Made by a program: the position numbers and the translations under genes
Assembly (NCBI GenBank): GCA_958296135.2
Contig: CATQHZ020000001.1
Location: 4,288,001 to 4,352,000 of the forward strand
DNA from: an uncultured Poribacteria bacterium
Lineage (GTDB): Bacteria > Poribacteria > WGA-4E > WGA-3G
Length of the DNA: 64,000 nucleotides
Direction: 5' to 3'
The notes under the pieces: generated by a model
What the model saw: the letters and a program-made list of their open reading frames with translations, nothing else
What the model was told of the DNA's origin: nothing
The model's database searches: none
Part shown: positions 1 to 64,000 of the stretch, one piece after another
Layout: the number at the start of each line of letters is the position of its first letter
Position numbering within the stretch: the stretch's first letter is position 1

Positions 1-185
1 CGAAGCATCTGCTCGGCATCCGCGTAGCCGGGAATCCCGAAGGTCTTGGCGAATTTTTCGCGACGCAATGTGTCTGAACGGTTGGCACACGCGACGAGCT
101 CGCCTTGATAGACGTGTTGATAGGCGTTCGCGTGCCCGTAAGCTCTACTGCCGCAGCCTATGATTGCAGAACGGTATTTTGGCAT
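1..185 (-). CDS. Gfo/Idh/MocA family oxidoreductase (5' part; runs off window edge)
   Basis: Manual translation from ATG at 185: MPKYRSAIIGCGSRAYGHANAY..., a Rossmann IIGCG start typical of the family. Confidence 0.75.
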   Translation of the reverse strand, partial: MPKYRSAIIGCGSRAYGHANAYQHVYQGELVACANRSDTLRREKFAKTFGIPGYADAEQML

Positions 186-272
186 AAGGATATCCTCTCG
201 AGCACTTCATAGTGAGAATGAAATCAGGTTATTTCCGCAAACATCCCGCGTGTCCGTAGGGCGAGGGCCGTT

Positions 273-365
273 ACGGTCACGTCTACAGAAAATGTGCGTG
301 TGTCGCCCCGCGTAAACACGGTCACGTCTACAGAAAAAGTGCGTGTGTCGCCCCGCGTAAACACG
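273..365. repeat. 45-bp tandem duplication next to a REP half-site
   Basis: acggtcacgtctacagaaaa(t/a)gtgcgtgtgtcgccccgcgtaaac occurs twice; preceded by ccgtagggcgagggcc at 254. Confidence 0.85.
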
Positions 366-382
366 CTACCTTACTTTAACTT

Positions 383-428
383 TGTCATCTCTGCAGCCTC
401 GCTGCAGAGATGTCCACTGTCCCTCGCC
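383..428. repeat. Dispersed palindrome catctctgcagc-ctc-gctgcagagatg fused to a REP arm
   Basis: Reverse-complement copies at about 11749-11790, 11957-11997 and 18088-18128. Confidence 0.75.
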
Positions 429-457
429 TTGCGACAGCACACACGGAAGACAGCCCC

Positions 458-1270
458 CTAACGTTTCGTTTTGACGTGGGCCCACACCGTCGTCAACCGG
501 CCGAGCGGCGACACCGGCGTAAACCCGAATATTCTGCCGAGCCCATCGTTCATAATCTCGTTGATATCTGCCTCACTTAAAGCGGTGTTGAAGATGGCGA
601 CATCGTCCATGAGGCCCCGCGCGGGACGCTGGTCTGCCATGCCACCAATCTGGAGCGACTGCCCGGTAAGTCCGAAAACGCCGCCGGTTTTTGACTGCGC
701 GTCAACCTTCCCATCGACGTAGGCTATCATCTCCTTGCCATCGTAGGTAAAGGCGATGTGGTGCCACTTGTCGTCATTGACGAGCGTCGGGCCAGAAACC
801 CACGAAGGTGCAAGCTGCCCACTGCCTATCTCCACCTTCCCGTGCCCGCCGCCTCTGCCGGGGCCGAAGATATTCAACAGGCAGGTATACTTGAAATTGA
901 TGATGGCGTGGTCATCGTTGCAGCAGCCGCCCAGAACCACCTTCTCTTTCTTCTGGAGTTTCACCCACGTGGTGGTGGTGTATTCTTCAGCGCAGCTGTC
1001 GAGACTTTTGGAAGTCGGCACCATCGCAATCTGAAATTCCTTATCGCCAGATAAGCTGAGGGCCTTCTCAAATTTCCCATCGTCCACCAATGCCGCGCCC
1101 TTGAGCAGTTCGGCATCGTTGCCGTTTTCAGAAGAATCGGGGGACATATCCTGTTTATCCACCTCATCGAAGAGCCACACGCCGACGATGTTTTTGGCAT
1201 CAATCGCCGCATCGCTCACGGACATCGTGGCGATGAGACAGATTCCCATGAAAATCGCTAATTTCCGCAT
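458..1270 (-). CDS. Secreted LamG/concanavalin-like domain protein
   Basis: Signal peptide from MRKLAIF, GVWLFDE, WHHIAFTYDG, GLMDDVAIF, C-terminal PVSPLGRLTTVW motif. Confidence 0.85.
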   Translation of the reverse strand: MRKLAIFMGICLIATMSVSDAAIDAKNIVGVWLFDEVDKQDMSPDSSENGNDAELLKGAALVDDGKFEKALSLSGDKEFQIAMVPTSKSLDSCAEEYTTTTWVKLQKKEKVVLGGCCNDDHAIINFKYTCLLNIFGPGRGGGHGKVEIGSGQLAPSWVSGPTLVNDDKWHHIAFTYDGKEMIAYVDGKVDAQSKTGGVFGLTGQSLQIGGMADQRPARGLMDDVAIFNTALSEADINEIMNDGLGRIFGFTPVSPLGRLTTVWAHVKTKR

Positions 1271-1490
1271 GTTCGGTTCCTCCGTATCGGACAGACGCAA
1301 CCCCAACGCCGTAGGTGCGGGTTGCAACCGCACAACCTCCCCGCCTACCGGATTTGCGCCGGTCTTGTAGAAAAATATAGTGAGATTTTACCTTAATGTG
1401 AGGTTTTTGTCTAGAAAAAAGTGACATCGTTCAGAGTGGTTCAGTTCGTGGATAACCTGTAAGGACAGCGTCTAACGTGACAGAGAGACT

Positions 1491-2591
1491 TCAAGGCACA
1501 TAAACGCCTAACGCGACACCAGCATCCGTAGCAAACCAAAGTTTCCCATCCTTTCCCTCAAACACCGAGCGGACGTGAGGATGCGGTAACCCCGCGCCGG
1601 TGCTAAAGTTTTCAAACGTCTCGCCGTTATAGATGCTGACACCGGTGCCCGTCACACGTAACTCCGCGCTTACGTCCGTTTCGGTTTCATGCATGATAAG
1701 TTCCTGATGCACCCCCGTAAACCAAAGGGTGCCTCGGCTATCTTGCAGGATGCGGACAACCCGATTCATCGGAAGCACCTCACTGCGCGGAAATCTCACG
1801 AGTGCTTTGCCATCATATCGGCACAGCCCTTGTTCTTGGCTAATCCAGAGGTTTCCATTCGCATCAAACTGCAAATCTGTCAGATGTCCGGTCTCTTGGT
1901 GCCCCATCACTTCAAACGGGGCGAACGCCGTATCCACGGCGAAATAGCGGTGCTGAGCGGTTTGGACATTGTAATGGCTGAGGCCGGCATCGCTGCCGAA
2001 CCAGAAGTTCCCGGCGGCATCCTGCGCGATGGCTCTGACATCATCCCACCACTCGGGTAAGACGTTCATGCCGGTAGGGCCATCCATCATAAGCGTGTTG
2101 AACGTTGCGCCATCGTAACGACTCACGCCATTAGTTGCGAACCAGAAGGTGCCGGTGTTGTCCTCAAAGATATCGCTAACGGTTTTACCGCCGAGCCCAT
2201 CCGCGGGGGTAAAAACGTGGAATGTCTGGCCATCGTAGCGGCTCACGCCTTGTCCCGTAATCATGTTCGCTTTCAGAAACGTCACTCCGGTGCCAAACCA
2301 GAGCAGCCCTTGCCGTTCTTCAAAAATAAGCCCGACGATGTCTGCTGCTAATCCATCTGCAGTCGTGAAGGTGTGGAAGTGCGTTCCATCGTATCGGGTG
2401 ACTCCCTCGGTGGTGCCGAACCACATCGTGCCGTGGCTGTCTTCAAAAATAGCGAGCACGGTGTCGCTTGCGACTCCATCCGCTTGGGTGAAGGTTTTCT
2501 CGATGCGGAGTTCCCCCGCGTGACTGATAGATACCGCCCAAGAGAGCAGGAGAAACACTGCGAGCAGTCTCGCGCGCAATTGGCTTTGCAT
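1491..2591 (-). CDS. Secreted beta-propeller (two-component regulator propeller repeats)
   Basis: Repeated 'IFED..G.LWFGT..GV.RYDG' units; signal peptide; AGGAG RBS before ATG at 2591. Confidence 0.85.
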   Translation of the reverse strand: MQSQLRARLLAVFLLLSWAVSISHAGELRIEKTFTQADGVASDTVLAIFEDSHGTMWFGTTEGVTRYDGTHFHTFTTADGLAADIVGLIFEERQGLLWFGTGVTFLKANMITGQGVSRYDGQTFHVFTPADGLGGKTVSDIFEDNTGTFWFATNGVSRYDGATFNTLMMDGPTGMNVLPEWWDDVRAIAQDAAGNFWFGSDAGLSHYNVQTAQHRYFAVDTAFAPFEVMGHQETGHLTDLQFDANGNLWISQEQGLCRYDGKALVRFPRSEVLPMNRVVRILQDSRGTLWFTGVHQELIMHETETDVSAELRVTGTGVSIYNGETFENFSTGAGLPHPHVRSVFEGKDGKLWFATDAGVALGVYVP

Positions 2592-2633
2592 TGAAATAAC
2601 TCCTTTCGTTGTCGTCTTAACTTTTGTCAAGGC

Positions 2634-4865
2634 TTAGTTTTTTAGCATCTCCACAATTGCTCGATGCCCCTTGGATTCCGCCAGCATTGCCGCCGTATCG
2701 CCTTGCTGATTTTTCAAGTCGGCATCGGCCTGATGCGCAAGCAGAAGTCGCACGATGTCCGCATATCCGCGCCAAGCGGCATACATTAACGCTGTCTCAC
2801 CCCTGCGGTTGTGCGCATTGACAGCCGCGCCTTTTTCAAGCAGCCGCTTCGTTAATGCAACATCGCCTGTCTTATGGATGATGAAAATGAGCGGAGTATT
2901 GCCGTTGGCATCCGCTACGTTTACCACCGCGCCGTTGTCAATGAGGAACATCGCCACATCGGCATATCCCTTTTCGGCGGCAATGAGTAACGGAGTGCGC
3001 CCCAACGCGTCTTTGTGATTCACCTTCGGACGCGCCGCGCGGGTTGCGTTAACATCGCCACGCCAGACAGCACTGAGAAAATCATCCGGTAATTCGGTGA
3101 GAATGTGTTCCTGATTGGCAGGGAGGTTTTCGTAAACTTCTACAACGCCGCTCGGCCAGCGGATTTCCAACCGAGATGCGCCGGTGTTCTCGCCCAAACC
3201 GAAGTGCAAACGCGCGTCGTGGCTGCTCAGATAACTCGCGCATGGAGTGACATCACGGATGTGCCGCCTCAGCCCGTAGGGCGAGGGCCTGTCCCTCGCC
3301 GTGTCATCCGTTAAAATGACGCGCGCCCCAATCCCATCACGATTGCTGACTGTGCCGACGGTTTTTATCCGCAGCCAATTTTGCTTATTCCCGCTTTCGT
3401 TTCGCAATAAAGTTGCCGGGCCGTTTGACTGCGTGACAAGCATGTCAACATCGCCATCGTTATCGTAATCGCCGAAGCTGCTCCCTCGGCTGACTTGGGC
3501 ACGCTGAAAATAGGGGCCGGCAGTATCAGAAATCTCGCTGAACGTGCCATCGCCGTTATTGCGGAAGAGCTGGTTTGGTTGCGCATACGTGAGGACATCG
3601 TGCGTCTCAGCAATATTGTCAATGATATGCCCATTCGCAATGAAGAGCTCGAACCAGCCATCGTTATCGGCATCAAAAAAACCGGTGCCGAATCCGACAT
3701 AGAGATAACTCTCTTTTCCGAGGCGCGCCTCATAAATCACATCGGTGAAGGTGCCATCGCCGTTGTTACGGTAAAGCGCGTTCGTCTCGTAAGAGAGGTT
3801 CGTAACGAAGATATCCAGCGTGCCATCGCCGTTGTAATCGCCCGCGGCAACGCCCATGCCGGCTTGCGCCACGCCGTTGAAACTATAGGCGCACCCGGCG
3901 AGGAGCGAAAGCTCGCTGAACGTGCCATCGCCGTTGTTAAAGAAAAAGTCGTTGCGGGTGTCGTCGTTGGCGACATAAAGGTCTGGCGTGCCATCGTTAT
4001 TGAAGTCTGCCGAGACGACACCTAACCCCTTCCCGTGAAACATCCCGCCGATGCCGCCCACGCCTGCTTCTTGACTGACATCAGTGAACGTTCCATCGCC
4101 GTTGTTGCGGTAGAGTCTATCCGGCGCGCCTTCAAACAGAGAGGGATGGCAATAAGTGCGCGTCTCGCCTTCACCACACGGACGATAGGGCACATCCAGC
4201 GAATAGTTAAGATAGTTGACGACAAACAGATCGAGGTGCCCATCTCTATCATAATCGAGGAAGCACGCGCTGCTGCTCCAGGCCGCATCGCCGACACCCG
4301 CGTGCGCGGTGACATCGGTAAAAGTGCCATCGCCGTTGTTGCGATAAAGCACATTCGCCCCGAAATTGGTAACGTAGAGCTCGGTATCTCCATCGTTGTC
4401 GTAGTCGGCGCATGCAACGCCTTGGCCATAGTTGCCTCGGTTGCCAACGCCTGCAACGGCGGTGATGTCTGTAAAGGTGCCATCGCCGTTATTCTGATAG
4501 AGCGCAGCGGAAGTGTTGGGACGCATTGCTATATCTGTCCGCCCTGGCCAATAGCCGCTGTTGACGAGGTAAATGTCAAGCGCGCCATCGTTATCAGCGT
4601 CAAAGAAGGCACCGCCGGCACCGAGGGTTTCAGGTAGATGGTAGTCTCCCTCTGCACCGTTGACATGTCGGAAGTGGATGCCAGCCTCTGCCGTAGCGTC
4701 AACGAATTGGACATTCGCAGTTGATAAGCAGGGTATCCCACAACAAAAAAGGAGGATGAGCAGCATTACCGGTAGGCGCGCTTTCGCAGCGCGCTTTGGC
4801 AGCGCGCCCACGCGGTTGGTATGGTTGGTGGCGTGGATAGCGTTTTTCTGCGATGCAAGGTTCAT
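2634..4865 (-). CDS. CRTAC1-like FG-GAP/ASPIC-UnbV protein with C-terminal ankyrin repeats
   Basis: D.DNDG and NNGDGTF repeats, SNRDGIGARV, RLHFGLG, IRWPSG; then GRTPL/GNTPL/GETAL ankyrin repeats; start uncertain. Confidence 0.88.
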   Translation of the reverse strand: MNLASQKNAIHATNHTNRVGALPKRAAKARLPVMLLILLFCCGIPCLSTANVQFVDATAEAGIHFRHVNGAEGDYHLPETLGAGGAFFDADNDGALDIYLVNSGYWPGRTDIAMRPNTSAALYQNNGDGTFTDITAVAGVGNRGNYGQGVACADYDNDGDTELYVTNFGANVLYRNNGDGTFTDVTAHAGVGDAAWSSSACFLDYDRDGHLDLFVVNYLNYSLDVPYRPCGEGETRTYCHPSLFEGAPDRLYRNNGDGTFTDVSQEAGVGGIGGMFHGKGLGVVSADFNNDGTPDLYVANDDTRNDFFFNNGDGTFSELSLLAGCAYSFNGVAQAGMGVAAGDYNGDGTLDIFVTNLSYETNALYRNNGDGTFTDVIYEARLGKESYLYVGFGTGFFDADNDGWFELFIANGHIIDNIAETHDVLTYAQPNQLFRNNGDGTFSEISDTAGPYFQRAQVSRGSSFGDYDNDGDVDMLVTQSNGPATLLRNESGNKQNWLRIKTVGTVSNRDGIGARVILTDDTARDRPSPYGLRRHIRDVTPCASYLSSHDARLHFGLGENTGASRLEIRWPSGVVEVYENLPANQEHILTELPDDFLSAVWRGDVNATRAARPKVNHKDALGRTPLLIAAEKGYADVAMFLIDNGAVVNVADANGNTPLIFIIHKTGDVALTKRLLEKGAAVNAHNRRGETALMYAAWRGYADIVRLLLAHQADADLKNQQGDTAAMLAESKGHRAIVEMLKN

Positions 4866-4924
4866 AATCTTCTCTGTGAAATCGCATCGGGTGAATATAG
4901 AAATCCACCCTTACGTTCCTTACG

Positions 4925-5833
4925 TTAAGGTGCATCTGCCGCGAGGCGGAAGCCGATAAAACTGGTGCCACTTTTTGGATATTGCCCAATGCGCGTTGCA
5001 CATCGTGACAAAGGCACCGGGTTCAGCCACGAACCGCCTTTCACCACGCGCCGACTGCCAACCGTGGGGCCGGTAGGGTTCCGTTCTTCACTTCGGTGGT
5101 AATAAGTATCGGCGTACCAATCCGCTGTCCATTCCCAGACGTTGCCAGCCATATCCAGCGCGCCGTAAGGACTTGCGCCTGTTGGATATTGTCCTACCGG
5201 TGCAAGGTGCTTGAATCCGTCTTTTGCATGCCACACGTTCGCGTGAATAGTTTTATTTTTTAGGGGTTGTGAAAACGGGCTTCCCCACGGCCATCGGCGT
5301 GCATCCGTGCCGCGGGCCGCTTTCTCCCATTCCGCTTCGGTGGGGAGCCGCTTTCCAACCCACGCCGCGTACGCTACCGCATCGTGCCATGACACGCCGA
5401 CGACAGGATAATTCGGCTTGCTTTTCGCGACATCGGGCCACTCGCCGAATGCCTCGCCGTAACTGATAGGGGTATGTTCGCTCTCATCGCCGCCGGCCGC
5501 CAGCCAAAATGGGTAATACGCTGCATTGGTAACCTCGGTTTTGCCGATGTAGTAGGCATCCAGATAGATGTTGTGCGCCGGTGCTTCATTCGGAAACCGC
5601 CCATCTTCGCTTCCCATCGTAAAGATGCCGGCAGAGATGAGGAGCATTTCAGGTTCTGCCATCGCGCAGGGTAGGCATGCAAAGCGGAGAAAAAAGACAA
5701 TAAATATCCCCGCTCGGTAGGCGCGCGTTGTAAGTGCACCGAAGGGGTTCGTCCTGCGTGCGTCTTGCTTATTGAGAGTGTGACATGAGACGTTCATATT
5801 CTTGACGCGCTTTCTCCGCCTCGGCATCGGCAC
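4925..5833 (-). CDS. Formylglycine-generating enzyme (SUMF1/FGE-sulfatase) family protein
   Basis: FTMGS, RLPTEAEWEKAARG, DMAGNVWEW, GFR motifs; true start probably downstream of 5833. Confidence 0.88.
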   Translation of the reverse strand: MPMPRRRKRVKNMNVSCHTLNKQDARRTNPFGALTTRAYRAGIFIVFFLRFACLPCAMAEPEMLLISAGIFTMGSEDGRFPNEAPAHNIYLDAYYIGKTEVTNAAYYPFWLAAGGDESEHTPISYGEAFGEWPDVAKSKPNYPVVGVSWHDAVAYAAWVGKRLPTEAEWEKAARGTDARRWPWGSPFSQPLKNKTIHANVWHAKDGFKHLAPVGQYPTGASPYGALDMAGNVWEWTADWYADTYYHRSEERNPTGPTVGSRRVVKGGSWLNPVPLSRCATRIGQYPKSGTSFIGFRLAADAP

Positions 5834-6929
5834 CGGCGAGGCGATACGCTTTAGAAAGATTCAAATAGAACCGCGGCTCGGAAGGCTTTAAACCAATCGC
5901 GGTCTGGTATTGTTCAATCGCTTCGGGGTACTGCGCCAGCATCACATAAACCCCGGCAAGGCTGTTGCGATAGGTGGCGACGTTCGGTTTGCGCTGGATT
6001 ACCGCCTGATACATCGCCATCGCCTGCCAATAGTTTTGCCGCTGAAAGTGAAGAAAACCGAGTGCCTCGTAGCCGCGCGTCTCTTCCGGCGCGAGGGTGA
6101 CATAACGTTCTAACGCCTGCAGTGCCTCACCCCAATTCTGCCGTTTGAGATGGTGCCGGCCGAGTTGATACCACACCTGCGCGTTGGCAGGTTCTTGGCG
6201 CGCATACCGCTTCAGATGCGTCAGTTGTTCTTCCTCAATGGCCAACGTCTCAAAGCGTTTTAATGCGTCCTGCGCCGCCGCTATCTTGCCGATGCGTCGA
6301 TAGGTTGTGCCTAAACTGAAGTGCGCCTTGGCGTGAAACGGGTTCATTTCAAGCAGGTTTTTGAACGCTGCGATGGCCGATGTCCATTCCTCCTTTTGAA
6401 GATGCACGAGCCCGAGCGTGTAATGCGCCGTGTGTGAAGTTGGGTTCAATGTCACTGCGTGTTGAAGTTCAATAAGCGCGGCATCTGTCCGGTTGTCACG
6501 AAAATAGGCGATGCCTAATAACGTCCGCGCGCGCGCGTGGTTGGCATCCAGCTCGACGGCTTTCTGTAATACGTGAATGGCTTCATCGGTTTGCCCTAAC
6601 CGGATAAGCAGCACGTCGCCGAGTTCGCAGTATGCCTCAATATAGTCGGCATCGGCGGCGGTAGCGCGCCGAAACGCATCGGCGGCGGTGTCGAATTCCG
6701 CCATGCCGCTATAAATCAGGCCCAGCACGCAGTGCGCGTCCGCTAACGAAGCATCGAGCGACACTGCCTTTTCCAAGGAGGTTCGTGCTTTTTCCTGTTC
6801 GCCGTGGGACAGCGCGCGCAGCCCGGCATCATACAACCGCGCCGCAGGCGAAGCAAACGCGATGCCCGCGTGGAGGAATAGGAACAACGTGAGAGGAATT
6901 CTGAAGCATGAGATATTTTGATGCCTCAT
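5769..6929 (-). CDS. Exported tetratricopeptide repeat protein
   Basis: Multiple TPR-like helical repeats (A...LG..Y...A...F..A); signal peptide. Confidence 0.88.
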   Translation of the reverse strand: MRHQNISCFRIPLTLFLFLHAGIAFASPAARLYDAGLRALSHGEQEKARTSLEKAVSLDASLADAHCVLGLIYSGMAEFDTAADAFRRATAADADYIEAYCELGDVLLIRLGQTDEAIHVLQKAVELDANHARARTLLGIAYFRDNRTDAALIELQHAVTLNPTSHTAHYTLGLVHLQKEEWTSAIAAFKNLLEMNPFHAKAHFSLGTTYRRIGKIAAAQDALKRFETLAIEEEQLTHLKRYARQEPANAQVWYQLGRHHLKRQNWGEALQALERYVTLAPEETRGYEALGFLHFQRQNYWQAMAMYQAVIQRKPNVATYRNSLAGVYVMLAQYPEAIEQYQTAIGLKPSEPRFYLNLSKAYRLAGADAEAEKARQEYERLMSHSQ

Positions 6930-7033
6930 CGTATTGTGCCATGAGTGAACGTATGCGACGGGATGTCAAATGATTTTTTTTGCGGAACCCGGCGGCGCGG
7001 TTCAAAACCGCGCCTACCGGCAAGGTTACCGAA

Positions 7034-7852
7034 CTACCGCGACTTCTTTATCGCCGCCCACGCTGTTGTCAACCGGCCCTGTGGGGAGACAGGCGTTAAT
7101 CCAAGCACTGAACCGAGTCCATCGTTCATCAGCGTCTGGATATCCGCTTGCTCAAGCGGGACATTAAACACGCCGATTTCGTCTATCAACCCGAGCGCCG
7201 GTCTCGCGTTGTTGGCAGTGCCGCCCAGATTGACTTCCAGCCCTAGCGCGTCAAAGGTACCCGTGGTATCCTGCTCCTTATCGACTTCGCCATCGATGTA
7301 GACAATTGTCTTCGCGCCATCGTAAGTGAAGGCGAGATGGTGCCAGGTATCATCGTTGACTGTCTCATCGCCGAATAGCCAACTCGGCGCGAGGCCGCCG
7401 CTCCCTACCTCAACTTTCCCTTGGTTACCACCTCTGCCCGGCCCGAAAACATTCAGAATGTTCTTCCACCCCTCGGCAAAGGCGATAATCATGTGGTCAT
7501 CGGCGCAGCACGAACCGTGCGGATCCCCTTTACGTTGAATCTTCACCCAAGCAACGCCGGTGTATTCCTCGTTCGTGCTGTCAAGGCTCGATGAAGTGGC
7601 AATCTTGGCGTAGTCATCGTCGCCATCGAGGCTGAGAGCCTGCCCCCACTTGCCGCCACCGGCAACCTCGGCACCGTTCATCAGTTCACCGTCGTTTCCA
7701 TTGCCGCTGGCATCGCTGACATCGCCATCGTCAAAGAGCCAGACACCGACAGCGGTTGCACTGTCAATCGCCGCGAAACTTTGGAGCGGCAGTAGGCTGA
7801 AACCTAGTGTCATCAGTGCTAAAATCGGCAGAAGTGCCCAATGCTTTTTCAT
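7034..7852 (-). CDS. Secreted LamG domain protein, paralog of 458..1270
   Basis: Start MKKHW with AGGAG RBS; GVWLFD, WHHLAFTYDG; C-terminal PVSPQGRLTTAW. Confidence 0.85.
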   Translation of the reverse strand: MKKHWALLPILALMTLGFSLLPLQSFAAIDSATAVGVWLFDDGDVSDASGNGNDGELMNGAEVAGGGKWGQALSLDGDDDYAKIATSSSLDSTNEEYTGVAWVKIQRKGDPHGSCCADDHMIIAFAEGWKNILNVFGPGRGGNQGKVEVGSGGLAPSWLFGDETVNDDTWHHLAFTYDGAKTIVYIDGEVDKEQDTTGTFDALGLEVNLGGTANNARPALGLIDEIGVFNVPLEQADIQTLMNDGLGSVLGLTPVSPQGRLTTAWAAIKKSR

Positions 7853-8158
7853 GTTTACAGTTCTCCTTTTGTTATGCATAGTGAATGGTTTCCGAGACAC
7901 CGTGTCGCGGAAAATCCTAGTCACTTTTATTTTGTCATAAAGTGCGTCTGAAGTCAAGCGATTTTTTAGATGAAGACTTGCGCAGAACAACGTGGCCCCC
8001 TGCAGCAGTTGTGTGCTTGTTGTGGCGGATTGTAAGGGCGGATGTCTCTATCCGCCCGTAGCCGGCGAAAAAAAGAGCCCTTTCTTTTTTTAATCTTCAT
8101 CTGAGCCTGTCCTGTTTGCGATAGGGAGAGCGCAAACGAAGCCCGCGAAACAATTTTC

Positions 8159-8187
8159 TTGCAATTTATCCCAAATCACGTTATAAT
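8159..8187 (+). promoter_or_regulatory. Sigma70-type promoter for the RM gene
   Basis: TTGCAA-17bp-TATAAT. Confidence 0.6.
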
Positions 8188-8216
8188 TTTCCCTAAATCA
8201 CCCAGGCTGGAGGCCA

Positions 8217-11200
8217 ATGATGCTCAGCATCAAACCCACGCACAAACCGATAACAACCTATTACGCCGAACTCGGACAGTATACGAGCCTCGGCGCACAA
8301 CACGAAGGAGCCGTCCGCGTCGCCTTCCAGAACTTGCTGCAACACTATTGCGGACAACGCCATCTCGCGCTGATATGCGAGCAGACGCGCACCACCCCTA
8401 ACGGAAACCAGATTCGCATTGATGGCGAAATCGTCACCGACTTTGGCTTAGTCTTCGGACACTGGGAAGCGAAGGACTTGTTCGATGAGCTCCCCGCCGA
8501 AGCGCAACAGAAGTTGACAACCGGCTATCCTGCCAAAAATATCATCTTCCAAACCCCGCACCGTGCGAGACTCTACCAAAACGGTTCGCTCGTGCTGGAC
8601 TTGGACATCACCGAACCGCGTAATCTCGTCCAGCTGCTCGAGAGCTTCTTCGCCTACACCGAAGAAAACCTCGCCGACTGGGATGCAGCCGTGGACACTT
8701 TCCAAGATACCATCCCCGAGCTCGGCGCGAGACTCGAAGCACTCATCCAAACCGAACGCCAAAATACGCCCGACTTCCGCGAGGCGTTCGCGAACTTCCA
8801 TCAGCAGTGCAGAAACGCAATCAACCCCAACCTCGCTGAAACCGAAGTCGAACGGATGCTCGCGCAACACCTCTTGACAGAACGCATCTTCCGCACCGTT
8901 TTTGATAACCCGGATTTCACGAATCGGAATATCATCGCGCAAGAAATAGAAAAGGTGATTCGCGTGCTGACGCGGCACGCCTTGAATCGGAATCAGTTCC
9001 TCAACAGTCTTGATGGATTCTACGCCGCTGTGGAAAACACGGCACGGACGCTGACAGACTATTCGCAGAAGCAGGCATTTCTCAATACCGTCTATCAACG
9101 CTTTTTTCAAGGCTTCTCTGTCAAAACCGCCGATACACACGGCATCGTCTACACGCCGCAACCCATCGTCGATTTCATGGTGAACAGCGTGCAGCATCTC
9201 TTGAAAACCCACTTCGGCAAATCGCTGGCAGATACAGGTGTCCATATCATCGATCCGTTTGTCGGCACCGGCAACTTCATCGTCCGCCTGATGCAAGAAA
9301 TCCCCGGCATCGCGCTAGACAAAAAGTATCGCGGCGAACTCCACTGCAACGAGGTGATGCTGCTGCCCTATTACATCGCCACGATGAACATCGAACACGC
9401 CTATTTCGAGAAAATGGGACGGTATGAGCCGTTCAAGCATATCTGCTTCGTAGATACGTTCGATACCTTCGGGTTGATGGACACGCCGCATCAGACAGGG
9501 CAGTTTGCCTTTCTCACGCAGGAAAACACGCTGCGCGTCAAAGAGCAGAAAGATACCCCGATGTTCGTCGTCATCGGCAATCCGCCTTACAATGCGAGCC
9601 AAACCAACGAGAACGATAACAACAAGAACCGGCCCCACGAAGCAGTCGATGCGCGCGTCCGCGCTACCTATGCCGCTGCCTCCACGGCGCAACTGAAAAA
9701 CAAACTCTACGATCCTTACGTCAAATCCCTCCGCTGGGCATCGGATAAAATCGGGGAAGAAGGCATCATCGCGTTTATCACGAATAACAGTTTTCTGGAT
9801 GCGGCGATGTTCGATGGGATGCGGCAGTGTCTCGCCGAGGAATTTGACCGGCTTCATATCGTCGATCTGGGTGGGAACATTCGCAAGGGACAAAAGGGAG
9901 ATTCCAACGTGTTCGGCATTCAAGTCGGCGTGAGCATCAATTTCTTTGTGAAAACGAAGCAGCAACGCGCGGGCATCGCGCGCATCCGCTATACCGATGA
10001 AGCCGCCGCTTTGTCGAAGGCACGCACCTTCCAGTTTCTCGCAGCCCACGAACATATCGGGAATGTGACGTGGCGCGAATTGCAGCCAAATGCGCGCCAA
10101 CTGTGGCTCACGGAGGGGCTCGAACCCGACTTTGACACGTTCCTCCCGATGGGCACCAAGAAAGCAAAGGCGGCAAAAGGTGCTGTTGAAGGCACGCTCT
10201 TTAAAACCTATAGCCTCGGCGTGGTGACGGCTCGCGACGCATGGGCTTACAACTTCAAGCCGGCCGCGCTGCAAGAAAATATGACGCGGATGATGGCCTT
10301 CTTCAACGCCGAATGCGGCCGGTGGGAAGGGCGCGCCGACCGGGATGTCCACGTGAAGGATTTTGTGGATACCGATAAAACGAAGATAAAGTGGACCCGG
10401 AGTCTGCTGTCAAAGTTGCGTCAGGGCAAATTGGCAACGTTTTCGCCGGAAAAGATACGCCATTCTCTTTTCCGGCCGTTTACCAAAACGCACCTCTACT
10501 TGGATCGGATGATGAACGAGTGCGTCTATGTGATGCCCGCCATTTTCCCGACACCGGAAACCGAACAGGAAAATCGGGTTATCTGTGTCAATCTGACGAA
10601 AGAAAAACCTTTCACCTGTTTGATGGTAGACTGCATTCCCCAACTTACGATGACAGGGGGGTTTGGTTCACCAACACAATCTTTCCCTTTCTATATTTAC
10701 GATGAGGACGGCACCAACCGCCGAGAAAACATCACCGACTGGGCTCTCGCACAGTTCCGCGCACACTACGCCGACGAGACTATCACCAAGTGGGACATTT
10801 TCCACTACAATTACGCCGTTTTGCATCATCCTGACTATCGCGAACGGTATCAGGTGAACTTGAAGCACGATTTGCCGCATCTCCCGTTCGCCCCAGAGTT
10901 CTGGGGGTTCGTGAACATCGGGCGCGCTTTGGCAGACTTGCATGTCAATTATGAAGCACTTGACGTGCTGCCAAACGTCGTTGAGACACCGGGCGTGCCG
11001 CTGAATTGGCGCGTGGCACAGATGAAGTTGTCAAAAGACAAGACTGAGGTGCGATACAACGAATCGTTGACGCTAGTGGATATTCCGCCGGCCGTGTTTG
11101 ATTATCAGTTGGGGCGGCGTTCGGCATTGGAGTGGGTCCTCGATCAGTATCGGGTGAAGTCGGATCCGAATGGTAGTGGTATTGTTGCGGATCCGAATCG

Positions 11201-11306
11201 TGTTGAGGATGCGCAATATATCGTTCGGTTGCTTGGGCAGGTGATGCGTGTGAGTGTGGATACGGTGCGGTTGGTTGGGGAATTGCCTTCCCTCCTTGTC
11301 CCGTAG
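8217..11306 (+). CDS. Single-chain restriction-modification enzyme (Type IIG/ISP-like N6-adenine MTase with LlaBIII-like C-terminal specificity domain)
   Basis: N-terminal IDG...WEAK nuclease-like motif, GIVYTP, IIDPFVGTGNF, GNPPY, GVVTARDAW, LGRRSALEWVLDQY. Confidence 0.85.
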   Translation: MMLSIKPTHKPITTYYAELGQYTSLGAQHEGAVRVAFQNLLQHYCGQRHLALICEQTRTTPNGNQIRIDGEIVTDFGLVFGHWEAKDLFDELPAEAQQKLTTGYPAKNIIFQTPHRARLYQNGSLVLDLDITEPRNLVQLLESFFAYTEENLADWDAAVDTFQDTIPELGARLEALIQTERQNTPDFREAFANFHQQCRNAINPNLAETEVERMLAQHLLTERIFRTVFDNPDFTNRNIIAQEIEKVIRVLTRHALNRNQFLNSLDGFYAAVENTARTLTDYSQKQAFLNTVYQRFFQGFSVKTADTHGIVYTPQPIVDFMVNSVQHLLKTHFGKSLADTGVHIIDPFVGTGNFIVRLMQEIPGIALDKKYRGELHCNEVMLLPYYIATMNIEHAYFEKMGRYEPFKHICFVDTFDTFGLMDTPHQTGQFAFLTQENTLRVKEQKDTPMFVVIGNPPYNASQTNENDNNKNRPHEAVDARVRATYAAASTAQLKNKLYDPYVKSLRWASDKIGEEGIIAFITNNSFLDAAMFDGMRQCLAEEFDRLHIVDLGGNIRKGQKGDSNVFGIQVGVSINFFVKTKQQRAGIARIRYTDEAAALSKARTFQFLAAHEHIGNVTWRELQPNARQLWLTEGLEPDFDTFLPMGTKKAKAAKGAVEGTLFKTYSLGVVTARDAWAYNFKPAALQENMTRMMAFFNAECGRWEGRADRDVHVKDFVDTDKTKIKWTRSLLSKLRQGKLATFSPEKIRHSLFRPFTKTHLYLDRMMNECVYVMPAIFPTPETEQENRVICVNLTKEKPFTCLMVDCIPQLTMTGGFGSPTQSFPFYIYDEDGTNRRENITDWALAQFRAHYADETITKWDIFHYNYAVLHHPDYRERYQVNLKHDLPHLPFAPEFWGFVNIGRALADLHVNYEALDVLPNVVETPGVPLNWRVAQMKLSKDKTEVRYNESLTLVDIPPAVFDYQLGRRSALEWVLDQYRVKSDPNGSGIVADPNRVEDAQYIVRLLGQVMRVSVDTVRLVGELPSLLVP

Positions 11307-12165
11307 GGCGAGGTCCTGTGCCTCGCCATGCATCGGTCTATTGAACGTCACTTCTTCACCGTAGGGCGAGGGCCCGGCGATCGCGAATCGCCGAGGGTTC
11401 CCCTCGCCATGTATCGGTCTATTGAACGTCACTTCTTCACCGTAGGGCGCGGGCCCGGCGATCGCGAATCGCCGAGGGTTCCCCTCGCCAGGCATCGGGC
11501 CATCAAGAAGCGTTCGCGGGGGACAAGAACACCCCACTTCACCGTAGGGCGAGGTCCTGTGCCTCGCCATGCATCGATCTATCGAACGTCACTTCTTCAC
11601 CGTAGGGCGAGGTCCTGTGCCTCGCCATGTATCGATCTATCGAACGTCCTTCTTCACCGTAGGGCGAGGGCCCGGCGAGTGAACGATCGCGGGGGACAGG
11701 CCCCCGCGCTACGGGACGAGAACGTTCTATGTCTCTCCAACGATCGCGGGGGACAGTGGACATCTCTGCAGCGAGGCGGCAGAGATGACAACGTTTCGGC
11801 GTGACGGCCCCCGCGCTACGGGCACCGGGGGGTTGTCTGATACCGTAGGGCGAGGTCCTGTCCCTCGCCAGGCATCGGGCCATCGAGAAGCGTTCGCGGG
11901 GGACAGGCCCCCGCGCTACGGGACGAGAACGTTCTATGTCTCTCCAACGATCGCGGGGGACAGTGGACATCTCTGCAGCGAGGCGGCAAAGATGACAACG
12001 TTTCGGCGTGACGGCCCCCGCGCTACGGGCACCGGGGGGTTGTCTGATACCGTAGGGCGAGGTCCTGTCCCTCGCCAGGCATCGGGCCATCGAGAAGCGT
12101 TCGCGGCGGACAGGCCACTACGGGACGAAGGACGATCGCGGGGGACAGGCCCCCGCGCTACGGGT
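11301..12165. repeat. Large REP/BIME-like cluster of ccgtagggcgagg..ccctcgcc palindromes, including a 207-bp tandem duplication
   Basis: More than 10 GTAG-footed palindromes in both orientations; unit starting at 11687 repeats at 11894. Confidence 0.9.
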
Positions 12166-12227
12166 TAAGAACGTTACCGTATCACCGGAAGAAAGATTAA
12201 CCCGGTTCCGCCGCCTACGAAAAAAAT

Positions 12228-12256
12228 TTGACAAATCCTCATTTTTGTGGTATACT
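12228..12256 (+). promoter_or_regulatory. Sigma70 promoter of the rpe-dehydrogenase operon
   Basis: TTGACA-17bp-TATACT with extended TG. Confidence 0.7.
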
Positions 12257-12363
12257 AATTAAGCAACTTCAATTTTGTTGAACGAACTCCGTAGGTGCGT
12301 TTGCAAACCGCGCCTATGTGTAGCGAATTGTGGAATTTGTGTTTGTCCTATTGGAGGCCTGTT

Positions 12364-13074
12364 TTGCTATCCGTAGTTGAAAACATTGGCATCGCCCCCT
12401 CGGTAATGTGCGCCGATTTGTGCAATTTGGAAACCGATATCCGGCGATTGGAAACCGCCGGCATCGACTTGCTTCACTTTGACTTGATGGACGCGCACTT
12501 CGTGCCGAACATGCCGATAGGACTTGCACTCCTCGCGCAGTTACGTCCGAAGACAGCTTGCGCGTTTGACATCCATCTCATGGTGGAAGACAACGATTTT
12601 TTTGTGGCGGCAGTCGCGGACATCGGCGTTCAGCAAATCGCTGTTCATGTGGAATCCGCGCGGCATCTGGATAGGACGCTGTCCCTCATTCAGGCGCGCG
12701 GCGTTAAGGCAGGTGCCGCGCTCAACCCGGCGACACCCCTCTCCGCGTTAGACTACGTCGTGGACAGACTCGATTTTGTGTTGGTGATGACGGTGAATCC
12801 CGGATTTGCGGGACAGACATTGGTGCCCGCGACGCTTAAAAAGATTGCGGATTGCCGCGCATTTTTAGCGAAACGCGGACGCGACATCCCGATTGAGGTA
12901 GATGGCAACGTCAGTTTTGAAAATATCCCGAAGATGGTGGCTGCTGGCGCGGATATCCTCGTCGGTGGAACGAGCAGTGTCTTTCATACCGATGGCACGC
13001 GCGCCGAAAATATCCGGCGGCTGCGGGATGCCGTTGGAGACGGCCTCGCGCAACGGAAGCATCTAGGAACGTAG
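12364..13074 (+). CDS. rpe: Ribulose-phosphate 3-epimerase family protein
   Basis: IAPS, HFDLMDAHFVPN, DIHLM, MTVNPGF, VDGNV; TTG start inferred from GGAGG. Confidence 0.88.
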   Translation: MLSVVENIGIAPSVMCADLCNLETDIRRLETAGIDLLHFDLMDAHFVPNMPIGLALLAQLRPKTACAFDIHLMVEDNDFFVAAVADIGVQQIAVHVESARHLDRTLSLIQARGVKAGAALNPATPLSALDYVVDRLDFVLVMTVNPGFAGQTLVPATLKKIADCRAFLAKRGRDIPIEVDGNVSFENIPKMVAAGADILVGGTSSVFHTDGTRAENIRRLRDAVGDGLAQRKHLGT

Positions 13075-13159
13075 CAGTCGCCAACGGCGGCTTCAGCCCT
13101 GGGTAAGTGCAATGGAGATGCCTGAGAACCCTTTATCGAACGCTGAAAGCGCTGAATTG

Positions 13160-14275
13160 ATGGAAGCACTCGTGCTGCACGGCATCGGCGATGTGCGGCA
13201 CCAGCGGATACCGAAGCCGTCCCTCACGGAAGGCACAGTGCGCGTCCGCATCGGGTTTTGCGGTGTGTGCGGCTCCGATATGCCGCGCATCTTCACCAAA
13301 GGCACTTACACCTTTCCGACGGTGTGCGGGCACGAATTCGCGGGCATCGTGGAGGCGTGCGGCGCAGGCGTTGACACTTTCTCGCCCGGCGATGCTGTCG
13401 TCGTCTTTCCGCTGCTCTGGTGTGGGATGTGCCCGGCGTGTGAGCAGGGAAACTATGTGCAGTGCCACGACTACGACTACCTGGGTTCGCGGCGGGATGG
13501 CGCGTTTGCCGAATTTGTCGTCGCGCCGAAAGAAAACCTTATCCGCGTACCGGAAAAGGTCGCGTTGGAAGAAGCAGCGATGACGGAACCCGCGGCTGTC
13601 GCCTTACACGCGCTCCGCCGAGTCGGAACATCGCTCGTCGGTAAAACGGTTGCGATTTTCGGCGCGGGCCCGATCGGACTCATGGCAGCACACTGGGCAC
13701 GGATAATGGGTGCAGCAGACGTGCTTCTCTTTGACATTGTCGCGGCGAAACTAGCACTCGCGAAACGTCTCGGATTTCAGCATGTCTTTCGTAGCGCAGC
13801 CGTAGAAGCGAACGCTAACGAAAACCGGCACGGCTCCGTAGCACGAGGGCCTGTCCCTCGCGGCTGTGCAAAAGACGCGGTAGAAATCGTCAGTGAGCAC
13901 ACGGATGGGCAAGGCGCGCATGTCGCGATTGAAGCCGCCGGCGTGCCGCAAACCTATCGCGATGCCCTCGGCAGTGTGCGTCACGGTGGCAGCGTCGTCT
14001 TGCTCGGCAACCCGATTGCAGACGTAACCTTGCCAGCACCGCTCATCTCGCAATTGATGCGGCGCGAGGTGACGCTCCTCGGCACCTGGAATTCCGATTA
14101 CAGCACCGCCGGTAACGATGATGATTGGCGCGCTGTGCTACAAGCGATGGCATCGGGACAGCTGTCCCTCGCGCCATTGATTACGCACAAAGTGCCGTTG
14201 GCAGATGGCCCAGACATGTTGCACAAAATGAAGGATAAACAGGAATTTTACGCGAAGGTGCTTATGCACCCGTAA
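13160..14275 (+). CDS. Zn-dependent sugar-alcohol (galactitol-1-phosphate-like) dehydrogenase
   Basis: GVCGSD, GHEFAG, CxxCxxC, GAGPIG. Confidence 0.85.
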   Translation: MEALVLHGIGDVRHQRIPKPSLTEGTVRVRIGFCGVCGSDMPRIFTKGTYTFPTVCGHEFAGIVEACGAGVDTFSPGDAVVVFPLLWCGMCPACEQGNYVQCHDYDYLGSRRDGAFAEFVVAPKENLIRVPEKVALEEAAMTEPAAVALHALRRVGTSLVGKTVAIFGAGPIGLMAAHWARIMGAADVLLFDIVAAKLALAKRLGFQHVFRSAAVEANANENRHGSVARGPVPRGCAKDAVEIVSEHTDGQGAHVAIEAAGVPQTYRDALGSVRHGGSVVLLGNPIADVTLPAPLISQLMRREVTLLGTWNSDYSTAGNDDDWRAVLQAMASGQLSLAPLITHKVPLADGPDMLHKMKDKQEFYAKVLMHP

Positions 14276-14338
14276 TACCCGATGAACCTTAGATTGCGAG
14301 GGACAGGCTCTCGCGTTACATGCCAAAGGACGTTTGCA

Positions 14339-15409
14339 ATGATAGCAGCGATACTCGAAAGCCTTGAAAATTTAACCGTCCGAGAGGTGCCGGAACCCGA
14401 GATTGACGATGATTCCGCCTTAATGCGCGTTGAATCTGTCAGCATCTGCGGCTCCGATGTGCGCATCCTCCACCACGGCAACCCGCGCGTCAAACCGCCG
14501 ACGATCATCGGCCACGAAAATGCAGGCGTGATTGTCAAAACCGGCAAAAACGTCACCCGCGTCCGAGAGGGAGCCCGGGTCTCCATCGGTGCCGATGTGC
14601 CGTGTGGGCAGTGCCACTGGTGCCGAAACGGGCTCGGTAACAATTGCGAGATTAACTACGCCATCGGTTACCAAATCCCTGGGGCGTTCGCACAATACAT
14701 GAAACTCCCGCGCCTCGTGTTGGAAGAAGGACCGGTTACGTCATTCAGCAGTGCCCTCAGTTTTGACGAAGCCGCCCTCGCCGAACCGCTCGCCTGTGCC
14801 ATCAACGGTTTGGAGCTCGTGAACATGTCACTCGGCAAAACCGTTGTTATCATCGGGCTCGGCCCCATCGGATGCATGATGATAGATTTGGCGCGAGTGA
14901 TGGGCGCGACGAAGGTTATCGGGGTGCAACGCAGCAAACTGCGCATGGAAATCGCCAAGTTTTACGAAGCGGATACCTACATCGCCTCTGAAGAAGAGGA
15001 CGTAGTGGCACGGTGCCGCGAGGAAACTGATGGCGAAGGCCCGGATGTCGTCGTCACGACATGTGCATCGGTGGCGGCGCATGAGCAAGCCGTTGAGATG
15101 GTAGCGCACCGCGGCTACGTCAACTTGTTTGGCGGCCTGCCGAAAACGATGCGTCCAATGAGCATTTTGTCGAACACTATCCACTACAAGGAGTGTTTTC
15201 TGACCGGTTCACACGGGTGCGTGCCGCGTCACCATGAATTGGCGGTGCGGCTCCTTGAAAAGGGGCTCGTGCGGGTGCAACCGCTCATCACGCACCATTT
15301 CCCGCTCGTGGAAATTGACAAGGCGTTTGAGGCGATGGAATCCCGAAAAGGGATGAAGATTATGATGCATCCGAATGGGGAAACCTCATCCCCGTCGGGC
15401 CGCGCTTAG
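14339..15409 (+). CDS. Zn-dependent alcohol/polyol dehydrogenase
   Basis: ICGSD, GHE, CGQCHWC, GLGPIG. Confidence 0.85.
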   Translation: MIAAILESLENLTVREVPEPEIDDDSALMRVESVSICGSDVRILHHGNPRVKPPTIIGHENAGVIVKTGKNVTRVREGARVSIGADVPCGQCHWCRNGLGNNCEINYAIGYQIPGAFAQYMKLPRLVLEEGPVTSFSSALSFDEAALAEPLACAINGLELVNMSLGKTVVIIGLGPIGCMMIDLARVMGATKVIGVQRSKLRMEIAKFYEADTYIASEEEDVVARCREETDGEGPDVVVTTCASVAAHEQAVEMVAHRGYVNLFGGLPKTMRPMSILSNTIHYKECFLTGSHGCVPRHHELAVRLLEKGLVRVQPLITHHFPLVEIDKAFEAMESRKGMKIMMHPNGETSSPSGRA

Positions 15410-15453
15410 ACAAACGTGCCGCGCGTAGACAAACGTAACGAGGAACCACACGT

Positions 15454-15969
15454 ATGCGTGACTTTTCAGAATATATTCGGGACTTACCCGATTTTCCGGA
15501 TGCGGGTATCCTTTTCAAGGATATTACCCCGCTTTTAGGCAATAAAACCGCTTTCCATGAGGCTGTTGAGGCATTGGCATCGCGGTTTGAATCCAAGGCT
15601 ATTGACGTGGTTGTCGGCATTGATGCACGCGGCTTTATCCTCGCCGCGGCCCTGGCATATCGCTTGCGGACAGCGTTCGTCCCTATCCGGAAGCGTGGGA
15701 AGCTGCCCTACGCAACGTATGAGGCCACCTATGAATTGGAATACGGCATGGACATCCTCACGATTCATCAAGACGCGTTCTCGAAGCAGAGCCGGGTGCT
15801 TATCTGTGACGATGTCCTCGCGACGGGGGGCACACTCGCCGCTTCCGTTGAGCTCGTTGAAAGGCTGGAAGGCGAGCTTGTCGGCATCGCGTTGCTTGCG
15901 GAGTTAACCGAATTGGAAGGCCGAGAAAAAATCGGCGACTACGAGATTTTCTCGCTCATTGAATCTTAG
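15454..15969 (+). CDS. apt: Adenine phosphoribosyltransferase
   Basis: DFP..GILFKDITPLL, RK.GKLP, LEYG, DDVLATGGT. Confidence 0.95.
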   Translation: MRDFSEYIRDLPDFPDAGILFKDITPLLGNKTAFHEAVEALASRFESKAIDVVVGIDARGFILAAALAYRLRTAFVPIRKRGKLPYATYEATYELEYGMDILTIHQDAFSKQSRVLICDDVLATGGTLAASVELVERLEGELVGIALLAELTELEGREKIGDYEIFSLIES

Positions 15970-15998
15970 TTGCTGTTCTCGCCGGAGAAATATCAGAC

Positions 15999-16071
15999 GC
16001 GCCTGTAGCTCAGCGGACAGAGCAGAGGCTTCCTAAGCCTCGTGTCGGGGGTTCGATTCCTCCCAGGCGCG
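15999..16071 (+). tRNA. tRNA-Arg(CCT)
   Basis: Acceptor GCGCCTG/CAGGCGC, TAGCTCAG, anticodon arm GAGGC-TTCCTAA-GCCTC, GGTTCGATTCC; CCA not encoded. Confidence 0.93.
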
Positions 16072-16107
16072 CCTCTCACTGGGTATGATGACGAAACATA
16101 GGAAGAA

Positions 16108-18078
16108 TTGATGTACCGATTCAGTATCTGGAAAATTGTTTTAATCCTCGGGGTCTTGCTGTTTTCAGCCCTATACCTTATTCCTACCCCGGACCGCTTC
16201 TACAACCCGTTATACGGCAATCTTCCGCTTTGGATGCAGGAGAAGCTGCCCCGTTTTGAGGTGAGCGAAGAAGACGAAAGACGCGCGCTGAAGGTGAGCC
16301 TCGCGGACGTTGACTACCCCGAAGGCATCAACTTCCAAGACGCAACACAAGAACTGCAGGATGTCTTCCGCGTCCACCTCCGAAAACTCGGACTTGAAGA
16401 GACAGCCGATTATCAGTTTGATACCACCGAGGCACGCGACTTCTACGTCCTGCTGACTTCGGAGAAGGCACGCCAAAATCCGAGCGCAACCCTGGAAAAT
16501 CTGCAGCTCTACGGAAGCCTCCCGGTAACTCTTCGCCGGCTCATCCCGAATAACCGACTCAAACTCGGACTCGACTTGCGCGGCGGTGTCCATCTCGTGC
16601 TTGAAGTCGACCTGGAAGCCTCAAAAACGGAACTCCTCCGGGAAAACCGTCTATCCATTCCCGATAGACTCAGAACCGAGGACGTTTTATGTCGAGAGGT
16701 GAAACAGGTAGACGCACAGGAGGCACTCAACGTGTTTATCGGTATTCCCTCACGGCTCCGGGCGGATGCAGCGGAAAAGCAGACGTATCTGGAGAAGGCG
16801 CGCGACCTCCTGAACGAACTCGAGTTTTTTGAAGACGTGCAGACTATCGCCGAAACCGAGACGCAGACTACCTATCAGCTGCGCCTCAGCCAGAGCGGCA
16901 TTCAGAAATACAGCGACCAGGCGATTCAGCAGGTGTTGATTGTGCTGCGCAATCGTGTCGATGCATTCGGGGTATCAGAACCTTCCATCCGGCAGGAGGC
17001 GAATAAACCGCGAATCATCGTCGAACTGCCCGGCGCGAAGGACTCCTCAAAGCCGCTTGAAATCGTCAAGGACATGGGACGGTTGGAGTTTAAATTAGTT
17101 GAGAAATCGCCAGCCGGCGGGAATTTGTGGCGCGGCTCTGGCGATACGCCGCCACCCGATACTATCCCCGACAGCACCGAAATCCGCTATCACTATGAAA
17201 CGGGTGACTGGTATGTGCTGCAAAGCCCCGTCCTCCTGAGCGGGGACCGCATCGTCAACGCCGGTCCCTCCACCGGCAGAACGAGTTTTGACATTGTCGT
17301 CTCCATGAGTTTCGATGGCAGCGGCAGAACTACGTTTGCCAAAGTCACAGGCGATAATATCGGCAGACATCTGGCGATTCTGCTTGATGGCAAGGTGCAA
17401 TCCGCACCCGTTATCAATGACCAGATCCTCGGCAACGCGATTATTGAGGGAAACTTCTCTTTTGAGGAAGCAAACTATCTGTCCAACATTCTCAAGGCGG
17501 GGGCGTTCCCGGTAGGTGTCCAGATCGCCGAAGAACGAACGGTAGGACCGACTTTGGGACAGGAGTCCATTGACAATGGCGTTACGGCGGCACTCATCGG
17601 TATGGTAGGTGTTGTCGTCTTTATGCTCGTCTATTATCGGCTTTCCGGGACGATTGCTATCATCGCGCTTGTGTTTAATATGTTGATTATCCTCGGGGCG
17701 TTGGCGGGCTTCGGCGCGGCCTTGACGCTACCCGGCATCGCGGGATTGGTGCTGACTATCGGTATGTCTGTTGACGCGAATGTGCTTATCTTTGAGCGGA
17801 TTCGCGAGGAATTGCGCGCGAGAACTTCCGGCACCGGCGGTGTCTGGCCGGCGATTGAGGGCGGTTATCAACGCGCCTTTATTACTATTTTGGATGCGAA
17901 TCTGACGACGCTTTTCACCGCGCTTGTCCTCTATCAATTCGGGACCGGGCCGATTAAAGGGTTCGCGGTGACGCTCGGTATCGGCATCCTCGCTAGTATG
18001 TTCACGGCGATTATCGTCACGCGGGAAATATACGGCCTGGTCATCGGCAACCGGGACATGAAGAAGCTGAGCATTTAA
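16108..18078 (+). CDS. secD: Protein translocase subunit SecD
   Basis: LGLDLRGG, RVDAFGVSEP, VGPTLG, GMSVDANVLIFERIREE. Confidence 0.97.
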   Translation: MMYRFSIWKIVLILGVLLFSALYLIPTPDRFYNPLYGNLPLWMQEKLPRFEVSEEDERRALKVSLADVDYPEGINFQDATQELQDVFRVHLRKLGLEETADYQFDTTEARDFYVLLTSEKARQNPSATLENLQLYGSLPVTLRRLIPNNRLKLGLDLRGGVHLVLEVDLEASKTELLRENRLSIPDRLRTEDVLCREVKQVDAQEALNVFIGIPSRLRADAAEKQTYLEKARDLLNELEFFEDVQTIAETETQTTYQLRLSQSGIQKYSDQAIQQVLIVLRNRVDAFGVSEPSIRQEANKPRIIVELPGAKDSSKPLEIVKDMGRLEFKLVEKSPAGGNLWRGSGDTPPPDTIPDSTEIRYHYETGDWYVLQSPVLLSGDRIVNAGPSTGRTSFDIVVSMSFDGSGRTTFAKVTGDNIGRHLAILLDGKVQSAPVINDQILGNAIIEGNFSFEEANYLSNILKAGAFPVGVQIAEERTVGPTLGQESIDNGVTAALIGMVGVVVFMLVYYRLSGTIAIIALVFNMLIILGALAGFGAALTLPGIAGLVLTIGMSVDANVLIFERIREELRARTSGTGGVWPAIEGGYQRAFITILDANLTTLFTALVLYQFGTGPIKGFAVTLGIGILASMFTAIIVTREIYGLVIGNRDMKKLSI

Positions 18079-18217
18079 AGGCTGGCGCGGGACAGTGGAC
18101 ATCTCTGCAGCAAGGCTGCAGAGATGATAGCGTTAAAGTAAGGTAGTTTGCTGTAGGCGTGTCCGTGACGGCCCGCGCGCTACGAGCCAAAGGCCGCACG
18201 CGGAAAGGATAAACATT

Positions 18218-19132
18218 TTGGAATTATTAAGAAATACGAAATTCGATTTTATCAACAAACACCGCACTGGATTTATCATCTCCGCGGTGATAATCGTCAT
18301 CGGTTTGGTATTCCTCACCATCAACGGAGGCCCGCATTTCGGCATCGACTTCCGGGGCGGCGTGAAAATCCAAGCCAAATTTAACCGGATGGTCACCGAA
18401 GCAGAGTTGCAAGCGAAGTTGTCCGAATTGGGCTACACGCGCGCCTCGATTCAGTTGGACCCGGCCCAAAACGAAGCCTCTATCTCCATGGGGTATCGGC
18501 CTGAAGCAGGGGGCAGCGTCGGCAGGAGCCTCAACGACGCGCTCTTAGCCGGCGGAGACGGATGGCACGCGATGCCTGAAGGTGTCAGCGTTTCCGAGGT
18601 AGGCCCCAGCGTCGGCCAAGACCTGAAGTGGGCGGCACTCTGGTCTGTCCTCTGGTCCATCGTGATTTTACTCGTCTATATTTCGTGGCGATTTGAGTTC
18701 CGTTTCGCCATCGGCGCGATTGCTGCACTCGTCCACGATGTGCTGATTACGCTCGGCATCTTCGCCGTGCTGGCAAAGGAGATTAACCTCCCCACCGTGG
18801 CGGCGTTCCTAACGATTATCGGGTATTCGCTCAACGATACCATCGTCGTGTTCGACCGGATTCGAGAAAATACGCAGACACTGCGCGGCACGGACTACCT
18901 TGAGGTGCTGAACCGCAGCATCAACCAATCGCTGAGCCGCACCGTGATTACCTCGTTGACGACGCTGTTCGTCGTGTTAGTCATCTTCTTCCTCTCTAGC
19001 GCGGGCGCGGAAATTAATACGTTTGCGTTGGCACTCATCGTCGGCGTGGTGGTGGGGACGTATTCGTCTGTCTTCATCGCGAGCCCGATTCTGTATATCT
19101 GGCATCAGCGTCAGCGAGAAGCGGAGGTTTAG
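18218..19132 (+). CDS. secF: Protein translocase subunit SecF
   Basis: GIDFRGG, VGPSVG, GYSLNDTIVVFDRIRE, GTYSS. Confidence 0.97.
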   Translation: MELLRNTKFDFINKHRTGFIISAVIIVIGLVFLTINGGPHFGIDFRGGVKIQAKFNRMVTEAELQAKLSELGYTRASIQLDPAQNEASISMGYRPEAGGSVGRSLNDALLAGGDGWHAMPEGVSVSEVGPSVGQDLKWAALWSVLWSIVILLVYISWRFEFRFAIGAIAALVHDVLITLGIFAVLAKEINLPTVAAFLTIIGYSLNDTIVVFDRIRENTQTLRGTDYLEVLNRSINQSLSRTVITSLTTLFVVLVIFFLSSAGAEINTFALALIVGVVVGTYSSVFIASPILYIWHQRQREAEV

Positions 19133-19135
19133 GTT

Positions 19136-19738
19136 ATGAAGATTTTGGTGATTAGCCCTTGCTCAGGGGCGCAAAAAATTGCCGCCGCGCCAGCGGCTGA
19201 ATTGTATATTGGGACCGAACACCGGTCGGTGATGCAAGGCGTAAAAGCGGTCCGGCAGAATTATGGAGAGGAAGCCATTGATTTACGGCTTCTTTCAACA
19301 AAACATGGGCTGCTTGAAGAAACCGATGTTATTGACCCATACGATGTTCCTGTCATAGATAGTTCTATTTCTTGCGGACTTCGCGAAGAGATAGTGAGTT
19401 TAACGGCAGATTACGACCTTGTTTTCTTCCTATTAGGATGGAAACACTATAGGAAACTACGACTTGATTGGCACATCAGAGGAGGTTCTGAGGAAAGCGT
19501 CACTCGGATTTTCTTAGTCGCTGGAGCTGCCCGACGTTACACTCCTGATGTCCTCGGTCGTGTGGTCATGGATCGTCCTGAAATTAAGGAATTCAGTGGG
19601 TCACGCTTCTTCAAGGGACGAGTGTTCCAAAATTTGTGCAAGACGGTCTGTCGAAAAGGGTTCAGCGTCTTTGAGGATGTCAAACGAAACCCAAAGCAGA
19701 TAATTGCGCTTGCTCGCGAGTCATTAACGGAAGCATAG
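19136..19738 (+). CDS. DUF6884/YaaA-like hypothetical protein (paralog 1)
   Basis: ISPCS..K...PAAELYIG...LSTKHGLL...IDPYD pattern; paralog of the next gene. Confidence 0.6.
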   Translation: MKILVISPCSGAQKIAAAPAAELYIGTEHRSVMQGVKAVRQNYGEEAIDLRLLSTKHGLLEETDVIDPYDVPVIDSSISCGLREEIVSLTADYDLVFFLLGWKHYRKLRLDWHIRGGSEESVTRIFLVAGAARRYTPDVLGRVVMDRPEIKEFSGSRFFKGRVFQNLCKTVCRKGFSVFEDVKRNPKQIIALARESLTEA

Positions 19739-19742
19739 TCCC

Positions 19743-20396
19743 GTGAAAACCTTGGTAATCAGTTCCTGCACGAGCAAGAAACTGAATCACAACGCTCCCG
19801 CCGCCGAGATGTATACCGGCCAACAACATACGCTGTTGATGGAAGGGGTAAACCAAGTCCGAACGCGCTACGGGCAATCAGCCCTCGATCTGGCTATCAT
19901 TTCGGCGGAGTATGGCCTGCTCAACGAACGCGACGTAATCTCGCCTTACAACGTCACCTTTCAAGGGATGAAGAAGGCGGAAATTTTGGAGAAGAGTCGT
20001 CGTCTGCAACTTCATGAACGGGTGACGGAGTTAATCGCGCGGTATGATACGGTTTTCTTTCTGTTAGGGAAAGAATATGTTCAGGCACTTCAACTCCCCT
20101 TGGGGGAATCGGGACCGGGAGAACCCGCCTACCGCCGGGGAGGAGTCCCGGAGTCTGTTACCCAGATTTTCCTGCTCGGCGCGAGTTATCGCAGGCTCAT
20201 TCCTGATGCGCCGAATGTCCATTTCGTTCCTGCAGGGAGTGCGTTGTCGCAGACACTTGGAGTCATGGGAGTTGCGTTGAAAGGGTTCGTGTTCAAAAAG
20301 ATGTGCGAGGCTGTCTGTCGTGAAGGGCTCAATCTCTTTGAAGACATCAGACGAAATCCACAGATGGTCCGCGACATTGCCATGGAGAGCCAATAA
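19743..20396 (+). CDS. DUF6884/YaaA-like hypothetical protein (paralog 2)
   Basis: ISSCTSKK...PAAEMYTG...ISAEYGLL...ISPYNVT. Confidence 0.62.
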   Translation: MKTLVISSCTSKKLNHNAPAAEMYTGQQHTLLMEGVNQVRTRYGQSALDLAIISAEYGLLNERDVISPYNVTFQGMKKAEILEKSRRLQLHERVTELIARYDTVFFLLGKEYVQALQLPLGESGPGEPAYRRGGVPESVTQIFLLGASYRRLIPDAPNVHFVPAGSALSQTLGVMGVALKGFVFKKMCEAVCREGLNLFEDIRRNPQMVRDIAMESQ

Positions 20397-20533
20397 TACT
20401 AAATGAATCAAAGTAGTTTGGGCTCGCCTGAGCTGAAACAGGACAAGAGCCAGCGAACTCATCTCCACCTAACGGGATGCTGTTACGTCTCGGCCCGGCG
20501 AGCCCTACGGTAAATTAACGGTGTAATTCAAAG

Positions 20534-21913
20534 ATGCATCTTCCAACACCTATTCCCAACGATACGCCACGGCGCATTATCGGGCGCTCGGCACCGATGC
20601 AGGAGGTCCTTCGCCTTGTGCGGCAGGTTGCGCCGACAAACGCCACGGTGCTCATCACCGGTGAGACAGGGGTGGGCAAAGATGTCATCGCGCAAGCTAT
20701 CCATGAGCGCAGCCCGCGGAAAACCGGACCGTTCAAGGCTGTCAACTGCGGTGTGTTTCACGGCGAGCTGTTGCAAAGCGAGCTTTTCGGACATGAGAAA
20801 GGCGCGTTTACCGATGCCGCCACCCTCCGCCGCGGCGTGTTTGAACAAGCACACACCGGCACGCTGTTCCTCGATGAAGTCGGCGAGATGTCGCCTAAAA
20901 CGCAAGTGGAGTTCCTCCGCGTGCTAGAGACGCGCGAATTTACGCGCCTCGGCGGCGAAAAAAACATTCACGTGGATGTCCGAATTATCGCTGCTACCAA
21001 CGTTGAACTCGGCACATCCGTGCAGCGGAAAACCTTCCGGCAAGACCTTTACTACCGTCTCAACCTCTTTCGCATCCATATCCCACCGTTGCGTGAGCGT
21101 CGCGAGGATATCCCGCTCTTCGTCCACGCGTTCATCGCTGAATTGAGTGCCGAACACGGGAAACCGGTTACCGGTATTACGCCGGCGACACTCGCCTATC
21201 TTGAACAGGCGGACTGGCCAGGCAACGTGCGGGAGCTCCGAAATGCCGTTGAAAGTGCTATCATTGTCGCCGCATCGGACGAATTGGAACGCCGCGATTT
21301 TCCGCTTGATTCGGTGCCTGCGCCGGTCGCTGTGCTGCCCACATTACACACCAATGCCCTGGCACCTGTTGCTGCCGAGCCGCTCGAAAACGTGGCGATT
21401 TACAAGACAATTCTCGGACTGATTTTCGCTGCGCTGCGCTTGCTTGGAGACGATGCTTCCAGCCTCATGCCGGGGAGGAATGAACTGCAGATAGCGATTC
21501 CTGATGAGGATACCAGTTGGCTGCAAATCGCTGATGATGTGGATGCATCGGTTATCCTGCAGAAGGCGTTAGCGGTGCTTTCAACCGTCGCCAAACAAAT
21601 GGAGGAAACGCCTTTGCCGCTGCCTGTACCGGTTGCGGAAGTTCAAGACCGGGAGGGCGCGCCTATTGGCATTCGGGACCGGGAGAACCCGCCGACAGGG
21701 GTTCTTGATGTGGCAATCGTTCCAACGGCGTTTGACGAAGATACCATCGGCAAAGTCGGTATGACGATGGCAGAGATTGAGAAGGCTGCTATCCAAAAGA
21801 CGCTTGTGGAGGCAGACGGAAATAAGACGGAGGCGGCGAAGATTCTGGACATCGGCGTGCGAACGTTGCATCGGAAATTGGAGGCGTATCGGCAGGATGA
21901 GCAGGATGGCTAG
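20534..21913 (+). CDS. Sigma-54-dependent Fis-family activator without N-terminal sensor domain
   Basis: GETGVGKD, SELFGHEKGAFTDA, FLDEVGE, WPGNVREL, C-terminal GNKTEAAKILDI HTH. Confidence 0.9.
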   Translation: MHLPTPIPNDTPRRIIGRSAPMQEVLRLVRQVAPTNATVLITGETGVGKDVIAQAIHERSPRKTGPFKAVNCGVFHGELLQSELFGHEKGAFTDAATLRRGVFEQAHTGTLFLDEVGEMSPKTQVEFLRVLETREFTRLGGEKNIHVDVRIIAATNVELGTSVQRKTFRQDLYYRLNLFRIHIPPLRERREDIPLFVHAFIAELSAEHGKPVTGITPATLAYLEQADWPGNVRELRNAVESAIIVAASDELERRDFPLDSVPAPVAVLPTLHTNALAPVAAEPLENVAIYKTILGLIFAALRLLGDDASSLMPGRNELQIAIPDEDTSWLQIADDVDASVILQKALAVLSTVAKQMEETPLPLPVPVAEVQDREGAPIGIRDRENPPTGVLDVAIVPTAFDEDTIGKVGMTMAEIEKAAIQKTLVEADGNKTEAAKILDIGVRTLHRKLEAYRQDEQDG

Positions 21914-21951
21914 CGCGCGAGGGACAGGCAACACCTCCTATCCCCGGCGGG

Positions 21952-24651
21952 TTATTCCTCTACCGTGCTGTAGTAAATCGCATTGAAGAGCAGCTTAAAT
22001 GTGCCGTGCGATTGCCCCCGATGCTGCGGTTTGAATCCAAAGAGAACCACACGTCCTGCGCCGAGGGAAGTTTCTAATAACGCGCCTTTCTGGCGGATGC
22101 GCTTTTCTCCCTCAAGCCACCCGCTCATCAACGGATTAAACGCCGGATACGTCGCGATAACTGCACCGCCGCGCGTGGCATCAAAAACAGGCCCCGATTT
22201 GAAAAAGAGTGCCATCTCCGGTGCTAACCCATACCCAATCGGGTGCTTCGTCTCTATCCGTGCGCGCAACAACGAACCGGGACAGAAAAATACCGCGTCA
22301 GTCGCTTGATTTGTTTTTTTTACCACATTGACGATGCCTCGCTCACTGAGCCCAAAGTATGCCAACGGCAGTTCTGTCGCGCGGTTGAGGCAGATGAGAC
22401 TGCCTCCCTCTTCCACGAACGTGTGCAAATTCGCCAGTCCCTCCGTGCCAATCCCCCCGACATATTCCGGCGGCAACGCGCCTATCGGATGCCCGTTGAG
22501 AATAGCAGCAGCTCCCATGTCCGGCAAAATAATTGCATCGTATCGCGATGCCAACTCGCCCGCGCGGATTTCCGCATTCGTGAGGCTATAATAGACGCAT
22601 TCGTGCGTATCCAACACCCACCGCGTCCATCCTTCGTCCATGTTTGCTGTCCACGGTTTGTAGAGCCCAACGCGGGGAGGTGTCAGTTGTGAGAACGTCC
22701 GGGTGAAAGTTTCGTCGTCAAGCGCGGCATTTGCGTAAATCTGGATGCCAAATTCCTCCGCCAACGCCTGTATCTCTTCAATTTCTAGCGATGCCTGTCC
22801 TTGCTCCGTAGTGCGAGGGCCTGTCCCTCGCAAACGTGCCGCATCAGAAACCGTTCGAGGCGTTGCTATCCTTACCAAAATCGAGCCACGCGCAAACTCT
22901 TTCCCTTGCACCTCAAGTTCACGTCTTGCCCAATACATTTGATATCGCGGGGCACCGTCCGCCAATTTCGCGTTAAACAGGCGATTGAGGACAATAGCCT
23001 CCACGTTCGATCGGTTTTCAAACAGATACCCGGTTGGCTCCGGCACGCGGTGCAACTTTCCCTGCACCGTTGGAAGTGTCTCAACCCGCGTCACATCCGC
23101 CTCAAACGGATGCACCACCGTCACCGTGCGGACACCCATTTGTAACGGCAGCGTCCATCCGGCGATGTCGTAAGGACGCTCGGGCGGCGATTGCGGCGAA
23201 GGCCGGCGTTCCGGATACTGCTGCACCTCCAATAAATCCTTCGCGTGCGCGCGAAAGGGTTGCGACATCAAAACGACGTAAGTTCCTAGCGGATATTCCA
23301 CGCCATCCGCCGTAAACGGCGCGTTCGCCTGATGGATTTCAACACCGCCGCGCTGGAGGATGTCCAACATCTTGCGCGCGGTGTGCCAGTCGCGTTGCTG
23401 CATGGGGATGAGGAAGGCGCGCGGCGGTTCATTTTTGCCCTTCTCTATCGCTTGCAGCCCCATCTGGTAAAAGTTCCTCTTCAGCGTTACCCGATGCTGC
23501 GCGGCAAATGTGAGAATAGAACGCGCCGCTGCCAATTCATAGTCAACGATGTCTCGCAGCCGCCACCATCCCCCCGGCCACGGTTCAGGGAAATTGGTTC
23601 GGAGGGCGTATTTATCCAAGCCGCGCCGATACCCTTTGAGCGTTCCGTGCGGTTGGAAAATCGGGGTGGCAATTTTGACGCGCGCCGCCTCCGTCAAAAT
23701 CCCCACCATGTTATGCCGATACGGCACGGTGCGAAAGCCGCCGTGCCACCACGTATCGTAGACTGCACTTGAAAGCACGCCGGTGAAACCTTGCGAAGTG
23801 AAATCAAAGGCGAGTTGCGCGCCGATGAGCGATAACGTCCGTTGTAACAGCGGCGGGATATTCGGATTCACCGGCTCAAAATAGGGCGGAATCACGAACC
23901 GCGGTCCGCGATAACTCATCTCATGCACATCGTAGACGACTTCCGGAAACCATTCCTCATAAAGCACGCGCGTGAGCAGCTGCGTCTCAACCTGCGTCAA
24001 CATGAACCAATCGCGGTTGTTATCGTGTCCCGTGTATTTCTGATACAGCCACGGCAGTTCTGCGCCTTCATACGGCGTGCCAACTGTGCGCTGATACCAC
24101 TCCACGACAATGTTCAACCCATCAGGGTTTGCCGAAGGAATGAGCAGCACGATGACGTTCTCGAGAATCGCCTGCATTTCGGGAGTCTCCGCCATGGCGA
24201 ATTGATAGGCGAGCTCCATCGACATCTGCGATGAGGCAATCTCGGTGGAATGCAAATTGCAGTTGACCAGGGCGACAGTCTTGCCTTCCTCACAGAAGGT
24301 ATCTAACGTATCACGTCTGTCTGCATCGGGATAAGCGAGTTGCCGCTGGATGGCCTTGTAGCGCGCCAGATTCGCCAAATTCTCCGGCGCAGAGATAAGC
24401 AGCATCACAAAATCGTCGCCTTCTGTCGTCTTACCGAGGACTTCCAGTTGCACCCGGTCTGACGTGTCCGCGACGTGCCGTAGGTAGTTAGAAACGGCTG
24501 TCCATCCGGCGACTTTGTAATCCGCGCCGACTTGAAATCCGAGTGCTTCTTCGGGGGGCATCGGCTGCGCAGCGAGGGGCGAGATGGGTATCCAAAAAGC
24601 GAGCAGTAGCAAGGATATCCAATTGTAGTGAACGCTATCAAACCTTTTCAT
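21952..24651 (-). CDS. Secreted M14 zinc carboxypeptidase with C-terminal class-I glutamine amidotransferase-like domain
   Basis: LHSTE, NPDG, DNNRDW, DVHEM, PYDIAGWTLPL, MDEGWTRW; GGAG RBS before ATG at 24651. Confidence 0.85.
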   Translation of the reverse strand: MKRFDSVHYNWISLLLLAFWIPISPLAAQPMPPEEALGFQVGADYKVAGWTAVSNYLRHVADTSDRVQLEVLGKTTEGDDFVMLLISAPENLANLARYKAIQRQLAYPDADRRDTLDTFCEEGKTVALVNCNLHSTEIASSQMSMELAYQFAMAETPEMQAILENVIVLLIPSANPDGLNIVVEWYQRTVGTPYEGAELPWLYQKYTGHDNNRDWFMLTQVETQLLTRVLYEEWFPEVVYDVHEMSYRGPRFVIPPYFEPVNPNIPPLLQRTLSLIGAQLAFDFTSQGFTGVLSSAVYDTWWHGGFRTVPYRHNMVGILTEAARVKIATPIFQPHGTLKGYRRGLDKYALRTNFPEPWPGGWWRLRDIVDYELAAARSILTFAAQHRVTLKRNFYQMGLQAIEKGKNEPPRAFLIPMQQRDWHTARKMLDILQRGGVEIHQANAPFTADGVEYPLGTYVVLMSQPFRAHAKDLLEVQQYPERRPSPQSPPERPYDIAGWTLPLQMGVRTVTVVHPFEADVTRVETLPTVQGKLHRVPEPTGYLFENRSNVEAIVLNRLFNAKLADGAPRYQMYWARRELEVQGKEFARGSILVRIATPRTVSDAARLRGTGPRTTEQGQASLEIEEIQALAEEFGIQIYANAALDDETFTRTFSQLTPPRVGLYKPWTANMDEGWTRWVLDTHECVYYSLTNAEIRAGELASRYDAIILPDMGAAAILNGHPIGALPPEYVGGIGTEGLANLHTFVEEGGSLICLNRATELPLAYFGLSERGIVNVVKKTNQATDAVFFCPGSLLRARIETKHPIGYGLAPEMALFFKSGPVFDATRGGAVIATYPAFNPLMSGWLEGEKRIRQKGALLETSLGAGRVVLFGFKPQHRGQSHGTFKLLFNAIYYSTVEE

Positions 24652-25464
24652 CAGCGATTTCTCCATTTGCATCATTTTTGCCCGGTGGGCGCGGTTTGAT
24701 GTCCCGCAGTTCCGTAGGGCGAGGGCTGTCCCTCGTCGAGCCATGGCGTACGCGGGGGACAGGCCCCCGCGCTACGTTCCAAGGGGGTTTTGATCTTCAT
24801 CCGAGGGCGATTTCATTGAAAGATAGTCAGAGTCTAACATAAATCACGCGAGATGTCAACATCACAATTGGCATGCATCGGACGATTTAGTTCTTGAATG
24901 AACGGTAAGGGCGGATGTCCCTATCCGCCCGTTCGATTTCGGTGAGAAAAGGCTGGACTTCAGACGCATCTTCAACTCAAAGAGGTAGCGTGCCCATCGC
25001 TGGTGCTAACCGAGCCACTCGGCAGCCTCGCCCATCTTAACTCTTATGTTTTGCATATATCTACATTATACCCCATTTTTAGAGAGACTGCAAATAAAAA
25101 GTGCAGTTCATACAGATTATTACGGAGTTAATCATAAGTGTCTAGGTTCTTGCGCCCTGCACCGAGCCCCTTGTTGCCGAACCAAGCGTTCCTTCAGACC
25201 TGGAATTCCCCATTCAAACAACATCGATAAAAAATCTTTCCTTGACAATTTCTCCACGTTATGATATTTTATACAGAAGGTTTTTGGGACATGCATCCCC
25301 AGAACATCTAAACACGCGCTCAAGGAGGAAAATAGGACGGACGCAAGGGCTATCAGCTGCCACCGGTAGGCTCGGTTTGAAACCCCGTCTACGGCGTTGA
25401 GTCTGCGTTCGTGCTAGAAAAGAGAAACTGAATGAAAAAAGTTGACATCATCCCATCTATAAAC

Positions 25465-26670
25465 ATGGAACGCCTCAACTGTCTCTTTGGCATTTTGATT
25501 GCACTGCTGACGGTTTGCCTCGGCTGTGATACAAAGCCGAAGGGCCCGAGCAATCTCTCGGTAGGGAAAAGTAAGCTGGTCGACAGCGGGCTCGCGCTAG
25601 AGGCGGTGAAACATCTCGAGAAGGCGGTGCAGGAGGAAGAAAAGAAGGTGGAGCCGCGCGCGCTCCTGCTGCTCGCTTATTCGCACGGGCTCGCCGATAA
25701 CAGTGCGCGCAGCCACGGTGTTGAAGCCGAATACAAAAATCAACGCGCGCAACGGATAGCGGCACTCACCGAGGCGGAAATGAAGGCTATTCTGCAGACG
25801 CTCAACAACCCTTCGCGCATCCGCAAATCAGGCTTGCAAGTGCTCGTTGACAAAGGCACCCCGGCAGCCGCGCTGCTGCTAGAAAGTCTCGTGAAAGGGA
25901 GATATCCTGGGCTCCATGAGAGCTTCACCGAAATGCTGTTCCAGATTGGCAGCGCGGGGCTCCCGCTGATTTTAGAGGCACTCTCGGCGGCGGCGACACC
26001 GTCGCCTGTCAAGGCGAAGCTGGTCCGCGTCATTGCGGACATCGGCGATGAACAGGCGATTGATGCGCTCAAATCCCTGCAACAAACTACGATGGATGCC
26101 GGGCTGACGATGGAGATAAACACGACGCTCTATCAACTCGGCGAGGCTGCCTATAAGGATGCCATCCTCGCGGGGTTAGGCGATAGCGATGTCGCGGTCC
26201 GGCGCGCCGCCGCGAAGGCAATGGTGACTATCCGCGACGTTCCGCCGGAAACCCTCATCGCCGGCCTGAAAGACAGCGATGCCGCCGCGGTCACGGATTT
26301 GGTAAAAGCCCTCGCGATGCACCGCGATACCGCTGCGGTTGAACCGCTGCTAGCTGTCCTCACCGGGGAGCTAAGCAAAACGCCGAAGCAGGCTGCTATT
26401 GATACGCTTGAGATTTATGCGGCGAACAAATTGGCGAAAACGTTGGCCAGGGACGTTACCACGCTCCTCACCGATGGGAAGGTGAGCGATGCAAACAGTA
26501 GGCTCCATCTCGTGTTGCTCCTCAAGCGGGAACCGCTACGCAAGCAGATTCTTGCGACAAACTCTGTCTACCAGTTGGAGTCCAAGCTCTATGAATACTA
26601 TCAAAAGACTGAGCAGAGTGAACAGGTGAAAACCACGCTTTCGCAGTTGTTGGAGCTGCTTTCCCGGTAG
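25465..26670 (+). CDS. HEAT-repeat lipoprotein (paralog 1)
   Basis: Lipobox-like VCLGC; DSDVAVRRAAAKA HEAT repeats. Confidence 0.75.
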   Translation: MERLNCLFGILIALLTVCLGCDTKPKGPSNLSVGKSKLVDSGLALEAVKHLEKAVQEEEKKVEPRALLLLAYSHGLADNSARSHGVEAEYKNQRAQRIAALTEAEMKAILQTLNNPSRIRKSGLQVLVDKGTPAAALLLESLVKGRYPGLHESFTEMLFQIGSAGLPLILEALSAAATPSPVKAKLVRVIADIGDEQAIDALKSLQQTTMDAGLTMEINTTLYQLGEAAYKDAILAGLGDSDVAVRRAAAKAMVTIRDVPPETLIAGLKDSDAAAVTDLVKALAMHRDTAAVEPLLAVLTGELSKTPKQAAIDTLEIYAANKLAKTLARDVTTLLTDGKVSDANSRLHLVLLLKREPLRKQILATNSVYQLESKLYEYYQKTEQSEQVKTTLSQLLELLSR

Positions 26671-26979
26671 GGCTTGGGTTGAAACGGCGCGCTGCATGAA
26701 GTTTCAGGAAAGTGCGCCGAGTAGCACACGGTAAGCACGCCCGCTTTAACCCGTAGGGCAGGGGAAGCCTGTTTCTTGTGGTGCCGCGGCGTCCCGGGGG
26801 CCATACGGCGAGAGCAGGTCCCTCGCCACGCTGCGATTGCCAACATTAATTTTCTTGACACAAAAACGGAATTATTGTAACATATTTGTTAACATTGTGC
26901 TCGCTTTATCCAGAAGGCGCGCTTGCGAAACATGCAGCGCACGCGGAGGCGAGCCTATAGGAGGAAACATAAACGGAAC

Positions 26980-28170
26980 ATGAAAAGAGTTTTGACGATA
27001 TTGCTGCTTATCGCTGTCGTGAGCATCGGCTGCCAACAGGAACAGGTGATTACCCAACTTGAAGTCGGTCGCGCGAAGTTGCTAGACGCGGGCCTTGCCG
27101 TCGAGGCGGTAGAGCACCTCAAGCGTGCCGAGGTGGAAGAAGCAAACAAAGTGGAGCCTCGTGCACTGCTAGTGATTGCTTACGGCTACGCGCTTGATGA
27201 AAACATGGCGAAAGTGCTCCATCTGGAGAACGAATACCAGGCCGAACGCGACCGGCGGATTCCGGAACTGGGCGAATATGAGATGAAGAAAATTCTGCAA
27301 ATTCTTGACGAACGCCACCGCGTCCAGAAATCCGCCATGAAAATCCTTGTTGATAAAGGCGCGCCCGCTGTCCCGTTCGTTTTGGAGGACCTCGTGAAAG
27401 GCCGCTATAAGCATGTCCACAACGACTTAATAGAAATCTTGACGCAGATCGGCTCCAAAGCGGTCGACCAGCTCCTCGCCGCCGCAGGCGACGCGAAAAC
27501 GCCTGCCGCTTTGAAGATGCGGCTCGTCCGAATCATCGGTGACATCGGCGATGTGTCCGCCACTGCCGGCTTGGAATCGCTCGGAAACGCAACACCGCAC
27601 GCCGGGGTAAAGATGGAGGTGAACACCGCACTCTATCTGTTCGGAAACAAAGCGTATCAAGATAAAATCATCGCGGGACTCGACGACAGTGACGTTACCG
27701 TCCGGCGAGCCGCTTCCAAGGCGATGGTTTCTCTCACCGCGCCACCGACAGCCGAGATAGTCAAGGAACTCAAAGATGAAGACGACACCGTGCGGCTGTA
27801 CGCCGCGGAGGCACTACAGAAACATCCTGATGCAAGCGCGGTGGATAACCTCATTGACGCACTCACGAGCAATTCCACCACGCACACCAAGCAGGTGTTT
27901 CTGGATACGCTGAACCTTTACGCCGAAACCGGCCTCGCAAACGGGTTAGCAGGACGGCTCATCACCCTGCTCACAACTACTGAAGTCACTGAGCATGAAG
28001 ACAGGCTCCGCATCGTGCAACTCCTGAAGAAGCCTGCCCTGAGGAAGCAAATTCAAGAGGCAGACCAGTACGACAATCTGCCACACAAACTTGACGATTA
28101 TTTCCGGACGAAAGAAGGCAACGACATGGTGAAAGTCGCGCTCAATGAGCTCCTCCTCGTGCTAGAGTGA
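26980..28170 (+). CDS. HEAT-repeat lipoprotein (paralog 2)
   Basis: Lipobox-like SIGC; DSDVTVRRAASKA; collinear with the upstream paralog. Confidence 0.78.
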   Translation: MKRVLTILLLIAVVSIGCQQEQVITQLEVGRAKLLDAGLAVEAVEHLKRAEVEEANKVEPRALLVIAYGYALDENMAKVLHLENEYQAERDRRIPELGEYEMKKILQILDERHRVQKSAMKILVDKGAPAVPFVLEDLVKGRYKHVHNDLIEILTQIGSKAVDQLLAAAGDAKTPAALKMRLVRIIGDIGDVSATAGLESLGNATPHAGVKMEVNTALYLFGNKAYQDKIIAGLDDSDVTVRRAASKAMVSLTAPPTAEIVKELKDEDDTVRLYAAEALQKHPDASAVDNLIDALTSNSTTHTKQVFLDTLNLYAETGLANGLAGRLITLLTTTEVTEHEDRLRIVQLLKKPALRKQIQEADQYDNLPHKLDDYFRTKEGNDMVKVALNELLLVLE

Positions 28171-28187
28171 TACACGGCTCCCCAGGC

Positions 28188-28292
28188 CGTAGCGCGAGGG
28201 ACAGGCCCGCGCCGTGCCGTGAAGTTCCGGAGTCCGTAAGGCGCGGGCCGTTCAAGAAGGTTCGCGGGGGACAGGTTTTCCCTCGCGCTACG
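28188..28292. repeat. REP cluster
   Basis: cgtagcgcgagggacaggccc and gggacaggttttccctcgcgctacgg. Confidence 0.7.
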
Positions 28293-28323
28293 GACCACGG
28301 ACGTTTAATATGGAGGCACTTCC

Positions 28324-29490
28324 ATGCAGAACTATCCGAACGACATCAAAATTATCAACATCGAGCAGGTTACCGTGCAAGTAGATCAGCCTGCCATCGG
28401 CTGTAACTCCGGTGCAAAGGAGATAGTCCAGCCGGACCCGAACAGGAAGTGGAATGAACGCATCATCCGCATCCAGACGAACGATGGAACACTCGGATGG
28501 GGGGCTGGCAGTTGGGGCACAACTACCGCCGAAGCCGCGCGAGGCGCGCTTAACCGAAACCCGTTTGAGCTCCTGAATCCGGAAATCGGAGTCGTCGAAG
28601 AGTTCCGTGGGCTTGAAAACGCGCTGTGGGATATTATCGGACGCATTCTCGGCAAGCCGGCGTATCAACTGATGGGGGCCGAGGCACATAGCAACGGACT
28701 CCCCGCTTACGACAGCACTATCTACTTCAATGATCTTCTGTATGACACGAAGGCTGAGGGGCTCAGACGCATCGAAGACGATGTCAAAAGCAGCCTTGCC
28801 AACGGGTTTGTCGCCTGCAAAATGAAAATGGGACGCGGTAACCATCTCATGGAACGTAAGGCGGGGCTCCATCGCGACATTGAACTCGTCCGGCTTGCGC
28901 GCAGCACCGCCGGCGAAGGGTTCACTATCCTCGTGGACGCAAACAATGCGTATACTTACGATGAAGTCATCACTTTTCTCACCGAAACTAGCGATTGCGA
29001 TGTGTTTTGGATCGAGGAGATGTTTGACGAGGATGTTGAATTGTATCGCAACCTCAAAGCGTGGATTCAAGAAAAAGGATTAAAAACGCTCATCGCCGAT
29101 GGCGAAACCCGCACGCGGGAACCGCTTGAATTCTATGAGCCGTTCTTTGAGGCGGGGGTTATTGATGTCATCCAACACGATATGAAAGGGCTTGGGGTGA
29201 CCGGCTGGCGGCGGCTTGCCGATATGGCCGGGGCGGCAAATGTCCAATGCGCGCCGCATAACTGGGGCTCGCTGCTCGGCTTCTTCCTCAGCCTCCAATT
29301 CGGGAAGACGATTCCGCATTTCCTCTACGGCGAGGTTGCAACGCTCACCAGCGATGTCGTGGATACCTCCGGTTTCAAGTTTACGGACGGCTTTTTCACG
29401 GTGCCGGAAACCCCCGGCCTCGGCCTGGAATTGAACGAAGAGGTCTACGCGGAACGTTACGCAGGTCAGGAAGAATGGCAGGTTGCCTAA
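28324..29490 (+). CDS. Mandelate racemase/muconate lactonizing enzyme family protein
   Basis: ALWDIIG, KMKMG, VDAN, WIEE, ADGE, APHNW, PGLG. Confidence 0.85.
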   Translation: MQNYPNDIKIINIEQVTVQVDQPAIGCNSGAKEIVQPDPNRKWNERIIRIQTNDGTLGWGAGSWGTTTAEAARGALNRNPFELLNPEIGVVEEFRGLENALWDIIGRILGKPAYQLMGAEAHSNGLPAYDSTIYFNDLLYDTKAEGLRRIEDDVKSSLANGFVACKMKMGRGNHLMERKAGLHRDIELVRLARSTAGEGFTILVDANNAYTYDEVITFLTETSDCDVFWIEEMFDEDVELYRNLKAWIQEKGLKTLIADGETRTREPLEFYEPFFEAGVIDVIQHDMKGLGVTGWRRLADMAGAANVQCAPHNWGSLLGFFLSLQFGKTIPHFLYGEVATLTSDVVDTSGFKFTDGFFTVPETPGLGLELNEEVYAERYAGQEEWQVA

Positions 29491-29504
29491 AAACCGCCTT
29501 TGGC

Positions 29505-29699
29505 TCGTAGCGCGCGGGAAAACCTGTCCCTCGCGAACCTCCAACCTGGGAGCATCTGAAGGCGACGAACGTTTTCTGATTCGTTCGCGGCCTGGCGAAG
29601 GTCTGGCCCTCGCGAACCTCCACCCTGGGCGAATCCGAAGGCGACGAACGTTTTCTGATTCGTTCGCGGCCTGGCGAGGGACAGGCCCTCGCCCTACGG
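29505..29699. repeat. REP cluster with ~70-bp tandem duplication
   Basis: gaaggcgacgaacgttttctgattcgttcgcggcctggcga twice, flanked by GTAG/CTAC-footed palindromes. Confidence 0.8.
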
Positions 29700-29721
29700 T
29701 ATCAATGCTAGAGACAAACCC

Positions 29722-30798
29722 ATGTCAAAGATTCTCGTCGCGATGAGCGGTGGCGTGGATAGCTCCGTCACTGCCGCCATGATGGTAGACGCGGGGCACG
29801 ATGTCATCGGCATCACTATGCGCCTCGGCGCACCCGATACAATCGAGGTTGAGCCCGAACGTCCCAACTGCTGTTCACTGGAAGGCATTGAGGACGCGCG
29901 CCGCGTCGCCACGCAACTCGGCATCCCTTTCTACGGTGTCAACTACGAGGATATCTTCCGCGAACAGATTATTGATTACTTCGTGGAAGAATATCTCGTC
30001 GGCAGAACGCCGAGCCCGTGCATGGTGTGCAACCGCGAACTGAAGTTCGGTAAACTCCTCGCGCTTGCCGATACGCTGGAGTGCGACTTCATCGCGACAG
30101 GACATTACGCCCGAATTGAACGGCACCCAGAGACAGGACGCGCGCTATTACGCAAGGCACTGAATCCTGAGAAGGACCAGGCCTATTTCCTCGCTGCGCT
30201 CACGCAGGAGCAACTTCGGCGCGCGATGATGCCCCTCGGCGAATATACCAAAGCCGAGGTGCGCGAACTGGCCCGAAAATATCACCTACGCACCGCCGAA
30301 AAGGACGAAAGCCAAGAACTCTGCTTCGTAGCCGATACCAACTACCGACGCTTCCTGCAAGACAGGGTGCCGGAGAGAATTGTGGGCGGCGATATTGTGG
30401 ACAAAGATGGCAACATCCTCGGCAAGCATCAGGGAGTGCCGTTTTATACCGTTGGACAACGGCGCGGGCTCGGTATCGCCGCCGGAAAGCCGCTCTACGT
30501 GACGCAACTCAACGCTTCGGTGAATACCGTCGTCGTTGGGGAATCGGAAGCACTCTTGGCAGACACGATGCACGTCGAGCGGATAAACCTCATTGCCATT
30601 GACAGATTAACGGGGCCGATGCGTGCCACCGTCAAAATCCGTTCCCGCGATGAGGGAGGCATCGCGACGATTTCGCCGCTGAGCGAAACGGAGGCAGTCG
30701 TCAAGTTTGACGCACCGCGCCGAGCAATTACGCCGGGACAAGCCACCGTCTTTTACGATGGCGACTACGTCATCGGCGGGGGTTGGATTAAAGCGTAG
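29722..30798 (+). CDS. mnmA: tRNA-specific 2-thiouridylase MnmA
   Basis: AMSGGVDSS, TPSPCMVCN, ATGHYA, KDQ.YFL, SQELCF, YTVGQRRG, TPGQ. Confidence 0.97.
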   Translation: MSKILVAMSGGVDSSVTAAMMVDAGHDVIGITMRLGAPDTIEVEPERPNCCSLEGIEDARRVATQLGIPFYGVNYEDIFREQIIDYFVEEYLVGRTPSPCMVCNRELKFGKLLALADTLECDFIATGHYARIERHPETGRALLRKALNPEKDQAYFLAALTQEQLRRAMMPLGEYTKAEVRELARKYHLRTAEKDESQELCFVADTNYRRFLQDRVPERIVGGDIVDKDGNILGKHQGVPFYTVGQRRGLGIAAGKPLYVTQLNASVNTVVVGESEALLADTMHVERINLIAIDRLTGPMRATVKIRSRDEGGIATISPLSETEAVVKFDAPRRAITPGQATVFYDGDYVIGGGWIKA

Positions 30799-30858
30799 AA
30801 CCCACCTCCCCGTAGGCGCGACCTCCCGGTCGCGATGCCTATGGTTAGGAGAACAAGC

Positions 30859-31536
30859 ATGCAGCAAACCTTCACACCTGAAAACTTCAAAGCCGAATTC
30901 AGAACCCATTTTCAGAAACTCATCATCGCTTGGGGGATTTTGATGGGCGCGCTATTGCTGCTTCACCTTTACCTATGGCAATTCGCACCGTTTTTTGCGA
31001 CCCGAGATTGGATCGAGCCCGATTTAAGGTTTATCGCTGTCGGTGGGAGCATGTTCGGGCTCATCGCTATCGGGCTTTTTAACGGCATTGGGATTGTTGC
31101 CATCAGCACATGTAATGCTGTTGGGATTGTTGCCATCAGTGGTGGTAATGCCGTTGGGATTTTCGCCATCGGTACGAACGCTGTCGGCGTTATCGCCATA
31201 GGCTATAGCACGCTAGGGGTTATCACTATCGGCGGACAAGGCATAGGTATCTATTCCCTGTTCTACCACAAAAGAACGGAGAGAAATGCCCGCTGGTATC
31301 GAGCCAGATACATGCTCGCACCGCACCGTCAGGATGCCGAGGCGGTAGCCTTCTTTGGACGTTTTCATCCGAAGCGTGTTGCTGCAGTCATTCTTCTCGT
31401 TGGGTTCCTCGCTGTTTCTAGCGGCGCGGCTGCGGTAGCACTACCCTGTTCACACTGCGGGGAGATTGTCTTAACGTTGAACAAACAGAACCTTTTTGGT
31501 AAACACCTGATTTATTGCCCGCGTGCCGATCGGTAG
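30859..31536 (+). CDS. Hypothetical membrane protein with Gly-rich GxxAI repeats
   Basis: Repeated GIVAI/GVIAI 10-residue units; hydrophobic. Confidence 0.65.
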   Translation: MQQTFTPENFKAEFRTHFQKLIIAWGILMGALLLLHLYLWQFAPFFATRDWIEPDLRFIAVGGSMFGLIAIGLFNGIGIVAISTCNAVGIVAISGGNAVGIFAIGTNAVGVIAIGYSTLGVITIGGQGIGIYSLFYHKRTERNARWYRARYMLAPHRQDAEAVAFFGRFHPKRVAAVILLVGFLAVSSGAAAVALPCSHCGEIVLTLNKQNLFGKHLIYCPRADR

Positions 31537-31620
31537 GTACCCGATGCCCCGGTAGGTTTTCCTCCCGGTCTTGACTCTCCGGTAGGTTTTCCTCCCGCGT
31601 CTCGATGCTAAACTAAAAAC

Positions 31621-32991
31621 ATGCAATACCTATTTGAAAATACCCAACTACCGAACCGCACCCTCATCCGCGGCGATAACTTGGCTGAGATGCGCAAACT
31701 TCCAGACAATATAGTGGCTCTTATCGCGACAGACCCGCCCTTCAACTCCAAACGCGACTATTTCGTGCCTTACCGCGACGAACACGGTAAGGCCCCCGAT
31801 ACGCTCGTTAAGGCGTTCACCGATACGTGGAAATGGGGAGCCGCTGCGGAAGCCGCGTGCGACGAACTCTTATGCGAGGTAGGCGGCGCGATAGGCGAGA
31901 CGATTGAAGGACTCCAAAAGTTCTTAAAGCAGACACCGATGATGGCATACTTGGCGATGATGGCCATCCGTCTGGTGGAGATGCACCGTATTCTCAAACC
32001 GACAGGTTCGATGTATCTTCACTGCGATGCGGCCGCGAGCCACTATCTGAAAATCCTGATGGATGCAATTTTTGGTAGGGCGAATTTCGTCAATGAGATT
32101 ATTTGGGGATATGGACTTGGTGGGAGTTCAAAGCGCGCCTTCTCCAAAAAACATGACGTTATTCTGTTCTACTCAAAGCGTCATGACTACTATTTTGAAA
32201 AACCGACTATGCCCGCTACCAGCGCGATGCTGGGAAGCAAGGAGAAAGGGATGCTTGATTATTGGACAGACATTCCCTCCTTGAACAACATGGCAAAGGA
32301 ACGCTTCGGATATCCGACGCAGAAGCCTATCGCCCTCTACCAGCGCATCATCGAAGCCTCCAGCAAAGAAGGCGATTTGGTGCTCGATCCGTTCTGTGGG
32401 TGCGGCACAACGCTCCTCGCAGCGGAGAAACTGAACCGGCGTTGGCTCGGTATTGATTTGACGTACCTCGCCACGGGGGCCGTCACATTGCAGGTGGAGA
32501 AATTTTTTCCACAACTGAAGGACAGCGTCACTGTCATCGGCACGCCGGAAAACGTGGAGACAACACTCCAACTTGCACGCGAAGCCCATGGTGCGTTTGA
32601 GGCGTGGTGTATCACGCATGTGCTGAAGTTCACCTCCAATGCCAAGAAGGTAGCCGATGGTGGCATTGACGGAACGTATCGATTTCCCATCGGCAAGGTG
32701 AAGGGCCACAGTGCCTACGGCAAAATGGTGGCGCAGGTGAAGGGCGGCAGTTATGGCCTTGGGCATATCCGTGAGTTCCGCACGGCGATGGCGAACGCGA
32801 GCGCGGATTTAGGTATCTTTGTCGTCACGAAGCCGCCAAGCGATGACATGCTCACCGAGGCACGCCGGGCGAAGACATGGAAGCACCCGTTGTGGGAGAT
32901 GGAATATCCGCGGGTGCAGATTTATGCCATTCAGGACTATTTTGCGGGCATTGAGCCGAAGGTTCCGGTGGGTGAACGGCGCGTGTTGTAA
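31621..32991 (+). CDS. Site-specific DNA methyltransferase (N6/N4, beta class) fused to Mrr-like endonuclease domain
   Basis: DPPF, YPTQKP, DPFCGCGTT; C-terminal DGGIDG...AQVK. Confidence 0.85.
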   Translation: MQYLFENTQLPNRTLIRGDNLAEMRKLPDNIVALIATDPPFNSKRDYFVPYRDEHGKAPDTLVKAFTDTWKWGAAAEAACDELLCEVGGAIGETIEGLQKFLKQTPMMAYLAMMAIRLVEMHRILKPTGSMYLHCDAAASHYLKILMDAIFGRANFVNEIIWGYGLGGSSKRAFSKKHDVILFYSKRHDYYFEKPTMPATSAMLGSKEKGMLDYWTDIPSLNNMAKERFGYPTQKPIALYQRIIEASSKEGDLVLDPFCGCGTTLLAAEKLNRRWLGIDLTYLATGAVTLQVEKFFPQLKDSVTVIGTPENVETTLQLAREAHGAFEAWCITHVLKFTSNAKKVADGGIDGTYRFPIGKVKGHSAYGKMVAQVKGGSYGLGHIREFRTAMANASADLGIFVVTKPPSDDMLTEARRAKTWKHPLWEMEYPRVQIYAIQDYFAGIEPKVPVGERRVL

Positions 32992-32997
32992 ATCGCG

Positions 32998-33912
32998 ATG
33001 ATGAAAACGAAACTCCTCTGCATCCTTGGCCCCACAGCCGTCGGCAAAACAGAAATAGCCATTGAAGTAGCGCAACGCCTCAACGCCGAAATCGTTTCCG
33101 TTGATTCCCGACAGATTTATCGGAAGATGGACATCGGCACGGCGAAGCCGATGCCGGCAGAGCAACTGGCAGCGCGACACCACCTCATTGATTGTGTTGA
33201 CATTGCGGAACCGTTCTCTGTCTCGGCGTATCAGACTCTGGCAGATGCCGCGATAACTGACATTCAGAGCCGGGATAAGCGCGTGATGCTGGTAGGCGGT
33301 GCGGGGCTCTATTTTCGGGCGATTGTCGATGGTTTGTTTGAAGGACCGGGGGCGGATGCGGCGATTCGGCGGCGGCTCCGGGAAGAAGCGGAACAGCACG
33401 GGTTAGATGCACTCCACGAACGTCTTCGTGCTTGCGATGCGGCATCTGCGGCGCGCATTCATCCGAACAATCTGGTGAAAGTCATCCGCGCGCTGGAGGT
33501 TTATGAACTCACCGGCACCCCGATTTCGCAGCTGCAACAGCAGTGGCATAACGAACCGCGGTATCCGTTCATCGCCTTCGGGCTGACGATGCCGCGGGAG
33601 CAGCTCTACCGGCGGATTGAACAGCGCGTTGATGTGATGATTGACGATGGGTTGATTGAAGAGGTGAAAGGGTTGCTCGCGCAGGGAGACTCTCGGAATT
33701 CCAACGCGCTCCAAAGTTTTGGATACAAAGAGCTCATCGCGTATCTGGATGGGACATGCACGTTAGACGCGGCAATAGCGCAGTTGAAGCAGAACACGCG
33801 CCGCTTTGCGAAACGGCAGTTGACGTGGTTCCGGCGCGATGCTCGCATTGAATGGATAGAACGGGTATCAACGGCGCAGGTTGTGGAGACACTTTCGTCC
33901 TGCATTCCGTAG
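32998..33912 (+). CDS. miaA: tRNA dimethylallyltransferase
   Basis: GPTAVGKT, DSRQIY..MDIGTAKP, IHPNN, RALEV, AKRQLTWFR. Confidence 0.97.
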   Translation: MMKTKLLCILGPTAVGKTEIAIEVAQRLNAEIVSVDSRQIYRKMDIGTAKPMPAEQLAARHHLIDCVDIAEPFSVSAYQTLADAAITDIQSRDKRVMLVGGAGLYFRAIVDGLFEGPGADAAIRRRLREEAEQHGLDALHERLRACDAASAARIHPNNLVKVIRALEVYELTGTPISQLQQQWHNEPRYPFIAFGLTMPREQLYRRIEQRVDVMIDDGLIEEVKGLLAQGDSRNSNALQSFGYKELIAYLDGTCTLDAAIAQLKQNTRRFAKRQLTWFRRDARIEWIERVSTAQVVETLSSCIP

Positions 33913-33943
33913 GGCGAGGGCCGTCACGCTCACGCCTACAGCT

Positions 33944-34075
33944 CAATGCCACATGATGATGCGTATCGCAATTGGCGCATACCAGGTCTAATTTGCGGCG
34001 AATTCGCCGGGCCATCGTCGCATCAAGACGCTCAAAGCCCTCTTCTGCCTCTGGTAGAATTATCAAGCGATACAT
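33944..34075 (-). pseudogene. Truncated RelE/ParE toxin
   Basis: MYRLIILPEAEE...LDLVCANCDTHHHVAL matches the intact copy for 44 aa, then runs into a REP and loses the RLRV.DYR half. Confidence 0.75.
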
Positions 34076-34845
34076 TACCACCCCAACTTTTCCGCGAGTT
34101 CCTCCATCGTTATCCCTTTAATTTTTCCGGCTTTGTAATCCGCCATCTCCTGCTCGATTTCGGCTTCAACTTCTGGGGATAACTCAAATCCATCGTCCGG
34201 ATCGTAGTGATATGCCTCCAGGGCGAGTGCCAGCAGTTCATAAGCGACGAAGAACTCCCGAAACGCCAACTCCAATTGCTCGCGCGAAGGGGCCCCGGCC
34301 AGCAAGGCAACAACGCGTTCACGCACCACGAAGATTTCCTGCAGGACGAGCCTTCGGACGAGCGCGCGAAAGGCCTCTGGTGGCAACTCGGCTATCTTCT
34401 TCTCCGGCGCCACATCGCTGGCGAGATAGCATCCTGTCCGTCTAGCCCGGCGTTCCTCAAGCGTTGTCGTCCGATGGGCGAGGATATAGGCGCGGTGCCG
34501 CGCCAGTTTTTTGGCGAGGGGGGTGTGGGGCGCGAGGCCTTCCCCCGGGTCTGCCTCATAGTCATCTAGCCAAAAGGCGATACTTTCATAGCCGCAGAAA
34601 AATGCGCGGAATTCCGTCGCGAGCGGCGATTCGGGAATCGGCACGCCGCCTATCGGCCGGAGCAGCGCGCCGGGTTCGACGTGAAAGGCGGCTGGAGTGA
34701 CAGCATGCTCATCGTAGCGGGCTGAGCCCGGGTCTTTCAGCAGCTCAATGAGCCGTTCGCGCGAGTCAAAAAAGGCTTCCGCCTCGGTGACTCGCTGGAG
34801 CAGTTCGCGTAAGTCGTCTGTGGACATGTCGCCTAATTTTTTCAT
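34075..34845 (-). CDS. Large putative antitoxin, copy B
   Basis: GGAGG RBS; TAATG overlap with the toxin; tail DPDDGFEL...ITMEELAEKLG resembles small antitoxins. Confidence 0.7.
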   Translation of the reverse strand: MKKLGDMSTDDLRELLQRVTEAEAFFDSRERLIELLKDPGSARYDEHAVTPAAFHVEPGALLRPIGGVPIPESPLATEFRAFFCGYESIAFWLDDYEADPGEGLAPHTPLAKKLARHRAYILAHRTTTLEERRARRTGCYLASDVAPEKKIAELPPEAFRALVRRLVLQEIFVVRERVVALLAGAPSREQLELAFREFFVAYELLALALEAYHYDPDDGFELSPEVEAEIEQEMADYKAGKIKGITMEELAEKLGW

Positions 34846-34860
34846 CTTGTCCTCCAATAC

Positions 34861-35118
34861 TTATGAATAGACTTTGCTTCGATGGTTGACTCGGTGGACG
34901 GTAATTTCTCTGGTTCCCTTATTGAAGGAATAAACAGCGCGGTAATCTTGCACTCTCAAGCGGAACCTGCCCCGGTCTTTGCCTTTCAATGCCACATGAC
35001 GATGCGTATCGCAATTGGCGCATACCAGGTCCAATTCGCTGAGAATGTGCTTGCGGATGGTGGCATCTAACCGTCGCAGCCTCCTTCGGGCGCGTGGCTT
35101 GAACTCTAACGTGTACAT
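34861..35118 (-). CDS. RelE/ParE family toxin
   Basis: 85 aa, basic; A.R.L.RLD, LKG..RGRFRLRVQDYRAVY, HRSKVY. Confidence 0.88.
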   Translation of the reverse strand: MYTLEFKPRARRRLRRLDATIRKHILSELDLVCANCDTHRHVALKGKDRGRFRLRVQDYRAVYSFNKGTREITVHRVNHRSKVYS

Positions 35119-35894
35119 TTCAACGAGTACCCAAATTCCTTCGCGATTTCCTCAAATGGGATAAGTTTTGCGGTTCCAGCCTTAATCGCCGCATCCTCCT
35201 CGTCAATTTCAGCTTCAACTTCTGGGGATAACTCAAATCCATCGTCCGGATCGTAGTGATATGCCTCCAGGGCGAGTGCCAGCAGTTCATAAGCGACGAA
35301 GAACTCCCGAAACGCTAACTCCAATTGCTCGCGCGAAGGGGCCCCGGCCAGCAAGGCGACAACGCGTTCACGCACCACGAAGATTTCCTGCAGGACGAGC
35401 CTTCGGACGAGCGCGCGAAAGGCCTCTGGTGGCAACTCGGCTATCTTCTTCTCCGGCGCCACATCGCTGGCGAGATAGCATCCTGTCCGTCTAGCCCGGC
35501 GTTCCTCAAGCGTTGTTGTCCGATGGGCGAGGATATAGTCGCGGTGCCGCGCCAGTTTTTTGGCGAGGGGGGTGTGGGGCGCGAGGCCTTCCCCCGGGTC
35601 TGCCTCATAGTCATCTAGCCAAAAGGCGATACTTTCATAGCCGCAGAAAAATGCGCGGAATTCCGTCGCGAGCGGCGATTCGGGAATCGGCACGCCGCCT
35701 ATCGGCCGGAGCAGCGCGCCGGGTTCGACGTGAAAGGCGGCTGGAGTGACAGCATGCTCATCGTAGCGGGCTGAGCCCGGGTCTTTCAGCAGCTCAATGA
35801 GCCGTTCGCGCGAGTCAAAAAAGGCTTCCGCCTCGGTGACTCGCTGGAGCAGTTCGCGTAAGTCGTCTGTGGACATGTCGCCTAATTTTTTCAT
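35106..35894 (-). CDS. Large putative antitoxin, copy A
   Basis: Near-identical to copy B except the C-terminal tail; overlaps the toxin start. Confidence 0.7.
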   Translation of the reverse strand: MKKLGDMSTDDLRELLQRVTEAEAFFDSRERLIELLKDPGSARYDEHAVTPAAFHVEPGALLRPIGGVPIPESPLATEFRAFFCGYESIAFWLDDYEADPGEGLAPHTPLAKKLARHRDYILAHRTTTLEERRARRTGCYLASDVAPEKKIAELPPEAFRALVRRLVLQEIFVVRERVVALLAGAPSREQLELAFREFFVAYELLALALEAYHYDPDDGFELSPEVEAEIDEEDAAIKAGTAKLIPFEEIAKEFGYSLKCTR

Positions 35895-36028
35895 CTTGTC
35901 CTCCTATGATGGTGCGATGTGGCCGCACCAGAAACCGAGTCATCGACAACGTCGATGACAGATGACGTAAAGAACCGTTATTGCCCCAGAGCCGTATACG
36001 AACGCCTCGCGAACAACAAAAATGTCAA

Positions 36029-38260
36029 TCACATTTCCACAGAAAATCCTAAAAACGGTTCTTCGCTTCGGAGCACCGCCCATCCCTTTTCTGTCAAGCG
36101 CAGACTTCCGTGCTGTGCGTCCCTCACCAACAGTTTCTGTTGGATGAATTGTTGGATGAGATAGTTCCACTGCGCTGCGCTATACTCCATGCCGATGCCG
36201 TAGGTAGAGAGTTTATCGTGTCCATTTCCAAGAACTTTTTTCGCCCTTGAACCGCGTAGCACACTGATAAGATGCGAACCACCGAAAAGTTCCCCGGTCC
36301 GATAAACACAAGAGAGGAACTTCTGCGCCGGCATCGTCAGATTGATGCGTTCTTCGTGTGCGCGGAGGCAGTTGTCGCATGTGCCGCAATTGGCTTGTTC
36401 GTATTGTTCTCCGAAATAGGCTAACAATTCTTTGCGGCGGCACGCCGGTGAAGTCGCCCAATTGACGAGCGTATTCAACCGTTCTATCCGTCCTGTCCGT
36501 TCACTCGGCGCGCCTTCATCAATGAAATGGTGGATAGTATCCACATCGCCGTAACTGAAGAGCAGCAGGCAGTCGGCCCGTTGCCCATCGCGCCCTGCGC
36601 GGCCGATTTCCTGATAGTAAGACTCCGGCTCCTTCGGCAAGCCTGCATGGAGAACGAAGCGGACATCGGGTTTATCGATGCCCATTCCGAAGGCAATCGT
36701 CGCGATGATGACTCGGATGTCGCTGTTGATGAAAGCGTCCTGATGCTGCGCGCGGGTGTTGCTATCCAAGTCTGCGTGATAAGGGAGTGCCTTCATCCCG
36801 TAGGTGCCTAAATTGTGGCACAGCGACGCGACCTGTTTTTTTGTCTGGCAGTAGATAATGCCAGATTCCCCGTGGTGCGCATTGAGAAACGCAAGCGTCT
36901 GCCGGAGCAACTCAACTTTCGGTTCCACGGCGATGAAGAGATTCTGCCGGTCGAAACTGGCGATGAACAGGTTTTCCGCCTGCAATCGGAGCAGCTGCGT
37001 GATGTCCGCTTGCACCCTCGGCGTGGCGGTTGCAGTCATCGCAACGCAGACAGCATTCGGGAACCGTTCGCGCACCGAAACGAGTTGTCGATACTCCGGC
37101 CGGAAATCGTGCCCCCACTGCGAGATACAGTGCGCCTCGTCAATCGCGAGGCACGCGACATGGGCTGCGTCAAGCATCAGCAGGATTTCATGGCGCACGA
37201 GGGTCTCGGGCGCGACATAGAGCAGCTTGATTTCGCCGCGTTTGACCTGGCGCATCGTGTCAACGTAAGCGTCATAGTTCAGCGTGCTGTTGAGAAAAGC
37301 GGCAGGGATGCCTCTCTGTTGCAGCTGCATCACCTGGTCCTGCATGAGTGAGATAAGTGGCGAAACGACGACAGATACGCCCTCAAAAATGAGTGCGGGC
37401 AGTTGATAGCAAAGCGACTTTCCGCCGCCTGTCGGTAGCACAATCAATGCGTCGCGCTGTTTGAGGATATGGGTGATGATTTCTTCTTGCAATGGCCGGA
37501 AGTCGTCGTGTCCGAAGACGCGCTTGAGAAATTGACGTGGCGTTTGAGGCGCGGGCATGTCATCCCGCGGGCGTTGAGACTGGGAGGTTTCTCCTACCGG
37601 CGCAGAAAAGCGAGACTGGGAGGGCTCTCCTATAGGTTTTTCCGCTGCCAAAAACCAGCCGGAAATCTGCGCGCGGCACCGTTCCTCATCATCCTGTCTA
37701 TCTGTCGGTTTCCACCACTGAGCAAGTGATACGCGCACGAGCGTGTCAGCAGGGATGGTTTCCAACGGTTCTTCAAAACCGACGAATGTGAGCGTGCAAC
37801 CGCCATCGTCCGTGGGGTAGCGATACCGGACGCGTCGTCCCTCCGTATCACGAGTGAGCTCCTTGTCGGGCCGCCAAAACGTTGTGCTATAGGGCGGGAT
37901 GCCGCGCTGCTTGGCGATGTAAAGCGCGCCGCTGCCGGTTTTCTGTAAGAGTCCTTCGTAGAGTTCGCGCGGGTGCCCGATTTTGGGAGGCATCAACAGT
38001 TCAATGGCACTTTCCAATTCTGTTACGGTGAGGAGGTGCTGCTTCTCAGACACGATGATGTTTTCATAATGCGGCGGAATCAGGGCGGTTGCAGGTTTGG
38101 CGGCAATCTCCCAGAGTGTGCCTACCTCATATTCGCGATTCGCGCCGTCGTGCGGCTCGGCGTTGGAGGGGATGAGCCGCACACTCTCGCCTTGCTCGGT
38201 AATCGCGCCGATGCACGCGCCGCCGCCCATCCGCGTCTTCGCAACAATTAGCACTCTCAT
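36029..38260 (-). CDS. recQ: RecQ family helicase with N-terminal putative dual-OB domain, no HRDC
   Basis: PTGGGKS, DEAH, TATA, QEIGRAGRDG, Zn-binding Cys cluster, RQC; ~205-aa N-terminal extension LIVAKTRM..ACIGA...VRLIP. Confidence 0.85.
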   Translation of the reverse strand: MRVLIVAKTRMGGGACIGAITEQGESVRLIPSNAEPHDGANREYEVGTLWEIAAKPATALIPPHYENIIVSEKQHLLTVTELESAIELLMPPKIGHPRELYEGLLQKTGSGALYIAKQRGIPPYSTTFWRPDKELTRDTEGRRVRYRYPTDDGGCTLTFVGFEEPLETIPADTLVRVSLAQWWKPTDRQDDEERCRAQISGWFLAAEKPIGEPSQSRFSAPVGETSQSQRPRDDMPAPQTPRQFLKRVFGHDDFRPLQEEIITHILKQRDALIVLPTGGGKSLCYQLPALIFEGVSVVVSPLISLMQDQVMQLQQRGIPAAFLNSTLNYDAYVDTMRQVKRGEIKLLYVAPETLVRHEILLMLDAAHVACLAIDEAHCISQWGHDFRPEYRQLVSVRERFPNAVCVAMTATATPRVQADITQLLRLQAENLFIASFDRQNLFIAVEPKVELLRQTLAFLNAHHGESGIIYCQTKKQVASLCHNLGTYGMKALPYHADLDSNTRAQHQDAFINSDIRVIIATIAFGMGIDKPDVRFVLHAGLPKEPESYYQEIGRAGRDGQRADCLLLFSYGDVDTIHHFIDEGAPSERTGRIERLNTLVNWATSPACRRKELLAYFGEQYEQANCGTCDNCLRAHEERINLTMPAQKFLSCVYRTGELFGGSHLISVLRGSRAKKVLGNGHDKLSTYGIGMEYSAAQWNYLIQQFIQQKLLVRDAQHGSLRLTEKGWAVLRSEEPFLGFSVEM

Positions 38261-38748
38261 GGGACAATATCCTCAACTTCTAGGCCAAGTTCTGTCGCCA
38301 GTTTCGCCGCGACGAGCGAACGGTGGCATGCCGCCGGTTCCCTTTCAACGCAAAAGAGCGCGATGACTTGGGCATCGGATTCTAGTTCATCTAACAAACT
38401 TTGCGGTTCAAAATGCGCGAGACATTCGGTGTGGTATGCCTCAATAAACGCCTCTCCCAATGTTGTGCGTTCGCGCTTGGCGGTTTTCGTCGCTTTATCC
38501 GCAGCCGTCTGCTTGTCGCGAACGGCTTTCGTCGGCGCGAGTGCTTTGCAGTGGCGGTAGCGGATGCCGAGTGCCAAAAGTCGTGCTTGCAACCGTTGGC
38601 TGTTGGCGAATGCGTAAGTCGCGCCGCGCACGCCGCGCCGGCTGCGGATATCGCAGAAGGTATCTACGTTTGCTGCTTGCAAGGCATTAAAGAAACTTTC
38701 CGCGTCGAATCCGTATACGCCGATGGTGATAATTTTGGGGGTTTTCAT
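38257..38748 (-). CDS. DUF488 family protein
   Basis: ITIG, DIR, LFCVERE..CHR; ATGA overlap with recQ. Confidence 0.8.
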   Translation of the reverse strand: MKTPKIITIGVYGFDAESFFNALQAANVDTFCDIRSRRGVRGATYAFANSQRLQARLLALGIRYRHCKALAPTKAVRDKQTAADKATKTAKRERTTLGEAFIEAYHTECLAHFEPQSLLDELESDAQVIALFCVEREPAACHRSLVAAKLATELGLEVEDIVP

Positions 38749-38788
38749 CAATATTTTTTCGTGTTCGGGCGGATAGAGACAGCCGCCC

Positions 38789-39340
38789 TTACGAATATCG
38801 CTTGCGCGAGTGGAACGTCTCCTCGCCAAACAGCGGCAGTTGTCCTCCTGTCAGCCGCTCAATGATTTGCTCCTGCGTCTGCAGTTCGTCATTTTCATCG
38901 ATGTGACGCACCAGAATATCCGCTGCAGTCAGCGTCGCGCCGATGAGTTTGCTGCGATGGCAGTTCTCCGGCTTCCCTTCGCTACATAGGAGGACAACGC
39001 GGCGTTGCTGCGCGAAAGCGCTGCGGAGGCGCTCGATACCGCGCTGATAGTCCGCCGTCGCCTTCACCTGCTCGTAGTCAACTTTTCCGTTCACGTAACA
39101 CGCTGCGTCATCGGGGTGCCCGCCGAGGGTATCGCCCATGAAAATGTAGCGAATCCCGTGCCGTTGCAGTTCCGCTGCCAGAGCCGCTTTGGCAAACGCC
39201 GGTTTATAGCGCGAATAAGGCGCGGAACGCACGTCAATGAGATAGGCAATCTCGTGCCGACGTAACACCTCTATGAACACTTCGATCGGACGGCTGCCGT
39301 AGCCGATGGTATAAATGGGGATGGCTGCTTGCTTTTCCAT
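38789..39340 (-). CDS. DUF488 family protein
   Basis: IYTIGY, LIDVRSAPYS, LGG, LLCSEG.P.NCHR. Confidence 0.88.
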   Translation of the reverse strand: MEKQAAIPIYTIGYGSRPIEVFIEVLRRHEIAYLIDVRSAPYSRYKPAFAKAALAAELQRHGIRYIFMGDTLGGHPDDAACYVNGKVDYEQVKATADYQRGIERLRSAFAQQRRVVLLCSEGKPENCHRSKLIGATLTAADILVRHIDENDELQTQEQIIERLTGGQLPLFGEETFHSRKRYS

Positions 39341-39474
39341 GATAACCTATATTACCACATCGCCCGCGAAAAAGCAATCAAAATATTCCTTGCGATTTTG
39401 TGCAGAATTTGTTATACTATCACAAACAAAAAGAACATTTTCATCAACATTTTGTCTAACCCAAGGGAGAACCC

Positions 39475-40155
39475 ATGAAAGAGAGTTTGCAGAACATCGG
39501 CGATCTCATCGCGGAACCGAGTGCGGCGTTTGGACGCATCAAATCTGCACCGAAGTGGGGTGTCGCTTTTGTCGTCTTCTATCTGTTTTCTGTCCTGCTT
39601 GGATGGGCAGTCGCGCCGTATTCCGCTGCGCTTATCGCCGAACAAATGTCACAAAGCGAACTGTCGCCGCAAGAACGTCAGGCTGCTGAGACGATAACGG
39701 GTGTCTTCAAGACAGTCGGCCTGTTTCTCTGGCCGATTTTCATGATGCTGTGGTTCCTCTTATACAGTGCTATCCTCAAACTCGCGGCGCGTTTTGGTAA
39801 CAACGATTCCCTGTCCTTTCGGCACATCTATGCCGCTGTCGTGCATACGGCACTGATTGGTTGCGTGATTGCCCTCGTCAACACGGCTCTGCTGCTCCTG
39901 TTCCGAGACGTTGCGGATGTGAAAAACGCCGCGGATATGAAAATGATACCGGGCTTGCACATGCTGTTCGGTTCACTTGAGAATGTGAGACTGATGACGT
40001 TTCTGAGTCATATCAATCCGTTAAGCGTGTGGGTAATCGCCGTGACGGCCATCGCCGTAGCCGTGCTTGCCGATGTAGAGAAAACCAGGGCCCGGCTCGC
40101 GGCGGTAATCATCTGGCTCATTGGTATTATGGCTGACGTGCTCTTTCTCTCTTAA
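39475..40155 (+). CDS. Yip1-like membrane protein
   Basis: PS.AF.RIK..PKW, five TM segments, INPLSVW. Confidence 0.72.
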   Translation: MKESLQNIGDLIAEPSAAFGRIKSAPKWGVAFVVFYLFSVLLGWAVAPYSAALIAEQMSQSELSPQERQAAETITGVFKTVGLFLWPIFMMLWFLLYSAILKLAARFGNNDSLSFRHIYAAVVHTALIGCVIALVNTALLLLFRDVADVKNAADMKMIPGLHMLFGSLENVRLMTFLSHINPLSVWVIAVTAIAVAVLADVEKTRARLAAVIIWLIGIMADVLFLS

Positions 40156-40195
40156 CTTCTGCCGGTAGGAGAACTCTCTTGAGCGTGAGAAATTC

Positions 40196-40867
40196 ATGAA
40201 AGAAAGTTGGCAAAACATCAAGCACCTCTTCGTTGCGCCGAGTGCGACGTTTGCGCGGCTCAAAATCGAACCGAAGTGGGGCATGGCACTCATCCTCTTT
40301 TGTCTGCTGCAAGTTGGAGTGACTTGGGCGGCGGCACCGTTTACGGAACGCCTCATTTCCCTCGGCCTGGCAAGGGAGCGTATGCCGCGCTATCTGATTG
40401 AAGAGGTGGCACCGATTATTGGCCATTTTGTGCTCTTGTTCTCCCTGATTGTGCCACTTATCGCGATAGTGGTGCTCAGCGCGATACTTACCTTCGCGGC
40501 GCGAATTTTCAGGGTGGATGCCGCCGTCCGGTTTCGGCATATCTATGCAAGTCTCACACATGCAGTGCTCATTCCGACGCTCGTCTATTTCGTGAATACG
40601 GCGTTTGTTCCGGTGCTGAGAGGCATTGAGAATGTCTGGACACCAGTAGATATGCAGATAGTCCCGGGGTTGCATCTATTAAGTTCTAGCGAGAACATGC
40701 AACTGCTAATGTTTCTGAGCCACTTCAATCCGTTAAGCATCTGGCCTGTCGCCGTTTTGACAATTGCTGTCTCGGTTCTTGCCGACACCGGGAAGATAAC
40801 GGCATGTTTTGGCGCGATACCTATCTGGTTGTCGGGTGTTGCCCTGGAGCTGCTCGTTTTTAGATAG
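40196..40867 (+). CDS. Yip1-like membrane protein (paralog)
   Basis: PSATFARLK.EPKW, FNPLSIW; collinear with the previous gene. Confidence 0.72.
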   Translation: MKESWQNIKHLFVAPSATFARLKIEPKWGMALILFCLLQVGVTWAAAPFTERLISLGLARERMPRYLIEEVAPIIGHFVLLFSLIVPLIAIVVLSAILTFAARIFRVDAAVRFRHIYASLTHAVLIPTLVYFVNTAFVPVLRGIENVWTPVDMQIVPGLHLLSSSENMQLLMFLSHFNPLSIWPVAVLTIAVSVLADTGKITACFGAIPIWLSGVALELLVFR

Positions 40868-41000
40868 GGAGGAAAACCCCCTTTGGAAGTCGCGCTTGGA
40901 AAGCGTGCCTACGGGATTTGCTCAGCGTCCGTCCTATGTCCATCCTATGTCGATTGTCGATAGCAGGGACGAGTTCCTGAGCGCGATGGAGGAAATCGCA

Positions 41001-44000
41001 ATGAACACAAAAGAAAGTTACGCGGAACTACAAGAGAAGATTTTAGGCGCGCGGCGCGTCTGGCGACGCGGGCTCTTCTGGACCGGGGCAGCCATCGTCC
41101 TGACAGGGCTGCTCGCGATAGTCGTCGGCGAATCCATCGTCGATTGGCTGATGCCGTTGCCGAACCCGGTGCGCATCGCGTTGCTCGCTGGCATTGTCAT
41201 CACGACAGGCTACCTGCTTTACAGGTATCTCGTCAAACCGCTGCGGGCATCTCTCACGCTGCGGGATGTCGCCCTCAACGTGGAACGGAACCACCCGAAC
41301 CTTGAGGATAGACTCGTCAGTGCCGTGCAATTCGGCAATCGCGACACCACGGATGCGATTGAAGCACACATGTTGCGCCGGTTGCTTGAGGATACAACGG
41401 AGCGCGTGAAAGGCATCGATTTCAAAGCCACCGTAGATGGCAGTCGGACGCGGAAGCACGTCGGTATCGCCGCCTTAGTCGTCGCCGGGTGTGCCGTGCT
41501 GTCGCTTTTGTTTCCCTCGGAGATTCATACGAGTTTGCTACGGGTGCTGGTGCCGTGGGAGAAAACTGAGCCGATTTTGACGACGAAGCTCACCGTTACG
41601 CCCGGAAATGCGCGCATTTTGCGCGGGAAAAGTTTGCCGATTCACGTCACCGTTACCGGTAAAGCTGCCGATAAAGTTATCTTGACGTATGGGGCAAATG
41701 ATGCCGCTCGGGCGCGCTTGCAACGCGCGCCTACCGAAGAGGGCCCCGCTGAACAACAGATTAATATGGTGCAGCATCCGGAGGATAAACGCGGCTTTGC
41801 TTACGAGATTTTCAACATTGACGCGGATATGGCATACTACGTCCAAGCAAACGAGGCGACATCGGAACGTTACACCGTGGATGTGTTTGAGATGCCGCGG
41901 GTGACAGACATCGCTGTTACCTACACCTATCCAGAGTATACTGGGCTGAAACCTGTCGTGCAGCAAGGCACAGGGGATATCCATGCTGTTGTCGGCACCC
42001 GTGCAGAAATCCGGTTGGCGACAAACAAAGCCATCCAAACGGCGACGTTTACGGTGAAGACTCGCGACCGGCAGGACGCGGCTGCCGGGACGGCGCGCTT
42101 GCAAAGCACGCCTACCGAAACGGATGAACCTGCTGCGCAGACACAAACGGAGATGGTTATTTCCGATGGCAACACGCTCACGACAACGCTAGATGTCTCC
42201 GAAGATGGGACATATTCCGTTGAACTCTTCTGCATTGATGGATTCAACAATGAGATTCCGGTTGAATACGAAATCCGTGCAGTGCCAGATAACGCCCCCG
42301 AGGTTGTCATCAAAGAGCCCGGGCGCGATGTCAAAGCGACAAAATTAGAAGAGGTGCAAATCGTCGCCGAGGCGAAGGACGACTACGGCGTTGAAAAGTT
42401 GTCCCTGATGTATCGCGTCGGTGCTGGCGAATTGCAGGAGCTCGCCATGGAGACAGCGGATATTGAAGAACAGCATCTCCGCCGCGGCACTTATACCTTC
42501 TACATGGAGGAGTTTGACGTGGAGCCGGGCGAAGTTATCTCTTACTATGCGCAAGCCACCGATAACAATACGCTCACCGGACCCGGCGAGGCAAACAGCG
42601 AGATTTACTTCATTGAGGTGCGGCCCTTTAACGAACGGTTCCAAGAAGAAGAGGGGGAACCGGGAGAACCTGCGCCGAATGTCGCCTTGGAGCTCATCGC
42701 CACCCAGAAGCAGATTATCCGAGAGACGTGGCAGCATATCAACGCCGCTCCTACGCCCATCACGGAAGACTATCGGTTCGCCGTAACGCAGACAGGAGAA
42801 AAGCAGTCCAAAGCGAAAGATAAGACGCAGCGGTTCGTTGACGAAATCAGCATGGCGATGCAGACAGCCGCGGTCGCGCCGGAAATTCTGATGAACTTGG
42901 AAGATGCCATCGACAGGATGCGCGAGGCGAGCGATAGCCTCAACGCCATCCAGCCGACAGCGGCGATGCCCCCCGAACAAGAAGCGTTAGAACTGCTTAT
43001 CAAAGTCGGCCTTGAACTCCCAAAAGTGCTGACACAAATGCGCAATAGTAACCCGCAAGCCGCGGAAAACCTTGAGTTGGAGATGGAGGAACTGCAGAGC
43101 GAAATTGAGCAAGACCAGGGCGAACTGGACCAGGAGATGCGGGAGCAGACGCAAGAAATGCTGAATCAGGCGCGGGAGATGTTAGAGGAACAGCAGCAAC
43201 TCAATCAACAGAGCCAGCAGTTGGGTAGAGAAAACCAACCCTCACCGAGTGAGATGCAGCAGAATAGCCAGCAGCAGGGACAGTTGTCGCAGCAAGCGCA
43301 GCAGATGTCCCAGCAGTTGGGACAGATGCAAGGCAGCGGACAAGGCACCCAATCGCAACGCCTCAGTCAAGCCGGGCAAGCGATGCAGCAGGCTGGCGAG
43401 CAGATGCAACAGGCGGCGCAAGGGATGCAACAGCAGGAACCGCAGCTGGGTGCCGCCAAGGGGGAACAAGCGGCAGCGCGGCTTGAAGAGGCGATTGAGC
43501 AACTGGAGAGCGTCGCCGCCGAACTTTCTGAGGATGCGCTTGAGGACGCTGTGCAGGCACTGCAGCAGTTGACGGAGGAGCAATCTGATGTGCAACAGCA
43601 GACGCAGGAGTTGCGGAATCGCGCGGCGCAATCGTCAATGCAGCCGGAAGATTTCGAGCAAGCCTCTGATTTGGCAAATCAGCAGCGGGAGCTTCAGCGA
43701 GAGCTGGAGTCTCTTGAGGGCGCGTTGCAGCAGCTTCAGGAGCAGCTCAACGCCGAGAATCCAGAGGCATCTCGAAACGTAGCGGATGCCGCCAGCCGCC
43801 TCACGGAAGAACAGACAGCGGCGGATATGGCGACGGCGCAGCGCGCCTTGCAATGGCGGAGTTTCCGTGCCGCGGACCAGAATCAGCAAGAGGTGCTAGA
43901 GACGCTGGAGCAGGCGCAGTCAGATTTGCAGCAGGCGCAGGCGAATATGGCGACAACGGAAGAGGCGCAGCTGGAAGCCGCTCTGGCACAACTCCAAAGC

Positions 44001-44450
44001 ATGGAAGCACAGATGCAGGATATCCAACGCGAACTCCAAGCGATGGAGGAAGCCGGAGAAACTGCGGAACAGCAACGTCTGCAACAGCTTTCCGAACAGC
44101 AACAGCAGCTCCAAGAGCGGATGCAACAGGCGCAACAGGCGATGCAAGGACAAAACGGCGATGGCGATGCTGAAGAGCAGCAAGGACGCGCGGGTGCCGA
44201 ATCGAACCGCGAAATCGAGGAGTTGTGGCTGGGTTTGCTGGATACGATGCGGTATCGTCCGAGCAACCGTTCGCGGCCGTTTCCGAAATACGAGATTGTC
44301 ATCCGCGACTTGAAGAAGTTGGAGTCGGCATTAGAAGAGCGACTCAACACGCTTCAGGAGAAGAAACGGCTCTCTCAGGTTGCGAAGGAGGATGTCCCGC
44401 CTGAATACCGCCGTCTTGTTGATAATTATTACGAGTCTTTGTCGCAATAA
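41001..44450 (+). CDS. DUF4175-like membrane protein with Ig-like domains and Gln-rich coiled coil
   Basis: Three N-terminal TMs, YTYPEYTG, A.DDYG, A.DN..GPG, Q-rich coil, C-terminal VPPEYRRLVDNYY; GGAGG RBS. Confidence 0.78.
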   Translation: MNTKESYAELQEKILGARRVWRRGLFWTGAAIVLTGLLAIVVGESIVDWLMPLPNPVRIALLAGIVITTGYLLYRYLVKPLRASLTLRDVALNVERNHPNLEDRLVSAVQFGNRDTTDAIEAHMLRRLLEDTTERVKGIDFKATVDGSRTRKHVGIAALVVAGCAVLSLLFPSEIHTSLLRVLVPWEKTEPILTTKLTVTPGNARILRGKSLPIHVTVTGKAADKVILTYGANDAARARLQRAPTEEGPAEQQINMVQHPEDKRGFAYEIFNIDADMAYYVQANEATSERYTVDVFEMPRVTDIAVTYTYPEYTGLKPVVQQGTGDIHAVVGTRAEIRLATNKAIQTATFTVKTRDRQDAAAGTARLQSTPTETDEPAAQTQTEMVISDGNTLTTTLDVSEDGTYSVELFCIDGFNNEIPVEYEIRAVPDNAPEVVIKEPGRDVKATKLEEVQIVAEAKDDYGVEKLSLMYRVGAGELQELAMETADIEEQHLRRGTYTFYMEEFDVEPGEVISYYAQATDNNTLTGPGEANSEIYFIEVRPFNERFQEEEGEPGEPAPNVALELIATQKQIIRETWQHINAAPTPITEDYRFAVTQTGEKQSKAKDKTQRFVDEISMAMQTAAVAPEILMNLEDAIDRMREASDSLNAIQPTAAMPPEQEALELLIKVGLELPKVLTQMRNSNPQAAENLELEMEELQSEIEQDQGELDQEMREQTQEMLNQAREMLEEQQQLNQQSQQLGRENQPSPSEMQQNSQQQGQLSQQAQQMSQQLGQMQGSGQGTQSQRLSQAGQAMQQAGEQMQQAAQGMQQQEPQLGAAKGEQAAARLEEAIEQLESVAAELSEDALEDAVQALQQLTEEQSDVQQQTQELRNRAAQSSMQPEDFEQASDLANQQRELQRELESLEGALQQLQEQLNAENPEASRNVADAASRLTEEQTAADMATAQRALQWRSFRAADQNQQEVLETLEQAQSDLQQAQANMATTEEAQLEAALAQLQSMEAQMQDIQRELQAMEEAGETAEQQRLQQLSEQQQQLQERMQQAQQAMQGQNGDGDAEEQQGRAGAESNREIEELWLGLLDTMRYRPSNRSRPFPKYEIVIRDLKKLESALEERLNTLQEKKRLSQVAKEDVPPEYRRLVDNYYESLSQ

Positions 44451-44596
44451 ACCCCACAGCTCCGTAGGGCGAGGGCCTGTCCCTCGCCTGATGAGATGAT
44501 AGGCAATTGAGGGTTTGGAAAAGATGTCTTGCTTTTTTTCACCCACTCGTGTATAATTAGCCAGCCTGATGCAAATGTCAATTCAGGTGCTCCAAA

Positions 44597-45348
44597 ATGT
44601 ATGAAATTGGCATCACAGAGATTAACACGCACGTCCGCCGCCTCGGTTATGTGTCGGCAATCTTGAAGTTGCTGGCGCATAAAACGCTCAGCGAGTCCTT
44701 GCTCTATAAGCGTCTTGAGAGGTGGAGCCTTAACCATGAAATCGCAATATTGACAAGACGCAGGACTATTTTCGGGTGCTCGCCGGGGTGTTTCACTGCT
44801 TCACAGGGCTATCCGAATCAACCGATGTTACCAAACACAATCGGTTCTGCCTCTGGATAGATGAAATGGAGAATTTCATCTATTTCACGCCGCCACAATA
44901 CCGTCCCTTTGGACAGGGATTGCGCGAACTTGTAGACAGGCTGCCCTATTTCTTCACACTTTTCATGAATTTCACGCTCACCGCGCCTGAGGAGTCTGAG
45001 GAAATCGAACTGATACTTGGAACCTATCTGATAGACCGGGTTACGCAGCAAATTTTCTTTCACGAGATGGAAGAGGCGGCGATGCTGCAGTATGTGAGCG
45101 AACTTCTCTCTCTCCCCAGACCACGAGTGCAGCCCAAAACGTGCTATGCACCGTTTGTCAAAGATGCACTGAAACTTCTCTTGACGAACTTGCAACGCCG
45201 CACACCGAGAGACGTGAATAAGCGGTGCCGGAACATCCTGCTGAAGGCGTTTGAAACCGGCGTTTTTGCCACCGGCACTGGCGCAGAAATCACGGTTGAC
45301 TTCGTCAGGAAAATGAGTCTGGAAGAACTAGATAGAGAGATGGGGTAA
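44597..45348 (+). pseudogene. Remnant: N-terminus of one gene joined to the C-terminal half of a P-loop ATPase
   Basis: Two overlapping frames; second has Walker-B-like LWIDEME and TPRDV but no Walker A. Confidence 0.5.
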
Positions 45349-45397
45349 CGTCCCCTCACGGCGCGCCCCCATCTGCGCCCAAAAACGGAGGAACTCT

Positions 45398-46204
45398 ATG
45401 TCACAACCTTTCATCGTCACGCCCGGCAGTAGCATCTGTTTAGCGGACTACGACGCGAACTACACCGGGCATTACCGCAAAAAAGGTGAAACGAAAAGTC
45501 CGCTGAAAAAACTGCAGAAGCGATTAGGAAAACTTCAGGAACTCCTCTACGCCGAAAGCCAGCGCGCACTGCTCATCATCCTGCAAGGCATGGATACTTG
45601 CGGAAAGGATGGCACTATCCGCGGTGTCATGTCCGGCATCAACGTGCAGGGATGCGATGTCGTCAATTTTAAGGTGCCCTCTGCGCGTGAGGCTGCCCAC
45701 GATTTCTTATGGCGGGCACACCGAGTCGTGCCGGGAAAAGGCACAATCGGCATTTTCAACCGTTCGCATTATGAGGATGTGCTCGTCGCACGGGTGCATA
45801 ACCTTGTGCCGGAAAAGGTCTGGGCTCTGCGATACCAGCAGATTAACAATTTTGAGAAGATGCTGGTGGAAAACGGAACGGTTATCCTGAAATTTTTCCT
45901 CCATATCTCCAAGGACGAACAGAGAACGCGGCTTGAAGCTCGGCTCAGCAACCCGGCGAAGCATTGGAAAATCACCGAATCCGACATTCGTGAGCGCGCT
46001 TACTGGAACGATTACATGCAGGCGTATGAGGCAGTTTTCAATACCTGTAGCACCGAGTGGGCACCCTGGCACATCATCCCCGCAAATAAGAAGTGGTATC
46101 GAAACCTCGTCATCACGGAACGTGTGGTTGAGACGCTGAAAAAGTTGGACATGAAGTATCCGGAGCCCACGTTCGATATTTCGCAAATCGCGATTGAAGA
46201 GTAA
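45398..46204 (+). CDS. ppk2: Polyphosphate kinase 2 family protein
   Basis: LQGMDTCGKDG, HDFLWR, FNRSHYEDVL, KFFLHISK, APW.IIPA.KKW. Confidence 0.92.
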   Translation: MSQPFIVTPGSSICLADYDANYTGHYRKKGETKSPLKKLQKRLGKLQELLYAESQRALLIILQGMDTCGKDGTIRGVMSGINVQGCDVVNFKVPSAREAAHDFLWRAHRVVPGKGTIGIFNRSHYEDVLVARVHNLVPEKVWALRYQQINNFEKMLVENGTVILKFFLHISKDEQRTRLEARLSNPAKHWKITESDIRERAYWNDYMQAYEAVFNTCSTEWAPWHIIPANKKWYRNLVITERVVETLKKLDMKYPEPTFDISQIAIEE

Positions 46205-46295
46205 GCCCGGTAGGATGGGCGCAAAACCAGTCCGGTAAGCCCGCTTTCAAAGCACGTCTACCGGGAAATCTCTATGAACCGATAAGGAGAAACCG

Positions 46296-47075
46296 ATGCT
46301 CTCAACACAGCAACTTGCACAATTTGAGGAGGAAGGGTATCTCAGGCTCTCCGGCCTCATCCCCGAAGCGACTGTCACAAAAGCAGAAGCAGCGATGTGG
46401 CAGATGATGGGGATGGCGGCAACTGACCCGGGTTCATGGACGCACTTCCAACGTCCACCGCTCTCCGGCTTTTACATGGAGCAGCTGTCAAACGGGAATC
46501 GGATTGAACTCTTCGGTGTGACGCATCCCGATGTCATGGCGTGTTGCACCCCGGACTACCTCGCTATCCTCTATCAACTCGCGGAGAGGTATCCGGAGAT
46601 TTCGCACTGTCAAAGCCGACAGCCCGATGGCATCTGGGCCCTCAATCAGTTTCCGGATGATAGACAGTGGAAATGTCCATCGCCGCACCTCGATGGCGAC
46701 TTCAGGGATTTGCGGCTAGACCCGGGCTGCTTTCGCGCGACAAGTTTAACCTACCTCACCGACGCGCATTCGCACGGGGGGACAACGATGATATGGCCTG
46801 AAGGGCCACAACGGATTCGCGCGTTTCGGAAACAGAACCCGCATTTCTCCACCCGGGTCGGCGATGTGCGCGCCCTATTCCCACAGATGGACTTAGGTGA
46901 ACCGATGGAAGTCACCGCCAAACAAGGCGATGTGCTCCTCTTTCACCATCTGCTGCCGCACGCCGGCACGATAAATGTCACGCCGCACCCGCGCTTTGCG
47001 ATTCGGTATATGTGCTTGTGCCGCGACTGCCGCATCTGGCAGAAGAAAGGCGAATGGAACATTTGGATGCCTTAG
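46296..47075 (+). CDS. Phytanoyl-CoA dioxygenase family protein
   Basis: QFEEEGY, HLD, YLTD, GDVLLFH..LPH. Confidence 0.8.
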   Translation: MLSTQQLAQFEEEGYLRLSGLIPEATVTKAEAAMWQMMGMAATDPGSWTHFQRPPLSGFYMEQLSNGNRIELFGVTHPDVMACCTPDYLAILYQLAERYPEISHCQSRQPDGIWALNQFPDDRQWKCPSPHLDGDFRDLRLDPGCFRATSLTYLTDAHSHGGTTMIWPEGPQRIRAFRKQNPHFSTRVGDVRALFPQMDLGEPMEVTAKQGDVLLFHHLLPHAGTINVTPHPRFAIRYMCLCRDCRIWQKKGEWNIWMP

Positions 47076-47147
47076 CACGCCGAGGTAGGAGCGATTTCTA
47101 ATCGCGACACCCTTGTAGGCGCGACGCCTTCAATAGAGGATAACCTG

Positions 47148-47900
47148 ATGATACACGCTAAAAACGCAAAAACCTTTTGTGCTATCGCAGCCGCTGTTCT
47201 GCTCGGTGTCATATTTATCAACAACGCAGCCGCACAGAAGGTGTTCGTCCAGACAGGATTTGAAGAATTCACCCTCGGCAAACCTCCAGAAGACTGGGAG
47301 GCAAAAGGCGACGGATGTGAGGTTACCGATGACACCGTCAAAACCGACAAAAAATCGCTCGCCATCTTGGGCGGCGCAGATGGCGACGGACTCGGCGTGC
47401 CGATAGAGACTAATAACCCGATTACCTCCGTTGAATTCTGGGTTTACATTGAGGGCGGCGGACGCGCTTTCAACGTCAAAATCAGTTCCGCCGATAACAT
47501 TGCCGAAAACAACGGCTGCACTTACATCAACTGGGACGCGGATATGGTGCGCCTCTACGACGGTGCCGCGTGGCAACCGATCGGCGACTTTGAAACGGAT
47601 ACATGGAAATATGTCCGCATTGTCGCTGATTTTGACAAAAGCGAGTTTGACTTCTACGCAGGCGACAGCCGGGAAGCAGCACTGACTGCAAAACCGGAAA
47701 AGGGACTCGCGTTTCGGAACGCCGCCCTCGCACCAGTAGCCAAGTGGCTCGTCTTTTATGTCTGGGGGATGACTGCCGCTGGCTACGTCGATGAACTGCT
47801 CGTTTATAGCGGCGATGAACCGCTGGAACTTGCGGTGGAAGCAGGCGGTAAACTGACGACGATGTGGGCGAATATGAAAACAGGAGACCGGGCCCGGTAG
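47148..47900 (+). CDS. Secreted beta-sandwich hypothetical protein
   Basis: Signal peptide; C-terminal AVEAGGKLTTMW motif. Confidence 0.75.
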   Translation: MIHAKNAKTFCAIAAAVLLGVIFINNAAAQKVFVQTGFEEFTLGKPPEDWEAKGDGCEVTDDTVKTDKKSLAILGGADGDGLGVPIETNNPITSVEFWVYIEGGGRAFNVKISSADNIAENNGCTYINWDADMVRLYDGAAWQPIGDFETDTWKYVRIVADFDKSEFDFYAGDSREAALTAKPEKGLAFRNAALAPVAKWLVFYVWGMTAAGYVDELLVYSGDEPLELAVEAGGKLTTMWANMKTGDRAR

Positions 47901-47953
47901 GTGCGGTTTGCAACGGCGCAAATTGATACGCGCCTACCCGAAATTGAGGAGGG

Positions 47954-48778
47954 ATGCCGAAGATGAACCCTGAACCTATGCAACTCACGCCAGCGCAACG
48001 GCTGCACTTCGACATCTACGGCTTCGTGCTACTCAAAGATGTCCTGAACAGCAATGAAATCGATGAGATGAAAAGCGCGCTCTATCGGATGAAGGCAGAT
48101 ACCGACAGGGAGACAAAACGAGTCTACACGCGCCCGGGTGGAGAACACCACGTGCTTTTCGGCAATCTTGTTGAATATGACCCGGCCTTATTGGCATACG
48201 CCGCGCATCCCAAACTAGTACCGCTCGTTGAGGAAGTAGTAGGCGGGGCCATCCGACTTGAGGAGACCGAGGCGATTATCAACCGCCGAAATCCGGAGAC
48301 AGCACTGAGCGAACTCCGCAAACGCCGCTATAACCCGACAGGCTTTCATCGGGGGACGCAGCAAGGCTGGGGCACCTACATGGAGCAGAACAAGTTCCAC
48401 TGCATCTTTGTGAAGACGCTCGCCTACCTCACCGATGTCGGCCCCGATGATGGCGGCACGTGTGTCATTCCGGGCAGTCACCGGTTGACGTGGCCGCAAA
48501 ACGAGATGATTGAGGCTGCGTTGGCGGATGACAAACTTATCTATCAAGTGGAGGCATCCGCCGGTTCCGTGCTCCTTTTCGCCGAGTCGCTCGTTCACAG
48601 CACGACTGCCATCCGTAGCGACAAGGAGCGGGTCATCCTTATCGCCGGCTACACGCCGCCGATGGTTCGCGAATGGCCCGGCAATGAAGTGAACCCCGAA
48701 TTTATTGAGACACTGCCGTCGGACATCCGTCCCCTCATCTCCGGCAGCGATAGTTGGCATTGGAAACGGCGGTACTAA
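47954..48778 (+). CDS. Phytanoyl-CoA dioxygenase family protein
   Basis: FDIYGF, FHRG, YLTDV..GGTCVIPGSH, AGSVLLF.E.L.H. Confidence 0.85.
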   Translation: MPKMNPEPMQLTPAQRLHFDIYGFVLLKDVLNSNEIDEMKSALYRMKADTDRETKRVYTRPGGEHHVLFGNLVEYDPALLAYAAHPKLVPLVEEVVGGAIRLEETEAIINRRNPETALSELRKRRYNPTGFHRGTQQGWGTYMEQNKFHCIFVKTLAYLTDVGPDDGGTCVIPGSHRLTWPQNEMIEAALADDKLIYQVEASAGSVLLFAESLVHSTTAIRSDKERVILIAGYTPPMVREWPGNEVNPEFIETLPSDIRPLISGSDSWHWKRRY

Positions 48779-48827
48779 GCCTGCTGTGGCCCGTAGGGTG
48801 CAGGAAAACCGGTCCCTCGCTAGCCTT

Positions 48828-50339
48828 TTATGCCCCCGATGTCCGCGGCATCCACAGCGGCTCCTTCCCCATCTCCGCGAACAACAACTTCATCACGAGC
48901 GCCGCCTTCAACTCGGCATGCGCGGGCGAATGCCAAAGGTTGTTGATTTCGCCCGCGTCTTCCTGAAGATCGAACAGTTCGCCGTAATCGCGGTTGTAGT
49001 AGACGGTGAGTTTATAGCGTGCGTCAACGTAAGTTTTGACATGAACCGTGGTTGGTTCGTGGTGATTTTCGATGATAACGTGCTCCCGAACGCTCGTTTG
49101 TTCGCCGTACCAGACCGGACCCTGGTCTTCGCCTGTCATCGCGCGCGGAATGTCAATCCCAGTGGCACTGAGGAACGACGGTGCCAGGTCTACTAAACTT
49201 TGCAACGCATCCGATTGCACACCGGCTGGCACCACTCCCGGATACCGGACGATGAACGGCACCCGAATCACATCTTCGTAGTGGAACGCGCCTTTCGCGA
49301 CGAGCCCGTGCTGCCCGTAAAAATGCCCGTGGTCGGACGTGAAGACGACAAGGGTATTCTCCGCAAGCCCCAACGCGTCCAGTTTCGCCAAGATTTGCCC
49401 GATGTATTTGTCCATCAGGCTCACCATGCCGTAATAGACAGCGATGTCCTTCGCGAGTTCGTCCTTGTCGCGCAGATGCGAATTGAACCCGTGGACACCC
49501 TTCCCACTTTCGCGCCACGCAGAGAAGTCAGGTTTCCGCTGCTGCGTCAGTTGAAAATGCGGCGGGTTGTTGGCATGCTCCCCTTCGGTGACAGATGGCA
49601 CCGTCAGGGAGGCTGCATCATACATCGTATCCCACGGCTCCGGCACGAGATATTTCGGATGCGGATCGAAGAAACTAGCCCAGAGGAAGAAGTTCTCACC
49701 GTTCCGCTGATACGTTTCTATGAGCGCGTTGGTGCGTTCGGCAATCCACGTATCGTAGTGGTATTCTTCGGGAATGGGCCATTTCCTATATTGTCCGCGG
49801 GCATTCCCGGTCGGCGGTGCGAAATAGTCGCGCCAATTCGTGCAGCCTTTTTCCTCCATCCAGATGGCGTAGTGCTGTCCGACGTGCGCCTCATCGGCGT
49901 GGTTGCGGGCGAGTTCGACATGCTCAAACCCATAAAACGGTTCGTTAAAGTTGCGCCAAAAATCCAGGTCCTGCAGAATCGGATAGGATTCGAGGGATGG
50001 GAATTCGTCGGTGCCGTGCAGGGGTTGAAAATGCGCCTTGCCGACGAGTGCAGTGCGGTAGCCTGCCGCCGTGAAATCTTCGCCGACGGTATGCTCCTCT
50101 TCAGAGAGCTTCGTACCGAGGGCCCAGGCTCCGTGTTGGCTTGGGTATTTGCCTGTGATGATAGAGGCGCGCGTCGGCGTGCATGTCGGGTTCGGGCAAT
50201 AGGCGCGATTGAAGAGCATGCCTTGCCGCGCGAGGGCATCCAAGTGTGGTGTCTGAATCTCTGGGTTGAGACACCCTAACGTGTTCCAATGCTGCTGGTC
50301 ACTGGTGATAAGTAAAATATTCGGTCTGGTTTGAGCCAT
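48828..50339 (-). CDS. Sulfatase (Cys-type)
   Basis: PNILLITSDQ, CTPTRAS, GKAH, SDHG. Confidence 0.92.
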   Translation of the reverse strand: MAQTRPNILLITSDQQHWNTLGCLNPEIQTPHLDALARQGMLFNRAYCPNPTCTPTRASIITGKYPSQHGAWALGTKLSEEEHTVGEDFTAAGYRTALVGKAHFQPLHGTDEFPSLESYPILQDLDFWRNFNEPFYGFEHVELARNHADEAHVGQHYAIWMEEKGCTNWRDYFAPPTGNARGQYRKWPIPEEYHYDTWIAERTNALIETYQRNGENFFLWASFFDPHPKYLVPEPWDTMYDAASLTVPSVTEGEHANNPPHFQLTQQRKPDFSAWRESGKGVHGFNSHLRDKDELAKDIAVYYGMVSLMDKYIGQILAKLDALGLAENTLVVFTSDHGHFYGQHGLVAKGAFHYEDVIRVPFIVRYPGVVPAGVQSDALQSLVDLAPSFLSATGIDIPRAMTGEDQGPVWYGEQTSVREHVIIENHHEPTTVHVKTYVDARYKLTVYYNRDYGELFDLQEDAGEINNLWHSPAHAELKAALVMKLLFAEMGKEPLWMPRTSGA

Positions 50340-50350
50340 AGTATGTTCCT

Positions 50351-51646
50351 CTACCTGTTCCGCAGGCAGCACTGCTTATACTTCCGGCCACTGCCGCACG
50401 GACAAGGCGCATTGCGTCCGACTTTGCCTTCGGCGGCTTGTCCCGGCATCCTCGGAGTTTTCGCGGCGTTCTGCCGTTGGCGCAGCATCGGCATGATGCT
50501 ATTCGCCGGCTGCCCCTGATGAAGTGCAGCCGCCATCATCTTCATCGGTTCGTCAATGTGCTTGAAAAACTGCTTGTAGCCGGCACAGAGATAGTTCAAC
50601 CCATCCTCGCCTGTCGGGGTTTTGATGAAGCGGTTTTTGGGGCAACCGCCGTTGCACACGAACTTCACCTCGCAGGTGCGGCAATATTCGGGGAGCGTAT
50701 CGCGCTTATCGGTGCCGAATTTGCGTTGGAAGTCAGAATCCACCAACTCGGCGATAGGCGTATCCGCAATGTTACCCACGTGATAGTCCGGCGTAACGAA
50801 ATGATCGCAGGAGTAGAGGTCTCCGTTATGTTCTAACGCGAGGGCATCCCCGCAGGTCTGGTTGAAGACGCAGAGACTCGGCGTATACCCCATCCATGCC
50901 TCCAACGCGACATCAAAAATCTGCACGAAGATGGTGCCGATGTCGTTCATCACCCACTCATCGAAAATCTGGCAGAGGAATTTGCCGTATTGCCGTGCCG
51001 TGACAGAGCGCGGTGACACATTCTTGCCGCCGAAATGTTCGACTGCGGGGATGAACTGCATAAACTCCGCGCCAAGTTCCTTGAAGTAGGCGTAGACTTC
51101 CTTTGGCGACTCGGCGTTGTGGCGGTTGACAACACACAGCACATTGTAGTCAACCTGATGCTTCTGCAAAACGCGTAGTCCGCGAAGCACCTGCTGGGAC
51201 GATGAACGCCCGCGTTTGTCATAGCGGTATTTATCGTGAATCTCCGGCGGCCCGTCAATACTCACGCCGATGAGGAAGTTGTTCTGCTTGAAAAACTCCC
51301 CCCATTCGTCGTCGAGGAGCGTGGCGTTGGTCTGAAACGAATTCTGGATTGTCATGCCGGTGCGGCGATACTTCTTCTGATAGGCGATAGCGCGGCGGAA
51401 GAAGTCTACGCCCATCAACGTCGGTTCGCCGCCTTGCCATGCGAAGGTGACTTCGTTGACTTGCTGCGCCTCGATGTATTGCTTGACGTAGTTCTCCAAA
51501 ATCTCGTCATTCATCCGAAATGAGTTGGTTTCGGGGTAAAGTTTCTCTTTATCAAGGTAAAAGCAATATTCGCAATCGAGGTTGCATATCGGCCCGATGG
51601 GCTTTGTCATGACATGAAACGCGCGGGGTGCTCTGTATTGAACCAT
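50351..51646 (-). CDS. Anaerobic sulfatase maturase (radical SAM/SPASM) with SEC-C tail
   Basis: CNLDCEYC, WQGGEPT, YSCDHFV, CNGGCPK, GRNAPCPCGSG. Confidence 0.93.
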   Translation of the reverse strand: MVQYRAPRAFHVMTKPIGPICNLDCEYCFYLDKEKLYPETNSFRMNDEILENYVKQYIEAQQVNEVTFAWQGGEPTLMGVDFFRRAIAYQKKYRRTGMTIQNSFQTNATLLDDEWGEFFKQNNFLIGVSIDGPPEIHDKYRYDKRGRSSSQQVLRGLRVLQKHQVDYNVLCVVNRHNAESPKEVYAYFKELGAEFMQFIPAVEHFGGKNVSPRSVTARQYGKFLCQIFDEWVMNDIGTIFVQIFDVALEAWMGYTPSLCVFNQTCGDALALEHNGDLYSCDHFVTPDYHVGNIADTPIAELVDSDFQRKFGTDKRDTLPEYCRTCEVKFVCNGGCPKNRFIKTPTGEDGLNYLCAGYKQFFKHIDEPMKMMAAALHQGQPANSIMPMLRQRQNAAKTPRMPGQAAEGKVGRNAPCPCGSGRKYKQCCLRNR

Positions 51647-51754
51647 TATGGTTTTCCTCTCTCGGCAAAAATCGGGACCGGGCCCTGGGTATCGGGACCA
51701 GGAGGTCCCTCCTACCGGGCCCTGGGTTTAGGTTACAATTTAGCATATTTGGGG

Positions 51755-52078
51755 TTTTGTTTGCAAGAAAAAAAGAGGTTCCGCCGCGGAAACCTCTTTT
51801 CGGTAGGCGGGTTCTCCCGGTCCCGATTCTTCCACTGTCTGAGCGATCAAGTCGCCAGCATCGTGGACTCTGCCGTAATTTCCATCCTGAGGGATAATCT
51901 GAAATCTGGGTCTGAATTTTGTTTGCAAGAAAAAAAGAGGTTCCGCCGCGGAAACCTCTTTTCGGTAGGCGGGTTCTCCCGGTCCCGATTCTTCCACTGT
52001 CTGAGCGATCAAGTCGCCAGCATCGTGGACTCTGCCGTAACTTCCATCCTGAGGGATAATCTGAAATCTGGGTCTGAA
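51755..52078. repeat. 162-bp tandem duplication containing a hairpin, a REP and a TIR gene fragment
   Basis: Units 51755-51916 and 51917-52078 differ by one substitution seen by eye. Confidence 0.88.
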
Positions 52079-52256
52079 TCAGGATTTGCAGGATTAAAGA
52101 ATTAACAGGATGAGGGGCAACTTTTGCTGCATCGTGCAACCGGTACAGCCAAATCCCTGTGAGGGCGACATGTTTATAGCAACGTTGGCATCTACGGAGA
52201 GCCGCCAAAAACAACGATGCCCGAAAAGAACTTCGGTGGTTCTATCCGCACCGTTT

Positions 52257-52640
52257 TTAAGACAATAGTTTCTCTATCATCTCATCTATTTTCTTCCATT
52301 TCCATTCGATCAAGTCGCCAGCATCGTGGACTCTGCTGTAACTTCCATCCTGAGGGATAATCTGAAATCTGGGTTTGTCTAACCCCGCGGCGATCTGAAC
52401 CTCTTCTTTGACACCGGGCGCATTATGCGTATCTTGTCGCACGATAACTATCACGATGTCAGATTTACGAATCTGTTTTTCGGCTTTTTCCACCCAATCG
52501 TCGTTTGGATGATATGCCTCTTGAAGGGAATAATCCCGAAGAGCATAGCAAGAGTTTTCCTTGCCCTGCCCGAAAAAACTTCCATGGAGTTCTTTGTCTT
52601 TGTCAAACGCAAAACTCACGAACACACGAACCGTAGCCAT
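52257..52640 (-). CDS. Stand-alone TIR-like (DUF1863/ThsB-like) protein
   Basis: RVFVSF, D.S, I..SD.VIVIV..DT..A.GV..EV.IA; GGAGG RBS. Confidence 0.75.
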   Translation of the reverse strand: MATVRVFVSFAFDKDKELHGSFFGQGKENSCYALRDYSLQEAYHPNDDWVEKAEKQIRKSDIVIVIVRQDTHNAPGVKEEVQIAAGLDKPRFQIIPQDGSYSRVHDAGDLIEWKWKKIDEMIEKLLS

Positions 52641-52745
52641 ATCTCACTACCTCCTTAATGTTATTGCGAGGCTGCTATGACGACTCTGAACCTGACTATC
52701 TCTCTATGGGGAATGCCCGCCCCACCGATGGGACGGGCAATGCGC

Positions 52746-53642
52746 TTACTTTTTCGCTTGTACCTTGAGTCGGCCGAAGATGAATTCACACGCTTGATAC
52801 TTTTTCCGATTATCGATGTAGCAACTCAATTTCCGTAAGTCACGCCCGTCGATAACCCAGTTGTTATCTAAATCCATCCCTCTGAGCCGGTCAATAGAAT
52901 CACGAGGTTCCCAAGAGGCAAAGGCGCGGTTTAGATACTCACCGTAGTTGTCAATGACGTGACGTAAATCCGCGTTGTCAACGCGCCCACTGTAATCCAC
53001 ATCGCCGTTTGAGCGTTGGTGAACCAACCGAGTGTTGAAGACACGGATTGAGTTTGGCTCTGGCGACAGGTTAGGTTCGTAGTAATACTTATCCGGGCCA
53101 GGCTCATAAAACAGTTGGATTCGCACGAACTCGACTTTCGGGTTGACACCCGGTGTGAGAATGCGTATGTTCCTAAACTTCAGGGTGACGAGCGTTCCTG
53201 AAACTTTTCGGTTAGGATTTCCACCATCTACCTGCACGGAATCCAGACCATGGACATGGATGAGTCGTTCCTGAAACCATGTCCGGTCTCTCCGATGGAG
53301 CCCTGCCGACAAGTTCCTGTCATAAACGCCTGCCGTAAAGAACCCTTTTTTGGGCGCGGCCACCTCATCAAATATCAGCACTTCGGGTGGATAGCGGAAG
53401 TCAATCTGGAATCCGACTATCCGTCTACGTTCCACGTCCTGATATGCATTCAGAATTTCAACATCGATTGAGAATTCCTGAAAGTTTTTATTCGGTAGCA
53501 CGGTTTGGTAGTCCTTGAAAAACACCACAGGATCGGTGTGTTCCAAGACACGTGGATATTGTGCGCAGACTGAATTCACTCCAATCAGAATCAAGCTGGC
53601 AATGATTGCACTGCACAGCATGGCGTTTAGCATTTGTTTCAT
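52746..53642 (-). CDS. Secreted cohesin-like plus dockerin-like protein
   Basis: GFQIDFRY, SGTLVTLKFR; two EF-hand-like repeats GDVDYSGRVDNADL and DLDNNWVIDGRDL. Confidence 0.65.
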   Translation of the reverse strand: MKQMLNAMLCSAIIASLILIGVNSVCAQYPRVLEHTDPVVFFKDYQTVLPNKNFQEFSIDVEILNAYQDVERRRIVGFQIDFRYPPEVLIFDEVAAPKKGFFTAGVYDRNLSAGLHRRDRTWFQERLIHVHGLDSVQVDGGNPNRKVSGTLVTLKFRNIRILTPGVNPKVEFVRIQLFYEPGPDKYYYEPNLSPEPNSIRVFNTRLVHQRSNGDVDYSGRVDNADLRHVIDNYGEYLNRAFASWEPRDSIDRLRGMDLDNNWVIDGRDLRKLSCYIDNRKKYQACEFIFGRLKVQAKK

Positions 53643-53696
53643 GTTCAACCTCCGTATAGAGAATGCCCGCCCCACCGATGGGACAAGCGGTTGTTA

Positions 53697-54251
53697 TTAA
53701 TCAACAGGTTTCGGCTCACCTACTTCCGTCTTCGGTTTATATAGGCGCGGATCGATCGGATTATCCAACAAACGCCACCGCTCTCGCCGATTCATTATCC
53801 TATCTCGCAACTTATAGCGTCTGATGTTGCGCAGCACGATTGCACCTTTTTCATATCTTGATACCGTGCCTTCCACCCAAATGATGTCATTGGGACGAAC
53901 ATCGGATGGGAGCCTGTTGAGTTCCGTAGTTGTCAGTTCGATGCAGACACTCTGCACTTTCTGCGTTCGACTTTGCATCGGATCTCCGATTTCAAAATAG
54001 ATGCGGTGAAGCTCCCCTTCAGATTCTGCCTTCCAGACTCTGCCGAATCCTTTGCAAATCTTGCCCGAGTATTCCCACTGTGCAGCCAATCGATTGGTTG
54101 CAAAGGCGCGATAGATTTGACGTGCATCAAATGCCTTATCATAATCTCTAAAACTTTCGCCAGCTTTGCCAGGAACCGGCGTGGACATACATCCGCTCAT
54201 GCTTATCACAATCACCGCGCCGAGGAGCATGGCGTTCAACATTCGTGTCAT
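53697..54251 (-). CDS. Lipoprotein with tRNA_anti-like OB fold
   Basis: Lipobox-like MSGC; DA.QIY.AF..N.LAA...YSGK...G.V and D.I.VEG pattern. Confidence 0.6.
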   Translation of the reverse strand: MTRMLNAMLLGAVIVISMSGCMSTPVPGKAGESFRDYDKAFDARQIYRAFATNRLAAQWEYSGKICKGFGRVWKAESEGELHRIYFEIGDPMQSRTQKVQSVCIELTTTELNRLPSDVRPNDIIWVEGTVSRYEKGAIVLRNIRRYKLRDRIMNRRERWRLLDNPIDPRLYKPKTEVGEPKPVD

Positions 54252-54376
54252 GTTAACCTCTTGTGAAGGATGCCCGCCCCGCAACGGGGATGGGCAGTTG
54301 TTATTAATCAACAGGTTTCGGCATTGCCACCGTGCCGATGCGGAGACGTGCATCGCGTTTGAGTCCTTGTCATATA

Positions 54377-54405
54377 ATAATACTACAAATCCATCGAAAT
54401 GTCAA
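54377..54405 (-). promoter_or_regulatory. Sigma70 promoter for the lipoprotein-cohesin-TIR array
   Basis: TTGACA-17bp-TATTAT on the minus strand. Confidence 0.65.
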
Positions 54406-54648
54406 ATTTTTCTGATGTTTTTTTACAACATGGCACGGAAAATGTTCAAAACGGCTGAAAATCCTGCATTTGCGGGAAAAATTGGCAGATGTTGGGTGAG
54501 AGGTGTCGCGCGTCGCACCTATTTTCGGTGGATGTGTCTTTTTGAGACAGCCCTCAGAAATATCCCGATTTCATTCTGGCACTTCACGCGAGCCCGACTT
54601 ACGTCCGGAAGGGCAAAAATGGAATCCTGAATGGCTCTGAAAACGTGC

Positions 54649-54677
54649 TTGACTTTTTTTATCGGATGTGGTATCCT
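54649..54677 (+). promoter_or_regulatory. Sigma70 promoter
   Basis: TTGACT-17bp-TATCCT with extended TG. Confidence 0.5.
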
Positions 54678-54771
54678 AACCTTCTAACGTTTTATTTGTA
54701 GGGGCGGATATAGAAATCCGCCTTTACAGATTGGCGAAATTTGGTATAACACAAGCATGGAGGAATCCATC

Positions 54772-55542
54772 ATGAAATCGCTCAGTATCAGCATCGCACT
54801 GCTCTTCTGTCTTTGCGCCGTTTCATCCGCATTAGAACCCGATGACCCGGCCATCGCCGGCGTATGGCTCTTTGAAGGCAACGTTAAGGACGCGACAGAC
54901 AACGGCAACGATGGAAAAATCGCCGGCAACTTTAAGTTTGAGGCCGGCAAATTTGGAAAGGCTATCATCGCCGCTGGCGGTGGCAGTATTGATGTCCAAG
55001 ATTCAAAAAGCCTGCAGAGTGTCAAAGATGGGTTGACTGTCGCCGCCTGGTTCCGGGTGGATGCCGACTCAGACACGGGTGTCAGGAAAAACGGCGCGTA
55101 TCTGCTAGAGGACCAGTCTGGTGGGGAGCCGGTGCCTGACGGGTTCTCCTTCCGCGTCTGGACAGACAACGGCATTACGCCCGGTTTCTACGGCAAGACT
55201 GAATTGGAGCAGAAGAAGTGGTATCACATCGCTGGCACCTACGATGGGACGAACGTTGAGATGTATGTTGATGGCGAACCCGAGAGCGTCAAAGGCGCGC
55301 TGTCTGCCGACAAAGCTGCTTGGAAACCCGAGTGGGGTGGGAAGGTTGCGGTGGGCGAGGTGTTGCAGCTCAAATTCGGGCCGGAGCAGTTTACCGGTGG
55401 TATTGACGAAGTCGTCATTCTCAGTCGCGCGCTGGAGGCGGAGGAGATTCAGCAGTTGCTCAACGGTTGGGAGGATGCGTTCGCCGTTGAGCCGGATGGA
55501 AAATTAGCGACGACGTGGGGCCGGATGAAGACTCTCCGGTAA
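54772..55542 (+). CDS. Secreted LamG domain protein
   Basis: GVWLFEG, WYHIAGTYDG, GGIDEV; C-terminal AVEPDGKLATTW; GGAGG RBS. Confidence 0.85.
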   Translation: MKSLSISIALLFCLCAVSSALEPDDPAIAGVWLFEGNVKDATDNGNDGKIAGNFKFEAGKFGKAIIAAGGGSIDVQDSKSLQSVKDGLTVAAWFRVDADSDTGVRKNGAYLLEDQSGGEPVPDGFSFRVWTDNGITPGFYGKTELEQKKWYHIAGTYDGTNVEMYVDGEPESVKGALSADKAAWKPEWGGKVAVGEVLQLKFGPEQFTGGIDEVVILSRALEAEEIQQLLNGWEDAFAVEPDGKLATTWGRMKTLR

Positions 55543-55671
55543 TTGCATCGCCGGGCATATTTTGCGTTTGATGTGCAGGGATGGCTGGAGAGGTTGCCCC
55601 TGCACATCAAATCAGGTAGCCACACGAGGATGACGAAAATTTCCGGGATAGGTAAAAGGAAACAAAACCGC

Positions 55672-56613
55672 ATGACTCAAAAAACTGCATTCATCTACCA
55701 CCCCGAATCCCTGAACCACGACACCGGCCCCAACCACCCCGAACGCCCAAACCGACTCCGGGCCAGTCTCGCCGCGCTGCAGAAAAGCAACGCGTGGGAA
55801 CAACTCCACTTAATTGAACCGCCGCACGCCACCCTCGCGCAACTTCGCTACGCGCACGCACCAAACTATAGCGAACATATACGAAAGCACTGCGAACAAG
55901 AAATCCCCCTAACCTACGATACGCCTGTCGTCCAAGCATCGTTTGACATCGCGCGGCTTTCGACAGGCGGCGTGCTGCAGGCGGCAAAGGCAGTCGCAAC
56001 AGGCACGGTGAAAAATGCGTTCGCCCTCGTGCGGCCGCCCGGACACCACGCTACGCCTAATCGGAGCATGGGGTTCTGTCTGTTCAATAACATCGCCATC
56101 GCGGCGCGCTCCCTCCAACGCGAACACGGGTTCGGCAAAATCGCCATTGTGGATTGGGATGTCCATCACGGCAACGGCACACAAGACATCTTTTATGAAG
56201 ACGCTTCCGTGTTCTTTTTCTCTATCCACGAATCGCCACTCTATCCGGGTACTGGCGCAAGGAATGAACGTGGTTATGGACACGGACGCGGCATGACGCT
56301 CAACGTGCCGATGCGCAGCAGAAGTGGAGACAGCGAATACATCACTGTCTTCGAGGATATCCTCCTGCCTGCGTTACGGAAGTTTTCACCGGAGATTCTC
56401 CTCATCTCGGCAGGATTTGACGCGCACCACCGCGATCTGCTCTCTTCAACGGAAGTCACCGCGGCAGGGTTTGCAACGCTGACTGACTTGATTCTTGCAG
56501 CCGCTGAAGAAACCGCATCCGGCCGTGTTGTCTCGGCGTTGGAGGGAGGCTATAGTTTAGAGGGGCTCTCTGAAGCTGTCGTGGCGCATGTGGAACGGTT
56601 GGCGGCCCAATAG
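55672..56613 (+). CDS. Histone deacetylase family protein
   Basis: HPERP.R, RPPGHHA, GFCLFNN, DWDVHHGNGT, SAGFD, LEGGY. Confidence 0.93.
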   Translation: MTQKTAFIYHPESLNHDTGPNHPERPNRLRASLAALQKSNAWEQLHLIEPPHATLAQLRYAHAPNYSEHIRKHCEQEIPLTYDTPVVQASFDIARLSTGGVLQAAKAVATGTVKNAFALVRPPGHHATPNRSMGFCLFNNIAIAARSLQREHGFGKIAIVDWDVHHGNGTQDIFYEDASVFFFSIHESPLYPGTGARNERGYGHGRGMTLNVPMRSRSGDSEYITVFEDILLPALRKFSPEILLISAGFDAHHRDLLSSTEVTAAGFATLTDLILAAAEETASGRVVSALEGGYSLEGLSEAVVAHVERLAAQ

Positions 56614-56654
56614 CGCGGTTACAAAGCGTGCCTACCGGTAGTTATGAGGGCTGT

Positions 56655-57497
56655 CTACATTTTCTTTCCAATATGGATGGCGACGATGCCGAACGTCTTC
56701 CGATAAAACTGCACATCCGTTAGCCCGCATTTTTCCATCATTTCTTTCAACGCGTCGCAATTCGGGAAGCGCATGACAGAACGAGGGAGATAGCCGTAAG
56801 CATCGTCTTTATTGCGCGAGATGAGATTGCCAAGGAACGGCAAGATGCGCTTGAAATAGAAATAGTAGAGTTGTCGGAACAAGGGGTTCACGGGTTGCGT
56901 AAATTCCAAGATGGCGATTCTACCGCCCGGCACCGCGACGCGCGTCATCTCGCGGATACCCAGTTCCAGATTTCTGGACACCGATTCGGTGATGAAGGAG
57001 GGCAGCTCAGGAAAACCTGCGCTGCGAGGTAGAGACGTAACGGGTTGGGCATCTGAGTCCTGTTGAGGGTTCTGGGCGAATTCTGCGTTTGCGACGTTCC
57101 GAATGCCGAAGCCTACCGAGACAATGTCAAAGGTGTTGTCCAGAAACGGGAGTGTGAAGGTATCCGCTGCAATAAACGGCGCGCTGGTGCCCCGACGCGC
57201 CACCTTTTGATTTCCCACGACTAACATCTCAAGGCAGAAATCTGAACCGATAACGGTGCCGCCCTCATTAACCCCGGTAGGCGCGCTTTGCAAGCGCGCG
57301 AGTTCCTCCGCGTAGGCGAGGGCCAACTCACCCGTGCCGGTGCAGACATCCAGCACCTTGCTTTTCGGCGTGACGCGGCTTGCCTTCACCGTCTCGCGCC
57401 GCCACATCGTATCGCGCCTGAGACTTAGGAGCGAATTGAGGAAGTCATAGTGGCGCGCGATGCGGGCAAAGAGGTTTTTGATTCGGTTTGCGTGCAT
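56655..57497 (-). CDS. menG: Demethylmenaquinone/UbiE-type methyltransferase
   Basis: F.RIA.HYD.LN, LDVCTGTG, GFGIRNV, ILEF, Y.YL..S. Confidence 0.85.
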   Translation of the reverse strand: MHANRIKNLFARIARHYDFLNSLLSLRRDTMWRRETVKASRVTPKSKVLDVCTGTGELALAYAEELARLQSAPTGVNEGGTVIGSDFCLEMLVVGNQKVARRGTSAPFIAADTFTLPFLDNTFDIVSVGFGIRNVANAEFAQNPQQDSDAQPVTSLPRSAGFPELPSFITESVSRNLELGIREMTRVAVPGGRIAILEFTQPVNPLFRQLYYFYFKRILPFLGNLISRNKDDAYGYLPRSVMRFPNCDALKEMMEKCGLTDVQFYRKTFGIVAIHIGKKM

Positions 57498-57930
57498 CGT
57501 CTCTATCCGTTGTGAACCGTGCTTATACCGGGTTAATCTTTCTTCCGATGCGGCGGCAGCGGCAGATATTTCCGCCCCTCTTTCCGCCGTTTTTCTCCTT
57601 GCGCTGCCAAATACTCGTAGAGTTCGTCAAGGTCCTTGAACTGCGCGTTGAACTCCCGTTTCATCTGGTAGCATTAATACATTGAGCGTCGTCTGTGCAG
57701 GACTTAACATTGTCTCTTACCTCCTCTTCAGCCACGCATCATACCCGGCATGCGTGAGCACACGATGGATTGTCACCCGCTCACGCTATTTAGGATACCA
57801 CATCAACATTTAATTTCCAAGATAAAATCTACAGGCCGTACGCAAATTCCGAAAACGCCCGTTCAGTAGGCGCGCTTTGATGACACTTCAGTACGAAATC
57901 GGACGATTCTGAATTTTCATGAAAGCGCGC

Positions 57931-60384
57931 CTACAGCCGCAATTCCGCACCCAACTCCCGATTGAGACGCTGAACCACCTTCTCATGGAGCCGGTTAACC
58001 GCTTTGTCTGTCAACGTCTCGGTTGCGGAATGATACGCAATCGTATAGGCAAGGCTCTTCTTGCCCGCCGGCACCGGGTCGCCGACATAGAGGTCGAACA
58101 ACAGCACGGATTCTACCAACTCGCCGCCTGTCGCATAGATGAGGGCTATCGGTTCGTCTGCCGGAATGTCGGCATCCAGCACAATCGCCAAGTCACGTTG
58201 GACTTTCGGATAGATGGAAATCGGTTCAAAGCGTTTGGAGAACGCAGCGGCTTCCGAGAGTACCCCCAGGTCGAATTCAAAAAGGTATGCCTTGTAGGGC
58301 AAATCGTAGTTTTCAAGAACGCTCGGGTGCGCTTCGCCGAAGATACCGAGTCGCGACCGGGAGGGCGAACCTACCAGCACTTGTGCATTGCGGCCGGGAT
58401 GGAAGGTGGGTTCATCGGTTCGCGCAAGCGTGTAATCGACGATGCCGCACACTTCCAGCAGGCCCTCCACGATGCCTTTGATGTCAAAGAAATCAGGAGC
58501 GCGATAGGCATCGCCGTAGACACCGCCGCCAATGTCACCAGCGAGAATGCCTGCCACGCGCGCCGGTTCATCAATGCCACACGCAGCAGTAGGGGGGCTT
58601 GGCACGCGCGCATCCCCCACTAGGAACACCGTGGACACCTCAAATAACGCAATAGTGTTGATTTGGTGATTGTGGTTGTGCCGCGCATTTTCAAGCAGAC
58701 TCGGCAATAGCGTCGTGCGGAGTACGGACATCTCCGGGCTCAGTGGGTTTCGCAACTGCACTGCCTCACGACGCGCGTCTTTTTCACCCAGGCGGAGCCT
58801 GTCAAAGCAACTCGGAGCACAAAAACTATAGTTTACCGCCTCCATCATCCCCGATGCCAGCAGAAAACGCTTGACGCACCGATGAACTTCCAGCTTGACA
58901 TCTGGTTCCGGCATCGGAATATCCCCTTTGGGCAACGTCGTCGGGATGTTATCGTAGCCGTAGACGCGGGCGATTTCTTCAACCAGATCGATCTCGCGGG
59001 TAACATCCGCGCGGAACGTCGGCACGGTAACCTGATAGGTGTCAGCATCACTATGCTCAATGTGAAAACCGAGGCGCGTTAAAATCTCCACCATCTCTGT
59101 CGCTTTAATCTCGGTGCCTAAGACGAAATTGACGCGCGCCGGCCGAAGTTGCATCTGGCATGGCGGCACTTCGCCCGGATAGACATCAACAGCCCCTTCA
59201 CAGAGGGTGCCACCGGCGAGTTCAACGATGAGATGTGCCGCCCGGTCCAGCGCAACGATGACTGCCCCCGGGTCCGTGCCGCGCTCAAATCGGTAGGATG
59301 CATCCGTGTGGATGCCTAACGCCTTTGAGGTGGCGCGGACACTAGCGGGATTGAAATAGGCACTCTCCAGGAGCACATCGCGCGTCTCTTCCGTGATTTC
59401 CGAATCGTAGCCGCCCATGATGCCCGCGAGTGCCACCGGCTCTTCGGCATCGGCAATGACGAGCATGTCGGGAGTGAGTGCCCGTTCAACTTCATCAAGC
59501 GTTGTTATCCGTTCGCCTGCCGCCGCCCGGCGCACAACGATGCGGTTCTCGGCGAGCTTGTGATAATCAAAGGCATGAAGCGGTTGCCCATATTCCATCA
59601 GCACAAAATTCGTCACATCAACGATGTTGTTGATAACGCCTACGCCTACAGATTTCAACCGACGCTGAAGCCATTCGGGAGAGGGGCCGATTTTAACGCC
59701 TTGAATAACGCGCGCAGCATAGCGCGGGCAAAGCGCGGGCGCAGCGATGGACACCGAAGTGGTTTCTCGGATATCAGGCCCGCTAGCGTGCTTAAAAAGC
59801 GCGCCTACGGAGTCTGGCAGCTTCAGCGGATTACCGGTATCGGCGCGGATTTCGCGCGCCACGCCAATAAGACTGAGGCAATCGGCGCGATTCGGCGTAA
59901 TCTCTAACTGCATGACGACATCGTCTAATCCTAACGCCTCGGCAAGCGGAGTGCCGGGGGAAAGGGCTGACGGTAATTCCATGAGGCCCGCGGCATCGTC
60001 TGAGATACCGAGCTCTTTTTCGGAGCAGAGCATTCCGTGAGATTCGGTGCCGCGCAGTTTGGCACGTTTGATTGTCAAACCGCTCGGCAATTCCGTGCCG
60101 ATAGTTGCAACCGGGGCCAGCATGCCTTCCCGCGCGTTCGGTGCCCCGCACACAATCTGGAGCACTGCTGCCTCGCCGACATCTACCCGGCAAACCACCA
60201 ATTTATCAGCATTCGGATGCCGGGTAATCGCGTTCACTTTGCCCACGACTACACCCGCAAGTTCGGCACCGAGGTGCCGCATCGATTCAACTTCAATGCC
60301 GAGCATTGTCAAGCGTTCGGCCAGTTTGCTGGGGGAAAGCGCGAAATCGATATAGGTTTTTAGCCAATTGAAGGTTACGTGCAT
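57931..60384 (-). CDS. pheT: Phenylalanine--tRNA ligase beta subunit
   Basis: HPNADKL, IVCGAPN, ITPNRADC, GQPLHAFD, RFERG, EIDLVEE, RDLA, GKKSLA. Confidence 0.98.
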   Translation of the reverse strand: MHVTFNWLKTYIDFALSPSKLAERLTMLGIEVESMRHLGAELAGVVVGKVNAITRHPNADKLVVCRVDVGEAAVLQIVCGAPNAREGMLAPVATIGTELPSGLTIKRAKLRGTESHGMLCSEKELGISDDAAGLMELPSALSPGTPLAEALGLDDVVMQLEITPNRADCLSLIGVAREIRADTGNPLKLPDSVGALFKHASGPDIRETTSVSIAAPALCPRYAARVIQGVKIGPSPEWLQRRLKSVGVGVINNIVDVTNFVLMEYGQPLHAFDYHKLAENRIVVRRAAAGERITTLDEVERALTPDMLVIADAEEPVALAGIMGGYDSEITEETRDVLLESAYFNPASVRATSKALGIHTDASYRFERGTDPGAVIVALDRAAHLIVELAGGTLCEGAVDVYPGEVPPCQMQLRPARVNFVLGTEIKATEMVEILTRLGFHIEHSDADTYQVTVPTFRADVTREIDLVEEIARVYGYDNIPTTLPKGDIPMPEPDVKLEVHRCVKRFLLASGMMEAVNYSFCAPSCFDRLRLGEKDARREAVQLRNPLSPEMSVLRTTLLPSLLENARHNHNHQINTIALFEVSTVFLVGDARVPSPPTAACGIDEPARVAGILAGDIGGGVYGDAYRAPDFFDIKGIVEGLLEVCGIVDYTLARTDEPTFHPGRNAQVLVGSPSRSRLGIFGEAHPSVLENYDLPYKAYLFEFDLGVLSEAAAFSKRFEPISIYPKVQRDLAIVLDADIPADEPIALIYATGGELVESVLLFDLYVGDPVPAGKKSLAYTIAYHSATETLTDKAVNRLHEKVVQRLNRELGAELRL

Positions 60385-60451
60385 AAATCAGAATCCTCCC
60401 TTTTCCAGAGTGCATAACGGACAGATATAGCAATCTGTCCTGACAGGTGTC

Positions 60452-61468
60452 CTAAAACTGCCGTAAGAAACGCAGGTCATTCTCATAGAAAGTGCGGATG
60501 TCGGGGATGCGGAATTGGAGGTTCGCAATTCGCTCCACCCCCATGCCGAAAGCAAACCCCGTAACCTGCTCAGGCTCATAGCCGACCGCGTGGAATACCT
60601 CAGGATCGACGGCGCCTGCACCCAGGATTTCAATCCACCCGGTGCCGCCACAACTGCGACACCCCTCACCACCACAGACAGTACACGAAATATCCACTTC
60701 GGCACTCGGTTCTGTGAACGGAAAGAAATGCGGCCGAAAGCGCATCTGCGTATCCGCACCGAACAACTGCCGCGCAAACGAGGTTAGGATACCCTTCAAC
60801 TCGCTAAAGGTTACGTGTGTATCCACTAGCAATCCCTCAACTTGATGGAACATCGGCGTGTGCGAGACATCGTAATCGACGCGGTAAGCCTTGCCCGGCA
60901 CAATAATGCGCACCGGCGGTGGCTGCTGCTCCATTGCGCGAATCTGCACCGGCGACGTGTGAGTGCGCAAGAGATGCCCATCGGTAAGGTAGAAAGTATC
61001 GTGCAAATCGCGCGCAGGATGGTCTGACGGAGTATTCAGCGCGTCGAAATTGTAATAATCCGTCTCCACCTCGGGGCCCGTGGCGATTTGAAACCCCATC
61101 TGTGTGAAAATTGACGTTATCCGCTCCAAGGACTGCATGACAGGATGCGCTTTCCCGTATGCAGGCTTTCTGCCCGGAAGCGTGATGTCCACCGACTCGT
61201 CTGCCAGTTGTTGTAACTGCTGTTGGCGTTGCAGTTCCTGCGCTGTCCGCTCAAACGCCTCGTTCAATTCGGCACGAATCTGGTTTGCCAACTTGCCGAC
61301 AACAGGCCGCTCGGCTTTGGAGAGTTTGCCCATGCCTTTCATCACCGTTGTCAGTTGTCCGTTGCGTCCGAAATATTGGACGCGTAGCGATTCAAGTGCG
61401 TCCAACGTTTTGACCGCGGTGAGCGCGGTGAGTGCAGCGGCGTGGATTTGGTTTAATGCGTCTTGCAT
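60452..61468 (-). CDS. pheS: Phenylalanine--tRNA ligase alpha subunit
   Basis: HPARDLHDTF, LRTHTSPVQ, FHQVEG, FPFTEPS, GFAFGMGVER. Confidence 0.98.
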   Translation of the reverse strand: MQDALNQIHAAALTALTAVKTLDALESLRVQYFGRNGQLTTVMKGMGKLSKAERPVVGKLANQIRAELNEAFERTAQELQRQQQLQQLADESVDITLPGRKPAYGKAHPVMQSLERITSIFTQMGFQIATGPEVETDYYNFDALNTPSDHPARDLHDTFYLTDGHLLRTHTSPVQIRAMEQQPPPVRIIVPGKAYRVDYDVSHTPMFHQVEGLLVDTHVTFSELKGILTSFARQLFGADTQMRFRPHFFPFTEPSAEVDISCTVCGGEGCRSCGGTGWIEILGAGAVDPEVFHAVGYEPEQVTGFAFGMGVERIANLQFRIPDIRTFYENDLRFLRQF

Positions 61469-61512
61469 AACAACCTCACATCCGGTAGGCGTGCTTTGAA
61501 AGCGCGCCCGCC

Positions 61513-61900
61513 GATAAAAAGAAACGCCTGTCACTTTATCTTATCCCACACTGGGGACGAAAGTGACAGGCATCTACTTCCGCGGTACCACCCCGCTTGG
61601 CAAATTCCTTTAAGGGAGCTCATCAGCTAACCTAGCGCGCTTGAAAAGCGCGCCTACCGGTGTTGATGGCGAAATTTGCCCGCTTGATTTCTTGTTCGGT
61701 AACGGTGAACGGACCGGCGCGACCTACTGTCCTTTGCATCCGGGAGGACGCAGTTGGGGTTCAGTTCGGCGGCTCTGGGATGAAATTCGGCTGCTGCTCT
61801 CAAAGCCGCGCTTTCAGCCGGTGGCGCGGCATCTCTACTTGAGATGGGATTGCAAGTTTCACCCTATCTCAGCAGCTTACTGTGTCCCTTCATAGCCTTT
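61513..61900 (-). promoter_or_regulatory. T-box riboswitch (Phe, UUC specifier) with terminator
   Basis: Minus strand: GCTATGAAGGGACACAGTA, AGAGA, GCTGAAAG, GAATTTCATCCCAGAG (TTC at 61784-61782), AAGCGGGGTGGTACCGCG, TTCGTCCC, terminator stem plus U tract. Confidence 0.88.
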
Positions 61901-62105
61901 GATTTAATGTTGTAGCACTTACGTAGAAACGAGGGCTGTCAGCGCGCCCTCGTGGCGTGCGCGGTTGAAAACCGCGCCTACCGGTAGTGGCGTAATCCCA
62001 AATTAATCTCTATCGTTCAGGCTCGCCCGAGCCCGAACCGTTTGCGATGGCGTACTAGCAAACGACAGCATTTCGGAGAACCAGAAGGTTCTGTCTGTTT
62101 TGGTA

Positions 62106-62453
62106 TTATCCCTTTGCCAGGGAGACCAGCTGTCCAAATCCAGACTCATCGTGCACAGCGATATCGGCGAGAACCTTCCGGTCAAGTTCAATTCCCGCGG
62201 TTTTGAGTCCGTGCATGAATTTGCTGTAGGAGAGTCCGTGGAGTCTTGCAGCGGCGTTAATACGTGCGATCCAGAGTCGTCTGAAATCGCGTTTGCGCGC
62301 ACGGCGGTGCGCGTAGGCGTGATTCCACCCCTTTTCTACCGCCTCAGTAGCAGTGCGCTTGAGGTTGTTCCTGCCGCCGCGGTAACCTTTGGAATGCTTT
62401 AGCATCCGTTTGCGGCGTTTGATTCGGACGTTCCCTGTTTTTACTCGTGGCAT
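62106..62453 (-). CDS. rplT: 50S ribosomal protein L20
   Basis: [28 protein letters not shown]. Confidence 0.98.
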
Positions 62454-62563
62454 TTACGGCTCCTCTCGCAGCCGGCTTTGCGTAGCGGCCGCGGACAATA
62501 GTGTGCCCAGGCGCGCGGCGCGCTGCCGGACAATCGCTCGAATCGGAGGGAAGATTCCGTTCT

Positions 62564-62758
62564 CTACTGATGAATAAGACGCTTTAAGCGTTTTTCGTTG
62601 CTCGGGTCGACGAGGGTGGCTTGGCGCAACCTGCGCTTGCGCTTGGAGGATTTGTTGATGAACAAGTGGCCCGCATAAGCGCGATTGCGGCGGATTTTGC
62701 CTTTCGCCGTAAATTTGAAACGCTTCGCCGCACCTTTATGGGTTTTGATTTTCGGCAT
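62564..62758 (-). CDS. rpmI: 50S ribosomal protein L35
   Basis: MPKIKTHKGAAKRFK. Confidence 0.98.
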   Translation of the reverse strand: MPKIKTHKGAAKRFKFTAKGKIRRNRAYAGHLFINKSSKRKRRLRQATLVDPSNEKRLKRLIHQ

Positions 62759-63112
62759 TAGAAATCCTTCTCATCATTCGGGGCAAAACCTCTGCCCCCT
62801 GCTGGTTTCTGTGACGTTCGTTCGCTGCTGTCGTATGGGCTGCCATGCAAATCCAAGACAGCAGACTGATGTTCTCGTTCTGAGCGTTTTCGGGTTCTGT
62901 CGCAAGTTGCAACGGGTTGTCAATCAAGTGTCCGCCTGCATCGATACCGTGTTGGCGGCGACAACCTCTTGCACTGCCTCGCGGCCCAGAACACCGAACG
63001 CCGTATGCGCTAGCACGAGCAACACAAGCAGAACTGCCGCTCCGATTTCAGGAGACACTCCTGCAGGGTAAGGCGGGGGCGCGAAGGCCCCCGCGGTCAG
63101 CGTACCCGTAAA

Positions 63113-63661
63113 TCATGCCGAAGACTTCGGCATGAGGAGCATCGACATCATGCGCGTCTCCATACGCGGCGGTTGTTCCACCTCGGCGACTTCCGCCAGA
63201 TCGTCCCGGAGCCGCGCGAGCATGTTTCTACCCAAATCGGTATGGAGCATTTCGCGGCCCTTAAACCGAACGGTCGCGCGGACCTTCCAGCCGTGCGCAA
63301 GGAATTCCGCAACGTGCCGTTTCTTGAACTGGTAGTCGTGCTCCGCAGTATCCGGCCGGAACTGCATCTCTTTCAACACAACCTTAGTCTGCTTCTTCCG
63401 GGCCTCGCGCGCGCGCTTATTACGCTCGTACTGATACTTCCCGTAGTCCATGATTTTGCAAACGGGCGGCTTCGCATTCGGTGAGACTTCCACCAAATCC
63501 AAACCGACATCTTCAGCACGCCGCATGGCATCGCGCGTCGGCGTTACGCCTACCTGATTGTTGTCCTGGTCGATCAACAGCACCTCTCGGGCCCGAATCT
63601 GATAATTCGAGCGGCTCTGTCGTTCTCTGGTTCTCTGATTGCGTCTACCTCTATAGTGTAT
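63113..63661 (-). CDS. infC: Translation initiation factor IF-3
   Basis: N.QIRAREV.LID, DLVEVSPNAKPPVCKIMDY, RFKGRE; frame open to an ATA at 63661 just downstream of GGGGGTG. Confidence 0.95.
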   Translation of the reverse strand: MHYRGRRNQRTRERQSRSNYQIRAREVLLIDQDNNQVGVTPTRDAMRRAEDVGLDLVEVSPNAKPPVCKIMDYGKYQYERNKRAREARKKQTKVVLKEMQFRPDTAEHDYQFKKRHVAEFLAHGWKVRATVRFKGREMLHTDLGRNMLARLRDDLAEVAEVEQPPRMETRMMSMLLMPKSSA

Positions 63662-63802
63662 TTTTCACACCCCCAAGTTAAAGCACGCTTCTGCTTACAG
63701 CAACGTGTAAGCACCGTGGGACACCCGCCGGGATGTTGCCGGCTCGGTTGTGCCCAAAATCGTAAGTACCTAATTATACCACATTCGTAACGAAAATGCA
63801 AA

Positions 63803-64000
63803 TTAAAAAAAGCCGATTGTCCACAACGTGCGTAAAACGATAATGCCACCGGCCAGTCCGCCGAAGACGCACATGAAGCCGATGCTGACGATGAGCGCGA
63901 GCCGGACGATGCGTTCGCCGAGCTGCGGTTGTTCGATTGCCCAGGCACGCGCGAGGACAAAGGTTAAGGCGACACTAATAAGGTTCAGCAGGCACGCGCC
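63803..64000 (-). CDS. Membrane protein, C-terminal part (runs off window edge)
   Basis: Open frame GACLLNLISVALTFVL...IGFF* with two hydrophobic stretches. Confidence 0.55.
   Translation of the reverse strand, partial: GACLLNLISVALTFVLARAWAIEQPQLGERIVRLALIVSIGFMCVFGGLAGGIIVLRTLWTIGFF

Follow-up and report, generated by a model that had tools for sequence, protein, structure and literature searches.

REP palindromes inserted in frame into protein-coding genes of a Poribacteria genome, their frame usage and their turnover among relatives

REP copies in and between the genes of the window

The window, i.e., the whole stretch of 64,000 nucleotides analysed here (C1:4288001-4352000), is part of a 5.19 Mb assembly (G000) of an uncultured Poribacteria bacterium. 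It contains short palindromes with a GTAG foot, which are found between the genes as well as within open reading frames (Table 1). A sequence-only reading had listed nine of these palindromes as lying within genes; all nine were found where it had placed them, each starting or ending with a GTAG foot or with a foot one letter off, and it was verified that they translate in frame to the peptides it had named, inside proteins of the Pfam families it had named. The gene pheT, which it had also named, carries three copies and not one. The window is richer in REPs than the average of the genome, with 9 of ~50 genes affected compared to 194/3,848 genome-wide.

Table 1. Position, orientation, score and encoded peptide of the REP copies in the window.
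Element	Host gene or location	Position	Strand	Score (bits)	Peptide encoded
Family A REP	FG-GAP/ASPIC-UnbV/ankyrin (CRTAC1-like), 2634-4865 (-)	3276..3299	+ (antisense)	40.9	ARDRPSPY (aa 523-530)
Family B REP pair	apparent N-terminal extension of CRTAC1-like ORF	4772..4811	+		
Array of 13 family A REPs	intergenic	11303..12161			
Family A REP	Zn-dehydrogenase, 13160-14275 (+)	13838..13861	+ (sense)	35.7	VARGPVPR
Family C REP	DUF6884, 19743-20396 (+)	20109..20132	-	26.0	
Two decayed family C REPs	sigma-54 activator, 20534-21913 (+)	21643..21696	-	23.0, 19.8	
Family A REP	M14 peptidase, 21952-24675 (-)	22808..22831	+ (antisense)	37.7	RGTGPRTT
Two family C REPs	RecQ, 36029-38260 (-)	37574..37633	- (sense)	30.6, 24.9	
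Decayed A-like match	Yip1, 39475-40155 (+)	40037..40060	-	21.4	
Family B REP	DUF4175-like, to 44450 (+)	41711..41734	- (antisense)	36.5	ARLQRAPT
Second family B REP	DUF4175-like, to 44450 (+)	42092..42115	-	35.4	ARLQSTPT
Family B REP	menG/ubiE, 56655-57497 (-)	57277..57300	+ (antisense)	35.1	LARLQSAPT (aa 66-74)
Family C REP	pheT, 57931-60384 (-)	58351..58374	- (sense)	20.9	VGSPSRSR
Decayed B-like REP	pheT, 57931-60384 (-)	58589..58612	+	17.7	(aa 588-600)
Family B REP	pheT, 57931-60384 (-)	59785..59808	- (sense)	28.5	VGALFKHA (aa 193-200)

The host proteins were compared with orthologs from two genomes of the same genus (G001 and G002) and from other genera. In six of the proteins, namely MenG, the dehydrogenase, the M14 peptidase, the CRTAC1-like protein, RecQ and the sigma-54 activator, the residues are missing from other genera, as expected for the insertions that had been proposed. 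The REP of the CRTAC1-like gene lies within the ASPIC/UnbV domain and adds ten residues compared with G009, G012 and G016 (3/3 orthologs from other genera), while G002 shows a deletion here. The peptides of the dehydrogenase and of the M14 peptidase are parts of longer inserts of ~23 and 21 residues, respectively. The former is common to G001 and missing in 11/11 orthologs from other genera, and the latter is missing in G001 and in 11/11 aligned orthologs from other genera (one more row is unaligned here), G002 having a decayed REP copy at the site. The RecQ copies, which occupy the linker between the DuOB and the RecQ domains, are common to G001 and G002, and 8/8 orthologs from other genera are ~10 residues shorter. 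The copies of the sigma-54 activator sit in the linker preceding the HTH; they are present in G001, expanded in G002 and missing in G004, G006, G008 and G012 (4/4 aligned). MenG is ten residues longer than 15/16 orthologs from other genera, the remaining one (G005) having an unrelated tandem repeat there.

Both REPs of the DUF4175-like gene are located in linkers of variable length. Compared with G016, the first one adds four residues net, is common to G001 and half lost in G002; the second one adds nine residues net, and G001 has 30 nt less here between short direct repeats with the foot retained. At the DUF6884 site, G002 contains a longer family C array and is the sole ortholog retrieved, none coming from other genera. 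PheT was compared over 76 rows, leaving out L074 and L078, for which no frame was picked. The family C copy adds three residues net (75/76 rows are 3 aa shorter) and the family B copy four (71/76 rows are 4 aa shorter). These gains are so small because host codons were lost together with the insertion, showing that insertion often is replacement. The site of the family B copy holds a family C REP in G002, and the loop with the decayed B-like copy is occupied by other REPs in relatives.

Two features of the window touch gene boundaries. The foot of the first REP in the intergenic array is the TAG stop of a type ISP restriction gene. The G002 ortholog of the CRTAC1-like ORF starts just after the position of the family B pair; this pair is probably located upstream of the true start and was therefore left out of the internal count. 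Finally, contigs from four runs of one sample span the DUF4175, MenG and PheT copies without a single differing letter, excluding an assembly artefact, though these contigs might derive from the assembly's own source and thus give no independent support. Among the listed contig rows of this one sample, neither an empty allele nor a precise skip of a REP was found; joints in these rows that link REP copies were rejected as repeat artefacts.

Repeat families, genome-wide census and transposases

For a census of the chromosome, 14 weight matrices were built from its commonest GTAG 24-mers and grouped into the families A, B, C and a minor family D, and 3,848 genes (84% coding) were called with a custom hexamer model. 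At a threshold of at least 24 bits, 3,627 GTAG-footed copies of three main families were found, in line with the at least three families proposed from the window, compared with no match in the reversed chromosome. The unit measures ~24-30 bp and has a GTAG foot. A hairpin follows GTAG at ~6.0% of its sites, compared with 0.9-2.7% for eight other tetramers. Most copies (3,111/3,627; 86%) are intergenic and 133 straddle gene edges. Within called genes there are 383 matches, whereas 9 are left when these genes are shuffled once among synonymous codons, a conservative control since the peptides stay unchanged; the possibility that intragenic matches merely follow from codon content, named in advance as a refutation, did not materialize. 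After exclusion of 38 doubtful matches near gene starts and 37 near gene ends, 308 internal copies were obtained, or 304 (8% of all copies) once doubles on both strands were removed. These are distributed over 194/3,848 genes and 238 sites; they fall into 180 protein families and represent 222 independent events, and REP-derived sequence totals ~2,600 residues in the 194 proteins. With a stricter threshold of 30 bits, 209 internal copies in 137 genes remain.

The view that these elements routinely add peptide loops has to be qualified with regard to density: there are 0.072 copies per kb in genes vs 3.9 between genes, making genes ~54-fold poorer. REP feet also supply 96/1,333 TAG stops genome-wide. 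A repeat unit of constant length divisible by three is not supported: net gains range from -10 to +86 residues, and the arrays beside the family C transposase gene described below have periods of 28-34 nt.

A GTAG REP is defined by a palindrome of 20-40 bp whose GTAG foot stays unpaired. The elements are footed palindromes of high and mostly intergenic copy number, occur in pairs and arrays and belong to lineage-restricted families, i.e., they are GTAG REPs, and their identification as REPs of the RAYT type is supported. No RAYT gene had been seen in the window and a search elsewhere had been suggested; two Y1 transposase genes were found in the genome, both outside the window. The first one (C1:3734400-3734867) scores 127.6 bits against NCBIfam REP_Tyr_transpos (NF047646; cut-off 80), has the HUH and Tyr motifs and is accompanied by 19 REPs of family C at distances of up to 900 nt. 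For the second one (C1:4791068-4791577), which is flanked by 14 family A REPs, NF047646 is also the best model, with 57.6 bits and thus under the cut-off of 80. The arrangement that defines a REPtron, a RAYT flanked by its own REP family, is therefore found for family C with a gene above and for family A with a gene below the cut-off. A truncated third copy (C1:3058997) lies immediately behind a family B REP, and family B has this fragment alone. By analogy with other RAYTs, those found here would catalyze the spread of REPs in this genome.

Y1 transposases are present in 25/31 genomes; none was found in G001, which is 86% complete, though this genome is rich in REPs. The three genomes of the genus contain 572, 1,006 and 4,245 family A copies, while outside the genus two copies were found in G004 and none in 57/61 genomes. 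The patterns of families B and C occur in 30/41 genomes and are most abundant in the genus. The Poribacteria loci related by PheT belong, according to the accessible parts of the literature, mostly to sponge symbionts.

Orthologs, reading frames and decay of internal copies

The ortholog comparison was extended to samples of two genomes, comprising 1.22 of 5.06 Mb for G016 and 0.52 of 5.66 Mb for G002, so that the counts of shared sites are small. An ortholog in G016 was available for 43 REP sites, 40 of which were compared as three had unalignable flanks. At 33/40 sites this genome is at least five residues longer (median +10.5), compared with 2/154 positions chosen at random in these genes and 19/1,156 in REP-free genes. 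The other seven sites gain less than five residues, three of them being at least five residues shorter. In the reverse direction, 582 ortholog pairs with G016 revealed 131 segments that are at least six residues longer in this genome, and 92 that are longer in G016. A REP match of at least 14 bits is contained in 50/131 of the longer segments vs 3/131 control segments; among the 81 segments without such a match, 26 recur at five or more additional positions of the genome and represent decayed REPs and other repeat families. Matches to the REP models of this genome are internal to 0/590 ORFs of G016, whose own families lie outside the models, vs 8/220 ORFs in the G002 sample. The REPs are thus lineage-specific in-frame additions to proteins.

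These gaps in the orthologs, together with the excess over the codon shuffle, argue against decay or misannotation of the host genes and against an origin of the palindromes by chance in GC-rich sequence. Such a view could be derived from the custom gene calls, the doubtful matches near gene starts and a somewhat higher divergence of the host genes, which have a median similarity to their G016 orthologs of 69.3% (39 genes) vs 75.6% for 306 others. This difference is partly due to the REP gaps themselves, and a greater divergence fits tolerant proteins. Moreover, the hosts include pheT, which is single-copy with one match per genome in 31/31, and enzymes with intact catalytic columns: in the dehydrogenase the invariant Cys and His columns are retained (its structure model is poor, pLDDT 54), as are the invariant motifs of MenG. 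The model of MenG keeps a Coq5-like fold (TM 0.71 to 4obw), in which the REP peptide is predicted to lengthen helix 57-70 and to form a loop ahead of strand 81-86. In PheT the REP sites coincide with places of variable length compared with 2rhs. By the codon shuffle and the ortholog comparisons, the view of decaying hosts or chance palindromes is largely refuted and hardly credible any longer. A second insert in MenG (aa 138-175; pLDDT <50 for 138-162) was rejected as a REP, being single-copy in the genome.

With their reading frames intact, the REP peptides are presumably translated. The frame in which the foot reads as TAG is used in 1/304 internal copies, and family B copies footed at both ends make up 259/548 intergenic vs 3/70 internal copies. 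For the 222 independent events, frame use deviates from the open-frame expectation in all three families (p 8e-7, 8e-43 and 6e-7), the favoured frames encoding VARGPVPR (36/86 A events), ARLQSAPT (45/68 B events) and VGETSRSR (30/67 C events). In four post hoc tests on 15 frames, enrichment rises with a loop-like composition as defined on variable segments of G016 (rho 0.63, p 0.012) and drops with aromatic/Cys content (rho -0.67, p 0.007) and with net positive charge (rho -0.56), proline content being no predictor in these frames (p 0.27). The bias of family B towards one frame exceeds what the trend in composition alone suggests and could originate from insertion chemistry, which could also add to the unevenness of frame use overall. 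The derivation of antisense B copies from two-footed copies, with the TAG being rescued by a point change, was rejected, as 2/46 codons are one step away vs 14% of all codons.

Internal REPs score lower than intergenic ones, i.e., they are further from the consensus. Their peptides show a pN/pS of 0.85 (247 distinct copies), which does not differ from 1 (p 0.13), indicating that the peptides drift; a slight excess of change at third codon positions (p 0.043) hints at a weak peptide constraint.

This decay also bears on a role at the level of the nucleic acid, in which the hairpins would be kept for mRNA pausing or decay, for interdomain ribosome pausing or as DNA-binding sites with the peptide being incidental. 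Copies of families A and B still fold well as DNA (five copies, z -2.0 to -6.1; z -3.7 for the REP of the CRTAC1-like gene at 3276..3299), while three family C copies fold weakly (z -1.1, +1.1 and -0.4). Many copies are located in linkers, internal copies are commonest in long proteins (62/240 genes of at least 800 aa carry a REP), and REPs serve as RNA elements in other genomes according to the accessible part of PMC3733652. However, long genes are also larger targets, the orientations are nearly even (147 sense, 157 antisense), site presence is patchy among sister species and the internal copies are the more decayed ones, making such a role very unlikely.

Turnover of REP sites and relation to known systems

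REP sites are also occupied in G002 at 11/29 positions, eight times by the same family and three times by another one, compared with 1/186 for the control, and in G001 at 3/6; at 18/29 sites G002 is without a scoring REP, and one more site could not be aligned. By these sequence comparisons, many REP sites are older than the split of the genus. DNA alignments of the sites show the growth of arrays, the 30-nt difference between short direct repeats with the foot kept and, at one further site, a retained foot followed by a different hairpin. Several shared copies are near the consensus in both species though four-fold third positions are just 56-75% identical. In the PheT loop aa 588-600, three different REP peptides are found across the window and the two relatives nearest to it (L003 and L018), and other REP-derived peptides in L050 and L025. 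Peptides similar to family C (DREVAPT type) occur in another PheT loop in L057, L069 and L076, which are placed apart on the tree. These variations show that the process extends beyond this genome. On the PheT tree, 17 changes were counted for 19/76 rows bearing inserts; as the label mixes REP and non-REP inserts, this shows scattered gains and does not count REP events.

The genic copies are probably explained by a RAYT-driven spread of REPs that is filtered by purifying selection, the survivors being near-neutral passengers. The HUH tyrosine transposases would introduce a nick into single-stranded DNA adjoining the GTAG-footed hairpin, and host repair would help to seed new copies. The step of nicking and seeding is taken over from other RAYTs. 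Some REPs would insert into genes, often deleting adjacent host bases, and purifying selection would eliminate nearly all of the genic copies. A copy would survive if it preserves the frame, avoids the foot TAG, hits a tolerant loop or linker and encodes a polar peptide of the Pro/Ser/Thr type. An occupied site would remain unstable by expansion of arrays, collapse between short repeats or overwriting by another family. The REP peptides look like tolerated baggage and not like new function, and they are presumably neutral for fitness. The sites chart the loops of PheT, MenG, RecQ and other proteins that tolerate ~10 extra residues.

Alternatively, RAYT and REPs might actively re-target occupied sites, cutting and rewriting genic REPs, so that the loops are maintained as hypervariable cassettes of possible use for the host. 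The differing peptides in the PheT loop aa 588-600, the change of family at 3/29 sites, the site with the kept foot and the changed hairpin and the near-consensus shared copies would all be expected. Furthermore, RAYTs of the E. coli type cut adjacent to REPs and are capable of strand transfer, as described in the accessible part of PMC8266576; RAYTs of other bacteria bind their REPs in single-stranded DNA and nick it at GTAG hairpins, at sites of the CT/CA type. The same source states the mechanism of REP spreading to be unresolved. Permissive loops are scarce, though, and repeated hits are therefore expected without any targeting; the two busiest PheT loops vary in length also in REP-free rows, the pN/pS gives no sign of positive selection, 18/29 sites lack a scoring REP in G002 and the listed contigs of one sample show no empty allele. 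Active re-targeting is accordingly unlikely. Similarly improbable is the broader notion of RAYT and REPs as a recurrent loop editor, which would return to genic REPs, also in essential genes such as pheT, and swap, expand or delete them, with some loops kept as variable cassettes; new loop sequence in the proteome would then stem mainly from this editor (50/131 of the lineage-specific longer segments carry a REP). With three repeat families, matching transposase genes and relatives in which sites are filled, empty or swapped, the genome offers a natural experiment, large and clean, on the origin of new protein sequence from selfish DNA, and material for the question of how RAYTs spread REPs.

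The insertion of short GTAG REPs into coding sequence, which the sequence-only reading had put forward as its own idea, had already been published. According to the accessible parts of Di Nocera et al. (2013; PMC3733652) and its supplement, GTAG REPs lie wholly inside ORFs, most of them in Opitutus terrae with 70 intragenic entries in ~62 ORFs (ORFs counted by eye). They are single, paired or grouped, encode 7 to ~50 residues, occur several per gene and target, among others, ASPIC/UnbV proteins, helicases and tRNA synthetases. The same parts report REP feet as TAG stops and RAYT genes flanked by repeats and suggest a neutral placement in loops. The genome studied here resembles O. terrae in having short GTAG palindromes of several families in ORFs, at times several per gene, in the ASPIC/UnbV, helicase and tRNA synthetase hosts, in TAG stops derived from REP feet and in RAYT genes that have the repeats on their flanks. 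It differs in belonging to another phylum, in its repeat families and in number, with 304 copies in 194 genes, or 209 in 137 at 30 bits, compared with the 70 entries in ~62 ORFs accessible for O. terrae; this ratio is rough because methods differ. The absolute number is perhaps about two to four times the published record for GTAG REPs, with differing methods. A genome-wide ortholog test, a frame analysis and site turnover do not appear in the accessible part of that paper, and what the present analysis adds is an ortholog test, transposases that match the families, a filter on reading frames and the repeated use of sites. The phenomenon is thus of a known kind, its novelty lying in the phylum, in its scale and in the turnover of sites. 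No report on REPs in Poribacteria genes was found in the literature searched, which covered few subscription papers.

As palindromic selfish repeats that lie in frame in many proteins, the elements are also similar to the RPEs of Rickettsia, and repeat-ORF fusions are treated in a review (PMC3184786, accessible part). For R. felis, the accessible part of PMC1166351 gives 85/728 RPEs in ORFs, a share of 12% that is at least as high as the 8% observed here. RPEs have a unit of ~105-146 bp or a CGTC foot, in contrast to the ~24-30 bp, the GTAG foot and the RAYT genes of this genome; the elements work like RPEs but are not RPEs. With REP/REPIN-RAYT systems they share the GTAG foot with a hairpin, family-specific RAYTs with their own REPs and a copy number that swings widely between sister species. 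REPINs were described as almost exclusively extragenic in the accessible part of a preprint (bioRxiv 10.1101/2021.07.10.451892), whereas 8% of the copies are gene-internal here. A practical warning follows for the annotation of Poribacteria genomes, in which REPs are often the origin of short inserts, of N-terminal extensions and of stop codons.

Transposase genes and the second contig

Directly after a two-footed copy of the REPs of family B (short GTAG-footed palindromes), the chromosome carries a truncated gene resembling RAYTs, the Y1 (HUH) transposases flanked by their own REP family, and this gene is possibly a relic transposase of family B. The 4.0 Mb genome of another genus (G005) is devoid of the REP families studied here and contains 34 Y1 transposase matches, which are mostly of IS200 length. 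The second contig of the assembly (G000:C2, 144 kb) has a G+C content of 37% compared to 54% for the chromosome and shows no excess of GTAG hairpins; it may represent a plasmid, a phage or a contaminant.

Repeats within protein genes

In several type ISP restriction-modification paralogs of the chromosome, REP arrays directly follow one shared FFVK motif, and in the orthologs of a congeneric genome (G002) a different REP family occupies this site. The type ISP gene of the window contains no internal REP array. Besides the REPs, further repeat families yield in-frame peptides in several genes of the chromosome, namely GYRNPPL-like and VIDNVDDG-like ones, with tens to approximately 190 blastn matches each.

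In the 76-row PheT alignment, one hairpin-derived insert of 10 aa recurs at core column 127 (L009, L016, L020, L046) and at core column 275 (L026, L050), in taxa that are not adjacent on the tree. The foot preceding it seems to be TTAG, not GTAG. Either recombination or the repeated insertion of another family might account for this recurrence.

Further features of the window

In addition to its REP peptide, MenG contains another insert, approximately 37 aa long, which is shorter in G002 and missing in the orthologs of other genera. It is present once in the genome, is not a REP and has low model confidence in the predicted structure. No Pfam match was obtained for the two tandem ORFs, and the intergenic direct repeat gives rise to a spurious ORF of 220 aa. 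The open frame of RecQ is approximately 100–200 aa shorter compared to other genera.

Coordinates of the features on the chromosome (G000:C1) and in the window
Feature	Location	Remark
Truncated RAYT-like gene	G000:C1:3058937-3059190	
Type ISP paralogs, examples	G000:C1 1116622, 1485616, 3176272, 4410501	
Type ISP gene	window 8217-11306	
Genes with non-REP repeat peptides, examples	G000:C1 697543, 761363, 528034, 3335108	
Tandem near-duplicate ORFs	window 34075-34857 and 35106-35894	~260 aa each
RecQ	window 36029-38260	N-terminal dual OB domain; two DUF488 genes adjoin
Intergenic direct repeat	window 51690-52070	~162 nt; with family C REPs
menG second insert	window 56990-57085	aa 138-175
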